Of a DNA stretch of 64,000 nt, positions 1 through 64,000 are shown in pieces. The stretch lies in contig CAZGKO010000002.1 of NCBI GenBank assembly GCA_964526005.1, positions 4,927-68,926 on the forward strand, given 5' to 3'. How positions within the stretch are numbered: the stretch's first letter is position 1; the number at the start of each line of letters is the position of its first letter. The notes below the pieces were generated by a model. That model was given only the letters and a program-made list of their open reading frames with translations, was not told where the DNA came from and did not search any database. Made by a program: the position numbers and the translations under genes. The stretch is from an uncultured Candidatus Peribacteria bacterium. Lineage in GTDB: Bacteria; Patescibacteriota; Gracilibacteria; UBA1369.

Positions 1-537
1 ATTTCCATTTACACCTGCCTGCAATGTAGATTTATCAGAAATCTTTAATGCCTGATTTAATGACTTATTGATGCCATTAATCCTATCTTGATATTTAGTA
101 AGTGCATCACCTGAAACAGATTTCTTAGTTTTTAGATAATTAAATTTGTTAGATAAATTATGTTTAATATCTGATACTTTAGTGTGAATAAAGTCCTGAA
201 TTTCCTTAAATGCTACAGGGGCGGTGGAAATTTTATTAAATCGCAATTGAGGATGTTGTCTGGCAGCCTGCTGAAGAAGATTAATAATGTTAAGAGATGC
301 TTTAGCAAGGGTGTCTTTGTTAGAACGGATGCTGGCAAGAATATTGATTTGTTCGTTTTCGGTTAGATTTTTATTGGATATTCGATTAAAATTGTTCGTA
401 AGATACTTAGTATAAGTTTTGCGTGATTGTGGATCTTTAATTTTAGAGGCATATTTTAATAATTGAGCAATGCAACCCTTAACATAATCAAACTTGCTCC
501 AAGTTGTTGCTTCTTGTAAGAACGTGCCTAAGCCCAT
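1..537 (-). CDS. hypothetical protein, partial (3' end lies beyond the left edge)
   Basis: Own minus-strand translation. ATG at 535-537, then MGLGTFLQEATTWSKFDYVKGCIAQLLKYASKIKDPQSRK...LQAGVNGN stays open to nt 1 (179 codons). Absent from the ORF track because no stop lies in the window. Same frame as 583..2073. Confidence 0.55.
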   Translation of the reverse strand, partial: MGLGTFLQEATTWSKFDYVKGCIAQLLKYASKIKDPQSRKTYTKYLTNNFNRISNKNLTENEQINILASIRSNKDTLAKASLNIINLLQQAARQHPQLRFNKISTAPVAFKEIQDFIHTKVSDIKHNLSNKFNYLKTKKSVSGDALTKYQDRINGINKSLNQALKISDKSTLQAGVNGN

Positions 538-582
538 GCCATCTGCTCCTGAGTTATTAAGAGATTGTTGATTAAAAATTTT

Positions 583-2073
583 TTAATAAACCCCGGAATT
601 GTTATATAGTTTTCCCGCCTGTTTATAAATTTCCTTGGACTCATCCATGCCACCCCAAATGGAACCTGCGAACATAGCACCTTCAAGCTGACGACGAGTA
701 TTTGATTGTTCAAGTAAACGATTGGTTTCCACACCTCCTGCTACTGCCCCTGCAATCGTCCCTTCCGGTCCTCCTAGGGATCCTACTATCGCCCCAGCAG
801 CTGCTCCCTCCGCGTCAAGCAAGGCTCTTGCAATATCATGTTTTATGCTTTTTGTTCCCTGATATTCTCCAATAAGTGCATTATTGCGTGATGGATCTGT
901 AAGACGCTTGATTTTAGCAGTTGTTTGATGCCAATTAGTGGTATTAACTGCCTCAGTTGAAGGTTTTATTTTGAAAAGAAAATCCAATTGAGCATCTTCA
1001 TTATCTTTTGTATCTAATGCTTTTAATTTTTGAAATTGATTAATTAAATATCGTTCATATTTATTTTTTTGAGATAGATTCTGACTGTAAGTATCGTTCA
1101 TCAATAATAATGAAGCCATCAAACCATGTACTCGATCAAATTTAGAATATGATTTAACTACTTCTAAATAAGGTTTTAAATGCATTCCATATTGTAAATC
1201 TGTATAATCCAATCTATTACCCCATTTCTCAGAATAAAGTTTTTTAGTTTTTTGCATTTCCATATTAATCATATTTTTACCTGCTTTATCTCCTCCGTTA
1301 AAAATATGAATACCATATAGGTAACCATCTAAAACACGTCGTGTGCGATTATTGGAATTTGTTTCTTTGCTGAAAGGATTAATGCTGTCTTCATAATCGG
1401 AAATTGTAGCATTAGGCCTATCAGGATCAGTTTTTAAATCAATTTGTGCGGTTATTGCTTGTCGAGCAAGAGGGGTTTTAGGGGTAGTAAGTTGATCGTG
1501 TTTAGATTTTCCCAAATCTTTACTATGCTTTGATTTATATTGTTCTAACCGCGCTATTTCTGGATTTATTGTATTAAAATCTGCAGGTATTTCGGTTTTG
1601 GGGGGCATGTTAAATTGATCGGATGCTTTAGGTTGAATGCGGTTTTTAAATGGAGCTAAATGTCTTACAGCAGTTCTTGTTTGTTTCACAATTTGGCTTT
1701 TCTGTCGCATATAATTATCAACTAAAGAATCAATAATTGCATCACGATTAGCTTCGGTATCAATTGAAGAGTTATGAATTTTGGCGTAGACATTAGTATC
1801 TATAGATTTAAGTTTTGAACCATTCATAATATACTGAACAATTCTAGTGGTATCATTATTGTGATTTTCTTTTAATCGTTTTTTAATCTTCTTGCTATTA
1901 AAACCTTTATCGCCTAATTGTGAAATAGTGTTTGTTAAATGGGTAATTTCATCACTTGCGGTTAAATTTCTAGAATTTTCCTGACTTGAGGATCCTGAAG
2001 GCTGGTGTGCGGATTGAAAAATTAAGCGAGAAGGGACAGAAAAACTATAATTTGATTTCTTTTTATAAAACAT
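583..2073 (-). CDS. hypothetical 496-aa protein with C-terminal glycine-zipper-like segment
   Basis: Long ORF in AT-rich DNA with no signal peptide. C-terminal AAAGAIVGSLGGPEGTIAGAVAGG and GAMFAGSIWGG (nt ~646-816) are small-residue zipper repeats. No family recognised. Confidence 0.7.
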   Translation of the reverse strand: MFYKKKSNYSFSVPSRLIFQSAHQPSGSSSQENSRNLTASDEITHLTNTISQLGDKGFNSKKIKKRLKENHNNDTTRIVQYIMNGSKLKSIDTNVYAKIHNSSIDTEANRDAIIDSLVDNYMRQKSQIVKQTRTAVRHLAPFKNRIQPKASDQFNMPPKTEIPADFNTINPEIARLEQYKSKHSKDLGKSKHDQLTTPKTPLARQAITAQIDLKTDPDRPNATISDYEDSINPFSKETNSNNRTRRVLDGYLYGIHIFNGGDKAGKNMINMEMQKTKKLYSEKWGNRLDYTDLQYGMHLKPYLEVVKSYSKFDRVHGLMASLLLMNDTYSQNLSQKNKYERYLINQFQKLKALDTKDNEDAQLDFLFKIKPSTEAVNTTNWHQTTAKIKRLTDPSRNNALIGEYQGTKSIKHDIARALLDAEGAAAGAIVGSLGGPEGTIAGAVAGGVETNRLLEQSNTRRQLEGAMFAGSIWGGMDESKEIYKQAGKLYNNSGVY

Positions 2074-2084
2074 GATTATTTTTT

Positions 2085-2101
2085 TAAATCTTTATATTAT
2101 A
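2085..2101 (-). promoter_or_regulatory. -10 box plus conserved start-site element (TATAATATAAAGATTTA)
   Basis: Minus strand reads gcTATAATATAAAGATTTAAAAAAATAATC-ATG(2073). The identical 17-mer occurs at 63169-63185(+). Copies with 1-2 mismatches occur at 12310-12326, 13828-13844 and 6021-6037. Confidence 0.5.
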
Positions 2102-2136
2102 GCATAAAAAACTTTAAAATAAAAGAATACGATAGA

Positions 2137-2300
2137 GATCCTGAAACAAGTTCAGGACGAGGGGGTCTCGGTTCAGGACGAGTGGGTGAAAGAAAGGGTA
2201 GATCCTCATTTATAGTTGAAATGAGGAGGGGTGAAAGGATATATTCCAGAGGGGATTCATGGTTGAAATGGGTTCAGTTCAAAATTTGGGTTCGGCGCAT
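2137..2300 (+). repeat. purine-rich intergenic repeat element (member of a dispersed family)
   Basis: GTTCAGGACGAG occurs twice, 21 nt apart. Hairpins: tcctgaa-acaag-ttcagga and cctcattt-atagttg-aaatgagg. Shares CTCGGTTCAGRA with 32331-32342 and GATCCTG...TTCAGGA with 35660-35708. Confidence 0.4.
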
Positions 2301-2361
2301 CTATAGATTATAGCATTAATTTCAAGTTTTTTCAAATTTATTTGTGATTTTTATTTATAAA

Positions 2362-2384
2362 GCCCCCGTCCGATGGACGGGGGC
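2362..2384 (-). terminator. GC-rich hairpin downstream of 2437..3012
   Basis: gcccccgtcc-gat-ggacgggggc, a 10-bp stem about 50 nt after the stop. The U-tract on the minus strand is weak (tttataaataaaaa). Confidence 0.45.
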
Positions 2385-2436
2385 GTGAGAGAACATGACA
2401 GTGGGCGAATGAGAAACAAGATAGATTACAAATAAA

Positions 2437-3012
2437 TTATGCTTCTTGACTGTTAGATTTAATATATTTTTTGGCAACTTTGATAACCTGTTGGACTGCT
2501 TCTGGGTATGACGGTTTGGCTTTATTAATAGGAAAGATTATATAATTAAGAGCCGGATATTTTTTATCTGGATCACGTTCAATGGTGGTCACTTGAATAT
2601 TGGTCACTCTGCCAATTTCATTATAATCAGCTGAAAAAATTAAGCCTGGGAATGCTTTAATAAAATAATTAGAATTGTCCTTTTGGATCTTAGCTAAATC
2701 TGAATATTTATTTAAAATAGTAACCAAAAAACGTTCTTGCGAAATTAAATAATTATAATCAGGTTTTGAATTTGTAATATTTTCATAAATAGATTTGCAT
2801 GAAAATGAACATTCTTTTTGTCTGGCCATTTCTCTTCTTTCAATCGTTTGTTGTGAGTGATCAAGATTATGTTGAAATGCTAAACTTTCATTGCTGATTT
2901 TCCCTGTTTGATCGCGACCACTAAGTAGATTGGAAAGATTTTTCATAGATTGATTAAGCTCTGTCAGGGAAACTGATTTGTTTTTAAATTGCTTTTTAAT
3001 TGTCCCAATCAT
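2437..3012 (-). CDS. hypothetical protein (191 aa)
   Basis: ORF starts 8 nt after the stop of 3021..3470. No recognisable motifs. Confidence 0.65.
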   Translation of the reverse strand: MIGTIKKQFKNKSVSLTELNQSMKNLSNLLSGRDQTGKISNESLAFQHNLDHSQQTIERREMARQKECSFSCKSIYENITNSKPDYNYLISQERFLVTILNKYSDLAKIQKDNSNYFIKAFPGLIFSADYNEIGRVTNIQVTTIERDPDKKYPALNYIIFPINKAKPSYPEAVQQVIKVAKKYIKSNSQEA

Positions 3013-3020
3013 GTTTTCAG

Positions 3021-3470
3021 CTAGTTTTTTTGTCTTAAAGCAAAAGGATCACTGTTCTCAACTGTGTTTTGATAATAAAGTAAGGCACTAAAATGCTGTT
3101 GAAGAATGTTAAATCTGCTTTTTAACGCTCGTTCAGAACTTTGAATATCTACTTTTCGACTGGAAAAATTTTCAGGTTTAAGAATTCGCGAAATATCCAA
3201 TAGGGCTTTTTGACGAATTGCTTTTTTTTCTGTCAGATTACTCCCTCTTAAATCAGTTAAAGCAGAATCTAAACGTGCTTTAGCCGCATCAATTCTAATA
3301 GCTAAGTCGGGATTTTCTATTTTGGCACGATAAGCTAGTTCTTTCATCATTTTATTAGCTTGTTCGGGTGCCTGAATTTCGCCGCGTAAAGCTGCTGTTA
3401 CTGTGGCTTGGGCTAGAGAGAGGATGTCTTTATTTTGATGTTTTTGTGGTTTAGATGATGGTGCTCCCAT
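3021..3470 (-). CDS. hypothetical helical protein (149 aa)
   Basis: Starts 1 nt after the stop of the small ORF 3472..3876. Polar N-terminus MGAPSSKPQKHQNK, no signal peptide. Confidence 0.65.
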   Translation of the reverse strand: MGAPSSKPQKHQNKDILSLAQATVTAALRGEIQAPEQANKMMKELAYRAKIENPDLAIRIDAAKARLDSALTDLRGSNLTEKKAIRQKALLDISRILKPENFSSRKVDIQSSERALKSRFNILQQHFSALLYYQNTVENSDPFALRQKN

Positions 3471-3471
3471 A

Positions 3472-3876
3472 TTATTTATTTTTTAAAGATTTTAGTAATT
3501 TTTGTGTAATTTGTTCTTCAGTTTTTTCATATTTCTTTTCAGCCTGCTTTATTTTTTGATAAATATCTTGATGTTTTAAACTTTCCAATTCAATTTGGAA
3601 ATTAGTATAAATTTTCTTAGTTTCAGAAAGATTTTTTTTATCAATTTCAATATATTGAGCTCTTTCTGTAATTAAAGTAAAATAAAGAGACTGGGCTTGT
3701 TCAGATTCCGGAGCATGAGCGATTTTCAATGTTTCTAATAATTGTAATGGTTTTAAAGAACGAACAGCGGATGATTCGTTGATTAAATCGAGTAGATCTT
3801 GGATTGTGAAGAGATAAGTTGGCATTAGTTTATGAAGCGGTTGAGTCAATAATATCGGAGTCATAAGCTTGAACAA
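3472..3876 (-). CDS. small helical protein, family member 4 (134 aa; start uncertain)
   Basis: The track start at 3876 is TTG; the first ATG is at 3864. Shares SLKPLQL..HAP and QYIEIDKKNL with NLEPDQL..HAP and QILDLDKNYL of 5055..5378. Confidence 0.6.
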   Translation of the reverse strand: MFKLMTPILLTQPLHKLMPTYLFTIQDLLDLINESSAVRSLKPLQLLETLKIAHAPESEQAQSLYFTLITERAQYIEIDKKNLSETKKIYTNFQIELESLKHQDIYQKIKQAEKKYEKTEEQITQKLLKSLKNK

Positions 3877-3913
3877 AGCTTTTTAATTTATGATTATATA
3901 CTTATAATTTATG

Positions 3914-5050
3914 TTATGAGTTTGCTAAACGATTCCAGTTAGTGGAATAAGGCGGGTATTTTATTGTGTTTATGGCATGTTTATGAATGGATGGCATTGA
4001 TTTGCTAATGTCATCATTAGTTATTTTTTTTGGTGGTTTAGCTGATTTTTTGAGAATATTGAGAGCAGATTTAAATCTGTAAAGATTTACTTCCAACTCA
4101 TTAAGTTTCTCTATAGCCCACCGTAATTCATGGAAAGCTGTATTTGCATTATCGAGAGATGTTTTTAATAATTTTGTAGCACTGTTTAAGCTTAGCATAT
4201 TGAGGAGTTTGTTGCTGTTTCTTCTTTTCTCTGTCTGAGTGGAGTTGGTGGGGGGATACTTGTTGTTGTAATTCTTAAATGCTGATTTATATGCCTTCAT
4301 AGATGACTTCAATGATGGGAGAGCCTTGTTATAATAATCGACCTGCTTATCTTTCAAAGCATGTTGTTTTCCTTCCAAGGTGCCTAATAGCTTTTTATAG
4401 TTGTTATAAATGTGCGGGTACTTCGTTATAGCAGTTGTATTAGCCTTAATTTCTAATGACAGGTTTGTTGAAAGTAACAACTTGGCATCAAGGATCGACA
4501 TAGATTTCAACTTAATATACTCCATCTTCTTAGAAGCCTCAGTATCATTCCCCTTAGCTTTCTTAGCTTTCTTAGCTTTCTTAGCAGCCTTAGCTTTCTT
4601 AGCAGCCTCAGTAATAATCTCAGTTTTCTTAGTAGCCACTTCACTTTTTAAACCTGTTTTTTTATACCAATACTTATACTTATTTGATGGAGTGATATTA
4701 GAGTTGACCATAACTGAAGTAAGTAGATTCTTAAGTTGAGTATTTGCCTTTTTCGCATTAATGTCGTGGCTGTTTTCAGCTTGGACCGAAAGTCGATAAG
4801 CCTTCTTGAGATCAGTGATTTTCTGCTGAATTTTCTTATGACCTGAAGAAGATTTTAATTTAGCTTCAAGTTTGGCAATGGCGTTTTTAGCAAAAACACG
4901 AGTCATATTTCTTTTTTCCATAGCTGCAGTAATGATCTTTTTTGTTTCTGGAGGTTTTTTGGAAAATTTTGCTGGTTTTTCTGGATTCTTCTTTGGTGTT
5001 GGTGCTGGTGTTGGTGCTGGTTTAGGTGCTGGTTTAGGTGCGGAGCTCAT
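3914..5050 (-). CDS. Lys/Ala/Pro-rich hypothetical protein (378 aa)
   Basis: N-terminal SAPKPAPKPAPTPAPTPKK and internal KKAKAAKKAKKAKKAK low-complexity tracts. The rest is K/N-rich and helical. No signal peptide. Confidence 0.65.
   Translation of the reverse strand: MSSAPKPAPKPAPTPAPTPKKNPEKPAKFSKKPPETKKIITAAMEKRNMTRVFAKNAIAKLEAKLKSSSGHKKIQQKITDLKKAYRLSVQAENSHDINAKKANTQLKNLLTSVMVNSNITPSNKYKYWYKKTGLKSEVATKKTEIITEAAKKAKAAKKAKKAKKAKGNDTEASKKMEYIKLKSMSILDAKLLLSTNLSLEIKANTTAITKYPHIYNNYKKLLGTLEGKQHALKDKQVDYYNKALPSLKSSMKAYKSAFKNYNNKYPPTNSTQTEKRRNSNKLLNMLSLNSATKLLKTSLDNANTAFHELRWAIEKLNELEVNLYRFKSALNILKKSAKPPKKITNDDISKSMPSIHKHAINTIKYPPYSTNWNRLANS
4552..4608 (-). repeat. 9-nt coding microsatellite (AKK repeats)
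   Basis: Plus strand cttagctttcttagctttcttagctttcttagcagccttagctttcttagcagcc, encoding KKAKAAKKAKKAKKAK. Confidence 0.8.
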
Positions 5051-5054
5051 ATTT

Positions 5055-5378
5055 TTATTTAGTTAAATTTATGTTTTTTAATTGATGTTGACGATCTTGC
5101 TCCTCTTCTTTTATTTGGGAATCTTTAAGAAAATCATTGGCGGAAGAAATTTGTTGTTGTAAATCTGTAGCCGCTTGATTTGCTAAATCGTTTTGAATTT
5201 GTAAGGAATCTAAATAATTCTTATCTAAATCAAGAATTTGTTTGCTGGCTAAAATTAAAGTTTTAGCAGGTGCGTGCTGATAAAGTTCCAAAAAATATTT
5301 TAGTTGATCTGGTTCCAAATTTTGAGCAATTGGAGAGTTTTTAAGAATTCGACTGAATTGTTTATAAATTATTTTCAT
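5055..5378 (-). CDS. small helical protein, family member 3 (107 aa)
   Basis: Stop lies 4 nt before the start of 3914..5050. Start abuts the stop of 5379..6002. Shares motifs with 3472..3876. Confidence 0.65.
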   Translation of the reverse strand: MKIIYKQFSRILKNSPIAQNLEPDQLKYFLELYQHAPAKTLILASKQILDLDKNYLDSLQIQNDLANQAATDLQQQISSANDFLKDSQIKEEEQDRQHQLKNINLTK

Positions 5379-6002
5379 TTAATTTAAATAATTTTTATTA
5401 GCCTGATCACGAATATTGTGGGCAATTCCTTTAATTTCTCGACGTACGTTTTTTTGTTCAATACGTTCCCGATGTAAACGTTGTCTAACATAAGCAGCAT
5501 TATTTCCCATGTGTTCTTCAATTTTCATAATCGGCTTAATAAGTGGTACGATGGGTCTTAATTCAGGGAAAAATAAGGCACCAACTTTAATTCCATATTT
5601 TAATAGAATTTTTTCAGCCCCACCTAATTTAGCAACTTTTTTCTCCATTACTTCACCCTGTTCATCAAGATGACCTTTATAATTCAGTAATCCCACTTTT
5701 ATCATATATTCAATTGGACCACCAATTCCAGGTATACGAGCGAATGTTATTGCAGACAATTGAGCGTTTTTTGGAAGTTTGTTCCAAGCTGTACGTAATG
5801 ACTTCATGGAAGAAGTTTTGTCAATCGTGGATACAAGTTTATAAAGTATTTCTTTGTTCTTAGGATGTTTCGCAAGTTGTTCAATCTGATTAGCGATTCT
5901 CTCCTGTTTAGATTCTGGTTTTTTCATTGATTTTAGCGCTTTTTCATTTTTTGAAAAATCGTATTTAGATAATTCAGATGTTGGGGTTATATGTTCTTTC
6001 AT
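5379..6002 (-). CDS. hypothetical protein (207 aa)
   Basis: First gene after a good promoter. Moderately hydrophobic Gly-rich centre (RIPGIGGPIEYMIKVGLL, KLGGAEKILLKYGIKVGALFF). No family recognised. Confidence 0.65.
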   Translation of the reverse strand: MKEHITPTSELSKYDFSKNEKALKSMKKPESKQERIANQIEQLAKHPKNKEILYKLVSTIDKTSSMKSLRTAWNKLPKNAQLSAITFARIPGIGGPIEYMIKVGLLNYKGHLDEQGEVMEKKVAKLGGAEKILLKYGIKVGALFFPELRPIVPLIKPIMKIEEHMGNNAAYVRQRLHRERIEQKNVRREIKGIAHNIRDQANKNYLN

Positions 6003-6020
6003 TTTGTTTATGTTATTAAA

Positions 6021-6060
6021 TAAATCTTTTAATTATACTATATTTTATATATTAATGCAA
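6021..6060 (-). promoter_or_regulatory. sigma70-type promoter of the 6002..2437 operon
   Basis: Minus strand: TTGCAT (6055-6060), 17-nt spacer, TATAAT (6032-6037), then TAAAAGATTTA start-site element. ATG is 29 nt after the -10. Confidence 0.6.
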
Positions 6061-6216
6061 GAGGGGAGGAGCCCCTTCCTGAAATGAATTTAGGATCAAG
6101 CCAAAGTTGAGGATATGATGTGGAAACAAATTCGTAATGAGGAAAGTCAAAATTGATAATAATTTTAGCTTTTTTACGTTATAATTAGTGAAATTTATTT
6201 AATTATTTTTTAAAAA

Positions 6217-7551
6217 ATGAGTACAAAATTGTTTAAGCAAGGAATTTTAGGACTTTTTACAATAGTGATTTTAGTAATTGGATTACCAATTGCCTTTGCT
6301 GCTACTGCTACAACATTCAGTAATGGAAGTATTACTCATAATCCTTATTATCCAACAAAAGGAAATGCAACTTTTAGTTATACTCTAAATAATTCCCTTG
6401 GTAATGATGTGGTAGCAAATATTTATGCTACCACCAATTTTAACCTCCCTTTGCGTACATGGACTTTTCATAGTGTAAGCTCTGGAGTACATAGTTGGGT
6501 ATGGGATGGAAAAGATACTCAGGGGAAAATTTTAGGAAATGCTTCATATGCTTTAAAAATATTCAGTGCGAACGGAAATATTCAACCTTTATCAATCAAT
6601 TTCACAATTGGTTCAGTATTAATCCCATTTCCGATACTTCCAGTTGTTCTACTTCCGACGGTTAGTAATTTAAGTGTTTCACCAAATCCTTATTATCCAA
6701 CAAAAGGAAATGCAACTTTTAGTTATACTCTAAATAATTCAAGTGGTTCTGCCAATGTGTTAGCAGATATATTTAATATTGCTAGTCCCAATAGCGTTTT
6801 ACATAGCTGGAATTTGAGTAATCAAAATTCTGGAAAAAATACTTTAATTTGGGATGGAAAAGATACTCAGGCGAAAGTTGCCACCAAGGGATCATATTCC
6901 TTAAAAGTTTATGGTCTAGATGGAAATATTCAAATTAAATCAGTACAGCAAAATTTTACAATTGACGCAGCTCCCACTCCTGCTAGCAATAATTGTGATG
7001 GTTTTAGCGATGTAGATAAGAATGATTCTGATTGTGCCGCATTCACTTATATGAAATCTATTGGAGCGATGACCGGAAATCCTAATGGAACATTGACACC
7101 GGAACAATTTTTGCAAAGAGATCAAATGGCAAAGATTGTTTTAAAAACATTTAATAAATATGATAGTTCAGTTGATTATTGTCATGGATTAAACCCTTTT
7201 CCAGATGTAACTAATACTGCATGGTCATTTCAATATATTTGTCGGGGAGTAGAACTTGGTGTGATTACTGGTTATAAAGCTGGAATAGATGCTGGATTCT
7301 ATCGACCTGGAAGATCTGTGAATAGAGTGGAATTTCTTGCGTTGGTGCTTCGAAATTTAAATGAAAATATGCCTAGCAATAATTCTTATTCTTATCATGA
7401 TGTCCCAACCGGACAATGGTATAGCGGTTATGCAAAATATTCTAAAAATAATGCTTTGTATATTGGAACCAATTTATATTCGACAGCCTATACCACTCGA
7501 AGAGAAGTGGCAGAGATTATATATAAACTACATAATCTTGGAAAGATTTAA
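6217..7551 (+). CDS. SLH-domain surface protein with two FlgD-Ig-like modules
   Basis: Signal peptide LGLFTIVILVIGLPIAFAATA. Two copies of NPYYPTKGNATFSYTLNNS...WDGKDTQ (FlgD-Ig-like). C-terminal SLH-like motifs FSDVDKND..., FPDVTNTAWSFQYI..., YHDVPTGQWYSGYAKY. Confidence 0.8.
   Translation: MSTKLFKQGILGLFTIVILVIGLPIAFAATATTFSNGSITHNPYYPTKGNATFSYTLNNSLGNDVVANIYATTNFNLPLRTWTFHSVSSGVHSWVWDGKDTQGKILGNASYALKIFSANGNIQPLSINFTIGSVLIPFPILPVVLLPTVSNLSVSPNPYYPTKGNATFSYTLNNSSGSANVLADIFNIASPNSVLHSWNLSNQNSGKNTLIWDGKDTQAKVATKGSYSLKVYGLDGNIQIKSVQQNFTIDAAPTPASNNCDGFSDVDKNDSDCAAFTYMKSIGAMTGNPNGTLTPEQFLQRDQMAKIVLKTFNKYDSSVDYCHGLNPFPDVTNTAWSFQYICRGVELGVITGYKAGIDAGFYRPGRSVNRVEFLALVLRNLNENMPSNNSYSYHDVPTGQWYSGYAKYSKNNALYIGTNLYSTAYTTRREVAEIIYKLHNLGKI
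6340..6395 (+). repeat. exact 56-nt intragenic duplication (copy 1; copy 2 at 6685..6740)
   Basis: aatccttattatccaacaaaaggaaatgcaacttttagttatactctaaataattc is identical at both positions. The surrounding domain copies have diverged. Confidence 0.9.
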
Positions 7552-10500
7552 AATGGACTTGTCGCCACAATAGCAGGTTGTTGTGACGGTGGTGGATTTT
7601 TGTGATCAATATTAGTAGAAATATTGGCTTTAATTTCTTGCGTAATAGTTATTGTACCAATACTTTTGATGTCCTCGGTAGGTGAGTGAGAATGTTTATT
7701 AATCCACTTAATTTGGAGTGCTTCGGGAGTGTTTTTAGATGGATCTACACCAATACGGTCATAATAATCCAATTTAATTTGATTACTGTATTGTTCAGAA
7801 CAATATCTTAATTGAGCAGAAGACAAATTACCATTAATTAAAACAAGATGGAAACCCGTCCCCTCGGTTGGAGGTTTGCGAAAAAGTGCGATATCATGGG
7901 AATTAATTGTTCCCTGTTTAGGATGATTGAAATCAATAGGTAAATGTTTAATAATGTTCTTTATTATTTCTGCAGATTTCATTAAATAGGTGTCTCCTCC
8001 AATATGTCCAAAAACTTCATTGATTGATTTAAGTTTAATATCCAGATTATATGTGGAAAATGTTTTGTGTTTGATTGTATTTTCATTAAGAAATTCACCA
8101 AAGGAAACATTATTGGGTAAGCCTGTTAAAGAATCATATAATTTCAATTTAATTAAATAATTATGATGAAATTCCAGAAATTTATGTCGATACATATCTA
8201 AATTTTGTCCCAGGGATTCACGAAGAGAATTAAAAAGTTTATTATTGAAAGATGTTGAATTGATTATTTTTAATAATATTTCACGAACTTTTATAGGAAC
8301 TTTGTCCAATAATGGTTTGATTTCTTTCCAACCGCGCACTTTTTCCATAACATTAAATTCGGCATGGGTTTTATCGACAAGTTCATAATAAATTTGGTGG
8401 AGATGTGTCGCCTGAGATAATTGACCGGGTTGCGGTGAGTCTGATTTAACAGTAATTGGAAGTAGATTATAAATAACTCTATTTCGTCCACTTATTTTCC
8501 CTTGCTCAAGAATCCTATCTGCGGAACGATTAAGATTATCAAAAATGCGATGTGGTGGGAATTTGGGATGATCTCCAGCAAATTCAACGATGCCAATGGT
8601 AGAACCTCCAATTGGACCACGACCTTGAGAGGTCTCATTAATGATTTGTTTGGGAGTTAAATCATATCGAATTTTACCACTTGCCTGTAAATATTCTATT
8701 AAATTTTTAACTAGATGGGGATCAATCTCATTTAATTCATGAATAATATTCTGTTGTAAATTAATTCGGAATTGATCCATTGTTTTTGCAAGTGTAACAG
8801 AATCCATACCTTTAATATAAACTTTAATTTCTTCTCCACCTTCACGAATAGCGATGGCCTCATGACCATCAGCATGTAATTTATTGACTAAATTATGAAA
8901 ATTTTCACTAATAACTTTAATTAAGACATCACCAAAATGAGTTCCTTTTAATTTATTAAAACTTCCAAAATAATCTCCATCAAATGAAGCTACAGAAAAT
9001 TTTTCTTTAGCTTTTATCCAGTTTTCTACGAATTTACTTGCATGTCGATTATAAAGTCCAGTCATTTGATCAAGGAGGGCATCGCTCCATGCTTTAGCCA
9101 TATATTCTGATTGATCTGGATTTTGTCGAATAGATTCAGATAATTTTTGAGTATTGATTTTACCATTAAGATTATGATTAAGTTCTGTTATTTTATTGAA
9201 TTCGGTACTCCCTTCAAGATAAGGTTGTAAAGGATTATCATTAGTGACTTTAGAGATTTGTTCACTGAAATATGCTTTTTTACCTATAATACTAATTTCC
9301 CTCGGAGTATTGTCGCGGGGGGTTAAATCTATTCCTTTGCCAACTTCGGAAATAGTAATTGGTTCATAATTTTGTTCGGCTGATTCTTTTTTAGTGGTTA
9401 ATGTGGAGATGTTTGTGTCTGAATCAATCCTTTCCATAACATCATGTCCCCATCTTAAACCTAAAATAGTGGCTATATCTTTGATATTAACCTGTCCATG
9501 AATTGCTCCCATAGTTGCAATGTCCACTGAATAACTGGCATAGGAATTAATTTCCAAAGCTTTTGAAAATCTGCCAGTGACTCCGAGAGCACCAAGCATT
9601 AAAAGATTTTTAGCCCATTCATTTTGCATACTTTTTCGAATATTAAAATGTCCAGAACGAATTCCTTCAATAACTGCATTGGAAGAAGTAAAAACTGTGT
9701 TTTCCACTAAAAGTCCACCTGCATAAGAAGCTAATCGACGAGCTCCAGAAATTACACCAAAAGTGGCAGCTTCTGCGGTCGCCTCCGACATTCCTATACG
9801 AAGTAACGCTCCAGAAATAGCACCTCCAGCCAATCCACTTATTCCTCCGCTAACAGCTATTATGGCAATATTGATCGGTAATTCCTGTACTAATTGATGC
9901 AATTCTTTATCGGAAATGGCAAAAGTGTTGTGACCAAATATTTTACGTGGCGCAATCCCTTCCATTTCGGCATATTCATTCCAAATCGGTTGTAAATCTG
10001 GCGGCAAAAGAGAAGTGTCTTCTTGCTGTTGTAATTTCACTTCCTGCGGACGGATCTTTTGCAACATGGCATTTTGTAATGCATTATAAGCTTTTCTGTC
10101 ATCAAAAGGATGTGACTTTACATAATCCTTTCCAAACCTTTGAAGATATTCTTGTTTGGCTTGCTTGACGCGATTGTTAAGTTCATAATGAAATGTAGGA
10201 TTGGCATCATATTTAAGTTTAAGTTGATTAATTGTAACAGATGTTTGTGCAAGACGATTAAGTCTGTGACGAAAATATAATTCAAAATATTGCTCAGCTA
10301 ATTTGGTATTACCTTGCTGATGATATTTGCGTGCCAAAGCGAGAATTCCTTCTTTTCCTTTTTCATATTCAATTTGATCTCCAATAACATCAAATTTAGA
10401 ATCAGTGGAAAATTTGAGTTGAATTTTTTCTTTACGAACAGCGGTGGCAAAATCTAAATATTTACCAGTACTAATGGGATTTTTAAGTTTAGTAATTCCA

Positions 10501-11954
10501 TTAGCGATTTGTTTATAATGAGTATAAGCTAAAGTTGTCTGGGTAGAAGGCAAACCTCGATGTATGCCATGTGAATATATAATATATTTCTGAGGAGGAG
10601 TTATTTTTGCAAATTTTTCTTTTACCTGCTGATATTCAGTTTGACAGATTTTTATTAGTAGTTGACGTGCGGATTCACGATAATCAATTTTGCCTTTAAT
10701 TGGCGGTTGTTTATTGATTTTTTCATAATAGATCAATAATAATTTTTTAGCACTAATTAAATTTTGATTAGCTAAAAGTTTCCGGGCTTGAAAAAATTCT
10801 TTATTGTCACCAGTTGCCTGTTCAACTTTTTGTAAAATTAATTGGGCACGTTGTTTATAACTTTCTTTTCTAGCGACAAGTTCAGAATTAGAGGTGAAAG
10901 CCGTTGATTTGATGTCCTGATCTAAAAATTGATGAAGAGTTTTTTGTGCTGTATCTAAATCACCCTGCTCAGCTTCTTTAATACCTCTCCAAAAATTAAC
11001 TGTGGCCTGAGGTGCGGTAAGGGCTTTAATATCTTCCTGTAATTTAATTTTAACCACCGCCATTTCTATCATGATTTGTTTTTTCTTTTTGAGTGGTAAA
11101 TTTTTGAAAGTTTTGCTGGCTTCAAATTTGGGATTTAAAGGATTCTTTAAATTTGCCCTTATCACAAAATATTTGCTGTATCCAGAAGTATATATTTTTT
11201 GATACAGCTCAATAATTAGTTTTTTCTCACCAAGAAAATCAATCTGCTCCTTTAATGTTTTCTGTCTTAATTTTAGATATTCTGAAGGAAGAGTAGAGTG
11301 CGCTTCAAGCTGGCGACGTAATTTACCTGAATTAGAAAGTGCTTGACTTAAGAAATTAGTTATTTCAGAAGAAAATATATCTGATTGACCTACTCGTGCA
11401 TCAATTTGTTGTTTAATTATTTCACGAGAATTGTTAAGTTTATTAAATTGTTTTTCAAGGATAGAAATGGTTTTAATGTTTGTTGTATATTTTTCGAGTG
11501 AAGTCCTTAGTTTCAATCCTGTAATATTTAAACTTTCATAAGATTTCGGGGTTGCAGGAGTGGAAGTGATATGGGAAGGTTTAAATATTATATGAGAATT
11601 TGAAGATTTATCAGTTGTTGCCCCATTAGTTCTTTTCTCGGCTTTAGTTTTGTTGGCTTTGGCAGCAAGTGCTTCGTTATAAAGAGCCGCGCCGCGATTA
11701 GCGGCGCGGCGGAGTAAAGAATTAATATCATTTTCCCCCTGAATAAAATATTTTTTTGCTTCTTCTGGTCCTTGATCTAATTTTTCTCTTTTTTGAAGAG
11801 TCTGAAATTCATTAACCTGATTGATAAAAATATTTTGATAATTTCCAGATGCAAAAATTCGATTTCCTATTGCGAGATTTTGTTTTTCCTTCTCTACTTG
11901 AGTAGAGATTTTAGACTGCTGGGTATCTATTTGTCTCCCCATTCCTTTAGGCAT
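7548..11954 (-). CDS. giant 1468-aa protein: helical-repeat N-region, Gly-rich membrane core, tandem GGDEF-like domains
   Basis: GGDEF domain 1 (nt ~8469-9071): DQMTGLYNRH, FDGDYFGSFNKLKGTHFGD, REGGEEI, SADRILEQGKISGRNRV. Domain 2 (nt ~7827-8135): DSLTGLPNN, LDIKLKSINEVFGHIGGD, with the signature degenerated to TEGTGF. Hydrophobic Gly-rich core INIAIIAVSGGISGLAGGAISGALL... at nt ~9450-9875. Confidence 0.8.
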   Translation of the reverse strand: MPKGMGRQIDTQQSKISTQVEKEKQNLAIGNRIFASGNYQNIFINQVNEFQTLQKREKLDQGPEEAKKYFIQGENDINSLLRRAANRGAALYNEALAAKANKTKAEKRTNGATTDKSSNSHIIFKPSHITSTPATPKSYESLNITGLKLRTSLEKYTTNIKTISILEKQFNKLNNSREIIKQQIDARVGQSDIFSSEITNFLSQALSNSGKLRRQLEAHSTLPSEYLKLRQKTLKEQIDFLGEKKLIIELYQKIYTSGYSKYFVIRANLKNPLNPKFEASKTFKNLPLKKKKQIMIEMAVVKIKLQEDIKALTAPQATVNFWRGIKEAEQGDLDTAQKTLHQFLDQDIKSTAFTSNSELVARKESYKQRAQLILQKVEQATGDNKEFFQARKLLANQNLISAKKLLLIYYEKINKQPPIKGKIDYRESARQLLIKICQTEYQQVKEKFAKITPPQKYIIYSHGIHRGLPSTQTTLAYTHYKQIANGITKLKNPISTGKYLDFATAVRKEKIQLKFSTDSKFDVIGDQIEYEKGKEGILALARKYHQQGNTKLAEQYFELYFRHRLNRLAQTSVTINQLKLKYDANPTFHYELNNRVKQAKQEYLQRFGKDYVKSHPFDDRKAYNALQNAMLQKIRPQEVKLQQQEDTSLLPPDLQPIWNEYAEMEGIAPRKIFGHNTFAISDKELHQLVQELPINIAIIAVSGGISGLAGGAISGALLRIGMSEATAEAATFGVISGARRLASYAGGLLVENTVFTSSNAVIEGIRSGHFNIRKSMQNEWAKNLLMLGALGVTGRFSKALEINSYASYSVDIATMGAIHGQVNIKDIATILGLRWGHDVMERIDSDTNISTLTTKKESAEQNYEPITISEVGKGIDLTPRDNTPREISIIGKKAYFSEQISKVTNDNPLQPYLEGSTEFNKITELNHNLNGKINTQKLSESIRQNPDQSEYMAKAWSDALLDQMTGLYNRHASKFVENWIKAKEKFSVASFDGDYFGSFNKLKGTHFGDVLIKVISENFHNLVNKLHADGHEAIAIREGGEEIKVYIKGMDSVTLAKTMDQFRINLQQNIIHELNEIDPHLVKNLIEYLQASGKIRYDLTPKQIINETSQGRGPIGGSTIGIVEFAGDHPKFPPHRIFDNLNRSADRILEQGKISGRNRVIYNLLPITVKSDSPQPGQLSQATHLHQIYYELVDKTHAEFNVMEKVRGWKEIKPLLDKVPIKVREILLKIINSTSFNNKLFNSLRESLGQNLDMYRHKFLEFHHNYLIKLKLYDSLTGLPNNVSFGEFLNENTIKHKTFSTYNLDIKLKSINEVFGHIGGDTYLMKSAEIIKNIIKHLPIDFNHPKQGTINSHDIALFRKPPTEGTGFHLVLINGNLSSAQLRYCSEQYSNQIKLDYYDRIGVDPSKNTPEALQIKWINKHSHSPTEDIKSIGTITITQEIKANISTNIDHKNPPPSQQPAIVATSPF

Positions 11955-11958
11955 AAGT

Positions 11959-12297
11959 TTAGAGATTTTTTATTTGTTTTTCGATTTTTCGTTCTGCTTC
12001 TTTCTTTTCAAGATGTTCTTTAGTGGAATGAATATTGCGAGTAGTCTTTTGAATAATTGTTTTGAGTTCACTTAAGAGCTGATGATTATTATCTTCAGCT
12101 AAAGCCAATTCAATAAATTGATCGATTTTAATATTGGAATCCCTTAATTGCTCTCCAATAAGTTGGATAATAATTGGAGGGAGTTCAGGTGAAATTGTTT
12201 TCCAATATTCTTTGTCTGTAGTTGACAGTAATATAGATTTTTGAAGATTTTTAAGTAGAATTTCATTCCAATTTGAAAGATTTTGTTTTTGAGGCAT
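11959..12297 (-). CDS. small helical protein, family member 2 (112 aa)
   Basis: Stop lies 4 nt before the start of the 1468-aa ORF. N-terminus MPQKQNL...KEYWKT parallels MASKQIL...NDIWKS of 13513..13818. Confidence 0.65.
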   Translation of the reverse strand: MPQKQNLSNWNEILLKNLQKSILLSTTDKEYWKTISPELPPIIIQLIGEQLRDSNIKIDQFIELALAEDNNHQLLSELKTIIQKTTRNIHSTKEHLEKKEAERKIEKQIKNL

Positions 12298-12309
12298 AGG
12301 AATACATAT

Positions 12310-12329
12310 TAAATCTTAATATTATACCA
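12310..12329 (-). promoter_or_regulatory. extended -10 promoter plus conserved start-site element
   Basis: Minus strand: TGGTATAATATTAAGATTTAATATGTATTCCT-ATG(12297). Nearly identical to the region upstream of 13818. Confidence 0.55.
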
Positions 12330-12418
12330 TAAAAAGCAGCTCTTTATTGAACTATAAGCTATAAATGAAATAAATAGGAATTGACTAAATAAGTTAAAGG
12401 TGTTTTGATTTTTCGCTT

Positions 12419-12862
12419 TTAATCCTCGAAAAATTTTAAACTTTCTATTTTAATTCTCTGAATAAGATTGTTATCAAGCTTTTGAAAATCGCTGGAATTA
12501 GCTAGAATGTCAGGGAATTGTTCTTCCATTTTATAGAGAATTAAAGCGGCGGCACCTTTTAAAAAATGATCTAATTCAGTTTTAGGAAATTGTGGACCAC
12601 TAGAAATGGGAGGATAATTACGATAAAAAAAATAAATATAAACTATTTTAAGAATAAATCTTTCTGCAGCCTTTTGTTCATTATCTGGAAATATGTTAAA
12701 AGATTCTTTTAAAATTGGAATAATGTGAATATGAAAAGCTTCTATTGACTCCTTATAGACTTTTAATTCATTAAGTTGTTTGATAATTTGGAAGATTGAA
12801 TTGATTAATAAATTATAAATAACCGGGTTTTCACGATTGTTATCTAGTCTATTTATGGACAT
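12419..12862 (-). CDS. hypothetical protein (147 aa)
   Basis: ORF with its own TATAAT (12894-12899, minus) followed by CTGTTAAGATAAATAA. No family recognised. Confidence 0.6.
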   Translation of the reverse strand: MSINRLDNNRENPVIYNLLINSIFQIIKQLNELKVYKESIEAFHIHIIPILKESFNIFPDNEQKAAERFILKIVYIYFFYRNYPPISSGPQFPKTELDHFLKGAAALILYKMEEQFPDILANSSDFQKLDNNLIQRIKIESLKFFED

Positions 12863-12934
12863 AATTTGATTATTAGGTTATTTATCTTAACAGATTATAA
12901 TCTCTTTAGCAAGGACTATCCGATATATAGAAAT

Positions 12935-13501
12935 TTAACTTGTTTTTCTGTCTTGACCCGTCAATTTCTTATAGGTTTGATCGCTCACTGATCTTAAAAA
13001 TGTTCTGGAAGAAGGATCAAAATTAGTCTCTTTACGGTAGAAATAGTGTATTTTTTGAGCTGTGGTCTCATCATAAACAGCGGCAAAATAGAAAGTTTTT
13101 CCATTAATATCAACATTTACACCAGAATTAGTGGCAAAATGTTCTTTTGGGAGAGGATTTTTTAAAGCATTGATAATTTGTCTATAAGTATTTTTATCAA
13201 TACCATGTATTGGTCTATGAGGATTCATTTTTTTACCTTCTTTATAAAAGGCAATAATGTCTGCGCGTGCACTCGCATCGGTTCTCTTAGCCTCCTGTAA
13301 AATTGATGTTTGCTGATATTTAAGCTCTATATTTTTGTTTGGAGTAGATTGTTTTGAAGTGGCGCTTAATTCCGTGGCCTTGGGAGGCATCATTTGGTCC
13401 ATTTTCTTTTTAGCCTGCTCGGCGGTTGATTGTTTCTGAGCTTCATGGGGAGCTTCAGAGGGAATAGGTTGAAAAAAATAAATTAATCGATTTTCAAACA
13501 T
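12935..13501 (-). CDS. hypothetical protein (188 aa)
   Basis: Starts 11 nt after the stop of the small ORF 13513..13818. Disordered polar N-half, no signal peptide. Confidence 0.65.
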   Translation of the reverse strand: MFENRLIYFFQPIPSEAPHEAQKQSTAEQAKKKMDQMMPPKATELSATSKQSTPNKNIELKYQQTSILQEAKRTDASARADIIAFYKEGKKMNPHRPIHGIDKNTYRQIINALKNPLPKEHFATNSGVNVDINGKTFYFAAVYDETTAQKIHYFYRKETNFDPSSRTFLRSVSDQTYKKLTGQDRKTS

Positions 13502-13512
13502 AATGTTATGGG

Positions 13513-13818
13513 TTATTGATTGTTAAAAATGGTTTTTAAAAGTTTTTCAGCCCGAGTTAAATCCTGCTTTTGTTGTGATGCTTCAGCTATATGAAGATTT
13601 TTTTTCTGTAATCTTGTTTTAGCAGTTTTTTTAATCTGTCTAATCTCAATTTGTTGATCTTGTGTTTGAATATTAATGATGGCCTGATTTATTTCCCGAT
13701 CTGATCTATCTTGATATTCCAAACAAGATTTCCAAATGTCATTTTCTTTAAATTCTGCAAAATAGAGAGAATGTTTAGCTATATTAAATAATTTTTCGAG
13801 AATTTGTTTTGAGGCCAT
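13513..13818 (-). CDS. small helical protein, family member 1 (101 aa)
   Basis: Q/K/E-rich helical ORF. Its promoter, leader and first codons are paralogous to those of 11959..12297. Confidence 0.65.
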   Translation of the reverse strand: MASKQILEKLFNIAKHSLYFAEFKENDIWKSCLEYQDRSDREINQAIINIQTQDQQIEIRQIKKTAKTRLQKKNLHIAEASQQKQDLTRAEKLLKTIFNNQ

Positions 13819-13827
13819 GGGAAATAT

Positions 13828-13847
13828 TAAATCTTAGTATTATAACA
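13828..13847 (-). promoter_or_regulatory. extended -10 promoter plus conserved start-site element
   Basis: Minus strand: TGTTATAATACTAAGATTTAATATTTCCC-ATG(13818). Confidence 0.55.
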
Positions 13848-13943
13848 TATAATTTAATATATTTGCAAATGATTAGATATATTTGCAACACCCATTCAAG
13901 AATTAGAACTCCTGATCATTATAGCCCTATTTTGAATTCATGG

Positions 13944-16900
13944 TTATGATGAAGATGTTTCAACTGCTAATTTTAATTTGCTTAATTCAGTATCTTTGGC
14001 TGCTGATTTTTTGAATAGAATATAAAATGCAGTGGGTAATATAACTAAAGTAAGGATTGTGGATGTAGATAAACCAAAAATAAGAGCGGCTCCTAACCCT
14101 TGCCAAGTTTCATTAGTTAAAGTGAGGGGAATCATCCCAATAACTGTAGCAATAGATGTAAGGAAAATCGCTTCAAGACGTGATTTGGAAGCATCTATAA
14201 TCGCTTCTTGATAAGGAATTCCCACTTTAAGATTAAGGTTTACCTTATCAATTAAAATAATTGCATTCTTAACTACAATTCCAAAAAGTGCAAGAATCCC
14301 AATTAAAGCAGGGAATGTTAAAGTGAGTCCAATTAAAGTAAAACCGAAGAACACGCCGGTTATAGCGAGAGGAATAGTAATTAAAACCAAAGCGGCTTTA
14401 CGAAAAGAATTAAATTGAATAACTAGCGTTGACACAATCAATATAAAAGCCACGATCATAGCGCGTAAGATTGATAAAATAGAGTCCGTATTGGTTTGAT
14501 TAGCACCTCCGTAAGTTATTGTTATATTTTTGGGTAGGGGATTTGCCTTAATTTTATTTTTAAATTCTGTGAGAATATCGGTTGGCAAATAAGGTTTGGT
14601 AACTGCAGCAGTTAAAGTAATAACACGTTTTTGGTCTACACGATGAATAGAAGTGAGAGCAGCTCCAATTTTGATATTGGTAACCTCTCCAATTTTAACT
14701 GGTTGTCCGGTTTGTGATGTGATAGTAATATTTTTCAGTTTTGCGATTGTATTAACAGTGTCTTTCTGAAACTGAGCGCGGACATTTATCTCATCTTGAT
14801 TACGCAAAATAGTGGTTACATCAGTACCGGAAATAGCGGTACGAAGAGCCCTGGCAATTTGGGCAGTGGTTACACCTCGAGCACTAGCTTGTTCTGGTAA
14901 AACATGGAAAGTAAATTCTCCGGGAGAAAGATTTAAAGAAGTTTTTTCATTCACTGTCCCTGGAATAATATCTAAGATATTTTTATATTTATCAACTACC
15001 GTTTCCAGTTGATTTAAATTGTCTCCGGCAAATTGAGCTTGAAAATCGGCTCCTGCGGGTGGTCCTCCTTGAATTTCAATTAATTCGATTTTCGCTCCAT
15101 GAATTTTATTTAATTTTTGTCTTAAATTAGCAGCAATATTATAAGATTTTTTCTTGATTGGACGATTATTATAATCATAAAGATTAATAGCAAATTGTGC
15201 ACGATTTGTTTGTCCTCCTCCACCATTACTCATTCCTAATTCTCCTTTAGAAGTATTAACTCCAGCGGACCCAATTATTTCAGAAAAATTTTTAATATCT
15301 GGCTCAGTACGCAATACTTTTGTTACTTGATCAGCAATTTTTGAGATTTGATTGGTTAATAACCCTGGTGCGCCGGTAATATTTACATACATATATTGTT
15401 GATCGGATGCAGATAAAAATTCGGATTTTAAAATACCTGAAGCAGGAAGGGCAATAGCACCGATAAAAAGAACAACAGCTACAGTCAAAACTAAAATCCT
15501 TTTAAATCGAGAATTCAATATTGAATTTAAAAGTTTATCGTAAGCCGGTAAAATTTTATCAAAACTTACAATACCACCACTAATTTTCCCCCAGAGAGTT
15601 CTATTTGCTTTAGAATCAATATAATGATGGCGAATACGTGCTTTTATCTTTGCTGGATCCGCTAATTCTTCTAATTGTAATTGTTCGTTTTGAATAAGTT
15701 TTTCTTTGAGACCACTGTGATAACGGAAAAAAAGTATAAATAGAATTAAAATTAAAACTACACTCATAATTACATTACCAACTGTTACGGAAAATATTAG
15801 GCTAATCAAAGAAAGCAAAAGAATTATTCCCAATATTGCCATAAAAGATTTAAACCAAACCGTGGTAAGACGAAATCTCTCCAGAACAGCTCCCATAGTG
15901 TGATTGATAAAAATAGCAATTAACATGGAAGAAAAAATAGTCATGCTAACTGTAATTGGAATTGAACGGATAAATGAACCAATAATACCAGTAGCCAATA
16001 ATAACGGAATAAATGAAAACATGGTGGTTAATGCTGTGGTAATAAGTAAATTTTTAAAATCACGAAATACTAATAAAATGGCTTCTTCAGGTGTGAATTT
16101 ACCGGTAGAAAGATAACGTTTGGTAGCTTGTACTACAACAATGGCATCATCAACTAAAAATCCTAAAGACATAATTAACGAGAAAAGAGAAAGAAAATTT
16201 AAAGTTATGCCGAATAAAACCATAAACCCAAAAGTAGATGAAAATACTAATGGAATAACTAATCCGGCAACCAAAGCTTCTTTTAATCCGACAAATAAAA
16301 GTAAAACAAAAAATACCAATATAATCGTAATTATAGCATCACGAATTAAGTCCCCAAAGTCGGAACCGATTTGTTTGGAAATATCTAAAATAGTTGCTGC
16401 TTTAAGATTTTGTGGGAACTCTGTTTGCTGCAGTATCTTCAATTTATTTTTACCTTGATTAATCAAATCAATGATAGAATAACCTGTTTTTTTTATTACA
16501 TTAATAGTAACAGCATTTTGAAGCTCACCGCCTTTAGCAGAAAAACGATTGATTACTTTATTATCCTGAGCTTTTTCAATAACATTGGTAACATCGGTAA
16601 GTTTAATAATGGTGCCAGTGCTGGTTGTGATTGGTAATGCCCGAATATCATCAATTGTATTTGTCTTACCATTAATTTTTAAAGCATATTGATAATTTCC
16701 AATATTTATCATGCCAAGCGGCAAAGATAAATTAGCGGCTTTGATTTGACCAATAACCTGATTCATAGAGAGTCCGTAGGCTTGTAATTTTTTAGGATTA
16801 AAATCGAGAGCGATTTCAGTAATATCGCCGCCACTAACCATTACTTTGCTAGTTCCGGGCAGTTTATCAAGTTGATCTTTTAAATCATCAGCATATTTTC

Positions 16901-17444
16901 TTAATGTAAATCCATCATAAGGACCGGAAAGTACTAATGTCCAAATTGGTGTATTGGAAAAAGAAACTTGGGTCACTTGTGGATCAGAAGCCTCACTTGG
17001 AAGATTAGGTTTAGCTTTATTTACAGCATCACGTAAGCGTCTAATACTATCATTTAAATTTTGATTAGCATTAAACTCCGCTGTAATAGTGGCAAATGAG
17101 TTTAAAGCTGTAGCTTTCATTGTTTTTAAGCCTTTCAAACCAGCAATTTCTGGTTCAATTTTTTTAATTACTAATTCTTCCATATCGGCAGGAGAGGCCC
17201 CTGGTAAACTAATTGTAACTACTCCATAAGGAATCTTTACTTCTGGTGATGATTCAAGAGGAAGCATATTAAAAGAAACAATTCCCCAAATTAGAATTGC
17301 AATTATTAAAAGTATGACTACCCGAAAATTATCGAGAAAGAATTTTAGAAAAGATTTATTATCTTTTGGGGTAAATTTAAGTTGTCCAAGATAAAGGGAA
17401 TCGGAACTAGATGAATTAGATTGTGGAGTTGTTTTTTTTGACAT
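13944..17444 (-). CDS. RND-family efflux permease (AcrB/AcrD/AcrF-like), 1166 aa
   Basis: Typical RND layout. TM1 followed by a large loop, then TM clusters GLVIPLVFSSTFGFMVLFGITLNFLSLFSLIMSLGFLVDDAIVV and LALFGIVVKNAIILID. Start overlaps the upstream stop (TAATG). Confidence 0.85.
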   Translation of the reverse strand: MSKKTTPQSNSSSSDSLYLGQLKFTPKDNKSFLKFFLDNFRVVILLIIAILIWGIVSFNMLPLESSPEVKIPYGVVTISLPGASPADMEELVIKKIEPEIAGLKGLKTMKATALNSFATITAEFNANQNLNDSIRRLRDAVNKAKPNLPSEASDPQVTQVSFSNTPIWTLVLSGPYDGFTLRKYADDLKDQLDKLPGTSKVMVSGGDITEIALDFNPKKLQAYGLSMNQVIGQIKAANLSLPLGMINIGNYQYALKINGKTNTIDDIRALPITTSTGTIIKLTDVTNVIEKAQDNKVINRFSAKGGELQNAVTINVIKKTGYSIIDLINQGKNKLKILQQTEFPQNLKAATILDISKQIGSDFGDLIRDAIITIILVFFVLLLFVGLKEALVAGLVIPLVFSSTFGFMVLFGITLNFLSLFSLIMSLGFLVDDAIVVVQATKRYLSTGKFTPEEAILLVFRDFKNLLITTALTTMFSFIPLLLATGIIGSFIRSIPITVSMTIFSSMLIAIFINHTMGAVLERFRLTTVWFKSFMAILGIILLLSLISLIFSVTVGNVIMSVVLILILFILFFRYHSGLKEKLIQNEQLQLEELADPAKIKARIRHHYIDSKANRTLWGKISGGIVSFDKILPAYDKLLNSILNSRFKRILVLTVAVVLFIGAIALPASGILKSEFLSASDQQYMYVNITGAPGLLTNQISKIADQVTKVLRTEPDIKNFSEIIGSAGVNTSKGELGMSNGGGGQTNRAQFAINLYDYNNRPIKKKSYNIAANLRQKLNKIHGAKIELIEIQGGPPAGADFQAQFAGDNLNQLETVVDKYKNILDIIPGTVNEKTSLNLSPGEFTFHVLPEQASARGVTTAQIARALRTAISGTDVTTILRNQDEINVRAQFQKDTVNTIAKLKNITITSQTGQPVKIGEVTNIKIGAALTSIHRVDQKRVITLTAAVTKPYLPTDILTEFKNKIKANPLPKNITITYGGANQTNTDSILSILRAMIVAFILIVSTLVIQFNSFRKAALVLITIPLAITGVFFGFTLIGLTLTFPALIGILALFGIVVKNAIILIDKVNLNLKVGIPYQEAIIDASKSRLEAIFLTSIATVIGMIPLTLTNETWQGLGAALIFGLSTSTILTLVILPTAFYILFKKSAAKDTELSKLKLAVETSSS

Positions 17445-19192
17445 TACTTTGAAGAGACGGTTACGGGTTGTCCTTCGATCAGCTCATGTGCACCTTTGAG
17501 AATTACCCGCTCGTTTTTGACTAGTCCACTTAAGATTTCAATTTGATCTCCGACGATTTTGCCTGTGGTCACATCTATTTTTTTGACATGACCACTGTCT
17601 ACTATATAGACAAATTGTTCATGAGTACCAATAGTCACAGCATCTAAAGGAAGATAAAGAGAGTTCTTATTTTTTGAACTAATTTGTAAAGGTAGTTTTA
17701 CATTTAAGATCTGTCCAACACGGAAGAAAATTTTTGGTAAAGCTATTTTTACTTCAACTAGACCAGTTCTAGCATCGGTAATCGGGGATATACTAGATAT
17801 AGCTGCGTCTACCCATTGATTAGCAATTTGAACTTGAGCGATAATATTGGGAGAAATTTGATTAGCTGTATTTGTGTCTACATGAAGAATAACTTCAAAA
17901 TCAGAAGGGGTAAGAATTGAAAATAGTTTATTTTGTGGTGAAACTGTGTCATTTAGGTGTAAATCTAAACCAGCTATAATACCATCTTCTGGTGCTTTTA
18001 TAGTAAGTTGATTTAATTGAGATTTGGCTAAATTGTAATTTAATTTAGCTAATTGAAGTTGATTATTGGCTTGATCCTGAGCAGTTTTAAGCTGTTGTTT
18101 GGTTGCTTCAAAAGCTTTCTGCGCCTGTTGCATAGCAATAATACTATGTCCATCATAGCCAACTTTTTGTTCAGTTGACTGTTTAGTGGCAACGGTAGCA
18201 TTAAGTTGTCCCTGAGTTTTGATAACTTGACTCAAAATTTGATTATTCCCGAGTTTGATAGAATCAATGCCATCATTGTAAGCGAGCTTCGCTTTATCAT
18301 ATAAGGTATAAAGCTTATTTAAAGACTGATTTTCTTTTAGATAAGTAGCACAAAGGCTACTGTGCATATCAGTGGAAGGGGATTTAGAAGATGTTGATTG
18401 TAAATTGGACTGATGAATAGAAGTGGTACAGAGTTGATTGGAGGTATTTGAATAATTATTGAGAGATTTAATTTGACCAATGGTATTATGCTTTTGACTT
18501 TGCATTTCATTAATAGAAGAAATTAAATCGTTTAAATTTTGGTGAGCATTGGTTAAATCACGATTAGTTTTGGTGTTGGAAGATGAAAGTGAATTGTTTA
18601 ATAAATTGATACCCTGCTGAAGGGAACTAATATTTGAATCCATAACTGATAAATTTGTAATGAAAGCTTGTGTTTGATTTTTAGCATTTTGAAGTTGAAG
18701 CTGAGCATTTTGTAAAGTGATTTTACGGGTAGTCGACAAATTGTCCACACTCCGTTTAGCAAAATTATAATTTTGCTTAGCAATTTGATATTGGGTTTCA
18801 ATAGGATTTGATTCCCCATTAATTCCAGTTAATTTAATGATAATATCACCGGTTTTTACAAAATCTCCTTCGTGAAAATTGATTTTTGTAATTGTTCCAC
18901 TAACAGCTGAATGTACTCCAATTAAGGTTTTGGAAAATACCTTACCAGATGTTGGTAAAAAAGATTTTCCAATATTCTTAGCTGGAATAGTTGTTACATT
19001 AATTATATTTGATTGGATCTGACTACTGGATGATAGAGAGATGGATTTTGATTTTGTAGTATTATTATTAATTGCTGCCGATCTGATAATTAAACTATAG
19101 ATAAAAAATGTCAGTCCTACAAAAATTATTAATATAATTATACCTTTACTCAATTTACTTAATTTGCTCATAATGCGGGTTTTAATATGCAA
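17444..19192 (-). CDS. efflux membrane-fusion (HlyD-family) adaptor protein
   Basis: N-terminal TM segment. Lipoyl/barrel motifs (GTITKINFHEGDFVKTGDIIIKL; ITAPEDGIIAGLDL). Very long Q/N-rich coiled coil. The 19192 start is TTG; the more likely ATG is at 19171 (MSKLSKLSKG + TM). Confidence 0.8.
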   Translation of the reverse strand: MHIKTRIMSKLSKLSKGIIILIIFVGLTFFIYSLIIRSAAINNNTTKSKSISLSSSSQIQSNIINVTTIPAKNIGKSFLPTSGKVFSKTLIGVHSAVSGTITKINFHEGDFVKTGDIIIKLTGINGESNPIETQYQIAKQNYNFAKRSVDNLSTTRKITLQNAQLQLQNAKNQTQAFITNLSVMDSNISSLQQGINLLNNSLSSSNTKTNRDLTNAHQNLNDLISSINEMQSQKHNTIGQIKSLNNYSNTSNQLCTTSIHQSNLQSTSSKSPSTDMHSSLCATYLKENQSLNKLYTLYDKAKLAYNDGIDSIKLGNNQILSQVIKTQGQLNATVATKQSTEQKVGYDGHSIIAMQQAQKAFEATKQQLKTAQDQANNQLQLAKLNYNLAKSQLNQLTIKAPEDGIIAGLDLHLNDTVSPQNKLFSILTPSDFEVILHVDTNTANQISPNIIAQVQIANQWVDAAISSISPITDARTGLVEVKIALPKIFFRVGQILNVKLPLQISSKNKNSLYLPLDAVTIGTHEQFVYIVDSGHVKKIDVTTGKIVGDQIEILSGLVKNERVILKGAHELIEGQPVTVSSK

Positions 19193-19210
19193 TTGTTTTA
19201 AGAAGTGGCT

Positions 19211-19239
19211 ATAATATTAGATATTTTGAAACTTGTCAA
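19211..19239 (-). promoter_or_regulatory. sigma70-type promoter of the efflux operon
   Basis: Minus strand: TTGACA (19234-19239), 17-nt spacer, TATTAT (19211-19216). Confidence 0.55.
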
Positions 19240-19489
19240 AATATATTTCCATGTTTTAGTTAATTAAACTTAACTATTTTAAGAAAATGAAAAGACTATA
19301 TTTGAAATTTTATTTATATACATGACGAATATGAACTAAAAGTGAATTGGGAAGTATTTATCAATAATTCTAATCAGTCTGAAATACTATTTATATTAAT
19401 GCGTAATTATATTAATGACCAACCCTGTGAATATTTTGGGAATATCTTTGCTATATGTTGTTATACGGAGAAATCGCTTATAATTAATT

Positions 19490-20038
19490 TTAAAAAAAAT
19501 TAAGTGGTATTTTAAAAATATTTTAATAAGAAAGGCTACTGTGGCGATGGTTCCGATGAGGAATTGACACTTGAAAAAGAGTAACCATGAATAGGTTGTT
19601 CTGATAAATACGGATAAATCAATTCTCCCGAGAATAGATAAATCTGTTTTCAGATCAGTGTCCTTCTGTTGAGTGTGATTTTGATTATTCTACTAATTTC
19701 GTACCTATACTTTTTGTGAAGGTGGCGAAGTTTGTGAAAATCATATATCAGACTTGATAAAAAAGTCTAACATGATGGCAAAACTGGGTATCTAGCGTAC
19801 CATGGTGCTGGTATTTCCTAGTTTATTTGCTATTAAAACTGTGAAGTCAATCTATCTATAATGACTTCACACTCTACTTCCAGAAGGAGGACAACACCGA
19901 AGGTATTAAATATGGTAACTTTTATTTATAATGACACCGATTTCGATAGCTTTGCGGCTGGGAAACCAAAGGCAAGCTGACATTTCGGCAGTTAGTGAGC
20001 AGCGGCGCAAAAGCGCCGCTGCTCACTTCTCATTTTTT
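19490..20038 (+). ncRNA. candidate structured non-coding RNA (class unknown)
   Basis: No ORF of 60 aa or more on either strand between 19193 and 20180. Locally G+C-enriched blocks and hairpins (for example gtgaagtca-12nt-tgacttcac at 19841-19870). TATAAT at 19479-19484. Ends at a perfect intrinsic terminator. The 5' end is a guess. Confidence 0.3.
19994..20038 (+). terminator. rho-independent terminator (plus strand)
   Basis: agtgagcagcggcgc-aaaa-gcgccgctgctcact is a perfect 15-bp stem, followed by tctcatttttt. There is no plus-strand CDS upstream of it. Confidence 0.85.
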
Positions 20039-20180
20039 AAGTATTAATAGATTAAAATACAGAAAAATACTTATATTCATACTAATTAAATAGTGATTTA
20101 AGATCATATTTCAGAAAGAGTTTTTTCTTTAAAAGGAATCTTTTATATGTTATATATCAAACACAATTTGGTGAAATTTA

Positions 20181-20696
20181 ATGAAAAAACTCAAGATTGA
20201 AACAGGCATCAATAATAAAATTCTGCGAGCGATTTCCAAGCCGGTAAAAGGAATTAATAAAGAATTGCAGAAGTTGTTAAAAGAAATGGAATACACTTTG
20301 GATAATTCTAATGCGGTTGGTTTGGCTGCGCCACAAGTTGGACAAAATATTAGAGTTTTACTGGCAAAATTTAATCATACTACTGATAATGCAATTAATA
20401 TATCGATGATTAATCCAGAAATTGTCTGGGCTTCGGAAGAAATGGATATAGAGGAGGAAGGTTGTTTAAGTATTCCAAATTATTTTAATAAAGTGGCTAG
20501 ACATAGTGAGGTGACAATAAAATTTCAGAATATAAAAAATCGTGAACAAATGCTTAAATTAAGTGGTTTTAATGGTAGGGTAGTTCAACATGAAATTGAC
20601 CATCTTGATGGAATTTTGTTTATCGATAAAATAGTCGAAAAAGTGGAGACGGAACTTGAGGTGAAGCAGGATCAAGAAGAGCATTTATCTATTTAA
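20181..20696 (+). CDS. def: peptide deformylase
   Basis: Motifs GLAAPQVG, EGCLSIP, HEIDHLDG. Confidence 0.95.
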   Translation: MKKLKIETGINNKILRAISKPVKGINKELQKLLKEMEYTLDNSNAVGLAAPQVGQNIRVLLAKFNHTTDNAINISMINPEIVWASEEMDIEEEGCLSIPNYFNKVARHSEVTIKFQNIKNREQMLKLSGFNGRVVQHEIDHLDGILFIDKIVEKVETELEVKQDQEEHLSI

Positions 20697-20734
20697 TTAT
20701 AAAAAGATTTATAATGATATTTAGACGAGGGGAA

Positions 20735-21820
20735 TCAAAATTTTAATTTAGCTTCGATAAATCCTTCAATGTGACCGTCCAATACTGCGTCGACATTGTG
20801 TTCTTCATAGTTAGTGCGATGATCCTTGACCAAAGTATAGGGCTGGAGAATATAAGAACGAATTTGATTTCCCCAACTCATTTCGACGCGCCCACCTTTT
20901 AATTTACTTAATTCTTCGATCTGCTGCTGCTCCGCCAATTCAATCAGTTTAGCGGTTAGGATTTTGAGGGCGCGTTCTTTATTTTGATATTGACTACGCT
21001 CACTCTGACAAGTAACCACAATATTAGTAGGAAGATGGGTAATACGAACTGCAGAAGAAACTTTATTAACATTTTGACCACCTGCCCCACTACTACGAAA
21101 AGTATCAATCTTTAAATCATCAGAATTAATTTCAACATGATGTTCAGTACTAATATCCGGCATTACTTCAACTAATGCAAAAGAAGTCTCACGGGAATTT
21201 TTAGCATTGAAAGGGGAGTTGCGAACAAGACGATGAACCCCTTTTTCGTTTTTCAAATAACCATAAGCCATTGCCCCTTTCACTTCAACGGTTACTGATT
21301 TAATACCCACTTCTTCCCCAACTGATTGATCAAGAATTTCAGTGATAAAATTATTGTTTTCACAATAACGAAGATACATACGAAGTAATATACTAACAAA
21401 ATCCATTGCATCTTTTCCACCTGTTCCAGCATGAATACTCAAAATAACATTGGCGGAATCATATTTCCCCTTAAAAAATGTTTTTATTTCCATATATTTC
21501 CAACTTTTTTCAAGATCATCAACCATTTTTTTAAAATCCTTAGCACTTTCGGGATCATTTTCAATATCAATTGTTGGAGCTAATTCCTGTAGAGCTTTGA
21601 GATTTATTTGTAAATTTGTCCAATCATTTAATTCTTTTTGTAACCATGATAATTTCTGGCTGACAGTTTGAGCTTTTTCTTGATTATTCCAAAAACTGGG
21701 GTTTTGAGTTTGACCAGTCAAATTAGAGATTTGCTTTTGAATTTGCGGAAGATCAACTTTATTTAAGGCGGTTTTAAGTTGTAAAGCAATTTGTGCGAGT
21801 TTTTGTTTATGTTCGTGCAT
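20735..21820 (-). CDS. prfB: peptide chain release factor 2
   Basis: SPF tripeptide (VRNSPFNAK) and GGQ motif (SSGAGGQNVNK). Single uninterrupted 361-aa frame with no +1 frameshift site. Confidence 0.95.
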   Translation of the reverse strand: MHEHKQKLAQIALQLKTALNKVDLPQIQKQISNLTGQTQNPSFWNNQEKAQTVSQKLSWLQKELNDWTNLQINLKALQELAPTIDIENDPESAKDFKKMVDDLEKSWKYMEIKTFFKGKYDSANVILSIHAGTGGKDAMDFVSILLRMYLRYCENNNFITEILDQSVGEEVGIKSVTVEVKGAMAYGYLKNEKGVHRLVRNSPFNAKNSRETSFALVEVMPDISTEHHVEINSDDLKIDTFRSSGAGGQNVNKVSSAVRITHLPTNIVVTCQSERSQYQNKERALKILTAKLIELAEQQQIEELSKLKGGRVEMSWGNQIRSYILQPYTLVKDHRTNYEEHNVDAVLDGHIEGFIEAKLKF

Positions 21821-22007
21821 AAGAAAAAATTACTTTTGCAGTGTAAGAGAAAATCAACTACAAGTAAAGATAACTCAGATGAAAAAAGTAGGTAAACACA
21901 CTGTTTTACAAATTTTAAATGGAATAAATTTTGAACAGAATTGTGAATTTGTCAATATGAAGAAATTAACAAAGAATGTAGAATATTGCGGCTGTATTTA
22001 ATAGAAA

Positions 22008-23711
22008 ATGGAAAACACATTAAGTGCTGAAACAAAGGGAGAAAAGAGTGTTAGTTCATCTTCCCGAAAAATTTTAATGAATACTTTCTCGCAAATAGCG
22101 GCGAAAGTAGTAATTGGTGGTTTTTCAATAGTAATATTAAAACTTTTAACGACTTATTTGGGTATTTCTGGTTATGGTTTTTATAAATCCATTTATGATT
22201 TTCTAGCTTTATTTGCCATTGTCGCGGATATGGGGCTTTATACGATTGGTGTAAGAGAAATGACAAAGCACCCCGAAAACGAAGATATAGTATTGGGAAA
22301 CTTGATGACAATCAGGACGGTTTTAATTGTATTAATAACTGGTGTAGCCATAATTTCATCACTGTTTATCAGTAAATTTCAGGGAACAATAGCTCCATTG
22401 GCAATTGGAATTGCTGCAACAGCTTCAGTTTTCGCTATTTTAACCGGTACTATTTCTACCGCTCTACAAGTGCATTTAAAAATTGAATATAATTCAATTG
22501 CATCTGTAATCGGGAAATTGGCTGCATTAAGTTATATAGTTTTTGTAATATTTTTCTGGTTTCCTCATAATTGCGGCTCAGAACTAATTGGTTTGAGCAC
22601 GGGAAATGGTGCCTGCAAAATTTCTGATCAGGCTTTTTTACAATTAATTATGGGTGGCGTAATCGGGAATATTGTAATGTTTTTATCTACTTCTTTGTAT
22701 GTGCGGAAATTAGTCAAAATTTCTTATCGGTTGGACTGGTCTTTTATGAAAGATGTGATTTGGAAAGCTCTTCCATATGGTCTGGCTTTAATTTTAAATC
22801 AGATTTATTTTAGAATTGGCTCTTTTATGCTGATTGTGATGGTGAAAGGACCAGATGCTGTGGCTATTTATTCTGCTCCTCTGACTATGCTGGAAGCAGC
22901 TGGTGTAATTCCATTATACTTTATGAATGCTATTTTACCGTTTTTAACACGAAGTATTCAGGAAAAAACAGGTAGACATAAAAAAATCATTCAATATGCA
23001 TTTGATTTTCTAATGATCGTGTCTTTGCCGATAGTATTTGGAACAATTGCAATAGCTTATCAATTGGTATATTTAATTACAACTCCAGAATTTTTAAGTA
23101 ATTGGAGTATAGGATTCTTTGGTTCAGATTTGATTTTACAAATATTAATAGTTGCCCTGTTCTTTAGCTTCTTAAACGGATTGTTTGGTTATATTTTATT
23201 AGCCTGTGACCAGCAGGGGAAAATGCTTTGGAGAAATTTAGTTGGAGCATTGCTAGCTATTTTTATAACATGGCTCTTAATACCTTATTTAGGACCTCGC
23301 GGCTCAGCAATTGCTAATGTAATTACAGAATTTTATGTTTGTGTAGTGACTTATCTTTTAGCCAAAAAATATGTATCGTTTAAATTAAATTTACGGGTAT
23401 TCAGAAATGCTTTTTTTAGTGCAATTATTATGATGGGAATAGTATTTTTAATAAAAGACTGGGTAGGAGTGTTTATGCGATCTGAAATGCAAAAAATCTT
23501 TCATGAAAATAGAAGATTGCTAGTTGTTTTAGCACAATTTGGAGCCTCTGTTTTAGTGGGTGCTATTGTTTATATTGGACTTTTAATAATTACCAAAACA
23601 TTAACTCCCGATATGATGAATATGATTAAAAAGAGGAAAATAGTACCATCAAAAATTGCCGAGGCCAGTGCGGTAGAAAAAGATATATTTAAAAATGAAA
23701 ATCCAGATTAA
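22008..23711 (+). CDS. polysaccharide/oligosaccharide flippase (MOP superfamily, Wzx-like)
   Basis: 567 aa and polytopic (about 14 hydrophobic segments). N-terminal SQIAAKVVIGGFSIVILKLLTTYLG..GYGFY is typical of polysaccharide biosynthesis proteins. Confidence 0.65.
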   Translation: MENTLSAETKGEKSVSSSSRKILMNTFSQIAAKVVIGGFSIVILKLLTTYLGISGYGFYKSIYDFLALFAIVADMGLYTIGVREMTKHPENEDIVLGNLMTIRTVLIVLITGVAIISSLFISKFQGTIAPLAIGIAATASVFAILTGTISTALQVHLKIEYNSIASVIGKLAALSYIVFVIFFWFPHNCGSELIGLSTGNGACKISDQAFLQLIMGGVIGNIVMFLSTSLYVRKLVKISYRLDWSFMKDVIWKALPYGLALILNQIYFRIGSFMLIVMVKGPDAVAIYSAPLTMLEAAGVIPLYFMNAILPFLTRSIQEKTGRHKKIIQYAFDFLMIVSLPIVFGTIAIAYQLVYLITTPEFLSNWSIGFFGSDLILQILIVALFFSFLNGLFGYILLACDQQGKMLWRNLVGALLAIFITWLLIPYLGPRGSAIANVITEFYVCVVTYLLAKKYVSFKLNLRVFRNAFFSAIIMMGIVFLIKDWVGVFMRSEMQKIFHENRRLLVVLAQFGASVLVGAIVYIGLLIITKTLTPDMMNMIKKRKIVPSKIAEASAVEKDIFKNENPD

Positions 23712-23871
23712 GATTAATTTTTAGATAAATGTAAGATACATAGATCAAGGTGACTAGAGTGATTATAGAATATTTTTAATTAAAGTCGATTGAGAAATGC
23801 AAGAGAGTAGGAGTTTAAATGGAAAAAATTAGTAGAAAAATGTAATTTTTTGATGTTCTTAATTTTGAAAA

Positions 23872-25368
23872 ATGAAAACTTATTTAAAAAATTATTTACA
23901 AAAAATATGTCCATCTCAGGTTGAACTTTGGGATAAGAAAATATCAAGTGAAGCGATAGCTTTTTATGCGGCTTTAGATAGCGTAGCAAAAGTCAATCCA
24001 TTGATTGCAGAGGCAATTTTACAAGAATTGAATAATCAAAGGACTTATTTAAAATTAATTGCTTCAGAAAACTATTCTTCGCTGGCGGTGCAATTGGCAA
24101 TGGGAAATTTGATGACTGATAAATATGCTGAAGGAATTGCAGGAGGACGTTTTTATGCTGGATGTGACAATGTGGATAATATTGAAAATGAAGGAATAAA
24201 ATTGGTTAAAGAACTTTTTGGAGTAGAACATGCTTATATTCAACCTCATTCTGGAGCAGATGCCAACCTAGTGGCTTTTACAGCTATTATTGCAGCACGT
24301 GTGCAAAGTGCATTTTTGAAAAGATTGGAAGTGAAAGATGTACGAAAATTAAATGAAAAGGATTGGATGGATTTGCGCAAAGAATGTGGTAATCAAAAAA
24401 TGTTAGCTTTAGGTATCACTTCTGGAGGGCATTTAACTCATGGATATAGAATGAATATTTCGGCTTTACTTTTTGAAGCACATCACTATGAAGTGTCTAA
24501 AGAAAGCGGTATTTTAAACTATGATCAGATTCGTCAACAAGCTCAAGAACTAAAACCTCTGATTTTATTAGCAGGGTATTCTGCTTATCCAAGAAAAATT
24601 GATTTTGCAAAAATGCGAGCTATTGCTGATGAAGTAGGAGCTGTGTTGATGGTGGATATGGCACATTTTGCAGGATTGGTAGCTGGAAAAGTTTTTACTG
24701 GCAAATATAATCCTGTTCCTTATGCCGATATTATTACTTCGACTACACATAAAACTTTACGCGGCCCGCGTGGGGGAATTGTGCTTTGCAAAGAATGGAT
24801 GAAAAAATTTGTTGACAAAGGTTGTCCGGCTATTTTAGGCGGGCCGCTTGTTCATGTCATGGCAGCCAAAGCCATAGCCTTCAAAGAAGCTTTGCGTCCG
24901 GAATTTCAAGAATATTCTCATAAAATTGTGGAAAACGCACAGGCTTTGGCTCAAGCTTGTATAGATGAAGGAATGATTGTTTTGACAGGTGGTACCGATA
25001 ATCATCTTTTACAAATAAATGTGTTTAAAACTTTTGGTTTAACAGGGCGACAAGCTGAAGATGCCCTTCGGGAATGTGGTTTAACCATGAATCGGAATTC
25101 CCTACCTTATGATGAAAATGGGGTTTGGTACACTTCTGGATTAAGATTGGGTACTCCCGCCGTGACAACATTGGGAATGGGTATTAATGAAATGAAATAT
25201 ATTGCTAAATTAATAATGAAAGTATTGAATAATACTAAAATTATACTGGATGACACAGGAAAGCGGTCATTAAGTAAATATGAATTGAATACGACTATTC
25301 AATTTGAAGTAAAACAAGAAGTAGAAAAACTTTTAAGTAAATTTAAACTTTATTCAGAACTGGGTTAA
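23872..25368 (+). CDS. glyA: serine hydroxymethyltransferase (long form, 498 aa)
   Basis: LIASENYSS, YAEG..GGRFYAGC, PLP-lysine motif TSTTHKTLRGPRGG. Carries extra N-terminal and internal segments relative to the ~415-aa enzymes. Confidence 0.93.
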   Translation: MKTYLKNYLQKICPSQVELWDKKISSEAIAFYAALDSVAKVNPLIAEAILQELNNQRTYLKLIASENYSSLAVQLAMGNLMTDKYAEGIAGGRFYAGCDNVDNIENEGIKLVKELFGVEHAYIQPHSGADANLVAFTAIIAARVQSAFLKRLEVKDVRKLNEKDWMDLRKECGNQKMLALGITSGGHLTHGYRMNISALLFEAHHYEVSKESGILNYDQIRQQAQELKPLILLAGYSAYPRKIDFAKMRAIADEVGAVLMVDMAHFAGLVAGKVFTGKYNPVPYADIITSTTHKTLRGPRGGIVLCKEWMKKFVDKGCPAILGGPLVHVMAAKAIAFKEALRPEFQEYSHKIVENAQALAQACIDEGMIVLTGGTDNHLLQINVFKTFGLTGRQAEDALRECGLTMNRNSLPYDENGVWYTSGLRLGTPAVTTLGMGINEMKYIAKLIMKVLNNTKIILDDTGKRSLSKYELNTTIQFEVKQEVEKLLSKFKLYSELG

Positions 25369-25552
25369 TTCTGCGTATTTTATCTCATCCCTTTCATAAA
25401 AACTATAGAATTTACAAAAGGTGTCTAAAAGGATTGACTTTTTGTCTATACCATATAAGATCTTTGCGAAAATTTTACTAAGACAATTTCAGTATAAATT
25501 GCAATTTAGTAATTATTTTATATAATTTATAGTTAAGTAATTCGGCTACAGT

Positions 25553-26308
25553 ATGGGAATAAGTGACTTAAAAGTAGAAATTGCTCCTAAAATTCTTTGG
25601 GAACCAATCAAAGGAATCCTGATTACTGATACAATCGTCACTATGTGGATTGTAATGATAATATTAATAGTGATGGGATTGATACTAAGAAAAAAATTGA
25701 AAGAAGTCCCTGGAACTTTTCAAGGATTGGCTGAATGGTCGATTGGAGGGATGTATAATTTTATGTCGGATGTTGGTGGTGAGCAAGCTAAGAAACATTT
25801 TTTGTTATTTTTAACTTTATTTTATACAATTTTAGCTTCTAATTGGTTAGGATTGATTATGGGAGTAGCAGGGGAACAAACAGGGTTCTTGAGAGTTCCA
25901 ACTAGTGACTTAAATGGAACTATTGCCTTTGCAATAGTAGCCTTTATTTATTTTGAATATCAAGGATTTAAAGAACACGGAATTGTTGGTTATATTTCAC
26001 ATTTTATAAATATTAAAGCCCTATTTACACAGGGAGGCATGGGAGTAATTGATTTTTTTCAGGGTCTTTTACATATAATTTCAGAAATTGTCCGACCGGT
26101 AGCGCTTTCTCTTCGTCTTTTTGGAAATATTTTCGGAGGGGAAATTGTACTTGCTGTTTCTTTTTTATTGATAGCACCGTTGATTCCTGTGCCATTCATG
26201 CTTTTAGAAGTTATTGTGGGATTGATTCAGGCATTTGTATTTGCCGTGTTGTTTTTAACTTTTACGGTTATGAATACTACTCATCATGCACATGAAGAAT
26301 CTTATTAA
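25553..26308 (+). CDS. atpB: F0F1 ATP synthase subunit a
   Basis: Conserved LSLRLFGNIFGGE with the essential Arg. First gene of the atp operon. Confidence 0.92.
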   Translation: MGISDLKVEIAPKILWEPIKGILITDTIVTMWIVMIILIVMGLILRKKLKEVPGTFQGLAEWSIGGMYNFMSDVGGEQAKKHFLLFLTLFYTILASNWLGLIMGVAGEQTGFLRVPTSDLNGTIAFAIVAFIYFEYQGFKEHGIVGYISHFINIKALFTQGGMGVIDFFQGLLHIISEIVRPVALSLRLFGNIFGGEIVLAVSFLLIAPLIPVPFMLLEVIVGLIQAFVFAVLFLTFTVMNTTHHAHEESY

Positions 26309-26326
26309 TTTATAATTATTTTTTAA

Positions 26327-26557
<231 letters not shown>

Positions 26558-26560
26558 GAA

Positions 26561-27097
26561 ATGTTTAGACTAATCGACTTAGTAGCTGCTGCTAGTGGAA
26601 GCGGCAGTCAAAAGGGTATTCAAATTATGCCTTCTGTAATTGCTTTTCAAACAATCAACTTAATTGTTTTCTTGTTTATTTTAAACTATTTAGTTTTTAA
26701 ACCTCTTTTAAAATTGATTAAAGAGAGAGCGGAAAAAATTAAACAAGGGGTGGAAGATGCCGAGAAAGCAAATCTAATGATTCAAGAATCAGAAGAAACC
26801 AGACATGATATTTTACGAAATACAAAATTGGAAAGTAGAGCTATTTTGGAGGATGCCAGAAAATCCGCTGAAAATGTTAAAGTAGATATTATAGAGAATG
26901 CACAAAAAGAAGCGGGGAAAATTGTGATAGCTGGCACTAATGCGGTAGAAGAACAAAAAGCAAAAGTGGCTAAGGAATTACAATCTAAAATGGCTGATAT
27001 GGTAGTAATGGCAGCTGAAAAAATATTACGAAAAAAGATTGATAGTAATACTGATGCTAATTTAATTGAAGAAAGTATTAAATCGGTAAATATTTAA
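26561..27097 (+). CDS. atpF: F0F1 ATP synthase subunit b
   Basis: One N-terminal TM segment followed by a long charged helix. Position in the operon fits. Confidence 0.85.
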   Translation: MFRLIDLVAAASGSGSQKGIQIMPSVIAFQTINLIVFLFILNYLVFKPLLKLIKERAEKIKQGVEDAEKANLMIQESEETRHDILRNTKLESRAILEDARKSAENVKVDIIENAQKEAGKIVIAGTNAVEEQKAKVAKELQSKMADMVVMAAEKILRKKIDSNTDANLIEESIKSVNI

Positions 27098-27138
27098 TGA
27101 ATAGATCTGGATTCATTATGACAAATTAGGATGATAAT

Positions 27139-27666
27139 ATGACAAAAAATTTACACTTAAAATTAGGCAAACTTTTATTTGCACTTGCAGAAAAAAATCA
27201 TTCGTTAGAAGAAACGTTTTTGCAATTAAAAATCTTAAATAAATTGTTTGCTGATAAAAAATTACAATTTAAAGTTAAATATTTAAATAGAATTGAGGTG
27301 AAAATATTATCTCAATTTGCCAAAGAAGATCTGCAATTAAATGAATTGATGAAAAATTTACTAGTAATATTGTGGAAAAGTAAATTGATAGATTTGCTCC
27401 CAAAAATTTTGGAAATATTTAAAAAGAATTATTTTTCAAAAGTAAAAATTTCAGAAATGGAATTAATTATCGCCCGACAATTTAGTGAACAGGAAATGGA
27501 AAATATTATTAAAAAATTAAAAGCAAAGACTGAGAAAAAATTAGAAATAAGTATAAAAATTTCCGATAATTTAATTGGGGGTATACAAATTTTTAACAAT
27601 GGTAAATTAACAGATTTAAGTATAAAAGCCCGTCTCACTCAACTTAAACAAGTATTATCAAATTAA
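27139..27666 (+). CDS. atpH: F0F1 ATP synthase subunit delta
   Basis: Position between b and alpha. C-terminal LIGGIQI....DLSIKARL is OSCP-like. Confidence 0.8.
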   Translation: MTKNLHLKLGKLLFALAEKNHSLEETFLQLKILNKLFADKKLQFKVKYLNRIEVKILSQFAKEDLQLNELMKNLLVILWKSKLIDLLPKILEIFKKNYFSKVKISEMELIIARQFSEQEMENIIKKLKAKTEKKLEISIKISDNLIGGIQIFNNGKLTDLSIKARLTQLKQVLSN

Positions 27667-27679
27667 TTAATTATTAGAT

Positions 27680-29194
27680 ATGAAAATTGACGCTAAAAAA
27701 CTAAGTAGCTTTATTGAAGATCAACTTTCTAACTTGGATTTTAAACCGGAAAGTGTGACTGTAGGAAAGATTATTCTAGTGGGAGACGGGGTGGCTCAAG
27801 TCAGTGGATTAGCCGAAGTCAAAATGGGAGAAATGGTGGATTTTGGAAATGACACCTATGGAATGGCGATCAATTTAACTCATGATGCCGTTGGTTGTAT
27901 TTTATTTGGAAGTGGTACTAATTTGAGAGAAGGGGATTTAGTGAAAAGTACTGGTAGAATTATGGAGGTTCCCGTGGGGGATGCATTAACTGGAAGAGTT
28001 GTAAATGCTCTTGGTCAACCGATTGATGGTCTTGGTGAAATTAAAAGTAATAAATTTAGACCAATTGAACAAAAGGCTGAAGGTGTAATTTATAGGAAAT
28101 CCGTTTCGGTCCCTTTACAAACTGGTATTAAAGCAATTGATGCAATGATCCCGGTGGGAAGAGGACAACGTGAATTAATTATTGGTGATCGCCAAATCGG
28201 AAAAACAGCGATAGCCGTGGATACAATTATTAATCAAAAAGGGAAAAATGTTCATTGCTTTTATGTGGCAATTGGACAAAAACAATCAACAATTGCAACA
28301 GTGGTAAATAAACTTCGTGAAGCTGGAGCAATTGACTACACAACTATTATTGTAACTTCTGCCGCTGATGCTGCTGCGCTTTCTTTTATCGCTCCATATA
28401 GTGGATGTGCAATGGCTGAAGATGTGATGTACTCAGGCAAGGATGCTGTAATTATTTATGATGATCTTTCTAAACATGCATGGGCTTATCGCGAAGTGTC
28501 TCTACTATTAAAAAGACCACCGGGGCGTGAAGCATATCCAGGAGATATTTTTTATTTACATTCTAAACTTTTGGAAAGATCTTCAAGACTTTCTGATGAT
28601 AAAGGAGGGGGATCAATTACAGCTTTACCAATTATTGAAACTCAAGCGGGTGATGTTTCCGCATATATTCCAACAAATGTTATTTCTATTACAGATGGAC
28701 AAATTTATCTAGAAGGTGAAGCTTTTTATGCTGGTAAAAGACCAGCTATTAATCCGGGACTTTCAGTATCTAGAGTAGGAGGTTCCGCACAAATCCCTGT
28801 GATGAAAAAAGTGGCTGGAAACTTACGTTTGTCCTTAGCTCAATTTAGAGAATTGGAGAGTTTTGCTCAAATCGGTTCTGATTTAGATGTGACAACAAAG
28901 GCAAAACTCGATCGTGGGCAAAGAATTGTGGAAGTGTTGAAACAGCCACAATATCAACCACTTCCAGTTTATAAACAAATTGCTATTATTTATGCGGTAA
29001 ATAATGGATTTTTAGATGATGTGGAAGTAAAAGATATTAAAGATTTCGAGGAGAAACTTTATAATTTTTTGGATTCAAAATATAAAGGTGTAGAAGAAAT
29101 TTTAATGAATGCCAAAAAATTTGATGAAAAAATAGAAAATGAATTGAAAAAAATCATTGTTGAATTTAAAGCAGGTTGGGCGGCAGTAAAATAA
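27680..29194 (+). CDS. atpA: F0F1 ATP synthase subunit alpha
   Basis: Walker A GDRQIGKT and ITDGQIYLE. Confidence 0.97.
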
Positions 29195-29236
29195 TTATAC
29201 TAATTTTATATTAGATCCCTGATCGAAATTGGGGTC

Positions 29237-30112
29237 ATGAAACTAAATATGTCTACACTAAGAGAAATTAAATTAAGAATTAAATCAGTTAAGTCTACTC
29301 AGAAAATTACGAAAGCAATGGAAATGGTGGCCGCTTCCAAAATGCGCCGTGCCCAAGCAATGGCTTTAAGAGGTCGTCCTTATATAAATAAAATGGTAGA
29401 ATCAATCTCACATTTATTACATTCTTCTGAACCGGCATTAAGTCATGTATTACTGGAAAAAAGAAAAGAAGTAAAAAAAATTGGTTATTTATTAATTACT
29501 TCCAATCGTGGACTTTGTGGAGCTTTTAATACAAATGTGAATAAAGCAATTTTAGAAATAATGATGCAAAATGATAATAAAAATCAACAAGTTGTGACCG
29601 TGGGAAGAAAAGGGAAACAATTAATGGAAAGACTGGGAAAAGGCTTATTAGCAGATTTTTCTGATTTGAGTGATAAACCTGATTTATATGATACTGCTGG
29701 TATTTCACGTATTTTATTAGACCAGTTTGTAAAAGAAAATTTTGATGAAGTTTATGTGGTTTATAATCATTTTTATTCAGTTTTAAATCAAAAACCGAAA
29801 ATTAAAAAACTTTTTCCAATTGAAGCAGATGTGGAATTTCAAATTAGTGATAGAAAAGCAGATTATATTTTTGAAGGAAATAAAGAGCATTTATTGGACA
29901 AGCTTTTAAAGCGCTATATATTTGCTATTGTTTATCAATTAATTTTAGAGTCATTAGCTTCTGAACAAAGTGCAAGAATGATGGCTATGAGAAAAGCTTC
30001 AGATAGTGCTAAAGAAATAGTGGGTAATTTAACTCTGGATTATAATAAAGGTAGACAGGCAAAAATTACTACTCAAATTTTGGAAATTGTGAGTGGTTCA
30101 GTACAAAATTAA
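29237..30112 (+). CDS. atpG: F0F1 ATP synthase subunit gamma
   Basis: IKSVKSTQKITKAMEMVAASKMRRAQ at the N-terminus and ITTQILEIVSG at the C-terminus. Confidence 0.93.
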   Translation: MKLNMSTLREIKLRIKSVKSTQKITKAMEMVAASKMRRAQAMALRGRPYINKMVESISHLLHSSEPALSHVLLEKRKEVKKIGYLLITSNRGLCGAFNTNVNKAILEIMMQNDNKNQQVVTVGRKGKQLMERLGKGLLADFSDLSDKPDLYDTAGISRILLDQFVKENFDEVYVVYNHFYSVLNQKPKIKKLFPIEADVEFQISDRKADYIFEGNKEHLLDKLLKRYIFAIVYQLILESLASEQSARMMAMRKASDSAKEIVGNLTLDYNKGRQAKITTQILEIVSGSVQN

Positions 30113-30120
30113 TTTAATAA

Positions 30121-31524
<1,404 letters not shown>

Positions 31525-31529
31525 TACTG

Positions 31530-31940
31530 ATGTTTAAGATCAATGTAATATCAGCGGAAAAACAATTGTTTGAAGGAGAAATTGAATTTCTCACTGTTCC
31601 AACAGTTACAGGTGAAGTGGGTATTCTTGCTCATCATCATCCTTTAATTGCAGAATTGGGATTAGGAGGATTAAAATTGGTAAATAAAGATAAAACTGAA
31701 CAAATGATCTTTGTGGCTGGTGGTTTTATGGAGGTTTCCAATAATCAAGTTACAATATTGGCTGATTCTGCAGAAAAAATTGAAGATATTGAAGTGGAAA
31801 AGGCAAAAGAAGCCCGTCAAAAAGCAGAAAAAGAGATGAAGGAAGCAAAATCTGATGTAGATAAGCAAAAACTACTAACTGAAATTAATTTGCAAATAAT
31901 GAAAGAGAAAATTGCGGGTATTGCTAAATATAAGAAATAA
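31530..31940 (+). CDS. atpC: F0F1 ATP synthase subunit epsilon
   Basis: Last gene of the operon. GEVGILAHHHPLI motif. Confidence 0.88.
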   Translation: MFKINVISAEKQLFEGEIEFLTVPTVTGEVGILAHHHPLIAELGLGGLKLVNKDKTEQMIFVAGGFMEVSNNQVTILADSAEKIEDIEVEKAKEARQKAEKEMKEAKSDVDKQKLLTEINLQIMKEKIAGIAKYKK

Positions 31941-32043
31941 AGCCAATACTGATTGTTTGATTACCCAGATCCCTTGACGGAAAGTGTTTTTTGTTGTATC
32001 ATATATATGATATATATTAAATTTAATACCAAAACTAAAATAT

Positions 32044-32253
32044 ATGGAAGATCTTAATAAGTATAAAGTATTAGTTGTTTCAGCACTAGTTGCATTTGGA
32101 GCTGCTAGCTTAGCTTTAAGCTCAATGACTGCAAGAGGGGGATTAGCTAGCATTTTTAATGCAAAAAACTTTAAACAAACTGTCACGCATCAATATACAA
32201 CTCAAGTTAATGTGAAAAATACAAATATGAATAAGACTGATTATGGGTCGTAA
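32044..32253 (+). CDS. small putative secreted/membrane protein (69 aa)
   Basis: N-terminal hydrophobic helix VLVVSALVAFGAASLALSSMTA resembles a signal peptide. Competes with a less plausible antisense ORF. Confidence 0.35.
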   Translation: MEDLNKYKVLVVSALVAFGAASLALSSMTARGGLASIFNAKNFKQTVTHQYTTQVNVKNTNMNKTDYGS

Positions 32254-32430
32254 ACCTGGAATTTAGTTGGATTAGGATAACTGGAGAATTACGAGAGGAT
32301 TGCATACTTGAGGTTTAGAATGAAAAACCCCCTCGGTTCAGAATGTATACAAAAACTTGTTTTTAATAAAATTATGTGATATTATCTCTTTAGAGTGGTC
32401 AAAAGATATATTTTGACTAATTTACGATAA

Positions 32431-34572
32431 ATGGAAAATCAGAAAAATGACGGTAGTGGACGCAAATTCGATGTGCTAGACAAGTGGTTAAAACAAACTC
32501 TTCATCTAGATAGTAATCAGAAAACGCAACAAACTGCTTCAACAAATAAACAGGCAAATTTGAATTCATCTTCAAATTCTAATGCCAATAAACAGGTTTA
32601 TCATCATAAATCTGTACAAAATCAGAATTTTTCTAAAAAATCTCAATACGGATCGACTCACCACAATAAATCTGGTGCTTCCCAAAAATACGATCACTCT
32701 TATGGGCAGTCCAAAAATAAAAATTGGGGGAGAAAATCAGAGAGAGATAATAAAAAAAATTCAGGCTCAAAACAAAATAATGGAAATTTTACTGGAGGTG
32801 ACCGCTGGAATCGTGGACATTTCAATCAAAGACATAAATTCCAAAGTGCCTTACGTCGAGCTACTCAAGCTGGTCAAAACCCCTTAATCAGTAATCCGAA
32901 AGGAGTGCTTAGAATAGTCCCAATCGGTGGTCTTGATGAAGTGGGGAAAAATACTATGGTAATGGAATATGAAGATTCAATCTTTTTAATTGATCTTGGT
33001 TTTCAATTCCCAGAAGCAGATATGCTTGGTGTTGATTACGTTATTCCCGATATTACTTATTTACAAAATCGGATTAATAAGGTGAAAGGAATTGTGATTA
33101 CCCATGGACATCTTGATCATATTGGAGCAATACCATATTTATTGCCTAAACTAGGATTTCCGCCAATTTATGCCGGAAAACTAGCAATGGGATTGGTTAA
33201 AAAACAACTTGAAGAACATGGTCTCTTGAATCAAGTTGATCTTCGTACTTTAAATTTTACAGAAACACTTCATTTTGGCATGATGCAAGTTTCATTTTTT
33301 AGAGTGACTCATTCTATTCCTGATGCATGCGGATTATTTATTGAAACACCAGCTGGAAATATTTTGCATACTGGTGATTTCAAAATAGATTTATCACCTG
33401 CAGGAGCACAATTACCCCCCGATTTCTTGAGAATAGTCAGTTTCAGTCAAAAGAAAATTACCATAATGATGAGTGATTCAACTAATGCCACTAAACCAGG
33501 ATTTACAATTTCGGAAAAGAAAATTGGTATTACTCTGAATAAAATCATTAAAGATGCGACTAGTCGTATAATTATCGCTTCATTTTCTTCTCAAATTGCG
33601 CGTGTTCAACAAATTATTGATGCTGCTGTTAAATATCATAAGAAAATTTATTTAAGTGGACGTAGTTTAATTAATAATGTAGCTATGGCTCGTGAAATTG
33701 GATATTTAAAATTTCCTCAAGGTATGATTATTGATATTCGCAAATCGAAAAAACATCCTCATGATAATGCTATAATTTTAACTACAGGGTCGCAGGGTGA
33801 ACCAGTATCAGCTTTGTCCATAATGGCTTTAAATGAACACTCTCAAGTAAAAATTAATAAAGGAGATACTGTTATTCTTTCTTCATCTCCGATTCCCGGG
33901 AATGAAATGGCAGTAATTCGAGTGATTAATAATCTTGTAAGATTGGGAGCAAAAGTAATTCATAATCAAATTATGGATGTTCATGCTTCTGGGCATGGTC
34001 AACAGGAAGATTTAAAACTGATGTTCTCATTGGTTAAACCTAAATATTTCGTTCCAATTCATGGTGAATATTATATGCGTAAAACTCATGGAGATTTGAT
34101 GGTGGATGATTTAAATCATCCAGCTGATAAAATGTTGATGATAGATAATGGAGATATTTTGGAAATGAAAAATAATGAAGTAAAAATAAGTTCTGAAAAA
34201 ACTGAGAATAAATATATTCTGATTGATGGAATGGGAAGAGGGGATATCGGCTCCCAAGTGATGATGGATCGCCAAATTTTGGCTGAAAACGGTGTGATTG
34301 TTTTGATTTGTAAAATTGATCGAGTTACCAAAATACTGCATAGTACTGTGGACGTGGAAACTCGTGGATTTATTTATATGAATGAATCAGAGGAAATTCT
34401 TAGTGGAATCAAAGTGCGAGCTCAAGCTGCTTTGGGTGTTTTTATTAAACAGAAATCAAATGGAATTAATCCTGAAGAATTAAAATTATATTTACGTAAA
34501 ATAATTGATCAATTTGTATTATCAAAAATTGATCGACAGCCTTTGATCATCCCAATGATTGTCGTAATATAA
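32431..34572 (+). CDS. rnj: ribonuclease J with ~150-aa N/Q/S/K/H-rich N-terminal extension
   Basis: Metallo-beta-lactamase HGHLDHIG and beta-CASP/RNase J motifs (GDFKID, HASGHG). The low-complexity extension spans nt 32431-32880. Confidence 0.93.
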   Translation: MENQKNDGSGRKFDVLDKWLKQTLHLDSNQKTQQTASTNKQANLNSSSNSNANKQVYHHKSVQNQNFSKKSQYGSTHHNKSGASQKYDHSYGQSKNKNWGRKSERDNKKNSGSKQNNGNFTGGDRWNRGHFNQRHKFQSALRRATQAGQNPLISNPKGVLRIVPIGGLDEVGKNTMVMEYEDSIFLIDLGFQFPEADMLGVDYVIPDITYLQNRINKVKGIVITHGHLDHIGAIPYLLPKLGFPPIYAGKLAMGLVKKQLEEHGLLNQVDLRTLNFTETLHFGMMQVSFFRVTHSIPDACGLFIETPAGNILHTGDFKIDLSPAGAQLPPDFLRIVSFSQKKITIMMSDSTNATKPGFTISEKKIGITLNKIIKDATSRIIIASFSSQIARVQQIIDAAVKYHKKIYLSGRSLINNVAMAREIGYLKFPQGMIIDIRKSKKHPHDNAIILTTGSQGEPVSALSIMALNEHSQVKINKGDTVILSSSPIPGNEMAVIRVINNLVRLGAKVIHNQIMDVHASGHGQQEDLKLMFSLVKPKYFVPIHGEYYMRKTHGDLMVDDLNHPADKMLMIDNGDILEMKNNEVKISSEKTENKYILIDGMGRGDIGSQVMMDRQILAENGVIVLICKIDRVTKILHSTVDVETRGFIYMNESEEILSGIKVRAQAALGVFIKQKSNGINPEELKLYLRKIIDQFVLSKIDRQPLIIPMIVVI

Positions 34573-34581
34573 ATTGAGCTT

Positions 34582-34609
34582 AAAAAGTCCCGCTGAAGCG
34601 GGACTTTTT
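34582..34609. terminator. bidirectional intrinsic terminator between convergent genes
   Basis: aaaaagtcccgc-tgaa-gcgggacttttt: a GC core stem flanked by an A-run and a T-run. Overlaps the stop codon of 34608..35570. Confidence 0.8.
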
Positions 34610-35570
34610 AAGCTATAGCCTTAGGTTCTTTGCCTGCATAACGATAAAAATCAGCTACAGTGACATAAGTCTTCCCTTTGGAAATCGCGGGGTTTTGTTT
34701 TGCAACTTTGCGTGCATAGGAATCGCTTTTCTTAGAACCAAGAACAAAATTACTGGGTTTACCAAGTGCAGCTGGATAAAATGTTGCTAAATATAAATTA
34801 GCATAAGAATGTATTTTTCCAAAATACGGAGTAAAAAATTTTTCAACATAGTCTAATTGTTGAATCCCGCTCATATTAGCTAGCTCATTGACCGTGGTAC
34901 CAAGATGTCTGGCAGTGTTTGGCATGAATTGAATTAAACCTGTAGCATGAGTTTTGCTATTAATAGCGTATGGATTAATACCAGATTCTTTCCGCATAAT
35001 TTTTAACAATGCAGCACGACTACAGCCGATTTTACTAACAATTTGGTCAACTTTAGCTAAAAATTGGGGATTACTGCTTAATTTATTTCCTTTGATTATT
35101 TCATGTGAATTTGGCGGTTGCTTAATAAATTTTTTAAAAAATTTATTAACTTTTGATAATTCCCTAGATGGTAAATTTATCTTTCCCAAAAAATTTTTTT
35201 TCTCTGAGTATTGTTTTAGGTTAATATGAAGAAAATAACTAAGAAAAATCATTATACTTGGTGGAATCATTTTAAAAATTTTGCTAAAAAATTTTTTTTT
35301 AATATTGCTAATTTTTTCTTTAATTTCTTTCTGAATTAAAAAATTTTTAGGGAAAGAAGAGGGAGCTATTTTTTGTTGTACTTTTTGACTCTTTTTTAAA
35401 ATTTCATGGGTACTTAATTCGTGAAAATCGGTCAACTGTCTATCTTCTTCAGCTTGTTTGCCGACTAATTTTGGATTTTTGCTGTTTCGCCATTTGGCTT
35501 TAAAGGTATTCTTCAGATCTTTTTCAATTTGATGATTAGATGGTGCTGGTTGTGGTGATGGTTGCAACAT
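34608..35570 (-). CDS. membrane-anchored lytic transglycosylase (SLT domain)
   Basis: C-terminal LLKIMRKESGINPYAINSKTHATGLIQFMPNTARHLG (ES...GLxQ...SLT motifs). One TM segment (PPSIMIFLSYFLHI). Confidence 0.8.
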   Translation of the reverse strand: MLQPSPQPAPSNHQIEKDLKNTFKAKWRNSKNPKLVGKQAEEDRQLTDFHELSTHEILKKSQKVQQKIAPSSFPKNFLIQKEIKEKISNIKKKFFSKIFKMIPPSIMIFLSYFLHINLKQYSEKKNFLGKINLPSRELSKVNKFFKKFIKQPPNSHEIIKGNKLSSNPQFLAKVDQIVSKIGCSRAALLKIMRKESGINPYAINSKTHATGLIQFMPNTARHLGTTVNELANMSGIQQLDYVEKFFTPYFGKIHSYANLYLATFYPAALGKPSNFVLGSKKSDSYARKVAKQNPAISKGKTYVTVADFYRYAGKEPKAIA

Positions 35571-35754
35571 AAGAGAGAAAATGGGTTCTGTTATATTCAG
35601 ACTATTATATCATTAAAACACTTATATTAAAATTATTTTTTCATTCTGGTTATGATTATGATCCTGTTCCGATTATGAATTAAGTTTTAAGTTCAGGATG
35701 GGGTTTGAGAAATATTCTCTGGTTGAGATGAGAAAAATGGAATGCAAGAGGGTT

Positions 35755-37026
35755 TTAATGATGACGATGGCTAAGTTTTTCTTTAATTTTAAGTTCCAGA
35801 CCGCGATCAGTGGGGTGATAATACTGGTGATTTTTTAAGGCTGAAGGAAGATGTTCTTGTGCGACAAAAGCGTTTTCAAAATTATGAGCATATTTATAAT
35901 TTTTTCCATAATTTAATTCTTTCATTAATTTGGTGGGGGCATTACGAATATGTAAAGGTACTTCTAAATTACCTGTTTTGTGGATATCAAATTTGATTTG
36001 ATTAATCGCCTGATAAAGGGCGTTAGATTTAGGTGCAATGGAACAATGAACTACTGCCTGAGCCAAATTAACTTCACATTCGGGCATACCGATAAAATGT
36101 GAAGCTTGATAGGCTGCAACTGTTGTTTGCAAACAATGAGGGTCAGTCATTCCAATATCTTCGGAGGCAAAACGAATTAAACGACGGGCGATGTAAAGAG
36201 GATCTTCTCCGCCAGAAAGCATGCGCTGCATCCAATAAAGTGCGCCATCAGGATCGGAATCACGCATAGATTTATGTAGAGCAGAAATAATATTGTAATG
36301 TTCTTCACTATTTTTATCATAACGAAGGTTTTTTCTCTGAAGTATCGTTCCAATAATTACTGGTGTGATTTTTTTATCGGTATTTACTTTTAAAATTATT
36401 TCTAAAGTATTTATTAAATTACGAGCGTCACCATTAGCAAAATTAATTAAATACTTAATTGCTTCTTTGGAAAATACTGGAAATGTTTGCCTGGTTATTT
36501 CTTCAACTTTTTGTAAAGCTCTGTGAAGAATGTTTTCCATAGCTTTAAAGCTTAAAGTTTCAAAAATAAATACTTGACAACGTGAAAGGAGAGCAGAATT
36601 AACTTCAAAAGATGGATTTTCAGTAGTAGCACCGATTAAAGTGATAGTTCCACGTTCGGTGTGAGGAAGAAGAGCATCTTGTTGAGATTTGTTGAAGCGA
36701 TGAATTTCATCAATAAAAACAATGGTCGGATTTCCAAGTCTTTTATAATCCTGAGCTTCTGCTATGATAGCTCGAAGTTCAGTTAAACCGGTAGAGACTG
36801 CAGAAAAACTGATATAACGAGATTTGGTTTTTTGAGCTATTATTTGCGCCAAAGTGGTTTTTCCAATACCCGGTGGTCCCCAGAAAATCATATTATGAAG
36901 CTGATCGCTTTGAATCAACTTCCGAAGTAATTTGCCGTTACCTAAAATGTTTTCTTGTCCAAAAAATTCTTCGAGAGTAGTGGGTCGTAATAAATTAGCT
37001 AAAGGCTCGGTCAAATTTAAATTCAT
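35755..37026 (-). CDS. rarA: replication-associated recombination protein A (AAA+ ATPase)
   Basis: Walker A GPPGIGKTTLA, Walker B VFIDEIHRFNK, and C-terminal MgsA motifs (YDKNSEEHYNIISALHKSMRDSDPDGALYW). Confidence 0.93.
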   Translation of the reverse strand: MNLNLTEPLANLLRPTTLEEFFGQENILGNGKLLRKLIQSDQLHNMIFWGPPGIGKTTLAQIIAQKTKSRYISFSAVSTGLTELRAIIAEAQDYKRLGNPTIVFIDEIHRFNKSQQDALLPHTERGTITLIGATTENPSFEVNSALLSRCQVFIFETLSFKAMENILHRALQKVEEITRQTFPVFSKEAIKYLINFANGDARNLINTLEIILKVNTDKKITPVIIGTILQRKNLRYDKNSEEHYNIISALHKSMRDSDPDGALYWMQRMLSGGEDPLYIARRLIRFASEDIGMTDPHCLQTTVAAYQASHFIGMPECEVNLAQAVVHCSIAPKSNALYQAINQIKFDIHKTGNLEVPLHIRNAPTKLMKELNYGKNYKYAHNFENAFVAQEHLPSALKNHQYYHPTDRGLELKIKEKLSHRHH

Positions 37027-37084
37027 ATTAAAAAGAGAGGATTGTTATATTACGATTGTATAGTAAAACTATTAGTGTAATCAA

Positions 37085-40000
37085 TTAGATCTTGTCTTGA
37101 TCCTGATTATCATTCTGTTGATTCTCAGGATGGGAGTTGTCATTATTCTGTTGATTTTCATGAGTGAGATTTTCATTTGAGGATGGTTTTTCTTCTGTAA
37201 TATTAATATTTGAGTGACTGGTTGATTCTGAAGAAAGTATTGATGAGGTCGAATTATCTGGATCTTTGGGACCTTTCACATCTTGATCTGAAATAGGTTG
37301 GGTAGTCAAACGACGTCTTCTTATATAATAAAGCCCTCCTAGTAATGTTAAGATTGCCAAAATCCACCAGTATTGCATCCAATTGTTTTTCTTGGTATTA
37401 GTAACTGTGAATTTAAGACTGATTGTTTTGGATTGCGCATTATCAGAAAGTCTATAAGCAGTTATATAAACCTGATGATTGCCATTTTCCAATTTGGTGG
37501 GTGAAGCAAGTCTAAACTCTTGATTGGCAGTGTCAGCAATCAATGCTGAAGCTGTTAAATTTGATTTCCAATTGGCAATAACTTTTACAGGTTCCTTCAC
37601 AACTCCAACTAATACAGGTGTCAAATCGCCGGGTGCAATATGTATATCTAAATTAGATAATACTGCATTTATTGGGATTGGTTTATTTCCAAGTGATTGC
37701 AAACCGGGTGTTAATATATTTAAACTTTGATCGACAGTGAAATTTATTTGTTTGGAAAATTTATGTCCATCATAAGCTATAGCCAAATAAGTATTATCTT
37801 GTAAGGAAGTGTGACTATCTAATAAGAAAGCATTATTATCGGTTGATCTGGTACTTCCCATATTAAATATTTTATTCTTTTGGAATTGTGCTTCGTTCGG
37901 ATTATTTGGATTTAAAGTATGATTTAAATATTTGGTAAGAATATCAATTATTGACTGAGTAAAACGGTTGTTAAATAATTGATCTTTGCGTTCTTGAGAT
38001 AAATTTTTGGTCTGATTATTATTATTAATGTCATTACGGATTGTCTGTTTAATGTTATCGAAATCTTTTTGATTAAATAAATAAATGCTGATTTTATCAT
38101 TAGTTGGAGCAGTACCTATAAAAATCGGTGCATCATCTCCGGTTCTGAGACCAGCGGATGGGGTTGTAATTGATAAAGAACCTTGAGATGGCTTGGCATT
38201 GGGGATCAAAGGATTGGTTCCAGTAATTAAAACTTCTCTTCCATCTGATATTTTATCTCCATCTGTATCTGGATTGGTAGGATCTGTTTTTAAATAACAT
38301 TCAAATAAGTCAGACAGACCGTCAGAGTCATGATCAGTTGAAATACTAGCGGCAAAACCATATTTTTTCTTAAATGCGGCAAAATTACAGCTTCCATTAC
38401 TATTAGTGACCGTGGTGACCGTGGTGGCTGCTGGTCGAGTTTGTGATGGTGATGGCGCAGGTGCTGGCAAAGGAGTTGGTGACGGTGGAAGTAGTGGGCT
38501 AGTCACACCTGAAACACCTCTTGTTGTGTTCTTTGTTCTACCTGTTGTTGCAGTAGTTGATCGTTTAGATACCGCAGGTTTTCTCTTAGGTGTTGGTGCT
38601 TTTTTCTTGATTACTGGTGCTTTTTTCTTGGTTACTGGTACTTTTTTCTTGATTATTGGTGCTTTTTTCTTGGTTACTGGAGGGGGATTGCCTAAACATA
38701 ATATTGAATTACATGTGGACCCTGCTTCACCCTGAATCTGAGCAGGGAAATTACCACCAGCGCCAGCTGGTGCTGGGGCTGGTGCTGGTGCTGGGGCTGG
38801 GGCAGTATAAGAAGATTCCATTGAACCAATATCAGCAGCACCACCAATAGGACGAGTAGTCCCTATTTGATCAGTTGCTGGAGCAAGCACGGTATTAGCC
38901 GCATCTACTATATTACTGGCATTGGAAGTTGGTAAGAAATTTTGCGTGAGACCTCCATTTAATTGAAGAGTGCCAAGATCAGTTACGGGAGCAATAATAT
39001 CACTGGAATTAGGAGTGAAAGTGGTAACTGTTCCACAACCAGTGGTATTACTTATTAAATTATTTCCGAGAGAATTTATTGTGACAGGGGCCGTATCATC
39101 CACTATACATAAATCAGGACCGAGTCCACTGCCAGAAGTATTCCCACTAATAATATTATTGGTTAAATTAATCACTGTTGTTGTTCCCTTTATACTAGCA
39201 ACACTAATCCCACCTCCCATTCCACCTCCAGCCATATCGTTAGCGGAATTTTTGAAAATTGTATTGTTAGTTAAATTTATTGTGCCTCCTAAGATCATTG
39301 CTCCACCGCCTACTTGGGCATTATTGTTATAAAAAGTATTATTATAAATGGAGAAAGGCATACTACTTCCCATATTATTAAGACTGATGGCACCGCCAGC
39401 ACCGCCGTAGGTACCACCGCCGGGACCACCACTGATACTATTTGACTGATTATTTAAAAATGCATTATTACTGATGACAGGGATATTTCCGCTGAAAGCG
39501 GATGATATTCCAATTGCGCCACCACCATTTGAAATATTGTTATTAAAAATAGAGCTATCAATTAATAAATTCCCCCCTGACGCAGGTTGGTAAGTAATGG
39601 CACCTTGGATATTATTATTTTTAAAAATAGCATCTTTAACGGTTAAATTAGCGGCTAATAATGGACCGCCACCGGGACCACCACCACCAAAGCCAGTATT
39701 AACCATAATAGCGGAATCATTTGCATTGAAAATATTGGTAGTGGTTGTTAATGGATTAATGCGATCGAAAATGGCTGTTGCTGGAATTAATGGTTGTGGT
39801 AAGTCAGCAGAAATCGTATCTGCCGCTTGAATCCAAACAGCAGCCTGCCCTCCCGTATTAGACAAATAATTGGAGTCGTGAGAGGTCAAGTTACCTCCAT
39901 CAATATATATTGCACTTCCAAATGTCGTAGGAAAGCCACTATTGCCGATAATATTATTAGTATCAAAAACAACATTATTTAGAGTAAGATCGGCACTAAG

Positions 40001-41866
40001 AGAAGCAATAGCTCCTCCTGCAACCGTTGCAGCATTAATGTCTTGGACAGCATTGTTGGAAAAAGTTGTATTTTTTATTATTGCTATAGGTGTTCCTGCG
40101 TAACTGTCAGCGATAAGGGCAATAGCGCCTCCATAATAATTAGTATTAGGTAAAGGATCAGAAATCGTATTGTTATCAAATTTATTGGTAAGTAAACCAT
40201 CATAATTTAATTTAACATTACCTTGAGCTAAGATAGCACCTCCGGCAGATAGATAAGTACCATTTGCCTTATTGTTTGTAAAATCAATACCAGAAATTGT
40301 TACTGAAGTCGGAGTTCCTGTATTACCATTGATACTAATAGCCCCCCCGTGATATGCGGTATTTCCATCAAATCCTGCCTGAGCACCACCAGTTAAAGTT
40401 AAAGTTGAATGTTGGTCGGCGGCAATCGCGCCACCTGTATAAGCAGCATTATTTTCAAACATGGTATTATTGATAGTGGTTCCCGTGGGACTACTTGAAA
40501 TATTGGAACCAATATGCAATCCACCACCTTCATTAGCTGCAGTATTTCCGGTTGTGCCTGTCTTACCACCAAAAGCACTATTGGTAATGTGCATTTCTCC
40601 ACCAGTACTATTGTCGTCAATTCCACCTCCACTACCAGTAGTCACTCCTGTCGAATTCCCTATAAATTGAGTGGAATCGACATTTAAAGTCCCTGCGTCT
40701 CCACTGTTGAAATTTATACCACCTCCATTAGTAGATGTGGTATTTTCCTGAACTGTAGAATTATTTATGGTAAGATTACCGTTCTGAACATAAATTCCTC
40801 CACCATTGGCGGCTGTATTCCCGCCTCTGTTACCTCCAATTGTTGTATAATTAGCGGTCAAAGTACCTTTGCTTAAATGAATTCCTCCACCGGTTCCGCC
40901 ATCAGCATGATTGGTCCGAATAATAACTGGTGAATTACTTGTGCCCGTAATAGTAGATGTGGGTGCAGTTCCTCCAGTTGTATTTGCAAAATAAATACCA
41001 CCTCCATTTCCATTAGTGGCGGTATTGCCAGTAATAGTTAAACTGGTAGCGGTTGGATCACTATGAGCAATATCTAATTTGGAATTAGGTCCTATATAGA
41101 TGCCACCACCATTTCCATTAGTGGCGGTATTGGCATTTATTATCTTGGAATGGGTGCTTGTTGTTTGATTATAAGTTAAAGTGCTATTTGAACTTATAGC
41201 AATACCTCCTCCATCACTTGCCGCAGTATTTCTTTGAATTGATGTATCATTTAATATAGCATCATTAGATGAATTGACATAAATTGCACCTCCAGAAACG
41301 GTGGCATTAGAATCGGTTAGATCTGAATTGGTGATTGTTATTGTCCTTTTTCCTGAACTTGGAGAAGCTACACGAATTAAACCACCATTTCCAGAAGCAG
41401 GAGTTTGTCCATTTTTAAGAATAATATTATCTAGTTCAAAAGAATCAGTTGGGTCGGTGGTTTCAACATTAAAAACACGAGATGTTCCTCCAGCATCAAT
41501 GGTTACGTTGGGTGAAGGATCAGTATATGTACCTTGAATTTTAATCCCTCCAGAAGGTCCCCCAATTGGATCGACAATAGGAATCACTCCATTAACTAAA
41601 GTAATCGTAGTTAAGGGAGCAAAGCTGGTAAGATCAATAGTATCAACACTGGTAGCACTTCCAGCCGCACAATTTGTTCCGGCAGTCGTGTTATTATTAG
41701 CGGCGTAAATAGCTTCACGAAGTTCACAACCAGAGCTAGGCGCATTAACAGTATTATTATCGGTATCAGTTGATAAATTTACCGTAATAACTGCGGCATA
41801 CGCCGTTGAATTAAATAACAGGAGGAATAAAACAGGATAGACAAGAAAGCGAGTGAATTTGGACAT
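37085..41866 (-). CDS. giant Pmp-like beta-helix surface protein, C-terminally membrane-anchored
   Basis: Signal peptide from the ATG at 41866 (MSKFTRFLVYPVLFLLLFNSTAYA); the track start at 41926 is TTG. Dozens of GGGI/GGAI...N repeats typical of polymorphic-membrane-protein/pectate-lyase-fold helices. PAPAPA and KKKAP linkers. TSP3-like DSDGLSD..DPTNPDTDGDKISDG. TM segment WWILAILTLLGGLYYIRRRR plus an acidic tail. Confidence 0.85.
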   Translation of the reverse strand: MSKFTRFLVYPVLFLLLFNSTAYAAVITVNLSTDTDNNTVNAPSSGCELREAIYAANNNTTAGTNCAAGSATSVDTIDLTSFAPLTTITLVNGVIPIVDPIGGPSGGIKIQGTYTDPSPNVTIDAGGTSRVFNVETTDPTDSFELDNIILKNGQTPASGNGGLIRVASPSSGKRTITITNSDLTDSNATVSGGAIYVNSSNDAILNDTSIQRNTAASDGGGIAISSNSTLTYNQTTSTHSKIINANTATNGNGGGIYIGPNSKLDIAHSDPTATSLTITGNTATNGNGGGIYFANTTGGTAPTSTITGTSNSPVIIRTNHADGGTGGGIHLSKGTLTANYTTIGGNRGGNTAANGGGIYVQNGNLTINNSTVQENTTSTNGGGINFNSGDAGTLNVDSTQFIGNSTGVTTGSGGGIDDNSTGGEMHITNSAFGGKTGTTGNTAANEGGGLHIGSNISSSPTGTTINNTMFENNAAYTGGAIAADQHSTLTLTGGAQAGFDGNTAYHGGAISINGNTGTPTSVTISGIDFTNNKANGTYLSAGGAILAQGNVKLNYDGLLTNKFDNNTISDPLPNTNYYGGAIALIADSYAGTPIAIIKNTTFSNNAVQDINAATVAGGAIASLSADLTLNNVVFDTNNIIGNSGFPTTFGSAIYIDGGNLTSHDSNYLSNTGGQAAVWIQAADTISADLPQPLIPATAIFDRINPLTTTTNIFNANDSAIMVNTGFGGGGPGGGPLLAANLTVKDAIFKNNNIQGAITYQPASGGNLLIDSSIFNNNISNGGGAIGISSAFSGNIPVISNNAFLNNQSNSISGGPGGGTYGGAGGAISLNNMGSSMPFSIYNNTFYNNNAQVGGGAMILGGTINLTNNTIFKNSANDMAGGGMGGGISVASIKGTTTVINLTNNIISGNTSGSGLGPDLCIVDDTAPVTINSLGNNLISNTTGCGTVTTFTPNSSDIIAPVTDLGTLQLNGGLTQNFLPTSNASNIVDAANTVLAPATDQIGTTRPIGGAADIGSMESSYTAPAPAPAPAPAPAGAGGNFPAQIQGEAGSTCNSILCLGNPPPVTKKKAPIIKKKVPVTKKKAPVIKKKAPTPKRKPAVSKRSTTATTGRTKNTTRGVSGVTSPLLPPSPTPLPAPAPSPSQTRPAATTVTTVTNSNGSCNFAAFKKKYGFAASISTDHDSDGLSDLFECYLKTDPTNPDTDGDKISDGREVLITGTNPLIPNAKPSQGSLSITTPSAGLRTGDDAPIFIGTAPTNDKISIYLFNQKDFDNIKQTIRNDINNNNQTKNLSQERKDQLFNNRFTQSIIDILTKYLNHTLNPNNPNEAQFQKNKIFNMGSTRSTDNNAFLLDSHTSLQDNTYLAIAYDGHKFSKQINFTVDQSLNILTPGLQSLGNKPIPINAVLSNLDIHIAPGDLTPVLVGVVKEPVKVIANWKSNLTASALIADTANQEFRLASPTKLENGNHQVYITAYRLSDNAQSKTISLKFTVTNTKKNNWMQYWWILAILTLLGGLYYIRRRRLTTQPISDQDVKGPKDPDNSTSSILSSESTSHSNINITEEKPSSNENLTHENQQNNDNSHPENQQNDNQDQDKI
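38588..38671 (-). repeat. 4 x 21-nt coding tandem repeat (KKKAPxx)
   Basis: Encodes KKKAPII KKKVPVT KKKAPVI KKKAPTP. An adjacent PAPAPAPAPAPA tract lies at ~38764-38806. Confidence 0.85.
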
Positions 41867-42114
41867 TTTTATATTTGTTGATGTAGTTCGTACTTTAATA
41901 ATAAAGCAAATTAGGTTTTTTTTCAAATATTTTGTGCGGATATTTTATGTGGACATTTGATGTAGACATTTGATCAACGGGTAATCAACATAGGTTTTTA
42001 AGCATTAATAACCGAGATAGGCGTATATATATGAGGTGAATATCATTTAAATTAATAATAATTTTCTATTGCCAAAAAAGACACACTTGCTTATATTTAA
42101 CAGGCAAAATTCGA

Positions 42115-42201
<87 letters not shown>

Positions 42202-42245
42202 ATTTTGTTTTTTGCTGTGATAAATTAATAATAAACCATAAATAT

Positions 42246-42959
42246 TTATGCCAATTGATCTTCCATGGAAAAAGTATCGAATAGGCATTTTCTTATACTT
42301 TTCAATATGATACTAACCGTTGGGGCCGCTATCCCTAATTGTTGCCCAATCTCAATTAATGATTTGCCCTCTAAATAATACTTTACTACAACTTGATCAC
42401 GTGGTTCTAAACTCGGGATTCTATTTGCAAGTCTATCGCTATCTTCTCTTTTAATTACCAATTCTTCTGGGGTTGGAGAAAGAGACTGCAGATGATCAAT
42501 TGCATTAAAGGTTGCGTTTGGTTGAATTGTGACTTTAATATGTTCTGCAAGTGTTTCAAGATGAGCGATTTGTTGAACTGTTTCTCCAAGAGTTTTAGCA
42601 ATCTCTTCAATAACAATGTGACTATCGTTTTTTTTTAATTCCATAATTTGTCTGATTTTTTTGTAGCCACTTCTTTTGATAAAATTTTCTTTTCTAAAAA
42701 AATCGGTGACTGCTCCTTGAATACGAATATATAAATATGTTTTAAATTCTTTGGAACATCCCTTAAATTTGGATGCAGAAATTGTAATTGCTAATAAAAC
42801 TTCTGCTTTTAATTCTTCAAATACTTGTGACGATAGAGCAGAAGAATATTTATAAAGAATTTTATTAATATAATTCATATTTTGATCAATAAGCTGATGC
42901 CAATCTACAATTTCTTTGTTGCTGATAATAGAGGGGTAATTCTCAGTTTGACTATCCAT
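42246..42959 (-). CDS. RNA polymerase sigma factor, sigma-70 family (group 3-like)
   Basis: Region 2-like FKTYLYIRIQGAVTDFFRKE and region 4 HTH EIGQQLGIAAPTVSIILKSIRKCL. 237 aa. Confidence 0.8.
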   Translation of the reverse strand: MDSQTENYPSIISNKEIVDWHQLIDQNMNYINKILYKYSSALSSQVFEELKAEVLLAITISASKFKGCSKEFKTYLYIRIQGAVTDFFRKENFIKRSGYKKIRQIMELKKNDSHIVIEEIAKTLGETVQQIAHLETLAEHIKVTIQPNATFNAIDHLQSLSPTPEELVIKREDSDRLANRIPSLEPRDQVVVKYYLEGKSLIEIGQQLGIAAPTVSIILKSIRKCLFDTFSMEDQLA

Positions 42960-42985
42960 AATATATTAAAATTAAATAAGATAAG

Positions 42986-43014
42986 ATTTTATCAAAAAAA
43001 TAAGAACTTGACAA
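42986..43014 (-). promoter_or_regulatory. sigma70-type promoter of the sigma-factor gene
   Basis: Minus strand: TTGTCA (43009-43014), 17-nt spacer, TAAAAT (42986-42991). Confidence 0.5.
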
Positions 43015-43030
43015 ATGAAAAGAATAGATA

Positions 43031-43048
43031 CCCCGTAAACACGGGGTG
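43031..43048 (-). terminator. terminator hairpin downstream of tRNA-Thr
   Basis: accccgt-aaac-acggggt, followed on the minus strand by atctattctttttcatt. Confidence 0.6.
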
Positions 43049-43055
43049 ATAAATT

Positions 43056-43091
43056 AATATGGAGCCACTTGTTAATATGGAGCCACTTGTC
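43056..43091 (-). repeat. perfect 18-bp tandem duplication spanning the tRNA-Thr 3' end
   Basis: taatatggagccacttgt occurs twice (43056-43073 and 43074-43091). The second copy contains the last 13 nt of the tRNA, including CCA. Confidence 0.9.
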
Positions 43092-43153
43092 GGATTCGAA
43101 CCGACGACCTACCGCTTACAAGGCGGTTGCTCTACCACTGAGCTAAAGTGGCT
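43079..43153 (-). tRNA. tRNA-Thr (TGT), CCA encoded
   Basis: Reverse complement: gccactttagctcagtggtagagcaaccgccttgtaagcggtaggtcgtcggttcgaatccgacaagtggctcca. Anticodon loop ctTGTaa. Confidence 0.92.
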
Positions 43154-43269
43154 TATAAATTATATTTTATATTTCATTTAGCAAAATCGCAGTGATGATA
43201 TTTAAATGGAGAACTATTGTCAAACAAAAAATTTTAAATTATTCTTGATAATAAATAAGTTTAATATAA

Positions 43270-44226
43270 ATGAATAAATTAGATAAAATAGATGGAATGG
43301 ATGGAATGTTAAAAAATATTCCTCTGGCACCGCTAACAACCTTCGGCATGGGTGGACCGGCAGATTACTTTTTTAAGTTAAACAATATAGAATTATTGCC
43401 GAGTTTAATTGAAGCGGCGCAGATTGCCGGCTTACCGTGGCTGGTTTTGGGATGTGGAAGTAATATGATTTTTTCAGACAAAGGATTTCGTGGGCTTATA
43501 ATTCATAATTTAGAGCAAAATATAAAGATGGATGGGGATTTAGTGATGGCAACTTCAGGCACTTTACTCTCACAAATCATTCAATTTGCTTTAAAATATG
43601 ATTTGGTGGGTATGGAAAAACTAATAGGAATACCAGGAACAATCGGTGGTGCGGTAAGAGGAAATGCTGGAGCTTTTGGAATGGAAATAACATCTATATT
43701 TGAAAAAGCACAAATTTATAGACCAATATCTGATCTTTTCATCTCATCTTCCTCATCAGAAAAAAAGGGTGAAATAATTGAATTAGGACATGATTATTTT
43801 AAATTTGGCTATCGACATTCGACAATAAAATATAGTGGAGAAATTATTTTAAAAGTTTGGCTAAAATTAAACTATGGAAATACTGAAACCGAAATAGCAA
43901 AAGTACGACAAATTATTATGACCAGATCGGGCAAACATCCGATCGGGAAGAGTTCGGGATCATTTTTTAAAAACCCTTCAAAAAATTTGGTTGGAGAAGG
44001 ATTATCAGCTGGTTATTTGATAGATCAATGTGGATTTAAAGGTAGATATAATGATGGTGGAGCATATATTTCTGAAAAACATGGGAATTTTTTAATGAAT
44101 AACGGTAAAGCAACGATGACAGATGTCTTGAAATTATGTTTAGAAATTCAACAGGCTGTAAAAGCTAAGTTTGGAATAGAACTGGAAAAAGAAGTCCAAT
44201 TAATTGGAGAAAATGGAATAATATAA
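43270..44226 (+). CDS. murB: UDP-N-acetylenolpyruvoylglucosamine reductase
   Basis: PLAPLTTFGMGGPADYFF, GCGSNMIF, GIPGTIGGAVRGNAGAFG, SGSFFKNP. Confidence 0.93.
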   Translation: MNKLDKIDGMDGMLKNIPLAPLTTFGMGGPADYFFKLNNIELLPSLIEAAQIAGLPWLVLGCGSNMIFSDKGFRGLIIHNLEQNIKMDGDLVMATSGTLLSQIIQFALKYDLVGMEKLIGIPGTIGGAVRGNAGAFGMEITSIFEKAQIYRPISDLFISSSSSEKKGEIIELGHDYFKFGYRHSTIKYSGEIILKVWLKLNYGNTETEIAKVRQIIMTRSGKHPIGKSSGSFFKNPSKNLVGEGLSAGYLIDQCGFKGRYNDGGAYISEKHGNFLMNNGKATMTDVLKLCLEIQQAVKAKFGIELEKEVQLIGENGII

Positions 44227-44293
44227 ACCTCTGATTTAAGCATTACTACTAGAAGTTGGGTAGTCAAATTTAGTAAAAGAGATTTCTAAAAAA

Positions 44294-45496
44294 TTATCTA
44301 TCCATTTTGCGACGAATGAAAGCAGGAACATCAAGTTCAGATTCCATCTGAGTAGGCTGAGACTCTTTATTTTTTGATGCTGGAACAATATCTGCTCCAT
44401 TAGAATTAATACGGAGAGAACTATTTAATTGTAAATGTTGACGTAGAATAGTTGGTTTTTCGCGTGGTGAATCATCAAATCCGGTAGCAACAACCGTAAG
44501 TTTAATTTCTCCAGTATAAGAATCATTGATTACTGCTCCAAAAATAATATTTGCATCTGGATCAGCAGCTTCAGTAATAATTCGGGCAGCTTCATCAACT
44601 TCAAACATAGAAAGATCATTACCGCCAGTTATATTGAATAGCACACCTTTAGCCCCATCAATAGCAAGTTCTAAAAGAGGAGATTCGATAGCAGCTTTGG
44701 CGGATTCAATTGCCCGATTTTCTCCACTTCCATAACCAATACCCATTAAAGCAGAGCCTGCATTTTCCATAACAGCCTTAACATCGGCGAAATCCACATT
44801 GATTAAACCTGCCACTGTAATTAAATCGGCAATGCCCTGAACCCCCTGACGGAGAACATCATCAACAACGGTAAAAGCTTCGGTAAGTGGGGTTTTTTTA
44901 TCAATAATAGAAAGAATTTTATCGTTGGGAATAGTAATTAGGGTATCAACTTTGTTACGAAGATTTTCTAAGCCGTCGTCAGCTTGCTGGCGGCGGCGAT
45001 TACCTTCAAATGAAAAAGGTTTAGTCACAACGGCTACAGTTAAGATGCCAAGTTCCTTGGCAACTTCAGCAATTATTGGAGAAGCACCTGTACCAGTTCC
45101 ACCACCCATACCACAGGTAATAAAAACCATATCAGTGCCCATTAAAGCTTCACGAATTTCTTCAGCGCTTTCTTCAGCGGCTTGGCGACCAATATCAGGA
45201 TTGGCACCTGCTCCAAGACCACGAGTAGTAGCTTTACCAATATTAATTTTTAAATTAGCATTAGAATTATGAAGAGCTTGAGCATCAGTATTGATAGCAA
45301 TATATTCAATACCGTTGAGATCTGATTTAATCATTCTTTCGAGTGCATTGTTTCCTCCACCTCCTACACCAACAACTTTAATGCGAGCAACTGGAATAAC
45401 ATCATCGGGGACAATTTCCATAGATTTTTTGGTATGCGTTGTTGTGCCGGAAAAAAGATTTCTGAGTGAGTCTTTTTGATTAGTACTTAATGCCAT
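44294..45496 (-). CDS. ftsZ: cell division protein FtsZ
   Basis: [11 protein letters not shown] and the tubulin signature [12 protein letters not shown]. Confidence 0.97.
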
Positions 45497-45605
45497 AAGA
45501 AATTTATAAAAATTTGACTTTGTTAACTCTATTAAGAGTTTGTATTATTACTTATATTTTGCAAAACTGTCAATAGTATTTCAATATATCGTTTGACTAT
45601 CCAGA

Positions 45606-46841
45606 TTAAGGGAAAAGACTTTTGACCCAATTCTTCATTCCGGTTAAAGATTTCTTAACATTTAAACTTTTTAAACTGAAGCCATAAGAGCGATGTTCTA
45701 AACGTGAACCCCATAAAATTAATCCTATAGCGGTGGCATAAGCGGGATCATCAATTTTATCAACTACTCCATCAAAATTTTGAGGAAATCCAATTTGGAC
45801 AGGCAAATTTAAAGTTTCACGAGCAAGATCTAAAATACCGGGCATTTTTACAGAAGCACCAGTTAAAATTGCACCGGCAGGAAGCATGCCATCGCGATTA
45901 ATTTTTGCTAATTCATCACGCACCATTAAAAAAATCTCATGATAACGAGCCTCAATAATTTCAGCCATGTGTTTTTTAGCAACTTTTTGAATATCAATTT
46001 TACTGATTAAAGAAAGATCAATAATTTCACGTTCATTAACGTCAGCAGGCTGGCAAGTTCCATATTCAATTTTAATTTTTTCAGCAGTATCAATAGAAGT
46101 ACGAAGACCTATAGCGATATCATTGGTAACATTTTCTCCACCTACAGGAATAACTGCGGTATGCAATGTAGTACCTTCTTCAAAAACAGAAACAGCAGTT
46201 CCTCCTGACCCTATATCAATGACAACAACACCAAGTTCTTTTTGTCGTTTGGAAAGCACCGCTTCAGCGGAAGCTAAACAGCCTGGGATAATGTCATCAA
46301 TATCGACACCGGCCTGCAAAACACATTTTTCAACATTTTTTACAGCAGGAACCAGTCCAGTAATAATGTGAGCTTCAACTTCAAGACGAATTCCCGTCAT
46401 ACCAACAGGGTATTTAATTCCTTTTTGATCGTCAACAGTAAAGGATTTAGGAATAATACGAAGTATTCGACGATTTGAGGGGATTGAAACGGCTTGGGCA
46501 GCCTCAAGAACGCGATCCACATCATCTTCTGTAATTTCATTACCGCTGGACACAGCAATTACACCTTTGGAATTAATTGATTCAATACTATTTCCTCCGA
46601 TACCAAGAAAAATATGATTAATCGGTTCACCAGCCATACGTTCAGCATCTTCAAGAGAAGAAGAAATACTTGAAATAGTTTCTTCAACATCAATAATCGC
46701 TCCTTTGCGCATGCCTGTTGATGGAGCTAATCCTACTCCAATAATGTTTGGGACTTGAGATCCTTCTTCAAGGGTTCCTACGACTGTACGAATTTTAGAA
46801 CTGCCGATGTCTAAACTCGCTATTACTCTGACTTTACTCAT
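45606..46841 (-). CDS. ftsA: cell division protein FtsA
   Basis: Actin-fold motifs LDIGSSKIRTVVG and VIDIGSGGTAVSVF. Lies upstream of ftsZ. Confidence 0.95.
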   Translation of the reverse strand: MSKVRVIASLDIGSSKIRTVVGTLEEGSQVPNIIGVGLAPSTGMRKGAIIDVEETISSISSSLEDAERMAGEPINHIFLGIGGNSIESINSKGVIAVSSGNEITEDDVDRVLEAAQAVSIPSNRRILRIIPKSFTVDDQKGIKYPVGMTGIRLEVEAHIITGLVPAVKNVEKCVLQAGVDIDDIIPGCLASAEAVLSKRQKELGVVVIDIGSGGTAVSVFEEGTTLHTAVIPVGGENVTNDIAIGLRTSIDTAEKIKIEYGTCQPADVNEREIIDLSLISKIDIQKVAKKHMAEIIEARYHEIFLMVRDELAKINRDGMLPAGAILTGASVKMPGILDLARETLNLPVQIGFPQNFDGVVDKIDDPAYATAIGLILWGSRLEHRSYGFSLKSLNVKKSLTGMKNWVKSLFP

Positions 46842-46991
46842 ATTATAGGTATTATTTGCCTGAAAATTTGTTTTAACTATGTTGGAAGTTAGAGCAAAAT
46901 ATTAATAATTATAATTCATAACGAAAATATAACTGAAAGATGATACATTTACAAATTTTTTGATGGAAATGCAAGAGAAAAAATTTACTGA

Positions 46992-47927
46992 TTAAAATAA
47001 TGAAGGCTGATTTCTTTTTACTTCTCTAATTTCATTGTTTTTAATCAGATCTTCAAGAGGTTTTATTAAAGATTTAAATTCTAATTCCTGAATAATTTTA
47101 CGACTTGGTTCAGCGGGAAGAGTGTGGACATGACAATTTTCAAGATTGAGATGAATAGGCATATTACGGATAATCGTCGCTATTTTTTGTGATAAATAAG
47201 CTGTTTTTTTATTTTTAGATAATTTTTTTTGTTGAGAAGCGGTAAGTTTATTAAGATGTTGATAAATCAAATCAAGAGTTTTGTATTTTTGCAATAATTT
47301 TACAGCTTGTGTGTCTCCGATACCTTTGACACCTGGAATATTATCGGAAGCATCACCACGTAAGGCTTTATAATCAATAATTTGAGAGGGTGTGATACCC
47401 ATTTTATTTTTAACCTCTTGAGGAGTGTAAGTTACAGTTTGGGTAATCCCTATTTTTGGCATTACAACAGAAGTTTTTGTACTAACCAGTTGGAAAATGT
47501 CTTTATCACCAGTGAGAATAACAGTATGCAGATTTGGTTCGTGCTCGGCTTGTTCAGATAATGTCCCAATAATATCGTCTGCTTCAAAACCGGGATTTTG
47601 GAAAATTGGAATATTAAATATTTTTAATATTTCAAAGAGACGTGGAAGTTGCGGATAAAGTTCGGCAGGTGGCTTGGGTCGATTAGCTTTATATTCCACA
47701 AATTCATGATGGCGAAAAGTTTTATCCTTATGATCGAAAGCACAAATTAAATAATCTGGATTTTCTTTTTTGATAATTTCAAAAAGCATTCTAATAAAAC
47801 CATAAACAGCATTTATATATTCTTTATTAGAAGTTTGAAAGAGGGGAAGAGCATGGAAAGCACGGTGAAATATAGCATTACCATCAATTAAAAGCAGTTT
47901 TTTCATAAAATTTATTAAAAACTGCAT
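46992..47927 (-). CDS. stand-alone 5'-3' exonuclease (Pol I N-terminal/FEN-like)
   Basis: LLLIDGNAIFHRAFHA, GFEADDIIGT, LTGDKDIFQL, GDASDNIPGVKGIG. No polymerase domain (311 aa). Confidence 0.9.
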   Translation of the reverse strand: MQFLINFMKKLLLIDGNAIFHRAFHALPLFQTSNKEYINAVYGFIRMLFEIIKKENPDYLICAFDHKDKTFRHHEFVEYKANRPKPPAELYPQLPRLFEILKIFNIPIFQNPGFEADDIIGTLSEQAEHEPNLHTVILTGDKDIFQLVSTKTSVVMPKIGITQTVTYTPQEVKNKMGITPSQIIDYKALRGDASDNIPGVKGIGDTQAVKLLQKYKTLDLIYQHLNKLTASQQKKLSKNKKTAYLSQKIATIIRNMPIHLNLENCHVHTLPAEPSRKIIQELEFKSLIKPLEDLIKNNEIREVKRNQPSLF

Positions 47928-48010
47928 GGATTCTAGAACAGAAAAAGTTTACTCGCAAGGGAGAGAGTAATATTTTTGTTTAAACCTTAAATTTACTTAA
48001 TTTATTTGAA

Positions 48011-48265
48011 CTAATTTATGTCCTGATAACTTTCACCTAAATCATTTAGTAAATATCGACAATCTTCTTGATTCCAACCAATAAGGACTGGATGAAACGG
48101 TAAATTATCTGTCAACTGACGAGATGATTGTGCTCTTACAGCATCTAATATTAAAAAATAAGGATCACCTTCTTTAGCCACAGGACGACGTTCAGCAAGA
48201 TAATCTCTAACCCTGTTATAATTGTGAGGTAACTCATTATTTAGATTTTCCACAAATTTATTCAT
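48011..48265 (-). CDS. small hypothetical protein (84 aa), tandem paralog A
   Basis: Shares P-x-x-Y...YLA...W-x-(Q/E)-(E/D)-D...LL-x-DL-x-E with 48292..48534. Confidence 0.55.
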   Translation of the reverse strand: MNKFVENLNNELPHNYNRVRDYLAERRPVAKEGDPYFLILDAVRAQSSRQLTDNLPFHPVLIGWNQEDCRYLLNDLGESYQDIN

Positions 48266-48291
48266 ATATTTTTTATGATTAAAATTATCTA

Positions 48292-48534
48292 TTATTGTTC
48301 ATTTAAATCTTGAAGGAGATTTTGAAAATCTTGATCAGTCCATTCGGAATATGCTTCTTTCCGAGCATGATTTTTGAGCAATTCTCCTTTTGCCATTTTT
48401 TTAATATCACTAATTAATTGTTTATAAGTGCTTGTATGATTGAAATCATCGTTTTCTTTTATTGCTAGAAAATAAGTGAGTACTTCCTTATATCCTGGTG
48501 GATTTTGATCTCTTCTTTCAAGCATGTGATCCAT
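48292..48534 (-). CDS. small hypothetical protein (80 aa), tandem paralog B
   Basis: See 48011..48265. Has its own TATAAT-type promoter upstream (minus strand TATAATATATAAAGACATTA-ATG). Confidence 0.55.
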   Translation of the reverse strand: MDHMLERRDQNPPGYKEVLTYFLAIKENDDFNHTSTYKQLISDIKKMAKGELLKNHARKEAYSEWTDQDFQNLLQDLNEQ

Positions 48535-48613
48535 TAATGTCTTTATATATTATATAGTTTACTATATTTCTATATTTTTGCAAGGTGATACTGTGAAATT
48601 GTAATATGGCATA

Positions 48614-49393
48614 ATGGAAGAAAGAGAAATATTATGCTATTATGTAATGATTAAATTTAAAAAAATGAAAATTAAAAAGACCCAACTTCATAAAAGAACA
48701 GTGCAAATTAAAAAAATTAATGTTCCAAAAAAAATATTAAAGAAACCTCTAATTGAAAACAAACTAGACTCTGGAAAAAAATATTTAAATCTTCTTATGG
48801 AAGGGAAAAAAGCAGCTAAAGAAGAATTGCTGTGTAAATTTAATGAAAAAGGACAGTGTGAAAATAATCTGGGATTAAATAAAATCCCTATTTTGCTTGT
48901 TTTTGCGACAGAGTTAAATGGTAAAAGAGAATTGGTAAAAAGAGATGATTTATTTAAATTATTGGAAGGTTTGATGGTAACCAATGCTAAGGTTATTGTT
49001 ATTGATACTGAGCAACCTTCGGATATTGCTGATTTGGGAGAAGCTGGGAAATTGGCTAAAAGGCATGTGATTTGGTATAATCCAATATCTGATGGAAGTG
49101 GACAAATACGAGAAGAGAAAGAAATAGATCGTTTGCTTTTAGCGGCGGATATGGCATTGGTTTTTAGCGGACATATGGAATTGATTCAACTTTTAATGAA
49201 TTATGGGGTAGTGGTTTTAGGAGAAGAAAGTTCACCTCTTTTAGAAGATTATAATCCTAATCATGAAAGCGGGAATGCTTTTACTTATAAACATAAAGAT
49301 GCATGGGGTATTTTTGCTTCAATTGTGAGAGCATTGGAAACTTTTCGCTTTCCATTTGATTGGAGGAATTTAGTAAGAAAGATATATAAATAA
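48614..49393 (+). CDS. glycosyltransferase-like protein (GT-B C-terminal half only, degenerate)
   Basis: LLAADMALVFSGHMELIQLLMNYGVVVLG....GNAFTY......IVRALE resembles the C-terminal lobe of glycogen synthase/GT1-family enzymes, but the catalytic E-x7-E region looks degenerate. The start may be the internal MKIKK. Confidence 0.4.
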   Translation: MEEREILCYYVMIKFKKMKIKKTQLHKRTVQIKKINVPKKILKKPLIENKLDSGKKYLNLLMEGKKAAKEELLCKFNEKGQCENNLGLNKIPILLVFATELNGKRELVKRDDLFKLLEGLMVTNAKVIVIDTEQPSDIADLGEAGKLAKRHVIWYNPISDGSGQIREEKEIDRLLLAADMALVFSGHMELIQLLMNYGVVVLGEESSPLLEDYNPNHESGNAFTYKHKDAWGIFASIVRALETFRFPFDWRNLVRKIYK

Positions 49394-49426
49394 CATGTGT
49401 TAAACATGAGGAGAATAGGTTGGGTG

Positions 49427-49798
49427 CTATCCTCCAAGAGATGGGGTGCCGGCTCCTTGACTGTCTTTAAAACTGGAAAATAGTCCTTGAACATTTTGTA
49501 TTACATCGTGGAAATTGATATAGCGAATAATATCAAGTCCGATTAATTTCCCGATTGTACCTACAATGACTACAGCAAAAACTGTAATGATTAAACCAAT
49601 AATAGCGTAACGGATTGTGCCAATGGCCTTTTTAATTTTCGCATCATCTCCTCCTGATAAAATAAAAGAAAAACCCCCAACAAAAATAAAAATCACTGAA
49701 AGGATCCCAGCTGCAATTATTGCATAGGCTAGACCCTTATCAATGATATCTAAAACGTTATAATTAGATGCGGACTGGATGATGCTCTGATTTGGCAT
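49427..49798 (-). CDS. T4SS-pilin-like small membrane protein (TrbC/VirB2-type)
   Basis: Two TM helices flank the loop GGFSFILSGGDDAKIKKAIGTIRYAIIGLII. This is the pattern of CPR-type T4SS pilin families. Confidence 0.5.
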   Translation of the reverse strand: MPNQSIIQSASNYNVLDIIDKGLAYAIIAAGILSVIFIFVGGFSFILSGGDDAKIKKAIGTIRYAIIGLIITVFAVVIVGTIGKLIGLDIIRYINFHDVIQNVQGLFSSFKDSQGAGTPSLGG

Positions 49799-49856
49799 AA
49801 TAATAAATTAGTGTTTGTATTGCTATTAATTTACTATAGATTTAAATCAATTGCAA

Positions 49857-50168
49857 TTATACTCCCAGATCATCGTCAATGCTGGCTCCACCGCCATTGG
49901 CAACAGACCCATCTGGTTCAACAATTTTTAGATTAACACGGGCATTATTTTTAGAACCGATAACACGAAGCAAAATGCGAATGGATTTAGCAGTTTGACC
50001 GCTTTTACCGATTACTTTTCCCATGTCTTCTTTAGCACATTTGAGTGTGATTAAAACACCCATTTCATCAACAGTTCTTTCAACTATGACATCATCTGGA
50101 TGATCAACGATCTGTTTAACAATATATTCAACGAAATCGCGATCCTGTGTAGTACTATTGTTGTTCAT
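49857..50168 (-). CDS. KH-domain RNA-binding protein (YlqC-like)
   Basis: GKVIGKSGQTAKSIRILL is a KH GxxG motif. Canonical position downstream of rpsP. Confidence 0.85.
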   Translation of the reverse strand: MNNNSTTQDRDFVEYIVKQIVDHPDDVIVERTVDEMGVLITLKCAKEDMGKVIGKSGQTAKSIRILLRVIGSKNNARVNLKIVEPDGSVANGGGASIDDDLGV

Positions 50169-50211
50169 TTCTTTTGGGGTTATGGATTAGAAAACAAACT
50201 ACAAATAAAAT

Positions 50212-50637
50212 TTAGGCTGCCGGTTCGGCAGTGCTTTCTTCACTAGATTTCACTTCAATTGCTGGTGTGACTGATTCACTAGGTTTCTCTTCAGTAACGA
50301 GAGTTGGTGCGGGAGTAACGGGAGTTGGAGTTTCTTCATTACTACTTTTCTTTTTCTTGGCTTTTAAATCAGTTCGGTATGTGATGAAATCATCCATTCC
50401 TTCCATTCCATGATGTTTTAATAAAGTTGCAAGAGTTGCAGAGGGTTTAGCTCCTTTAGAAATCCAATAAGAAATTCTGTCCTGATTGAATTTAAATTCC
50501 TTAGGATTGCGGATTGGTAGATAATAACCTAATACCTCAATAAATTTGCCTTTAACTGGTTTTGAGTGTTCGGCGACCACTATTCTAAAACTGGGCTGTC
50601 CTGCCTTTCCAGTTCGGGTAAGTCTGATTCTAAGCAC
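50212..50637 (-). CDS. rpsP: 30S ribosomal protein S16 with K/P/T/E-rich C-terminal extension
   Basis: GTG start. MLRIRLTRTGKAGQPSFRIVVAEH..., YWISKGAKPS. The ~60-aa tail is low complexity. Confidence 0.93.
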   Translation of the reverse strand: MLRIRLTRTGKAGQPSFRIVVAEHSKPVKGKFIEVLGYYLPIRNPKEFKFNQDRISYWISKGAKPSATLATLLKHHGMEGMDDFITYRTDLKAKKKKSSNEETPTPVTPAPTLVTEEKPSESVTPAIEVKSSEESTAEPAA

Positions 50638-50671
50638 GATTTTTTAAAATTACTGAGTAAATTGCTGCCAC

Positions 50672-50699
50672 AGTATAGAAAAACTGTTATGATTGTCAA
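50672..50699 (-). promoter_or_regulatory. sigma70-type promoter of rpsP
   Basis: Minus strand: TTGACA (50694-50699), 16-nt spacer, TATACT (50672-50677). Confidence 0.5.
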
Positions 50700-50706
50700 T
50701 ACTACG

Positions 50707-51240
50707 TTAGTCATTAGCTGAACCAGACTTTAAACGGATTTTAATATCAGTGCAAGTTTGGCTTCCAAATCGCATATTAAGTTGTTCGAGAAGTTGATGT
50801 TTTTTAGTAACCAATAATAGTGAATGAGATGGTGATTTAGATATAAAGACAATAATTCTATCTTTAAAAAATAGTGGGGAAATATTAGCCACCTGCTGTG
50901 GGAGTAATTCTTTAATTAATTCACGGGCAAATTGACAAATTTGTATTGCTTTTAAAGTTGTCCCAAATCCAAAACGATTAGCGACGACTTGAACCAAATT
51001 TTGAAATTGAGAATTCTGAATGGGACGAGCCTGTTGAAATTCTGGTTCAAAAGTTCCATGCTGACTGGAATTGAGTTCTGGGAATTCAGAATGTGAAAAA
51101 TTACTTTTATTTTTATTATTAAAATTATTGTGAGATCGGTGTGATCTTGAATTATATTTAAAATACGAGTTATGAGAAGATTTAGGATGCGAGCTATGCT
51201 GACGATATTGTTTATCGTTTTGTGAATAAGATGAATCCAT
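50707..51240 (-). CDS. DUF721/DciA-like protein with S/N/H/K-rich N-terminal extension
   Basis: The C-terminal half (ISPLFFKDRIIVFISKSPSHSLLLVTKKHQLLEQLNMRFG...IKIRL) fits the DUF721 pattern. The assignment is tentative. Confidence 0.45.
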   Translation of the reverse strand: MDSSYSQNDKQYRQHSSHPKSSHNSYFKYNSRSHRSHNNFNNKNKSNFSHSEFPELNSSQHGTFEPEFQQARPIQNSQFQNLVQVVANRFGFGTTLKAIQICQFARELIKELLPQQVANISPLFFKDRIIVFISKSPSHSLLLVTKKHQLLEQLNMRFGSQTCTDIKIRLKSGSAND

Positions 51241-52364
51241 TAAGACTTAGAAATATCTAAATATAATTTATGTGTTTCTGTGGCCATTTTAGACCAAGAA
51301 AACATTTTTACATAATTTAAACCAGCTAGAGAAAGCTTCTGATAAAGTTCAGTATTAGTCAAAAGTTTTTCGACCGCTTTGGCAAGTTCTTTAGGTTGAT
51401 AAGGATTAAAATACATAACATTGTCCTGACAAATTTCGGGAAGAGAGGATGTATTGGAAACAGCAACTGGAGTGCCACATTGCATTGCTTCTAAAGCAGG
51501 TAGTCCAAAACCTTCATAAAAAGAAGGGAAAACATAAACAGCCGCGGCATTGATTAAATGTACTAATTCTAATTCGGAAACCAGTCCAGTAAAAATAATT
51601 TTCTCTTTTAAATTGAGTTTCTCAACTTGTTTAAAAATTTCTGAAGCATAAATATTATCGGTTTTTCCTGTAATTATTAATTTAATATTAGGAAAATTAT
51701 TTTGAATTATAAAAAACCCATCAATTAATCCTTGAAGGTTTTTGTGGTTGCGCCAAACACCGGTATAGAGTAGAAAATCTTGATCTATCTGATATTTTTT
51801 TAAAGTGGGGGTTAGTTCAGCAAGATTATCAATTGGATAAAAATTTTCATTTACTCCTTCATAAATAACTTTGATTTTAGAAGCTTTGACGCTAAGAATA
51901 GATTCTAGATCGGAAGCGGTATTATGGGAAACAGCAATGATTTTTTTAGATTTTTTAACAATTGATTTAATAGTTAAGCGATAAGCAATTCGATAAATGA
52001 TTGATGACATTTTTTTCCCCGGGAAAAAATGTAAAGTTAAATCATGAATAGTTACAATAGTGGGGTGGTGATATAAAATGGGTGCGTTAAAATGAGTAAA
52101 ATGCATTACATCCAATTTATATGAATTAAGAATAGCTAGAAATTTAATTTGTTCTGCTAAACTATAATGTTTGGCATTAACAAGAATTGGTGTGAAATTG
52201 GGACCAGGCGTATGAAAAGTTTCAAATTCTGGAGAATTGAAAAATAAAAAATATTGATTTTGTTGATCAATTTTAGCGAGATTATGAATTAGTTCATATG
52301 TGTAGCGTCCAATTCCAGTGAATGAACTAGAGTACATTCTACAATCAATTCCAATAGTGGGCAT
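51240..52364 (-). CDS. glycosyltransferase family 4 (GT-B)
   Basis: VFPSFYEGFGLPALEAMQCGTPVAVSNTSSLPEI (E-x7-E motif). Its stop overlaps the downstream start (TAATG). Confidence 0.88.
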   Translation of the reverse strand: MPTIGIDCRMYSSSFTGIGRYTYELIHNLAKIDQQNQYFLFFNSPEFETFHTPGPNFTPILVNAKHYSLAEQIKFLAILNSYKLDVMHFTHFNAPILYHHPTIVTIHDLTLHFFPGKKMSSIIYRIAYRLTIKSIVKKSKKIIAVSHNTASDLESILSVKASKIKVIYEGVNENFYPIDNLAELTPTLKKYQIDQDFLLYTGVWRNHKNLQGLIDGFFIIQNNFPNIKLIITGKTDNIYASEIFKQVEKLNLKEKIIFTGLVSELELVHLINAAAVYVFPSFYEGFGLPALEAMQCGTPVAVSNTSSLPEICQDNVMYFNPYQPKELAKAVEKLLTNTELYQKLSLAGLNYVKMFSWSKMATETHKLYLDISKS

Positions 52365-52506
52365 AAGATATAATAGTGATATTGCATGTGTTTCAATTCA
52401 AGCGTAAAAATGGAAATTGTGCAATGGACTTGCAATAAATAGATGAATTGATTATATTTTTTCTGCGCGTGACGGTTATTTGTGCTTGGCGCAAAGATGG
52501 TTTTAT

Positions 52507-52583
52507 GGAGACGTAGTTCAGCTGGTTAGAACGCCACACTGTCACTGTGGAGGTCACGGGTTCGAGTCCCGTCGTTTCCGCCA
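52507..52583 (+). tRNA. tRNA-Asp (GTC), CCA encoded
   Basis: ggagacgtagttcagctggttagaacgccacactGTCactgtggaggtcacgggttcgagtcccgtcgtttccgcca. Confidence 0.92.
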
Positions 52584-52676
52584 TGAATAAATATACTTAT
52601 TTAAAATAAATAAGTATTGTTTGACAAATTATTAAATAATATTTATATATATTTTTAATAATTAATATTATGTGAA

Positions 52677-53351
52677 ATGTATACAATTAGCTCTTTAGGT
52701 AGTAATGGAGAAATTTTATTGGATGAAGATGCTTATTTCTGTCCAAAAAGAGATGGTCATGGAGAAATAATCCCGCTATCAGAGGTTCATCCAATGCAAA
52801 TTCAAATGATTGTGAAAGTTAGATCTCAATTGATAGAGAGTGTATTTGATGACAAAATGGACCTTGTAACTATTGAAGAGTTGCAGCAAATTTCTGATTT
52901 TGTGAAAACAATTGTTAAGTTTTATTTATTGCGTGACAGTTTAAAACTTTCTCCAACAAATAAAAAAACTGAAACATTTAGTGTATTGAATCAAGTTGCT
53001 AAAAATATTCGATATGTATTACAAAGACTAAACCCACACTTTAATCTGGGAAAATATCTAAAAAAATTTAGTATTGAAAAAACTATTTTAGATAATAGGA
53101 AAATTTTGGGAAGTGATTTAAGAGATCATGATCCTATTTCTGACGTAGAAATAGAATTAAATGCGAATTTGTTAAAAAAATCACTGATAGGTAGAGCATT
53201 TACCGTAAGATTGGTAGCTGAATTATCTCTAGTTTTAAAAAAAATGTATGAACCTGATTTTTGTCGGGTATATTATAATGGACTAGTACGACAATTAGGA
53301 ATTTTAGATGATCATATCAAAACTGGGCGTGGAAGTCTGGATTTGAAATAG
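52677..53351 (+). CDS. hypothetical protein (224 aa)
   Basis: ORF preceded by TTGACA...TATATA. No family recognised. Confidence 0.6.
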   Translation: MYTISSLGSNGEILLDEDAYFCPKRDGHGEIIPLSEVHPMQIQMIVKVRSQLIESVFDDKMDLVTIEELQQISDFVKTIVKFYLLRDSLKLSPTNKKTETFSVLNQVAKNIRYVLQRLNPHFNLGKYLKKFSIEKTILDNRKILGSDLRDHDPISDVEIELNANLLKKSLIGRAFTVRLVAELSLVLKKMYEPDFCRVYYNGLVRQLGILDDHIKTGRGSLDLK

Positions 53352-53418
53352 AAGGAGTGAATTTGACATTTATATTTGTTTATTGTATGTTATGCGCTTC
53401 ATTTAATTTTTTATAGTT

Positions 53419-55881
53419 ATGAATACTAAACAATATTTTGAAGCTGTTCCAGATTCAGATACATTAGAAAAATTATCAGATGATCCAAAATTGAGGCCTA
53501 TTTTAAATATTAGTGGGATAATAGCGTCAACTATTAATAAATTGGCGGATTTTGATAGTGAGTTACAACAAGAAATTACTACTATAGATCAAAAACGATC
53601 TACAATACTAAAACAAATTGAAACATTACAAAAACTGATTGATACATCTTCATTACAAGATATATCGCCCGATTCTATGTTAATGGCTATTAAGGCTGAA
53701 CTTGAGCATAAACAAAAACTTGTTCAGGTGTTACAGCTAATGATTGAACAAATTTTGATGGAAAATTTTATAAAAATTATAATTTTTGTTGTTGAATACT
53801 TATCTGATGAACGATTACAAATATTTAATATTAATCGTAAATCTATAATTCATACTTTATATAGAAATTTAGCTTTTTATCTAGATAAATTTCAAATTAG
53901 TAAACAGGTGATTATAGATGTTGAATTCGAGGTTAAACAACATCTTTTTAGTACCAGACATAAAGAGTTTGAAGAATTAATACGACCACATCAAGGGTTA
54001 ATAACAGATATACAACCTGGAAAAATCAGTCCAGATATGAATATTCCAGATAACAAAAAAATAAAAAGAGAAACGTTACAACCTATTCCGGATATGTTTA
54101 GAAATTCGGCTGTAGAAGTAAAGAAAGGTAGGACTTTGCCACCTGGGCCGAATTTGTTTAGAAATGCAATGTTAGAAAATATATATGAAAATCAATTTAA
54201 AGAATTTTTGAGAAAAACCGAAGTTTATTCTTTGAGGAACCCGATGACGGAAGTATTGACTCAGGAACAATCCTCTCAAAATGCAAATAATACAATCGAT
54301 CGTTTAGAACAACCTAATAAGTCAATTACCCCTATTCCAGAAAAAAATGATATAAAATTAGATAAACCTGATAATATACTGGTAACCGAAAAGGTTACAG
54401 TTGAAAAACTTGGACAAAATTCCAATGAACAAGCTGGAATTTTGTCTAGAATGCAAAAGTGGTTTGGTAAACATAAAAAAGGTTTATTGGTGGCACTTGC
54501 TGTTGGAATGGGTGGGAGTGGGGGATTATATCTATATAAAAATTCTCAATCGCACTTAAAACAGACAAATATTACTAATCAAACTGCGAAAGCTTCTTTA
54601 CCGATGACTCCAAATCATTTATCTCATATAGTAGTATTACAAGAAACTGAAGTACATGGGAATGTCCAAACTACTCCCGAACATAAAGTAAATGAAAAAT
54701 ATGTATCAGTTATTAAAAATTCCAAAAATAAAGTTTTGCAACAAATGATACATAAAGGAGAATATACTTTGGGGAAATTGAGTATTTTAGATTCTATGAT
54801 TACTCCTTTTAAAGAAATTGCTAATACTCAACAAAGAGCTAAAATTACTGACTTTGAACAAGAAATTAATGAAGGATTGGTTATTTATTTCTATGAAAAA
54901 TTTGGAACGGCAACTCATAAAGCTGAAAGTTTAAAAGATCCAAAATTACGAAATTTATGGCGAACAGCCAAATATGTGAAACTTTCCGATTTAAAAAAAG
55001 TACTTTCTCCGCAAAGATATGCGGCAGCTCGCAAACTGGGTATACAAATTTTAGAAAAAGATGGTAAGACATTTGGTTATAATGTCTCTGCTAATCCAGC
55101 TCTAAAAGCACAAACTGAAGGAAATATGTTTCAGGCTCACAATCCATTGTCTGCAATTAAAATTCAGACAGCAGATGGTACTTTAAATGTAATTCTTCAG
55201 AAAATGAATCGGATTTTTGAAGGTGGACTTTCTGCTAATTTATCTAAAAAAGTTCCAACTCAATCTCAGATTATTCCAATTCTTAATAATGGAAATCCAA
55301 ATAACTTAAAAAGTGCTCCAAATTCAAGCGGACAGATTCTACCGGATATTGCTCCCATACAAGATTTGAATTCAATTAATAAATTAAGAATGCCATCCTC
55401 AAATATTCCAAATACCACCGATATTGATAATGATTGGGATGAAAAACCAATTTCGACTATTCCAAATACTACCGAAATTGATAATGGTTGGGATGAAAAA
55501 CCAATTTCGACTATTTCAAATACTACTGAAATTGATAATGGTTGGGATGATAATAATAATGATGTTGATATAAAATTAAGTGCTTTAATGAATCAAGCTG
55601 AGGCATATAATAAATTTATGCAGACTGGTGAAATTAAATTAGATCTAGATAAAAGATTAACCCGTTTTCAGGAAAAACATATTGTTTTAAATAAAGTTGC
55701 AGATGAATTATCAGTGATTTTAGGGAAATCCAATTATAAATATATTGAAAAAGTAATTAAACAATTTGGATTTATTGGATTTCAGAAATTAGAATTTGAT
55801 GGTAAAGGTCATGTTGATGTGGTGTTGGCTCCCAGAGTAAAAGCTATTTTGCTTCAAGCTGTGAAAATTAATAACAGTTAA
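53419..55881 (+). CDS. hypothetical 820-aa single-pass membrane protein with Trp-acidic tandem repeats
   Basis: Coiled-coil N-region. Central TM segment GLLVALAVGMGGSGGLYLY. C-terminal repeats IPNTT(D/E)IDN(D/G)WDEKPIST. Confidence 0.7.
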   Translation: MNTKQYFEAVPDSDTLEKLSDDPKLRPILNISGIIASTINKLADFDSELQQEITTIDQKRSTILKQIETLQKLIDTSSLQDISPDSMLMAIKAELEHKQKLVQVLQLMIEQILMENFIKIIIFVVEYLSDERLQIFNINRKSIIHTLYRNLAFYLDKFQISKQVIIDVEFEVKQHLFSTRHKEFEELIRPHQGLITDIQPGKISPDMNIPDNKKIKRETLQPIPDMFRNSAVEVKKGRTLPPGPNLFRNAMLENIYENQFKEFLRKTEVYSLRNPMTEVLTQEQSSQNANNTIDRLEQPNKSITPIPEKNDIKLDKPDNILVTEKVTVEKLGQNSNEQAGILSRMQKWFGKHKKGLLVALAVGMGGSGGLYLYKNSQSHLKQTNITNQTAKASLPMTPNHLSHIVVLQETEVHGNVQTTPEHKVNEKYVSVIKNSKNKVLQQMIHKGEYTLGKLSILDSMITPFKEIANTQQRAKITDFEQEINEGLVIYFYEKFGTATHKAESLKDPKLRNLWRTAKYVKLSDLKKVLSPQRYAAARKLGIQILEKDGKTFGYNVSANPALKAQTEGNMFQAHNPLSAIKIQTADGTLNVILQKMNRIFEGGLSANLSKKVPTQSQIIPILNNGNPNNLKSAPNSSGQILPDIAPIQDLNSINKLRMPSSNIPNTTDIDNDWDEKPISTIPNTTEIDNGWDEKPISTISNTTEIDNGWDDNNNDVDIKLSALMNQAEAYNKFMQTGEIKLDLDKRLTRFQEKHIVLNKVADELSVILGKSNYKYIEKVIKQFGFIGFQKLEFDGKGHVDVVLAPRVKAILLQAVKINNS
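55405..55548 (+). repeat. 2.7 x 54-nt in-frame tandem repeat
   Basis: Units at 55405-55458, 55459-55512 and 55513-55548 (partial), about 90 percent identical. Confidence 0.9.
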
Positions 55882-55972
55882 ATAAATTCCCTTTGTTTCA
55901 ACTGAATTGGAAAGGATAGTGACAAATATTCACTCTTCCAATAGAATAATTGGGAATATTATTTAAATTATT

Positions 55973-56422
55973 ATGACATTAAAAGAAAAAGTGCAGGAAG
56001 ATTTAATTGCAGCAATGAAAAGCGGGGATGAGACCAAAAAAAGTGTTTTAAGAATGCTCAAGGCGGCAATTATGACATGGGAAGTAAATGGGAATGAAAA
56101 AAAAGAAGCTGGAGACGATGTTGTAATGCAATTAATCGGTAAGGAAGTAAAACAAAGAAAAGATGCTATAGAAGCTTTTATTACTGGTGAAAATAATAAA
56201 ATGGCAGAAAAAGAAAAATCTGAAATGGACATTTTAATGAAATATATGCCAATACAAATGAGTGAAGAAGAAGTAAATCTTGAAGTGCAAAAAATATTAA
56301 CTGCAGCTGAAATAACTTTTAGATCTGATATGGGAAAAGCAATGGGCTTGGTAATGAATAAATTAAGAGGTAAAGCTGATGGAGGGATGATTAATAAGGC
56401 AGTTGGAGCTTATCTTAAATAA
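55973..56422 (+). CDS. GatB/YqeY-domain protein
   Basis: DLIAAMKSGDETKKSVLRMLKAAI, EVKQRKDAIEAF, MGKAMGLVMNKLRGKADGGMINKAV. Confidence 0.85.
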   Translation: MTLKEKVQEDLIAAMKSGDETKKSVLRMLKAAIMTWEVNGNEKKEAGDDVVMQLIGKEVKQRKDAIEAFITGENNKMAEKEKSEMDILMKYMPIQMSEEEVNLEVQKILTAAEITFRSDMGKAMGLVMNKLRGKADGGMINKAVGAYLK

Positions 56423-56548
56423 TACTGAATACTAAGAAATTGTGTTTACAATGCTATTTAGAATTAATTAATTTAAGGAAATAAGCGGTTAATAAATTAT
56501 TAATAATTTTGCCTTTATCAACATTATTCTTATTAATCGCATAAAAAT

Positions 56549-56848
56549 TTAGAGTGAGCTGGTTGATTTCTTTTCTAGATTTTTTTTAAATTGATTAAAA
56601 TTAGTATTGATAACACTTAAATCTCCCTGACAAATTTGTAATTTGGTATCTAAATTAGTGAGATATGATTTTAAATTGTGGGAATCATTTAAAATCGCCT
56701 GTTCTTCAACAGATTTTAGATATAGAACATACCCTACAAACAGGGTAATCAGAAATAATATAATAGATAATATTCCTAAAATTTTAATATATTTGGAAGA
56801 TTTACGGGAAAATTGTTTTTTTTGAGAGAATTTTTTATTTTTAATCAT
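56549..56848 (-). CDS. small single-pass membrane protein (99 aa)
   Basis: Basic N-terminus, TM segment ILGILSIILFLITLFVGYVLYL, then a short coiled coil. Confidence 0.5.
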   Translation of the reverse strand: MIKNKKFSQKKQFSRKSSKYIKILGILSIILFLITLFVGYVLYLKSVEEQAILNDSHNLKSYLTNLDTKLQICQGDLSVINTNFNQFKKNLEKKSTSSL

Positions 56849-56912
56849 GGGTGGTTTGATTTTTATATATAAGTAATGTTACTTTTGAAAATGGTCTATA
56901 GTCAAACTTAAT

Positions 56913-57473
56913 ATGAAAATCTATACAAAACAAGGAGATCAAGGAGAAACTTCATTGGCAGATGGAATACGGGTGCTAAAAAATTCTTTGAGAGTAGAAG
57001 CTTATGGAAATATTGATGAATTAAATGCTTTGATTGGCGTAATTGGAGTTTATATTTTTCAAGAAAAATATAAGGAAATATTTAAATATTTGCAAAATAT
57101 TTTGTTCACGATTGGTACTGATTTAGCAACTTCAAATGATAAAGTTAGTGCTATTCCACGACTACAAGTGGGAGAAGTAAAAAAACTAGAACAATGGATT
57201 GATGATTTAGATAAAGATTTACCTCCACTACAACATTTTATTTTGCCCGGGGGAAATGTGGTTGCTTCTTACCTACAATTAGCTAGATCTTTTTGTAGAA
57301 AAGCAGAAAGATCGGTAGTTGCGCTGAATCAATCTGAAAAGATTAATATGGAAATAATCCGATTTTTGAATAGACTTTCTGATTTATTTTTTATAATGGC
57401 TAGATATGTGAACTATGCTACTGGAATTAAAGAAGAGATCTGGAAAAATCCATCTAATATTGGACGATTCTAA
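56913..57473 (+). CDS. ATP:cob(I)alamin adenosyltransferase, PduO/MMAB type
   Basis: MKIYTKQGDQGETSL, RVEAYGNIDELNALIG, FILPGG. Confidence 0.9.
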   Translation: MKIYTKQGDQGETSLADGIRVLKNSLRVEAYGNIDELNALIGVIGVYIFQEKYKEIFKYLQNILFTIGTDLATSNDKVSAIPRLQVGEVKKLEQWIDDLDKDLPPLQHFILPGGNVVASYLQLARSFCRKAERSVVALNQSEKINMEIIRFLNRLSDLFFIMARYVNYATGIKEEIWKNPSNIGRF

Positions 57474-57534
57474 GATCTTGAGAGTATTGACAAAAGGTTG
57501 ATATGCATATTAGTATTTAACATCTTTAAATCTT

Positions 57535-58560
57535 ATGAAAATGAAAAATTTAATTGAAGGAAATAATCTATCAGAAAGACAAATTGCTTTTGAAAAATGT
57601 TTTATGATTATAATGGAATTGATTAATAAAGTCCGTACTCAAAAACGTGTTTTCAGAATGGCTAAAAACCTTTTTGAAATTTCAATTAAACCATATAAAT
57701 GTAATATGTTTTCTCTTCGCAAAGAATTTTCTTTAGATACTACTGATACTTTTATTAAATCTGAATTTGATAAATTGATTGATGCTGCTGAAAATAATTT
57801 TGGAGAAAGGGGAATTATTTTAGAATGTAAATTGTTCCCTTATGAAGATAATCGTTTAATAATATCAGTAATTTTTAAAAAAGATGGGAAAATTAATTTT
57901 ACCCCTGGAAATGTCGAGAGATATTCAAGAATGGTGATACTTAAAGATGAGGAAAAGGAAAAAGAATTTATTAAACAAAAAATTAAAGATACTGATCGAA
58001 AACAGGCTAGATTGGATGCGAATATAATCCTAGCGAAAAAAAGAAAAAAAGAAATGCAAAAAGAGCGTACAAATTTGAATAAAATGGTTGAAACAATAGA
58101 AAGATATTTCCCAAAAAGTAATATGGATTCTGAACATTTAATGGAACAAATATTATCATCACAAATATTAGATCAAGACGGTTCTGTGGAAATAGTGGGA
58201 ATAGAGAAAATAGAGAAACAAGTAGAAGAAGAAAAAAGCAGAGTAAGAACTAAAGTAGTGCAGACTATTCAAAAACCAGATCATTCTGATAGAATAGGAG
58301 ATTTTGAAATTGAATTTGTAGATAATATTGAAGATAGTAGTTTTCCAACAGGTGATATTCCCGTAATAGAAAGTGTTAGACCCGACAGCATTAGAGTTGT
58401 CGAACTTTCAGATATTAAAAGTTTGGTTGATGAAAGTGTTGGTCAAACTAGGAATATTACACCTTTAAATGTGCCTAATTTAGATTACGCAGAAAAAGCA
58501 AATATTGATGAATTTGGTAATTCATCTCTAGCGAAGAAAAATGATAATTTTGAAAAATAA
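57535..58560 (+). CDS. hypothetical protein (341 aa)
   Basis: ORF behind TTGACA-18-TAGTAT. Charged coiled-coil centre and acidic C-terminus. No family recognised. Confidence 0.6.
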   Translation: MKMKNLIEGNNLSERQIAFEKCFMIIMELINKVRTQKRVFRMAKNLFEISIKPYKCNMFSLRKEFSLDTTDTFIKSEFDKLIDAAENNFGERGIILECKLFPYEDNRLIISVIFKKDGKINFTPGNVERYSRMVILKDEEKEKEFIKQKIKDTDRKQARLDANIILAKKRKKEMQKERTNLNKMVETIERYFPKSNMDSEHLMEQILSSQILDQDGSVEIVGIEKIEKQVEEEKSRVRTKVVQTIQKPDHSDRIGDFEIEFVDNIEDSSFPTGDIPVIESVRPDSIRVVELSDIKSLVDESVGQTRNITPLNVPNLDYAEKANIDEFGNSSLAKKNDNFEK

Positions 58561-58623
58561 ATGACAAAGGTGACAAAAAATTAGAATCGGCGTATATTGT
58601 GGGCAAGTTTAATTTGGGAATAA

Positions 58624-60513
58624 ATGTCGGAAACAAAAATAAATAATTTTATTAATGATTTGACTTGGATGATTGGAGGAGAGGCTGGTTTTGGGATTCA
58701 ATCTGCCGGTCATTATTTTGCATTATCCTGTTCAAGAGGTGGTTTGAATATTTTTGGAAATGCTGAATATCCATCTTTGATTCGGGGAGGACATAATTCT
58801 AATGTAATTAGAGTTGCTGATTTTGAAATTGGAATTCATCGGGAAATTGTGAATTTGCTAGTAGCGATGAATAAAGAGACCCTTGATTTGCATTTGCAGA
58901 AATTGATTGCTGATGGGGGAGTTATTTATGATGCAGATGAGGTGAAAGATTATGATTTTGTGGCTACGAGAGCGTTAATTCCATCTACTACGATAAATCA
59001 GAATGGAAATGCTGTTGATATTAATATTTATAATGTTCCTTTAAAAAAACTGGCGATGGAATTTGGAAAAAGTGATATTACTAGAAATACCGTTGGCGTT
59101 GGGGCTTCCTTTGCTCTTTTAAAATATGATTTGGAAATTTATTTAGATATTTTGAAGGAAGCTTTTGCAAAAAAAGGAGAAATTATAATTAATAATAATA
59201 TTGCGGCTGCTCAAGCAGGATATAATTATGTATTGAAAAATTTTGATATAAATAAATATCCATATAAATTACATCAAGTTGATAATGCACGGAAAAAAAT
59301 AATGATTACTGGTAATGATATGATTTGTATCGGTGCTTTGAAAGCAGGTTGTAAACTTGTGGCGGAATATCCTATGACACCGTCCTCTTCGGTTCTTCAT
59401 TTTATGTCTAGATCGGCTAAAGATTTTAATGTGATAGTGAAACATACCGAAGATGAATTAGCGGCAATAAATATGGTGATAGGGGCTTCATGGGCGGGTG
59501 TTCGTTCAATGACAGCCACTTCTGGTGGCGGATTTGCTTTGATGTCTGAGGGATTGGGTATGGCGGGCATGATTGAAGCTTCAATAGTTGTTTATGTAGT
59601 GGGAAGGGGTGGTCCTTCTACAGGTTTGCCAACTAGAACTGAACAATCTGATTTACGTTTTGTAATGCATGCTTCACAGGGTGAATTTCCACGTTTAGTA
59701 ATTGCTCCATCCGATTTTACAGAAATGTTTTATGATGCTTTTGAAGCATTTAATATTGCTGAAAAATTTCAAATACCAGTAATTATAATAGCTGATAAAC
59801 ATTTAGGAGAGTGTATTCGCACAGTTCCCAAACCTGATACTACTTTAATGGTGGTAGATCGTGGACGATTAATTCAAGATGAAGCGGAAGTTGAAAAATT
59901 ACGAGAGAATGGATATAAGACTAATAATAATGGATTCATGCGTTATAAATTTACTGAAAATGGAGTTTCTCCAAGAGTATTGCCGGGTATGAAAGGTGGA
60001 CTCCATCGGGCTGCCACAGATGAGCATGATGAAACTGGTGATCTAACTGAAACAGAGGAAAATCGCACATTGATGCATTCTAAAAGAATGGAAAAATTAA
60101 AAAGTTGTTTAAATATTTTACCAGCTCCAACTTTAGTTGGTCCAGCACAAGATGGTTCTTATATTGCTGGTCCGGCTTTTAAAAGTTCTGAGGTAAAATT
60201 GACTTTTGTAACGTGGGGTTCCCCTAAAGAAGCTGTGTTGGAAGTAATGCAGAAACTATTGCAAGAAGGTATTAAAACAAATTTATTAGTAATTAAGTAT
60301 ATTCTTCCGTTCCATACTAAAATTATTAAAAAAATTCTGGAAGGTTGTAAAATAAAAGTAAATGTGGAAATGAATTATGAAGGACAATTGGCTTCGGTAA
60401 TTGCCGAAAAAACTGGTGTTTTTATGGATCATTCTATTTTGAAATGGAGTGGTAGACAATTTACAGCCGATCAAATTTATGAAAAAACAAAAGAAATATT
60501 AGATAAAAAATAG
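58624..60513 (+). CDS. korA: 2-oxoacid:ferredoxin oxidoreductase, fused gamma-alpha subunit
   Basis: N-terminal gamma-type domain GGEAGFGIQSAGHYF...YPSLIRGGHN, followed by alpha-type ITGNDMICIGALKAGCKLVAEYPMTPSS. Confidence 0.85.
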   Translation: MSETKINNFINDLTWMIGGEAGFGIQSAGHYFALSCSRGGLNIFGNAEYPSLIRGGHNSNVIRVADFEIGIHREIVNLLVAMNKETLDLHLQKLIADGGVIYDADEVKDYDFVATRALIPSTTINQNGNAVDINIYNVPLKKLAMEFGKSDITRNTVGVGASFALLKYDLEIYLDILKEAFAKKGEIIINNNIAAAQAGYNYVLKNFDINKYPYKLHQVDNARKKIMITGNDMICIGALKAGCKLVAEYPMTPSSSVLHFMSRSAKDFNVIVKHTEDELAAINMVIGASWAGVRSMTATSGGGFALMSEGLGMAGMIEASIVVYVVGRGGPSTGLPTRTEQSDLRFVMHASQGEFPRLVIAPSDFTEMFYDAFEAFNIAEKFQIPVIIIADKHLGECIRTVPKPDTTLMVVDRGRLIQDEAEVEKLRENGYKTNNNGFMRYKFTENGVSPRVLPGMKGGLHRAATDEHDETGDLTETEENRTLMHSKRMEKLKSCLNILPAPTLVGPAQDGSYIAGPAFKSSEVKLTFVTWGSPKEAVLEVMQKLLQEGIKTNLLVIKYILPFHTKIIKKILEGCKIKVNVEMNYEGQLASVIAEKTGVFMDHSILKWSGRQFTADQIYEKTKEILDKK

Positions 60514-60516
60514 TTT

Positions 60517-61377
60517 ATGGAGGTAGAGTTAAAAAATTTAGATACAATAGCAAAACCGGACTGGTGTCCAGGTTGTGGTAACTTTGCAATTCAAGTAGCA
60601 GTCAAACAGGCCTTAACCAATTTACAAATTGAGCCGCATACTGTGGCAATAGTAAGTGATATTGGTTGTTCTGGTAAATTACCTCACTGGGTAAATATTT
60701 ATGGATTACATTCTATACATGGTCGTGCGATACCAGCGGCAACAGGAGTAAAATTTGCAAATCGTGATCTGCATGTGATTTGTGATGCAGGTGATGGAGG
60801 TGCTTATGGAATTGGGGTTGGTCATTTTGTACATGTGTTACGTCGTAATATTGATATGATTTATTTAATTCATGACAATATGGTTTATGGTTTAACTAAA
60901 GGTCAAATGACACCAACTTCCGGTAAAGGATATATTTCTCCATCTTCACCGTTTGGGGCAATTGAAGAACCTTTAAACCCAATAGCATTGGCTCTAAGTT
61001 TAGGGGGAACTTTTATTGCTCGTGGTTCTTCAGGTAATGCTCCCCAATTAGCCAAAATTATAGAAGCGGCTATTCAACATAAAGGTTTTGCTTTAATTGA
61101 TATTTTTCAACCTTGTGTAACATTTAATAAAATTAATACTTACGCTTATTTTCTCCAACATACTTATAATATTGATGAAGAAGAAGGTTATAATCGAAAA
61201 AACTGGGAAGAAGCAATGAAGAGAGCCAGACAAATAGATAAATATCCGATTGGAATTATTTATCAGTCTGATCATAAAACGTATGAAGAAGAAGATCCCG
61301 GACGGGCTGATGTTGCCACGGTAAATTTACCGATTGATAATGTAGATGTGAGTGGAATCTGGAAAAAATATTATTAA
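60517..61377 (+). CDS. korB: 2-oxoacid:ferredoxin oxidoreductase, beta (TPP-binding) subunit
   Basis: WCPGCGNF, DIGCSGK, GDGGAYGIG, NMVYGLTKGQ. Confidence 0.88.
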   Translation: MEVELKNLDTIAKPDWCPGCGNFAIQVAVKQALTNLQIEPHTVAIVSDIGCSGKLPHWVNIYGLHSIHGRAIPAATGVKFANRDLHVICDAGDGGAYGIGVGHFVHVLRRNIDMIYLIHDNMVYGLTKGQMTPTSGKGYISPSSPFGAIEEPLNPIALALSLGGTFIARGSSGNAPQLAKIIEAAIQHKGFALIDIFQPCVTFNKINTYAYFLQHTYNIDEEEGYNRKNWEEAMKRARQIDKYPIGIIYQSDHKTYEEEDPGRADVATVNLPIDNVDVSGIWKKYY

Positions 61378-61430
61378 TGGAAAAACTTATAATTAAGTGA
61401 CATAAATAATTTTGAATTGGAGTAGAAAAT

Positions 61431-63086
61431 ATGATCGTAAGACATAAAAATAAAATGAAATTATTTAAGAAAATTATTCTGCTAATTGTAATAATGTTTG
61501 TTATAACATCATTTTCTACTGCTTCTACAGTGCTGGCAGCAGTTGCCGATACTTCACATTTTGTTAATATTTCTCTTTCGGCTAACCCTTATTTGCCGCA
61601 AAAAGGGGAGAATTTGAAAATTAATATTGGTTTGCATGCAGCTGGTCGAATTGTGACTGCACATGTGAAAATTGTTGAGGTTTCATCAGGATATTTAGTT
61701 TTGAAAGATAATTTTAGAGCTGGTGACGGAAATAATCAACTAATATGGAATGGTAAACAAATTGGTCATAATTTATTGGCTCCCGCAGGTACATATAAAA
61801 TGACTGTGACGGGGGATTATCGTTTGAAAATTCCAGGAAATGGAATGTTGCCTGAAATTAGTAAAACATTTACAGTTCATAGTCCAGTAAATGTAAATGA
61901 TGTGATAGCATCTACTGGAAATAATATTCAAATTAGTACTAATAACACTACTAATATGAGTACGTCTTCAAATCAAAAATTAAAACCTAAGGTAGAATTG
62001 ATAGATTGTAGTACCGATAAGGCTTCATTCCAGTTGGATATTAATAATAAACCTGATGATCTTTTAACAATGAGTTGCAAATTGAGCAGTGCTGCTTTGG
62101 TAAATGTAGGAGTTTATAAAAGTGATTTTAATCCAGCTAATGCAAATAATTCTGGAAGTTTGTTAAAAACATTAGTAAGTAATAAAAAAATGAAAGCAGG
62201 TGGATTTTTTAAGATTTGGGATGGCTTGGATAATTATGATCGACCTGTTTCGATTGATAAATATGTGATTGTTGCTGAGGCAAGACTGGACTCAACTTAT
62301 TTGCCTGATATTTCTATTCAAAAATTTTCTGTGGTAGGACATTTGATTATAAATAAAAATACAAGTATCACAAATAAAAATACTATGAGCAGTGCAACTA
62401 AAATCCCATCTTCCGTAATTTCTATTAATCCAGTATCAAATTCAAATTTAAATAATATAATCAAAGTTGATACGCATACTCATGCTAATCAACTTGCGGG
62501 GCAACCAAGTAAATGTAAAGGTGTAAATTATCCTTTGGATTTGCCGAGTGGAGATTATAGAAATGCGATTATTAAGGCTTATGATCAATGTTGGGTATAC
62601 GGATTTAGTGATGGGACTTTTCGATCAAATACTTTAATGACACGATTTGATGCAACCAAGGTTATTGTGTTAGTGGCAGGACTAACTCCCAAGATTGGAT
62701 GCTATACTTCGGACTGTGGTTCACCATTTAATGATCTTGAACCATGGCAGGGTACGTGGATTCGCGCCGCCTGGGATGCGAAAATTGTTTCTGGTACGGC
62801 TCCAGATAAATTCTCTCCAAATCGACCAATCACTAGGGCTGAAGCGGCGGCGTTGATAGTTAAAGGTTTAGGGATTTCACCTCATCAAAATTGTTATAAT
62901 GCTAATTGTGGGGCAGGTTATCCTGATAATCTTTTTAATGATATTACTCAAATGTGGGAAGGTCCTTATATTAGAGCTCTTTGGGATAAAGGGATGACAA
63001 TGGCTACCGGTCAAAATACTTTTTCACCGGATATTCCAATTAAACGTGGGGAGTTTTTAGAAATGCTTTTAACAGCTAAAAAATAA
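61431..63086 (+). CDS. SLH-domain surface protein with FlgD-Ig-like modules (paralog of 6217..7551)
   Basis: Signal peptide. ANPYLPQKGENLKINI...IWNGKQ. C-terminal SLH-like repeats FSDGTFRSN..., FNDLEPWQGTWIRAAWDAKIVSG..., FNDITQMWEGPYIRALWDKGM... Confidence 0.8.
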   Translation: MIVRHKNKMKLFKKIILLIVIMFVITSFSTASTVLAAVADTSHFVNISLSANPYLPQKGENLKINIGLHAAGRIVTAHVKIVEVSSGYLVLKDNFRAGDGNNQLIWNGKQIGHNLLAPAGTYKMTVTGDYRLKIPGNGMLPEISKTFTVHSPVNVNDVIASTGNNIQISTNNTTNMSTSSNQKLKPKVELIDCSTDKASFQLDINNKPDDLLTMSCKLSSAALVNVGVYKSDFNPANANNSGSLLKTLVSNKKMKAGGFFKIWDGLDNYDRPVSIDKYVIVAEARLDSTYLPDISIQKFSVVGHLIINKNTSITNKNTMSSATKIPSSVISINPVSNSNLNNIIKVDTHTHANQLAGQPSKCKGVNYPLDLPSGDYRNAIIKAYDQCWVYGFSDGTFRSNTLMTRFDATKVIVLVAGLTPKIGCYTSDCGSPFNDLEPWQGTWIRAAWDAKIVSGTAPDKFSPNRPITRAEAAALIVKGLGISPHQNCYNANCGAGYPDNLFNDITQMWEGPYIRALWDKGMTMATGQNTFSPDIPIKRGEFLEMLLTAKK

Positions 63087-63165
63087 CTTTAAACAGATAT
63101 TTTATCTATTTTAAATATAATATTAAAATAGTATAAATCGGTATGTTTGTGTAAATCGGGTTTTA

Positions 63166-63185
63166 TGGTATAATATAAAGATTTA
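63166..63185 (+). promoter_or_regulatory. extended -10 promoter plus conserved start-site element
   Basis: TGGTATAATATAAAGATTTATACAAATGA-ATG(63195). The 17-mer is identical to the one upstream of 2073. Confidence 0.55.
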
Positions 63186-63194
63186 TACAAATGA

Positions 63195-64000
63195 ATGAAA
63201 CAATTATTAGAAAAATGGGTGGCAATATCGTTAGTGATTGGAATGGGATTTGTTTTATCTTTTTCTTCTCCAATCAAATATATGAAAACCAGTGTATTAA
63301 GTAGTAGTGATTCTGCAATTGATTGTCTGGCTATACAAAATGGTGTTGTTGTAGATCAAATTAATGTTGGGACACCAATGAAATGGGCAATTGTTAATAA
63401 CAGTAAAGTTAAAACTTCAACTCTTTATCTTGGAAGCCAATTGCCACCAATTAATATTGCGACACCTCAAAAACCAATATATAATAATACTGATTATTAT
63501 TTTACACTGTCAGATTCTTTTGATAATTATAGGCTGTTCAATTCTACTGGGATATGGTCGCCAATAACTTATACTGAAAATAATTATCAAAAAAATAAAC
63601 AGGTTACGTTAACAGTCCATTATGTTTTATCTAAAAAGGGAGGTTATTATTCTAACTCAATAACCACTCTTGCCAGCACAACATGTTCAGTAACTCTTGT
63701 TCCTTCGATGCAATTCATTAATCCTGGTTTATTTCTTAATGAAACTATAAAGACAACTCCAATTTTACAAACCGTTAATTCTTATTCAGTTTATCAAAAA
63801 AATTCAACACAAGTTCCTCCGATGCAAGTCATTAAGCCGCTAACAGAAACTTTGATTAATCCATCAAAATCTGGTGACTCAACACCAAATCCTTCATCTT
63901 CTACTGCTCAAACTCAAACACCTTCTCAAACTCAAACACCTTCACATACTCAAACCGAGTCGGTCACATCACAATCCCCAACACATGTTAAACAACCTAG
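63195..64000 (+). CDS. putative secreted protein, partial (runs off right edge)
   Basis: Own translation: MKQLLEKWVAISLVIGMGFVLSFSSP (signal-like), open for 268 codons, ending in a T/Q/P/S-rich tract (TQTPSQTQTPSHTQT). Absent from the track because it has no stop. Confidence 0.6.
   Translation, partial: MKQLLEKWVAISLVIGMGFVLSFSSPIKYMKTSVLSSSDSAIDCLAIQNGVVVDQINVGTPMKWAIVNNSKVKTSTLYLGSQLPPINIATPQKPIYNNTDYYFTLSDSFDNYRLFNSTGIWSPITYTENNYQKNKQVTLTVHYVLSKKGGYYSNSITTLASTTCSVTLVPSMQFINPGLFLNETIKTTPILQTVNSYSVYQKNSTQVPPMQVIKPLTETLINPSKSGDSTPNPSSSTAQTQTPSQTQTPSHTQTESVTSQSPTHVKQP

What the first reader, a model, noticed from the sequence alone, without database searches (positions are those of the whole stretch)
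1..13818. ORFan island built from repeated 'small helical protein + larger signal-less protein' units
Thirteen minus-strand ORFs, including the partial one at 1..537, show no motif I can place in any known family.

Four small (101-134 aa) Q/K/E-rich, apparently all-helical ORFs each stop 1-11 nt before the start of a larger ORF:
- 13513..13818, before a 188-aa ORF
- 11959..12297, before the 1468-aa ORF
- 5055..5378, before a 378-aa ORF
- 3472..3876, before a 149-aa ORF

The small proteins look paralogous. (N/S)L(E/K)PxQL...HAP...Q(Y)I(L/E)xxDK(N/K)xL is shared by 5055..5378 and 3472..3876. KQxL...(D/E)(I/Y)WK(S/T) is shared by 13513..13818 and 11959..12297.

The large partners lack signal peptides and begin with polar, disordered N-termini. 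Two of the large proteins in the island (583..2073 and 7548..11954) carry glycine-zipper-like membrane segments.

This gene logic resembles chaperone or adaptor plus cargo pairs of specialised secretion systems (for example the small helical partners of LXG toxins in T7SS, or T3SS/T6SS adaptors). No secretion ATPase or machinery gene lies in the window, so the function is open. It could equally be a membrane-remodelling or signalling scaffold.
Basis: partly seen in the sequence, partly recalled or inferred. Interest (0 to 1): 0.75.

Follow-up and report, generated by a model that had tools for sequence, protein, structure and literature searches.

The report
Small partner plus giant modular protein
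In a block of unannotated genes from an uncultivated small-genome bacterium, one of four proposed 'small helper + large protein' pairs is a conserved two-gene cassette, a 112-residue partner followed by a 1,468-residue membrane-anchored protein whose new 840-residue front end recurs in about 30 relatives with varied, mosaic back ends (here a cyclic-di-GMP synthase); the other three pairs remain unproven.

Summary
The ORFs and their tight spacing are real, but the island is not four paralogous units.

**What holds up**
- The 112-aa ORF at 11959-12297 (p10) and the 1468-aa ORF at 7548-11954 (p9) form a conserved cassette.
- A full HMMER search found about 30 relatives of p9, 1100-2800 aa long.
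- They share an N-terminal module of about 840 aa: long helices, a TPR-like solenoid, then a glycine-zipper hydrophobic region.
- Their C-termini are mosaic: tandem GGDEF here; protein kinase, 2H phosphoesterase, DUF6687 or unannotated elsewhere.
- A p10 homologue lies 0-18 nt upstream of the large gene in all seven relatives' loci with DNA.
- Neither family matches Pfam or PDB. One member is annotated Candidatus Peregrinibacteria.

**What does not**
- p9 does have a known motif: two GGDEF domains.
- 583-2073 and 1-537 are one 1192-aa gene split by an in-frame TAA; another assembly has it intact.
- Paralogy among the small proteins is marginal for 3472-3876 versus 5055-5378 and unsupported for 13513-13818 versus p10.

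**Best reading**
p9 is a membrane-anchored scaffold or sensor with a c-di-GMP output, and p10 is its dedicated partner. An exported polymorphic effector with a chaperone is not excluded.

The parts
11959..12297 (-). p10: 112-aa small partner protein. First gene of the cassette and founding member of a new small-protein family (conserved LLSxxDKxFW...LP...KN..I..YI..AL..DP..L.TELK..IK).
   Evidence: Homologues lie 0-18 nt upstream of every p9 homologue whose DNA was read. A 5-sequence HMM finds held-out members at 1e-28 and 1e-25. No Pfam or PDB match. 84% aa identity and dN/dS 0.63 versus L011.
7548..11954 (-). p9: 1468-aa modular protein, made of a conserved N-terminal module, a hydrophobic Gly-zipper region and tandem GGDEF domains.
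   Evidence: ORF. 33 homologues in the full HMMER search, 29 of them below 1e-10. Domain census. Mosaic C-termini.
9444..11954 (-). N-terminal family module of p9 (aa 1-837): MPKG..QID..Q start motif, long helices 6-256, TPR-like helical solenoid 288-665.
   Evidence: HMM boundaries. AF2 with a 29-sequence alignment gave mean pLDDT 75, and 85-95 over most of aa ~200-665. No PDB match by sequence or by fold.
9444..9893 (-). Glycine-zipper / hydrophobic region of p9 (aa 688-837). It has one strongly hydrophobic conserved segment, LPINIAIIAVSGGISGLAGGAISG (aa 692-715), then amphipathic Gly-rich helices with invariant E751, F755, G788 and G794.
   Evidence: Low pLDDT in the AF2 model.
8550..9092 (-). 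GGDEF domain 1 of p9 (aa ~955-1135), with motif GGEEI at 8826-8840. The N and GD guanine-contact residues are present and there is no RxxD I-site. It is probably an active diguanylate cyclase.
   Evidence: Pfam PF00990, E 1.2e-17. Alignment to solved cyclases 8c05 and 6zxb. Motif positions. Activity is inferred, not shown.
7635..8147 (-). GGDEF-like domain 2 of p9 (aa ~1270-1440). It is degenerate: the signature reads TEGTGF and the second metal-binding Asp is Lys.
   Evidence: Second stretch of the Pfam hit. Sequence inspection.
12310..12326 (-). Promoter-like element TGgTATAATAttAAGATTTAA, 12 nt before the p10 start codon.
   Evidence: The same element is kept in relative L011. Related extended -10 elements lie before the p10 homologues in L004-L007 and L009; none is evident in L010.
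11686..11710 (-). Perfect 10-bp all-G/C hairpin followed by TCTTTAT, inside p9 codons 82-90.
   Evidence: -24.5 kcal/mol, z -5.0. Identical in L011 although the flanks differ, and built from codons that are rare in the island.
13513..13818 (-). p13: 101-aa small ORF. First gene of the unit p13-p12, with the same promoter element at 13828-13844.
   Evidence: No family found. hhalign to the p10 family gave P 0.019 over 31 columns, not significant.
12935..13501 (-). p12: 188-aa ORF, with a polar N-terminal ~60 aa and then a small alpha/beta domain.
   Evidence: Single-sequence AF2 gave pLDDT 56. Foldseek found nothing below E 0.07.
12419..12862 (-). p11: 147-aa ORF between the two units.
   Evidence: A partial orthologue lies upstream of p10 in L011.
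5379..6002 (-). p8: 207-aa ORF. First gene of the unit p8-p7-p6, with the promoter element at 6021-6037.
   Evidence: dN/dS 0.42 versus L002.
5055..5378 (-). p7: 107-aa small ORF.
   Evidence: dN/dS 0.19 and 94% nt identity versus L002. Marginal similarity to p5.
3914..5050 (-). p6: 378-aa very basic, low-complexity protein (K+R 80, D+E 26), hypervariable between strains.
   Evidence: 77% nt and 51% aa identity on a contig where p7 and p8 are 93-94% identical. The sequence is unrelated after about aa 165.
3472..3876 (-). p5: 134-aa small ORF. It has a TTG start; ATG alternatives lie at codons 5 and 18.
2437..3470 (-). p4 (3021-3470, 149 aa) and p3 (2437-3012, 191 aa).
   Evidence: No family found.
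1..2073 (-). p2/p1: a single gene (1192 aa when intact) interrupted by an in-frame TAA at 583-585. It has a Gly-zipper at aa 423-446 and an internal repeat. The gene continues beyond the left edge of the window.
   Evidence: The promoter element lies at 2085-2101.

Best explanation
**What the island is.** It is a cluster of lineage-specific, fast-evolving genes in four to six short transcription units. At least four of these units start with the same promoter type. It is not four diverged copies of one 'small + large' unit.

**The p10-p9 cassette.** One unit, p10-p9 (7548-12297), is a conserved two-gene cassette of a deep clade of small-genome, Patescibacteria-type bacteria.

- p9 is a membrane-anchored modular protein.
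- Its first ~690 residues (long helices plus a TPR-like solenoid, no signal peptide) stay in the cytoplasm.
- A conserved glycine-zipper hydrophobic region (aa 692-837) ties it to the membrane.
- The C-terminal part is exchangeable between lineages.
- In this genome the C-terminal part is a tandem GGDEF: the first domain probably makes c-di-GMP and the second is degenerate and probably regulatory.
- p10 is made from the same mRNA immediately before p9. It is the dedicated binding partner of the conserved module, either a stabilising or targeting subunit or a regulator of it.
- The N-module then acts as a scaffold or sensor that controls the enzymatic output.

**Shown:** the two families, their invariable adjacency, the domain architecture, and the variability of the C-termini.

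**Inferred:** physical binding of p10 to p9, membrane topology, cyclase activity, and the direction of control.

**The other units.** The remaining small ORFs (p13, p7, p5) may play the same role for their downstream neighbours. Only their size, composition and position support this.
For: **Family and synteny**
- 33 homologues share aa 1-840 of p9.
- A p10 homologue lies upstream of the large gene in 7 of 7 relatives' loci with DNA, across 27-30% identity in the large protein. An eighth locus without DNA has a 118-aa gene in the same place.
- The gaps between the two genes are 0-18 nt, and a promoter lies directly before the small gene.

**Architecture**
- The C-termini are mosaic. Every one that Pfam can name in the family is an NTP-using or nucleotide-processing enzyme: GGDEF, Pkinase (3-4 members), 2H phosphoesterase. 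Conserved sensor modules combined with different output domains behave this way (general knowledge of bacterial signalling proteins).
- The AF2 model is confident over aa 140-690: all-helical, coiled coil plus TPR-like.
- One conserved strongly hydrophobic segment is followed by amphipathic Gly-rich helices.
- GGDEF domain 1 keeps the substrate-binding residues.

**Genomic setting and constraint**
- The cassettes sit among housekeeping genes, at one or two copies per locus, rather than inside mobile islands.
- The genes are under purifying selection: dN/dS 0.19-0.63 for p7, p8, p10 and the p9 N-terminus.
- The promoter element is shared by four units.
Against: - 21 of 27 C-termini have no Pfam match and are 550-1900 aa long. 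That is unusually large for signalling outputs.
- Only one segment is clearly transmembrane. A single pass would put the GGDEF domains outside the cell, where there is no GTP.
- A ~200-aa gene follows the large gene only where the extreme C-terminal domain is shared (P0028 and P0029). That pattern looks like a toxin-immunity pair.
- No direct evidence exists that p10 binds p9. The mirror-tree correlation is weak (r 0.24, p 0.22) and no fused form was found.
- No c-di-GMP receptor was looked for.
- No homologues could be obtained for the other three pairs, so extending the model to them is guesswork.
Confidence: 0.45

Rival explanations
1. This is the reader's main idea: exported polymorphic effectors. 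The conserved N-module of p9 would be a trafficking and membrane-translocation module. p10 would be its secretion chaperone or adaptor. The variable C-terminus would be a payload delivered into another cell, for example the bacterial host of an epibiotic Patescibacterium. Downstream genes would encode immunity where one is needed.
For: - The family has a conserved N-terminus and mosaic C-termini.
- The small helical gene is tightly coupled upstream, as with LXG/Lap and Esx substrate/targeting-factor pairs (for the analogy; for the synteny).
- The extreme N-terminal motif MPGExDxxIDxAQ is strongly conserved.
- A Gly-zipper region with an invariant Glu sits in a hydrophobic stretch.
- A ~200-aa downstream gene co-varies with one C-terminal type, and a different 122-aa gene follows a unique C-terminus in L006.
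- Neighbouring genes are hypervariable.
- The lineage is CPR, whose members are often epibionts.
Against: - No known trafficking domain (LXG, PAAR, RHS, WXG100, MIX) was detected, and no known toxin domain.
- The nameable C-termini are signalling enzymes.
- p9 itself has no downstream immunity-like gene; the next gene is convergent.
- No secretion ATPase lies in the window.
- The co-variation rests on two loci.
- The cassettes are vertically inherited among housekeeping genes.
Confidence: 0.25
2. All four small proteins are diverged paralogues of one ancestral partner gene. On this view the island arose by repeated duplication of a 'partner + cargo' unit.
For: - The four share size, composition and position.
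- p5 versus p7: z of about 4, p of about 0.002.
- p13 aligns in register with the DKxFW motif of the p10 family (hhalign P 0.019).
- A 97-aa ORF upstream of a large ORF in L010 resembles p13, p7 and p5 weakly (p 0.001-0.016).
- Relatives carry further small-plus-giant pairs from other families.
Against: - No comparison survives correction for the number of pairs tested.
- The p10-family HMM scores p13, p7 and p5 at background level.
- The large partners are unrelated to one another.
- No DNA-level repeats link the units apart from the promoter.
Confidence: 0.15
3. The region is decaying, non-functional DNA, and the small ORFs are spurious.
For: - An in-frame stop splits p2/p1.
- p9 is frameshifted and p11 shortened in L011.
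- p6 is truncated or divergent in L002.
- No Shine-Dalgarno sequence is visible upstream of the genes.
Against: - dN/dS is below 1 for p7, p8, p10 and the p9 N-terminus.
- p10 and p9 are conserved across a deep clade.
- L002 and L011 have only 1.3-1.5x coverage, so their frameshifts may be sequencing errors.
- Promoters are conserved.
- Coding density is very high, with intact long ORFs.
Confidence: 0.05

Closest known systems
LXG polymorphic toxins with Lap1/Lap2 small helical partners (type VIIb secretion, Bacillota), and analogous Esx substrate + WXG100-like targeting-factor pairs
   Same: One or more genes of about 100 aa encoding helical proteins lie directly upstream of a large protein. 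That large protein has a conserved helical N-terminus and a variable C-terminus, sometimes followed by a cognate small gene. The Esx substrate/targeting-factor arrangement is described in PMC13622651.
   Different: - There is no LXG, WXG100, DUF3130 or DUF3958 signature.
- The conserved module is about 840 aa with a TPR-like solenoid and a hydrophobic Gly-zipper region, not a ~200-aa LXG helix bundle.
- No EssC-type ATPase was seen.
- The nameable C-termini are signalling enzymes rather than toxins.
Polymorphic toxin systems in the sense of Zhang, Aravind and colleagues (conserved trafficking N-terminus, recombining C-terminal toxin, adjacent immunity gene); named from my own knowledge
   Same: The N-terminus is conserved and the C-termini are mosaic. 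One downstream gene co-varies with one C-terminal type. One member carries a 2H-SAK phosphoesterase domain, whose Pfam model is named 'Swiss Army Knife, 2H phosphoesterase domain'; I recall this domain class from work on biological-conflict systems, which I did not check.
   Different: No recognised trafficking or toxin domain is present. This locus and several others have no immunity candidate. The family appears vertically inherited among housekeeping genes.
Membrane-bound GGDEF and kinase sensor proteins built on shared N-terminal sensor modules (for example the MASE, CHASE and 7TMR-DISM classes); general knowledge
   Same: One conserved N-terminal module with a membrane region is combined in different genomes with GGDEF, Ser/Thr kinase or phosphoesterase outputs.
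   Different: - The module here is mostly soluble (690 aa of helices) and has only one clear hydrophobic segment.
- It always comes with a dedicated small upstream gene.
- Most C-termini are very large and unannotated.
T6SS prePAAR or Rhs effectors with Eag (DUF1795) chaperones that shield N-terminal transmembrane helices; from my own knowledge
   Same: A dedicated small protein is encoded directly upstream of a large effector that contains hydrophobic helices.
   Different: Eag chaperones are beta-rich and the effector's transmembrane helices are N-terminal. Here the partner looks helical and the hydrophobic region lies 690 aa into the protein. No T6SS genes are present.

Membership tests
GGDEF diguanylate cyclases (Pfam PF00990) | Significant match to the GGDEF domain model | tested here: met
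   E 1.2e-17, 64.5 bits against a cut-off of 23.8, two stretches. Aligns to solved cyclases 8c05, 6zxb and 5euh.
GGDEF diguanylate cyclases (Pfam PF00990) | Catalytic GG(D/E)EF signature with metal-binding and guanine-binding residues | tested here: inconclusive
   Domain 1 reads GGEEI (Phe to Ile). DxD, N, GD and the TIGI strand are present. Domain 2 is degenerate (TEGTGF). Enzyme activity was not tested.
T7SSb LXG toxin / Lap partner modules | LXG domain at the N-terminus of the large protein | tested here: not met
   No Pfam LXG hit for p9 or for 26 relatives. The AF2 model shows a different and far larger module.
T7SSb LXG toxin / Lap partner modules | Partner belongs to the WXG100, DUF3130 or DUF3958 families | tested here: not met
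   No Pfam hit for five p10-family members at E up to 0.5. No PDB hit with the family profile.
T7SSb LXG toxin / Lap partner modules | EssC/FtsK-type secretion ATPase in the genome | not testable with these tools
   None in the 64-kb window. The rest of the genome could not be fetched.
Polymorphic toxin systems | Conserved N-terminal region joined to variable, recombining C-terminal domains | tested here: met
   The N-module is present in 33 proteins. The C-termini fall into at least five mosaic groups plus unique ones, p9 among the unique ones.
Polymorphic toxin systems | C-terminal domain is a recognised toxin, and the adjacent immunity gene co-varies with it | tested here: inconclusive
   No toxin domain was recognised. 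A ~200-aa gene is shared only by two loci whose large proteins share the last domain. p9, L004 and L009 have no candidate.
Type III secretion class I chaperones (CesT/SycE-like) | Match to a chaperone family model, and an alpha/beta fold | tested here: not met
   No Pfam hit for any small ORF. The composition (0-1 Gly, K/E/Q-rich) points to all-helical proteins. FtsZ, FtsA and MurB in the window, plus the CPR affiliation of one family member, argue against a chlamydia-like T3SS organism.
New family proposed here: p10-type partner + p9-type N-module cassette | The two genes are adjacent on the same strand with the partner first, in every genome that has the large protein | tested here: met
   Window plus L004, L005, L006, L007/L008, L009, L010 and L011. 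The gene table for the 927-kb contig shows a 118-aa gene in the same place.

The most novel reading that the evidence does not exclude
The p10/p9 cassette, and perhaps the other small-plus-giant pairs seen in this island and in relatives, would be the substrate side of a so far undescribed effector-delivery route of Patescibacteria. A dedicated small chaperone would hand a giant protein to the envelope. The conserved glycine-zipper module would carry the variable C-terminal enzyme (diguanylate cyclase, protein kinase, phosphoesterase) into the cytoplasm of the bacterial host. There it would rewire host second-messenger or phospho-signalling for the benefit of the epibiont.
Probability: 0.15. 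Interest if true: 0.85.

Novelty: new variant of a known kind. Interest (0 to 1): 0.55.

Why it matters
Patescibacteria make up a large share of bacterial diversity. Roughly half of their genes are unannotated, and how they attach to, sense or manipulate host cells is largely unknown.

This work defines two linked protein families that are absent from Pfam and PDB:
- a ~110-aa partner;
- an ~840-aa helical, membrane-associated module that carries interchangeable enzymatic domains.

It also gives a diagnostic gene order for finding them.

If the module is a sensor or scaffold, it is a new input domain for c-di-GMP and kinase signalling in ultra-small bacteria. Diguanylate cyclase genes have been linked to attached lifestyles in these organisms (PMC9938205).

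If it is a delivery module, it would be a first handle on effector export in this radiation.

Either way, the pair is a concrete and cheap target for AlphaFold-Multimer, co-expression and cyclase assays.

Tried and rejected
**Searches that led nowhere**
- Word-index homologue searches returned nothing or only the query itself: ten small proteins concatenated, p9 whole, and the N-module profile. The concatenation was a mistake, because even the self-matches were lost.
- Two genome-contig scans, with the neighbouring AcrB-like protein and with SHMT, found no relative. The source genome, its left flank and its taxon were therefore not recovered.
- Exact look-ups of p2 and p9 in the contig index also failed.
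- PHROGs and PADLOC gave no meaningful hits. The region is therefore not a recognisable prophage or known defence system.
- Rfam found only three tRNAs, all elsewhere in the window.

**Structure attempts**
- Single-sequence AF2 of p12 had low confidence (pLDDT 56) and Foldseek was uninformative.
- Foldseek of the confident N-module model gave only weak TPR-like matches, all with E above 1.

**Tests with negative or weak results**
- The N-module HMM found no second copy among the island proteins, so the Gly-zipper of p2/p1 is not a homologue of that in p9.
- No fusion of a p10-like domain to a large protein was found.
- The mirror-tree test of p10 against the N-module was not significant.
- The idea that the organism is chlamydia-like, prompted by its long SHMT and a Pmp-like choice-of-anchor Q protein, was dropped because FtsZ, FtsA and MurB are present.
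- Apart from the promoter element, no DNA repeats link the units.

Full report

I label the thirteen minus-strand ORFs p13 (13513-13818) down to p1 (1-537). The four small ORFs end 11, 4, 4 and 1 nt before the next ORF. They are K/E/Q-rich with 0-1 glycine.

Three parts of the description need correcting.

- p9 (7548-11954, 1468 aa) does carry a known motif. It has two GGDEF domains (Pfam E 1.2e-17) and aligns to solved diguanylate cyclases.
- p2 (583-2073) and p1 (1-537) are in the same frame and separated by one TAA codon. A second NCBI assembly encodes a single 1192-aa protein that is identical except for V495I and Tyr in place of the stop. The similarity between p1 and p2 (E 3e-6) is an internal repeat of that one gene.
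- Tight spacing is a property of the operons in general, not of the small-to-large junctions. p8 to p7 is 0 nt and p4 to p3 is 8 nt.

A plus-strand gene at 6217-7551 divides the block. It has a hydrophobic, signal-peptide-like N-terminus (by eye), two FlgD-Ig domains and two SLH domains. The G+C content of the island (29-34%) is the same as the rest of the window.

**2. Are the small proteins paralogues?**

Smith-Waterman scores were compared with shuffles. For p5 versus p7, z is about 4 and p about 0.002-0.003. That is marginal once 21-36 pairs have been tested. For p10 versus p13, p is about 0.1.

After I had obtained real homologues of p10 (section 4), an HMM of that family scored p13, p7 and p5 at background level. 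hhalign gave P 0.019, 0.16 and 0.17.

The alignments for p13 and p7 are in register with the family's DKxFW...LP motif. A very distant relationship therefore cannot be excluded, but it is not shown.

**3. What library searches say**

- Apart from GGDEF, no island protein matches Pfam, PHROGs, PADLOC or PDB sequences at a meaningful level.
- The rest of the window is ordinary: an RND pump and its adaptor, RF2, SHMT, the F-ATPase operon, RNase J, RarA, FtsZ/FtsA/MurB, 2-oxoacid:ferredoxin oxidoreductase, and further SLH-domain proteins.
- The word-index protein searches failed on these low-complexity sequences.
- Both genome scans found nothing.

**4. The key result: a protein family behind p9**

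My one exhaustive HMMER search used p9 aa 1-950. It returned 33 proteins, 29 of them below 1e-10. The full-length hits are about 1100-2800 aa, alongside a few short fragments. They share the first ~840 residues and begin with a strongly conserved MPGExDxxIDxAQ...VDxFQ.

Their C-termini differ. A Pfam census of 27 members found:

| C-terminal domain | Members |
|---|---|
| Pkinase | 3 (a PK_Tyr_Ser-Thr match in 1 member, possibly one of the same 3) |
| GGDEF | 1 (p9 only) |
| 2H-SAK phosphoesterase | 1 |
| DUF6687 | 1 |
| No Pfam match | the remainder |

All-against-all comparison of the C-terminal parts shows several mosaic groups. It also shows unique tails, p9 among them. One member is in NCBI as MBD3328363.1, a hypothetical protein of a Candidatus Peregrinibacteria bacterium. 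Another lies on a 927,715-bp contig. MurB and peptide deformylase of the window are 45-50% identical to those next to two family members. The family therefore belongs to a deep clade of small-genome, Patescibacteria-type organisms. I did not establish the window's own taxon directly.

**5. The pair is conserved**

I read DNA around seven family members: L004, L005, L006, L007/L008, L009, L010 and L011. In every one, a 106-121-aa ORF lies 0-18 nt upstream of the large gene on the same strand. Each of these ORFs is homologous to p10.

- phmmer gave 7.6e-13 to 6.9e-6.
- A 5-sequence HMM found the two held-out members at 1e-28 and 1e-25.
- L011 carries an orthologue with 84% aa identity.

The gene table of the 927-kb contig shows a 118-aa gene in the same position.

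No homologue of p2-p8 or p11-p13 was detectable in these loci. The close relative L002 (86% nt) keeps p8-p7-p6. L011 keeps p11-p10-p9.

**6. Anatomy of p9**

AlphaFold2 with a 29-sequence alignment gave mean pLDDT 75, and 85-95 over most of aa ~200-665. The predicted parts are:

- long helices at aa 6-256;
- a TPR-like helical solenoid at aa 288-665;
- low-confidence helices at aa 700-850.

Foldseek against the PDB found nothing better than E about 1, all weak TPR-like matches. The family profile finds no PDB sequence.

Across the family there is one strongly hydrophobic conserved segment (aa 692-715, LPINIAIIAVSGGISGLAGGAISG). It is followed by amphipathic glycine-rich helices with invariant E751, F755, G788 and G794.

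GGDEF domain 1 reads GGEEI. It keeps the DxD, Asn and GD residues that contact metal and guanine in known cyclases, and it has no RxxD inhibitory site. Domain 2 is degenerate.

**7. Transcription units**

An extended -10 promoter followed by AAGATTTAA (TTTATGgTATAATAnnAAGATTTAA) lies 10-20 nt before the start codons of p13, p10, p8 and p2. The exact core occurs five times in 64 kb. Four of these are in the island. The fifth lies before a protein with a hydrophobic, signal-peptide-like N-terminus starting near 63195.

The element is kept before p10 in L011. Related forms lie before the p10 homologues in L004-L007 and L009; I saw none before the L010 small gene.

The likely units are [p13 p12], [p11], [p10 p9], [p8 p7 p6], [p5 p4 p3] and [p2/p1]. 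No Shine-Dalgarno sequence is visible.

**8. Evolutionary behaviour**

| Gene | dN/dS or identity | Source |
|---|---|---|
| p7 | dN/dS 0.19 | |
| p8 | dN/dS 0.42 | |
| p9, first 94 codons | dN/dS 0.39 | |
| p10 | dN/dS 0.63 | |
| p6 | 77% nt and 51% aa identity, where p7 and p8 on the same contig are 93-94% identical | |

These are real genes. p6 stands out as far more divergent than its neighbours, and its sequence is unrelated after about aa 165. The comparison contigs have only 1.3-1.5x coverage, so their frameshifts should not be over-read.

**9. How it most likely works**

Both NTP-dependent enzymes found at the C-termini (GGDEF, protein kinase) need a cytoplasm. The N-module has no signal peptide. 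The simplest model has four parts.

- p9 is held at the membrane by the glycine-zipper region.
- Its helical and TPR part and its enzymatic part both face the cytoplasm.
- The conserved module acts as a scaffold or sensor for a lineage-specific output, here c-di-GMP.
- p10 is its obligate small partner, co-translated from the same mRNA.

I give this model 0.45.

The main rival is an exported polymorphic effector with a chaperone, at 0.25. It draws support from three things:

- the conserved-N / variable-C architecture;
- the conserved extreme N-terminus;
- a ~200-aa downstream gene shared only by the two loci whose large proteins share their last domain (34% identity, E 4e-31).

Against it:

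- no known trafficking, toxin or secretion-machinery component was found;
- p9 has no downstream immunity-like gene;
- the cassettes sit among housekeeping genes. In two relatives the cassette lies between a PilB-type ATPase and NusA, inside a conserved block of XerC, FtsE, DprA, PilB, NusA, RecX and RecA.

**10. The other pairs**

Relatives carry further small-plus-giant arrangements from unrelated families:

- 104 / 2220 (Metallophos) / 160 aa in L007;
- 105 / 1406 / 198 aa on the 927-kb contig;
- 97 / at least 676 aa in L010.

For p13/p12, p7/p6 and p5/p4, however, I have no homologues, no structures and no significant paralogy. They remain candidates only.

**11. Novelty**

The kind of arrangement is familiar from LXG/Lap, Eag/prePAAR and polymorphic toxin systems: a small dedicated partner upstream of a large protein with a conserved front end and a variable back end. 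Membership in each of those was tested and not met. The two families themselves are absent from Pfam and the PDB, and my searches of the paper library turned up no description of them, though sequence motifs cannot be searched there. I rate the finding a new variant of a known kind, with interest 0.55.

Noticed in passing
window 583-585 (minus strand): A single in-frame TAA splits a 1192-aa gene into ORFs 583-2073 and 1-537. Another NCBI assembly of nearly the same strain has TAY (Tyr) there and an intact gene. This is either a strain-level nonsense polymorphism or an assembly error.
   Followed up: yes
window 13828-13844, 12310-12326, 6021-6037, 2085-2101 (minus strand); 63169-63185 (plus strand): The conserved element TGnTATAATAnnAAGATTTA(A) lies 10-20 nt upstream of start codons, leaving very short leaders with no Shine-Dalgarno sequence. 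Four of the five exact copies in 64 kb are in the island. The AAGATT part is also kept before p10 homologues in distant relatives (L006, L007). It could be a regulon mark or the clade's strong-promoter and transcription-start consensus.
   Followed up: partly
window 11686-11710 (minus strand), inside p9 codons 82-90: A perfect 10-bp all-G/C hairpin (GCCGCGCCGC-TAATC-GCGGCGCGGC) is followed by TCTTTAT in a 33% G+C genome. It folds at -24.5 kcal/mol (z -5) and is built from codons that are rare in the island. It is identical in relative L011 although the flanks differ, and absent at the DNA level from distant relatives. It looks like an intrinsic terminator or attenuator embedded in coding sequence. 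Its function is unknown.
   Followed up: partly
window 3914-5050 (minus strand) versus L002 675-1211: p6, a very basic protein (21% K+R) with PAPKPAP and AKKAKK repeats, is hypervariable. It shows 77% nt and 51% aa identity on a contig where the adjacent p7 and p8 are 93-94% identical, and the sequence is unrelated beyond about aa 165.
   Followed up: partly
L007 16310-23806; L010 2-2355 (minus strand); gene table of the 927,715-bp JGI contig: Relatives carry additional 'small (~97-105 aa) + giant (at least 676 to 2220 aa) + ~160-200 aa' gene sets whose large proteins are unrelated to p9. One has a calcineurin-like phosphoesterase domain. The 104-aa and 97-aa small ORFs show only weak similarity to the p10 family or to p13, p7 and p5.
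   Followed up: partly
L007 14066-14662 and L010 9969-10571: A ~200-aa protein (34% identity between the two, E 4e-31, no Pfam match) follows the large gene only in the two loci whose large proteins share the same extreme C-terminal domain. It is a candidate cognate or immunity protein.
   Followed up: partly
window 6217-7551 (plus strand); L004 5961-7193; L006 3036-6056; L009 15403-16122: SLH-domain surface proteins lie next to or near the cassette in four loci, but they share only the SLH domain. The window's copy also has two FlgD-Ig domains encoded by a 345-nt internal direct repeat (88% identical over an 84-nt core).
   Followed up: partly
window 37085-41926 (minus strand): A 1613-aa protein with a choice-of-anchor Q domain and a bacterial TSP3 repeat lies in the only stretch of the window with raised G+C (38.5-40% against about 33%). 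It may have been acquired horizontally.
   Followed up: no
L006 14804-19013: Directly downstream of the cassette in this relative lies a small mobile element: an XRE-type HTH, an ImmA-like HExxH peptidase, a Phage_CRI-type replication initiator and a large serine recombinase.
   Followed up: no
window 23872-25368 (plus strand): The SHMT is the long (498-aa) form and matches NCBIfam equivalog NF010094 just above its cut-off (752.8 against 735 bits). This is an unusual subtype whose taxonomic distribution I could not check.
   Followed up: no

Follow-up and report, generated by a model that had tools for sequence, protein, structure and literature searches.

A tandem of two GGDEF-homologous domains fused to a family-conserved N-terminal module

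Genes and modules at the locus

The window, as we call the whole 64-kb stretch of DNA that was analyzed, contains an ORF at positions 7548..11954 of the minus strand. It encodes 1468 aa, with an ATG start and a stop codon at positions 7548-7550; a database copy of the protein has 1464 aa and starts at Met5. The ORF and motifs named in a preliminary description of this DNA are real. The tandem GGDEF-like domains and the hydrophobic core of that description stand, but it missed that the protein is a chimera. An N-terminal module (N-module, aa 1 to ~840) and a tandem GGDEF cassette (aa ~890-1452) each occur separately in other large proteins, and the target is a fusion of these two modules with separate distributions. 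The features are listed in Table 1. In the AF2 model, pLDDT of the C-terminal tail was ~33-51 at model residues 501-528, and below 50 at 506-528.

Table 1. Coordinates of the target protein's regions and of the partner gene in the window
Feature	Position	Strand	Evidence
N-module, helical part, aa 1-690	9885..11954	-	blastp alignments, AF2 model
N-module, Gly/Ala/Ser-rich hydrophobic core, aa 691-840	9435..9884	-	hydropathy, family conservation, coverage map
Linker, aa 841-949	9108..9434	-	similarity to P0002 starts at ~aa 890
GGDEF domain 1, aa 950-1163	8466..9107	-	Pfam, PDB profile, AF2/Foldseek, conservation
Helical inter-domain linker, aa 1164-1265	8160..8465	-	length of ~95-110 aa kept across the cassette family
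GGDEF domain 2, degenerate, aa 1266-1440	7635..8159	-	Pfam, PDB profile, hhalign, AF2, conservation
Unstructured C-terminal tail, aa 1441-1468	7551..7634	-	low pLDDT
Partner gene, 112-aa helical protein	11959..12297	-	conserved position, blastp, HMM

Sequence comparison identifies the N-module as a previously undescribed, family-conserved region. It is found at the N-terminus of ~25 otherwise unrelated proteins of 1100-2800 aa. Alignments of the target with P0003-P0023 and others begin at residue 1 (23-32% identity, blastp E down to 1e-113), where the conserved start MPxExDxxIDxxQ... is located. The family coverage map falls sharply after ~aa 850, which marks the boundary of the module. The C-termini behind it are very diverse, with weak kinase-like, DUF6687, and 2H-phosphoesterase-like matches among them.

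Residues 1-690 were all-alpha in the AF2 model, confidently so over aa ~140-670, which bears out the proposed helical nature of the N-terminal ~690 aa. The further assignment to TPR-like repeats was not supported: TPR profiles gave E=0.21 and E=5, below cutoffs, and Foldseek returned no significant match. A TPR solenoid fold was not supported either, as TPR proteins appeared in Foldseek only at E of at least 0.25 and TM of at most 0.12. The helical part of the N-module had no Pfam, PDB-sequence, or Foldseek match. The Gly/Ala-rich hydrophobic core described earlier is real, with one strong TM-like hydropathy peak at aa 692-718 and additional weaker peaks. According to mean family hydropathy, this segment is conserved across the N-module family. 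The core shows conservation at Gly, Glu, and Phe positions, and the family motif LGL[KR]xGH lies at its end; its AF2 confidence is low (pLDDT 30-55). The target is probably membrane-anchored through the N-module. As no signal peptide is present, a chain spanning the membrane only once might place the cassette extracellularly, where GTP is lacking.

The stop codon of the partner gene is located 4 nt before the target ATG, in line with the small helical gene previously noted directly upstream. Partner homologues of ~105-112 aa directly precede N-module genes in the window and in six of seven related loci (L001-L005 and L007, with gaps of 8-12 nt). Pairwise blastp within the partner family gave E=1e-5 to 9e-16, and an HMM built without the window sequence matched the 112-aa window gene at E=1.3e-21. 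This HMM had no significant match to any other window ORF. The "small helical family" formerly proposed for the window does not hold together by sequence, and among its genes just the 112-aa one upstream of the target is a member of the conserved partner family. The partner protein matched no Pfam or PADLOC family, and PADLOC defence models matched neither the target, nor the partner, nor 7/8 neighbours. No downstream gene is conserved in the window or the seven related loci. EAL, HD-GYP, and PilZ were not found among the scanned window ORFs, in agreement with the preliminary description, and a c-di-GMP riboswitch was not found in the 64-kb window.

The only organism-named N-module relative is from Peribacteria, and one tandem-cassette member is labelled Altimarinota. 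Peribacteria (Peregrinibacteriota) are counted within the Candidate Phyla Radiation (CPR), and the gene content of the window looks CPR-like; the target protein likely comes from an ultra-small bacterium of CPR type.

The two GGDEF domains of the cassette

The GGDEF homology of the target is far beyond chance according to profile searches. PF00990 matched the whole protein at E=1.2e-17 (64.5 bits; cutoff 23.8), and when the domains were searched separately, domain 1 (41.9 bits) and domain 2 (32.1 bits) both passed the threshold. TIGR00254 matched at E=2e-17 (63.4 bits; cutoff 37.4). In Foldseek, the confident AF2 model of the tandem (pLDDT 84.5, pTM 0.82) retrieved WspR, DgcB, GcbC, and 3ign (E=1e-6 to 7e-8; TM normalised to the target, 0.7-0.8). 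Domain search and structure prediction thus confirmed both homology and fold. Together with residue conservation, they agree with the earlier view of two GGDEF-homologous domains, of which the first is predicted to be catalytic-type and the second degenerate.

Beyond the target, ~28 protein clusters have the cassette as a fixed unit, in some cases in proteins of >5000 aa. In these clusters, domain 1 is followed by a linker of ~95-110 aa and then by domain 2. The position of the cassette varies and its flanks are unrelated between proteins; present in so many unrelated contexts, it should be self-sufficient. The closest cassette relative of the target is P0002 (Table 1). In the target, domain 1 is preceded by a ~100-aa low-complexity linker, not by a coiled-coil stalk. 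Residue conservation was counted in 22 cassette members.

Domain 1 contains the motifs LLDQMTGLYNRH (960-971), FDGD (991-994), IREGGEEI (1036-1043), and SADRILEQGKISGRNR (1144-1159), with the key residues D992, N1000, D1009, R1037, G1039-G-E-E-I1043, K1153, and R1157. In the PDB, its profile matched 3ign (2.3e-14) and PleD (5e-11). In PleD, D327 is a metal Asp, N335 and D344 bind guanine (PMC7288161), and Lys332 is a transition-state stabiliser (PMC12943098). The equivalents of D327, D329, N335, D344, R366, GGEE, and the phosphate-binding K442 and R446 of the last helix are kept in domain 1 of 22/22 cassette members, and five of the 22 have GGEEI. The Lys332 position is occupied by Gly997 in the target; in the family it is Lys in 10, Gly in 6, Arg in 4, and Ser in 2 of the 22 members. 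The DxLTGLxNR-type start, FDGD, GGEEI, and the C-terminal motif had been recognised correctly, but the loss of the Lys332-equivalent had been missed. Judged by its residues, domain 1 is a catalytic-type diguanylate-cyclase (DGC) domain. Since the D344-equivalent is Asp and not Ser, the guanine-specific type is expected. Most cassette family members have GRG instead of GRN. The insertion formerly estimated at ~50 aa is real: it comprises ~45 aa, is helical, lies between helix alpha3 and the next strand, and is present across the family. Direct reading also bore out the lack of an RxxD I-site. Positions -9 to -6 from the first signature Gly of domain 1 are G-H-E-A, and there is no RxxD in domain 2.

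In domain 2, the motifs are YDSLTGLPNN (1273-1282), NLDIKLKSINEVFGHIGGD (1303-1321), and FRKPPTEGTGF (1358-1368), and D1305, K1309, N1312, and D1321 are kept. Across the family, the equivalents of K332, N335, and D344 are present in 22/22 domain 2 sequences and an acidic D327-equivalent in 20/22. The acidic signature pair and the K442/R446 helix are never present in the 22 members. The signature is TEGTGF in the target, and QKGANF is the family consensus. The C-terminal K/R helix is missing, and a family-specific motif W[IL]xxN is present (W1417). The Pfam match covers positions 2-71 of the PF00990 profile. In the PDB profile search, the domain 2 region was matched independently by the GGDEF domains DosC, SiaD, TpbB, and YdeH. 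The profiles of domains 1 and 2 aligned in hhalign with 91% probability (E=9.5e-7). The assignment of the domain 2 fold is based on a profile match to the N-terminal half only and on the order of secondary-structure elements, which equals that of domain 1 in the AF2 model. Of the two changes previously taken to indicate degeneration, the replacement of the signature by TEGTGF was confirmed. The Asp-to-Lys change is at the site of PleD D329, which is not among the listed metal ligands D327, I328 backbone, and E370 (PMC7288161, PMC12943098). The conserved residues suggest that domain 2 may still bind a guanine nucleotide that it would be unable to activate.

Possible mode of action

With some reservation, we favor a membrane-anchored, self-contained, GTP-using cyclase in which domain 2 serves as the second half-site in cis. 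The N-module, with its helical domain and Gly/Ala hydrophobic anchor, would work together with the small partner encoded upstream, and the N-module may serve as a shared platform for differing C-terminal enzymatic regions. Domain 1 would bind GTP and Mg2+. Domain 2 would accommodate a guanine nucleotide where its active site once was, without activating it, and would thereby provide a second nucleotide-binding half-site, creating an intramolecular pseudo-heterodimer. With such a half-site in cis, the cassette would need no upstream dimerising sensor. The product would be c-di-GMP or a related di- or oligonucleotide made from GTP, for example pppGpG. Several points speak against this reading. 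A single catalytic centre cannot form both phosphodiester bonds by the canonical two-fold symmetric mechanism, and either a sequential route or dimerisation of domain 1 in trans would be required. Gly997 replaces the Lys332-equivalent, at a position variable in the family; clear TM character is limited to one segment; and no c-di-GMP receptor, phosphodiesterase, or riboswitch was seen in the 64-kb window.

The preliminary description had offered a pseudo-dimer or a nucleotide sensor. This is still the best pair of readings, and it is strengthened by the family-wide invariance of the domain 2 base-binding residues and by the fixed spacing of the domains. As a sensor, domain 2 would respond allosterically to GTP, and its nucleotide occupancy would gate c-di-GMP synthesis by domain 1, which would homodimerise in trans, e.g., upon clustering of N-modules in the membrane. 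We regard this as possible but rather unlikely. It agrees with the retained base-binding residues and missing catalytic signature of domain 2, with the presence in domain 1 of all residues that an ordinary DGC half-site has, and with the precedent of the degenerate GGDEF of Caulobacter PdeA/CC3396 in GGDEF-EAL phosphodiesterases. However, no dimerising input domain or stalk immediately precedes domain 1, an RxxD site for product feedback is missing from both domains, and a cassette used in many unrelated proteins is expected to work without such additions.

The N-module and its partner could also be an export or host-delivery platform similar to LXG/Lap or polymorphic effectors, with the variable C-termini acting as cargo in or on a host. 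The GGDEF cassette would then, for example, raise c-di-GMP in the host of an episymbiont. A conserved N-terminal module with a sharp boundary and very diverse C-termini would be in line with this, as would the small helical partner gene directly upstream in almost all loci and the CPR lineages with symbiotic lifestyles among organism-labelled relatives. It is also hard to square a cytoplasmic C-terminus with one strong TM segment and no signal peptide. Nevertheless, we consider delivery unlikely. Homology to LXG, to WXG100, or to a known secretion signal is lacking, and the window and seven loci show no conserved immunity-like gene downstream and no conserved secretion-apparatus genes nearby. 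Pairwise identity among N-modules is only 23-37%, which points to an old family and not to recent cassette swapping. Moreover, the long multi-domain C-termini do not resemble typical toxin tips, and a shared platform with variable outputs would suit ordinary signalling proteins as well. More doubtful still is a combined version, in which the N-module and ~110-aa partner are an unrecognised delivery or membrane-insertion platform of Peregrinibacteria-type CPR with exchangeable enzymatic cargo, and the cassette is an asymmetric single-chain nucleotide synthase that reprograms the behaviour of the host to the episymbiont's benefit. As in Cas10, a catalytic palm domain would be paired with an acceptor palm domain, and the product made in or at the host cell would be c-di-GMP or a non-canonical oligonucleotide derived from GTP.

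It is improbable that the whole cassette is catalytically inactive and functions as a scaffold or as a receptor for nucleotides or c-di-GMP: Gly997 at the Lys332-equivalent, a signature ending in Ile instead of Phe, the large insertion in domain 1, and the fact that no other c-di-GMP genes are seen in the window would fit, but the metal, base, and phosphate ligands and GGEE are invariant in 22/22 members, arguing for kept catalysis, GGEEI is shared by 5/22, the Lys332-equivalent varies among otherwise intact-looking members, and there is no I-site for c-di-GMP binding.

DGCs are normally regulated by sensor-driven homodimerisation. If the favored cis cyclase is correct, the conserved single-chain pair of an active and a dead GGDEF domain, employed repeatedly as a cassette in giant proteins, would satisfy the need for a dimer in another way and may yield a different product. 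The N-module and partner are an uncharacterised two-gene unit with very diverse C-terminal enzymatic regions. To our knowledge, the host interaction of ultra-small symbiotic bacteria is largely unknown, and a shared platform with swappable enzymatic heads would be a concrete candidate for the symbiont-host interface.

Comparison with known systems

An arrangement with a small helical partner gene directly upstream is described for Esx/T7SS effectors and their targeting factors (PMC13622651). With T7SS LXG/Lap proteins and polymorphic toxins, the target shares the small upstream gene, the conserved N-terminus, and the variable C-terminus, a likeness of arrangement only. Sequence and profile likeness to LXG, WXG100, or Lap is missing: the N-module and partner had no match in Pfam and no PDB profile match. 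In contrast to LXG effectors, the N-module is ~4 times longer and has a hydrophobic core, neither an immunity gene nor a secretion ATPase was found nearby, and the C-terminal regions comprise 500-2000 aa.

Domain 1 shares with the canonical DGCs PleD, WspR, DgcB, and GcbC the fold and the equivalents of D327, N335, D344, R366, GGEEF, K442, and R446, but not Lys332 (Gly in domain 1). Its GGEE signature variant resembles that of PleD, and Asp at the base-selecting position predicts use of GTP. Unlike canonical DGCs, the cassette has no RxxD, contains the ~45-aa insertion and mostly GRG, lacks an upstream dimerising sensor, and always has a dedicated degenerate GGDEF behind domain 1. In the cGAMP-producing Hypr GGDEF proteins, Ser replaces the base-selecting Asp (PleD D344 position). 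In the cassette, this position is Asp in both domains of 22/22 members, and Ser was not found.

The degenerate GGDEF of PdeA/CC3396 is a GTP-binding domain that activates the EAL domain next to it, and those of PopA and PelD bind c-di-GMP. Like these sensing domains, domain 2 lacks the signature and keeps the guanine-binding Asn and Asp, a pattern from which nucleotide binding without turnover is expected. It differs in being partnered with an active-type GGDEF instead of an EAL domain, in lacking the RxxD and thus the c-di-GMP binding mode of PopA and PelD, and in being truncated, without the last helix carrying the phosphate-binding Lys and Arg.

Neither Cas10 nor a class III cyclase was among the best 50 Foldseek structural matches, and unlike Cas10, the target has no HD domain and no CRISPR context. 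By analogy only, it resembles the Palm pair of Cas10 and the C1/C2 domains of mammalian adenylate cyclase in combining one complete and one degenerate cyclase fold in one chain. In those enzymes, the degenerate copy contributes to one composite site.

Two modules with separate distributions

With aa 270-1468 as the query, 1.84 billion cluster representatives were searched exhaustively with HMMER for relatives of the target protein. The 163 matches at E<=1e-3 could be separated into classes. Class A comprises ~25 proteins of 1100-2800 aa whose alignment to the target is confined to aa 1-~840 (the N-module); these alignments begin at residue 1 of both proteins and show 23-32% identity. Class B proteins, 500-5776 aa in length, are alignable only to aa ~890/958-1452 (the tandem GGDEF cassette), at varied positions. 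Ordinary GGDEF proteins gave a weak match to domain 1 only. In the coverage map, the boundaries were sharp at both module sides, and the target alone among its representatives combined the two modules. Judged from these alignments, the target protein is chimeric, joining two modules.

When a word-indexed protein search was conducted with the whole target or the N-module alignment, only the target itself was returned; with the cassette alignment, only ordinary GGDEF proteins were obtained. Exact look-up showed family members among the cluster representatives of the same collection, and a word-index negative for the family is not equivalent to absence. A genome scan with the single target protein yielded zero relatives.

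The ORF of the target (see the table) is real, and all motifs quoted in the preliminary description were found in its translation. The database copy of the protein has 1464 aa, its first residue being Met5.

Features of the target protein, the window and two related loci (nucleotide positions refer to the window unless a locus is named)
Feature	Position	Strand	Details
Target ORF	7548..11954	-	1468 aa; begins with ATG
Target start region	11940-11960	-	start-codon choice ambiguous, ATG 11954 vs Met5 of database copy; Met1 without clear Shine-Dalgarno, AAAGGA directly abuts Met5 ATG
Domain 1 motifs	aa 960-971; 991-994; 1036-1043; 1144-1159		LLDQMTGLYNRH; FDGD; IREGGEEI; SADRILEQGKISGRNR
Domain 1, PleD equivalents			D992=D327; N1000=N335; D1009=D344; R1037=R366; G1039-GEEI-1043=GGEEF signature; K1153=K442; R1157=R446
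Domain 2 motifs	aa 1273-1282; 1303-1321; 1358-1368		YDSLTGLPNN; NLDIKLKSINEVFGHIGGD; FRKPPTEGTGF
Domain 2, PleD equivalents			D1305=D327; K1309=K332; N1312=N335; D1321=D344
SLH-domain protein	6217-7551	+	also two FlgD Ig-like domains; gene convergent with target gene, 4-nt overlap with target stop
Second SLH-domain protein	61431-63086	+	N-terminal similarity with SLH protein of 6217-7551
Runs of small/medium Lys/Gln-rich helical ORFs	583-6002; 12419-13818	-	either side of target locus
Flanking ORF (member of these minus-strand runs)	13513-13818		weak PADLOC PDC-S62 match, E=4.5e-4
SHMT	23872-25368	+	498 aa; apparently ~80 extra residues
RNase J	32431-34572	+	713 aa; ~160 residues N-terminal to what the Pfam domains cover
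Large ORF	37085-41926	-	1613 aa; TTG start; sole Pfam match a weak bacterial TSP3 repeat
T4SS pilin family protein	49427-49798	-	123 aa; PF18895, E=7.6e-8
Locus L006, N-module protein	L006 132-14305		>2932 aa; upstream an unrelated 192-aa ORF and a 1561-aa ORF, no ~110-aa partner
Locus L005, downstream of N-module member P0010	L005 14831-17268		HTH_3 regulator and Phage_CRI-like replication protein

The tandem GGDEF cassette

The presence of tandem GGDEF-like domains, first proposed from the sequence, was confirmed by the domain search suggested at that time. Pfam PF00990 matched two stretches of the whole target (64.5 bits, E=1.2e-17; cutoff 23.8), and TIGR00254 matched with E=2e-17. Each domain also exceeded the PF00990 cutoff when scanned by itself, domain 1 with 41.9 bits (profile positions 1-110 of 161) and domain 2 with 32.1 bits (positions 2-71). 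The cassette family profile (A4) matched solved cyclases via domain 1 (3ign, 2.3e-14; PleD, 5e-11) and, independently, DosC, SiaD, TpbB and YdeH via domain 2 (profile positions ~303-412). A profile-profile comparison of domain 1 with domain 2 gave a probability of 91% (E=9.5e-7), covering the N-terminal halves. The structure prediction that had also been suggested agreed: in the AlphaFold2 model of the cassette (10-sequence alignment; pLDDT 84.5, pTM 0.82), both halves contain the secondary-structure elements in the same order, and the top Foldseek matches in the PDB were all GGDEF domains (WspR, DgcB, GcbC and 3ign; target-normalised TM 0.7-0.8). A Cas10-like two-palm match was rejected, none being found among the top 50 Foldseek matches.

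In PleD, Mg2+ is liganded by D327, the I328 backbone and E370, guanine is bound by N335 and D344, the phosphates are bound by K442, R446 and the F330-K332 backbone, and K332 is a transition-state stabiliser (PMC7288161, PMC12943098). In domain 1 of the target, the K332 position is occupied by Gly997. A helical insertion of ~45 aa (estimated previously at ~50 aa) follows alpha3, and the residue audit found no RxxD in this domain, in line with the lack of an I-site read from the sequence. Domain 2 has neither the acidic signature nor the K442/R446 helix. The preliminary description also stated that its second metal Asp is replaced by Lys; the Lys is present (K1307), but its position equals D329, which is not among the metal ligands in PMC7288161 and PMC12943098.

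Key positions were then counted in a 22-member cassette alignment. In domain 1, the equivalents of D327, D329, N335, D344, R366, G, G, E, E, K442 and R446 are present in all members (22/22), and the K332 equivalent is variable (K10, G6, R4, S2). In domain 2, the equivalents of K332, N335 and D344 are invariant (22/22), that of D327 is acidic in 20 of the 22 members, Q-K-G-[AS]-x-F stands in place of the signature throughout the alignment, and a C-terminal Trp is found in 21 members. The domain 1 insertion and a helical inter-domain linker are common to the cassette family. A profile scan over the 150 representatives listed detected domain 1, a ~95-110-aa spacer and domain 2, in this order, in ~28 clusters, showing that the two domains form a fixed cassette. 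By sequence, the first GGDEF domain is of the catalytic type; the second is degenerate, with a conserved predicted base-binding pocket. The conservation together with the fixed spacing indicates purifying selection, presumably maintaining catalysis in domain 1 and the nucleotide pocket in domain 2, and indicates that both domains probably function as one unit.

Organism labels of cassette members include 'Candidatus Altimarinota' (P0034; placed by NCBI in the Patescibacteria group) and, for one other member, a Nitrospirota MAG. In the class B proteins scanned with Pfam, nothing beyond GGDEF was detected above thresholds; the relative P0002 showed one weak kinase-like match C-terminal to the cassette.

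The N-module, its partner gene and the neighbourhood

TPR-like repeats had been proposed for the N-terminal ~690 aa. The Pfam scan did not bear this out (no match to the N-module; TPR profiles at E=0.21-5), and no PDB sequence match was found. The AlphaFold2 model of the N-module (25 sequences; pLDDT 72.4, pTM 0.60) is all-alpha and confident over aa ~140-670, with low confidence for the hydrophobic core at aa ~700-850. Neither the PDB (best E=0.25, TM<=0.12) nor BFVD (best E=0.08) yielded a significant structural neighbour of this model. The proposed Gly/Ala/Ser-rich hydrophobic core was recovered: hydropathy revealed a single strong TM-like segment within this region (aa 692-718), and the family-averaged hydropathy has a strong peak at 692-710 plus weaker peaks, with conserved Gly, Glu and Phe positions. 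An origin of the N-module from phages or mobile elements was rejected, since no IMG/VR relative and no significant BFVD fold match were found; tape-measure and minor-tail proteins in BFVD appeared only at E>=0.08 and TM ~0.1.

The C-termini of class A proteins are diverse, and for the majority no annotation was possible. The matches obtained were weak kinase-like (P0008, P0016), DUF6687 (P0007) and weak 2H-phosphoesterase-like (L006). Two roles may be considered for the N-module: that of a membrane platform in endogenous signalling and, alternatively, that of a delivery platform for variable cargo.

Pattern scans derived from a 6-sequence N-module alignment retrieved one GTDB locus (L001) and six metagenome loci. 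L001 is labelled 'uncultured Candidatus Peribacteria bacterium', Peribacteria being class-level within Peregrinibacteriota. At L001-L005 and L007, the N-module gene is preceded on its own strand, at a distance of 8-12 nt, by an ORF of 105-111 aa. Homology of these ORFs with the 112-aa partner in the window, the stop codon of which lies 4 nt ahead of the target ATG, is shown by blastp (E=1e-5 to 9e-16) and by an HMM built without the window sequence, which matched this partner at E=1.3e-21; the family alignment is A6. The N-module and partner genes form a conserved two-gene unit. L006 is the sole exception among the seven loci. Beyond the two genes, no conserved neighbourhood was found, the neighbours being unrelated housekeeping genes (SecA, sugar transferase, RNase J). 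The RNase J of L007, with 841 aa, is longer still than that of the window, and a small integrated element may lie beside the N-module gene at L005.

No other small ORF of the window belongs to the partner family. A 'small helical family' had been suspected there; no significant similarity was detected among the small neighbours of the target gene, and the Lys/Gln-rich flanking ORFs lack both a Pfam family and detectable mutual similarity. The window (GC ~33%) additionally contains genes for FtsA, FtsZ, a stand-alone 5'-3' exonuclease, AcrB, HlyD and the ATP synthase a-subunit, the last heading a likely ATP synthase operon. Gene content and the organism labels of the relatives, considered jointly, suggest a genome of CPR type. 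The 1613-aa ORF, located in the sole part of the window with raised GC (0.385-0.40 vs ~0.33), may encode a large surface protein or be laterally acquired. The PF18895 match could reflect a type IV secretion or conjugation-like apparatus encoded by the genome. Membership of the target in a defence system was rejected, PADLOC giving no match for the target, the partner or 7 of 8 neighbours. As read previously from the sequence, EAL, HD-GYP and PilZ domains were not detected among the ORFs scanned in the 64-kb window; a search of it for c-di-GMP riboswitches was likewise negative.

Proposed mechanism and comparison with known systems

Most likely, the cassette would act as a self-sufficient GTP-using synthase, with the second nucleotide site supplied in cis by domain 2. 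We propose that, because of this cis site, no upstream dimerising sensor would be needed, which would explain the occurrence of the cassette in many protein contexts. In the main rival explanation, domain 2 would sense GTP, with domain 1 dimerising in trans. For the self-sufficient synthase, a single catalytic centre cannot form both bonds symmetrically, and therefore the product may form sequentially or be linear pppGpG.

In the literature on GGDEF/c-di-GMP in CPR/Patescibacteria and on tandem GGDEF domains, no description of the target architecture was found. The active and dead GGDEF pair as a conserved cassette, its occurrence within giant proteins, and the N-module with its partner family all appear undescribed in the libraries and literature searched. 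The GGDEF domain in such proteins is already recognised by automated annotation (JGI names).

Follow-up and report, generated by a model that had tools for sequence, protein, structure and literature searches.

The 988-nt gap between the gene for a membrane-fusion protein (MFP) and def, the gene for peptide deformylase, may hold a stand-alone gene for a structured RNA on its plus strand, specific to the species or genus. The probability of this reading, which draws on folding models, is put at roughly 0.45. Transcription would be driven by a TTGTTA-15-TATAAT promoter, start at about position 19491 and halt at the intrinsic terminator at 19994-20038, giving a transcript of about 545 nt. The RNA is predicted to comprise a closed domain (19577-19923) with a four-hairpin core, a hairpin capped by a GNRA loop, and the terminator stem. 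Rather than as a messenger, the product would most likely act as RNA, be it a stable transcript, one that binds protein or a regulator. The terminator may also shield def, which probably has a weak promoter of its own. A transcribed structured RNA is favoured by predicted folding that is in excess and biased to one strand, by GC that has been retained, by a terminator without an owner and by the absence of any coding trace.

The locus and its neighbours

The host assembly has 0.93 Mb in 22 contigs with about 32% GC and comes from an ultra-small, Peregrinibacteria-like bacterium of the CPR type; the homologues of its peptide deformylase carry the names Peregrinibacteria, Gracilibacteria or Patescibacteria. 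Positions without a prefix refer to the window, the whole 64,000-nt stretch of DNA that was analysed, which corresponds to C2:4927-68926 of this assembly. The genetic code is standard, and the long genes of the window are open under code 11. The gap (19193-20180) ranks fifth in length among the 617 gaps of the genome, the median being 66 nt; the longest gap is the one in which the tmRNA gene sits. The MFP gene forms a divergent RND efflux operon with the gene for the RND permease (Table 1), and def is followed by the convergent gene for RF2 (prfB). A 3077-bp contig from the independent Logan assembly (L112) is 100% identical over the MFP gene, the gap, def and prfB, and the gap is thus not the product of a mis-join. 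The sequence is also contained in the DNA sequencing run SRR6439354.

The original prediction had described a region free of ORFs of 60 aa or more on either strand, lying between the promoter of the efflux operon and def. Listing of the ORFs confirms that there is none of this length from the MFP start (19192) to def (20181), and a consensus scan recovers the promoter at 19211-19239 on the minus strand (TTGACA-17-TATTAT). The longest ORFs of the gap encode 53 aa (19342-19503, with a GTG start) and 39 aa (19861-19980).

The composition of the gap is not uniform. The GC fraction is 0.20-0.23 at 19200-19500 and 0.33-0.39 at 19600-20000, while ordinary spacers of the genome have 0.20-0.26; GC and fold stability climb only past about 19530-19580. 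The three G+C-richer strings that had been pointed out in the 3' part are present, as are the hairpin at 19840-19871 (10 perfect pairs), the CUUCC-AGAA-GGAGG hairpin at 19877-19890 and the TATAAT at 19479-19484. The proposed large structured non-coding RNA of about 0.8 kb has to be revised in its size: the 3' part is predicted to be folded and appears non-coding, but only about 19577-20038 is structured. The candidate is thus about 0.45-0.55 kb long, and the AT-rich spacer at its 5' side (Table 1) probably lies outside the RNA.

A replication origin was considered and rejected: gene orientation flips at the gap, yet the GC skew is positive throughout the 76-kb contig. A repeat, a MITE or another mobile element was likewise rejected, the segment being single-copy in the genome and without notable terminal inverted repeats. 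No match to the segment was found among phages, plasmids and viral contigs. Further downstream, an inverted repeat (20118-20133 with 20177-20192; 16 nt, 94% complementary) would place the def start codon in a hairpin. Its z-score of -0.8 is not above shuffles, and it is probably a chance pairing in AT-rich DNA.

Table 1. Annotated and predicted features of the gap and its flanks (window positions)
Feature	Position	Strand	Basis and details
RND permease gene	13944-17444	-	Pfam; divergent RND efflux operon with the MFP gene
MFP gene	17444-19192	-	Pfam
RND-operon promoter, TTGACA-17-TATTAT	19239-19211	-	Consensus scan
AT-rich spacer without structure	19240-19457	none	Composition (GC 0.20-0.23); 150-nt windows with z +0.6 to +2.6 on the plus strand
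Candidate promoter, TTGTTA-15-TATAAT	19458-19484	+	Looser consensus scan; inferred start at about 19491
5' segment, two small predicted hairpins (19503-19508/19535-19540; 19551-19554/19560-19563)	19491-19576	+	Pair probabilities 0.85-0.92
Closed multi-helix domain (predicted)	19577-19923	+	Outer helix 19577-19588/19912-19923, 11 pairs, probability 0.89-0.90
Hairpins within the closed domain, beside the core	19586-19625; 19630-19651	+	Predicted fold
Core (predicted)	19660-19892	+	GUCCUUC (19660-19666)/GGAGGAC (19886-19892) closes four hairpins; helix probabilities 0.72-1.00
Core hairpin A	19682-19743	+	Predicted fold
Small core hairpin	19750-19768	+	Predicted fold
Core hairpin B	19773-19835	+	Predicted fold
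Core hairpin C	19840-19871	+	Predicted fold
Promoter, TTAAAA-18-TATAAT	19833-19862	+	10/12 matching positions; only plus-strand promoter in the gap by the standard scan
22-codon mini-ORF, in-frame end of the 39-aa ORF (19861-19980)	19912-19980	+	Stop 14 nt ahead of the terminator stem
Hairpin D (predicted)	19937-19988	+	GAAA (GNRA-type) apical loop, UGG-GAAA-CCA at 19959-19968; pair probabilities 0.93-0.97
Intrinsic terminator	19994-20038	+	Stem 19994-20027, 15 perfect pairs (11 G-C), AAAA 4-nt loop, tail TCTCATTTTT
def (peptide deformylase)	20181-20696	+	Pfam

The terminator

The flawless GC-rich hairpin of 15 bp with a T-tract, reported earlier at 19994-20038, is confirmed for the plus strand only, the minus strand of the hairpin having no T-tract. 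The scan gave two terminator-like sites, against 0.4 expected from shuffles. Perfect stems of at least 9 bp that are followed by a T-run occur at only about 15 sites genome-wide. In nearly all intergenic cases, a gene stop on one strand precedes the site by about 0-31 nt; two others are inside ORFs. Two terminators elsewhere in the genome that seemed to be ownerless were assigned to genes on the minus strand. At the 19994 site, in agreement with the claim that no plus-strand gene lies upstream, no ORF of at least 100 aa ends nearby on either strand. The simplest reading is thus that the terminator closes a transcription unit beginning inside the gap.

Predicted fold of the plus strand

Fold stability was expressed as a z-score relative to shuffles (200 dinucleotide shuffles for the core), and the terminator was excluded from the segment 19500-19990. 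This segment has a z-score of -5.3 on the plus strand and -3.0 on the minus strand. The RNase P RNA and the tmRNA of the same genome, used as references, have z-scores of -5.4 and -4.1, and 46 random 491-nt windows of the genome have a mean of -0.47 with a standard deviation of 1.55. The 233-nt core (19660-19892) reaches -7.4 on the plus strand, its minimum free energy being -76.8 as against a shuffle mean of -46.6. Windows of 150 nt inside 19600-19900 have plus-strand z-scores of -4.1 and -5.6; the background of 296 random windows of this length has a mean of -0.30, a standard deviation of 1.2 and a first percentile of -3.5. The minimum free energy of 19577-19923 is -105.2 kcal/mol on the plus strand, with 17 G-U pairs, versus -83.7 kcal/mol on the minus strand, with 6 G-U pairs. 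According to these models, the plus strand equals the RNase P RNA and tmRNA of the genome in its folding and surpasses the minus strand.

The fold (Table 1) is a prediction from a single sequence. A 5' segment with two small hairpins precedes the closed domain, within which two further hairpins stand beside the core. The stability excess of the 5' segment is weak (z -1.8), and hairpin D, when taken alone, is no stabler than shuffles. Hairpin C is a perfect 10-bp inverted repeat, TGTGAAGTCA-N12-TGACTTCACA (19840-19871), which spans the spacer and the -10 box of the promoter at 19833-19862. This repeat could be a DNA operator instead of an RNA hairpin.

Comparison with known RNA families

All 4227 families of Rfam 15 were scanned at the gathering score and at E-values up to 10. 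In this comparison, which had been suggested as a check of the original prediction, no family matched the gap at either threshold, and the weak chance matches all fell on the terminator hairpin. The earlier view that the candidate belongs to none of the classes RNase P RNA, tmRNA and SRP RNA holds. The RNase P RNA (RF00010) is located at C3:3830-4350 with 173 bits and the tmRNA (RF00023) at C4:24852-25276 with 110 bits, and neither model matches the gap at E up to 10. The models for SRP RNA (RF00169, RF01854) and 6S RNA (RF00013) have no match in the gap, nor genome-wide at E up to 1. A type III toxin-antitoxin RNA of the ToxI kind was rejected: the gap has no tandem repeats, just short two-copy matches, and the downstream gene is that for peptide deformylase.

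The protein side of the SRP pathway was also searched for. With the Ffh protein of E. coli as tblastn query (Pfam confirms the SRP54 and SRP_SPB domains in the sequence used), the best E-value in the assembly, which has 22 contigs and 34 N-gaps, was 0.56, and neither Ffh nor FtsY was found. Judging from these searches, the SRP pathway seems to be absent from the host assembly.

The candidate resembles independently transcribed small RNAs in several respects. Bacterial small RNAs have been found in intergenic regions as an orphan promoter combined with an intrinsic terminator, this being the logic of the early E. coli screens and of SIPHT. Like such RNAs, the candidate is intergenic, free of ORFs and species-restricted, with a strong ownerless Rho-independent terminator and a plausible promoter of the sigma-70 type. 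However, at about 450-550 nt, with its predicted closed multi-helix domain, it would be far longer and more structured than typical base-pairing small RNAs, and it has no visible target or chaperone context. In its length of several hundred nucleotides, its predicted multi-helix architecture, and its origin in an uncultured lineage, it also resembles the large orphan RNAs OLE, GOLLD, ROOL, HEARO and the raiA motif, although it matches none of those Rfam models. Those classes were defined by conservation and covariation over many genomes, whereas the candidate is a single copy in one genome. The genome's own tmRNA and RNase P RNA have comparable fold z-scores, and the promoter layout of the candidate is that of the tmRNA gene; unlike the candidate, both match Rfam models (110 and 173 bits, respectively) and are conserved across the family.

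Conservation and history of the locus

Conservation in relatives, one of the points on which the original prediction was to stand or fall, was not found in the genomes searched. Searches with blastn using the gap gave nothing in 40 relatives or in 36 family genomes. A covariance model of the core was negative for the 36 family genomes, for 205 order genomes and, in the nearest relatives, for the syntenic loci; the best match (19.8 bits) lies inside a 257-aa ORF. A positive control was built in the same way from one sequence and predicted structure of a 248-nt domain of the RNase P RNA. It recovered 30 of the 35 other family genomes with 64-109 bits, and the negative result for the core is therefore meaningful at the range of the family. 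The 36 family genomes include no second genome of the genus of the host, and the lack of a sequence or structure homologue refers to the range spanned by the 36 family and 205 order genomes.

Closer relatives cover the locus in part. In the nearest strain (94.8% identical, L113; JGI sample 3300003886), the contig ends at window position 19303. The next species, whose def is 78% identical, is represented by a 736-bp contig in which the 170 bp ahead of def do not align. No further member is present in the clusters at 90% for def, prfB and the following gene, and a def search of metagenome and genome contigs returned only relatives with def identities of at most 46%.

In more distant relatives, the slot is filled by protein genes. 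In one relative (L107/L108, def 57% identical), the stretch from the MFP gene to def is occupied by genes for a glycosyltransferase and a DsbD-thioredoxin protein and by two toxin-antitoxin pairs, MazE/PIN and ParE; these genes are all on the plus strand and end 72 nt before def. Another (L110, def 54% identical) has a HigB pair right after def, and a third (L114) has other neighbours next to the MFP gene. The slots between the MFP gene and def and after def are a variable island, which in relatives carries toxin-antitoxin pairs (MazE/PIN, ParE, HigB) as well as envelope or redox genes. Such a history would fit both an acquisition specific to the lineage and the decay of an island.

The main rival to a functional RNA gene is accordingly a non-functional remnant of such an island, left by lost or foreign genes, in which the terminator is left over from the last plus-strand gene and the hairpins are incidental. 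The toxin-antitoxin and other protein genes carried by relatives at this slot are in line with a remnant, and so is the lack of conservation in any relative examined; the missing homologue and the variable-island context keep this explanation alive. It is nevertheless judged less likely than the RNA gene, as no protein similarity was found in any frame of the gap. Pfam, NCBIfam and PADLOC gave zero matches on the six read-through frames of the gap, and the proteins encoded at the locus in relatives, used as tblastn queries, showed no similarity to it. A decayed pseudogene had been named beforehand as the finding that tblastx might bring to light; run against the fetched loci of relatives and against the host's own genome, it uncovered no protein similarity and no remnant. 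An ORFan gene that has decayed past recognition could escape such searches. Reading TGA as a residue opened no credible frame in the gap.

Codon usage also argues against a remnant. By a score trained on 429 long genes, three frames resemble stop-free non-coding ones: the 53-aa ORF, the 39-aa ORF and, on the minus strand, an open frame of 97 codons. No coding-like stretch appears when the score is slid along the gap. The 53-aa ORF has no homologue in a word-indexed protein collection. The gap region appears non-coding in all tests run, except that codon usage is ambiguous for the 22-codon end of the 39-aa ORF. In addition, the fold excess, which matches that of RNase P RNA and tmRNA and is stronger on the strand of the terminator, is not what decay would yield, and GC remains well over that of neutral spacer despite the AT pressure on the genome.

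Candidate promoters and the 3' mini-ORF

The promoter from which the RNA of about 545 nt would be transcribed (19458-19484) was found by a looser consensus scan, the standard scan with spacers of 16-18 nt omitting it. About two TATAAT boxes are estimated to occur by chance per 800 nt of such composition. The same unusual layout, TTGATT-15-TATAAT, precedes the tmRNA gene of the genome. The promoter returned by the standard scan (19833-19862) falls inside the core, at hairpin C. On sequence grounds, the upstream match is inferred to be the likelier start of the two.

If the downstream promoter were used, the last 170 nt or so might alone form a gene, encoding a 22-residue peptide (19912-19980), with hairpin C serving as an operator palindrome. 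The promoter matches the consensus at 10 of 12 positions and is the sole plus-strand promoter of the standard scan in the gap, the perfect 10-bp palindrome at 19840-19871 spans its spacer, and the stop codon, 14 nt before the stem, falls within the usual stop-to-stem range of the genome (9-31 nt). The codon score of the 22-codon end is ambiguous and not clearly non-coding. However, the 39-aa ORF to which it belongs scores under 97% of coding windows, and a search of 1.84 billion representative proteins gave no homologue of it. In the predicted fold, the ATG of the mini-ORF lies in the outer helix and its start region is base-paired; this region is also rich in G and C, whereas the gene start regions of this genome are rich in A and T, with 4-10% G.

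Shine-Dalgarno sequences are not used in this genome: among 532 genes, 0.4% have GGAGG upstream, a share no higher than in a control interval. The AAGGAGG at 19884-19890 thus cannot be taken as a sign of translation, and since GGAGG does not serve as a ribosome site in this genome, the simpler reading is that it pairs with GUCCUUC. From its sequence context, the mini-ORF is probably untranslated. A peptide gene at this place would also leave the strongest structure signal (19600-19870) unexplained, and it is considered improbable.

In its order of promoter, structured RNA, terminator and gene, the locus matches long leaders of the attenuator or riboswitch type, which control the downstream gene by regulating how often transcription passes the terminator, and the consensus scan finds no promoter between the terminator and def. 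Such control of def is nevertheless highly improbable, as riboswitch, T-box and leader families have no match at E up to 10, the very strong stem lies 143 nt ahead of the ATG, the arrangement is absent in relatives, no alternative pairing ahead of the terminator exceeds shuffles (z -0.06 for the fold of the preceding sequence, and duplexes with either terminator arm no better than shuffles), and a TTTAAA-17-TATATA match about 20-25 nt before the def ATG is compatible with the short leaders of this genome. By these pairing calculations, the terminator looks constitutive and not regulatory.

Other GC-rich regions of the genome

A second, stronger orphan structured-RNA candidate is present in the same genome at C1:41715-42260 (locus C1:41400-42300). 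It is an island of 51% GC in the 32% GC genome and folds with z-scores of -8.2 on the plus and -9.1 on the minus strand. On the plus strand, a TTGACG-17-TATTAT promoter match lies ahead of it and a 17-bp hairpin (C1:42266-42303) follows. Neither Rfam nor blastn against 36 family genomes gives a match to the segment, and its only ORF is an odd one of 185 aa.

Several contig ends are also GC-rich, with GC fractions of 0.51-0.67 (C7:1-1800, C16:1-900, C12:1-1600, C8:1-800, C19:1-900 and C10:1-400). Some of them are related by internal tandem repeats (C12 with C8, and C16 with C7). These ends probably belong to repeat-rich genes at which the assembly breaks.

Implications

The genomes of CPR bacteria are tiny and under strong reductive and AT pressure. 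In such a reduced genome, a gene-free kilobase, half of which is predicted to fold as tightly as RNase P RNA, calls for an explanation. If the segment is a remnant, it would be an example of the decay of an island slot in a minimal genome, and a warning that fold z-scores alone over-call RNA genes.

If the segment is a true RNA gene, it would provide a clonable candidate of about 545 nt with a predicted promoter and terminator. As a tentative generalization, it may be a functional, fast-evolving RNA gene of about 0.5 kb and one instance of an undescribed habit of the CPR/Patescibacteria, namely the keeping of lineage-specific, ORF-free, folded RNA genes in variable slots. A true RNA would add to the hints that CPR bacteria rely on lineage-specific structured RNAs that are invisible to family databases.
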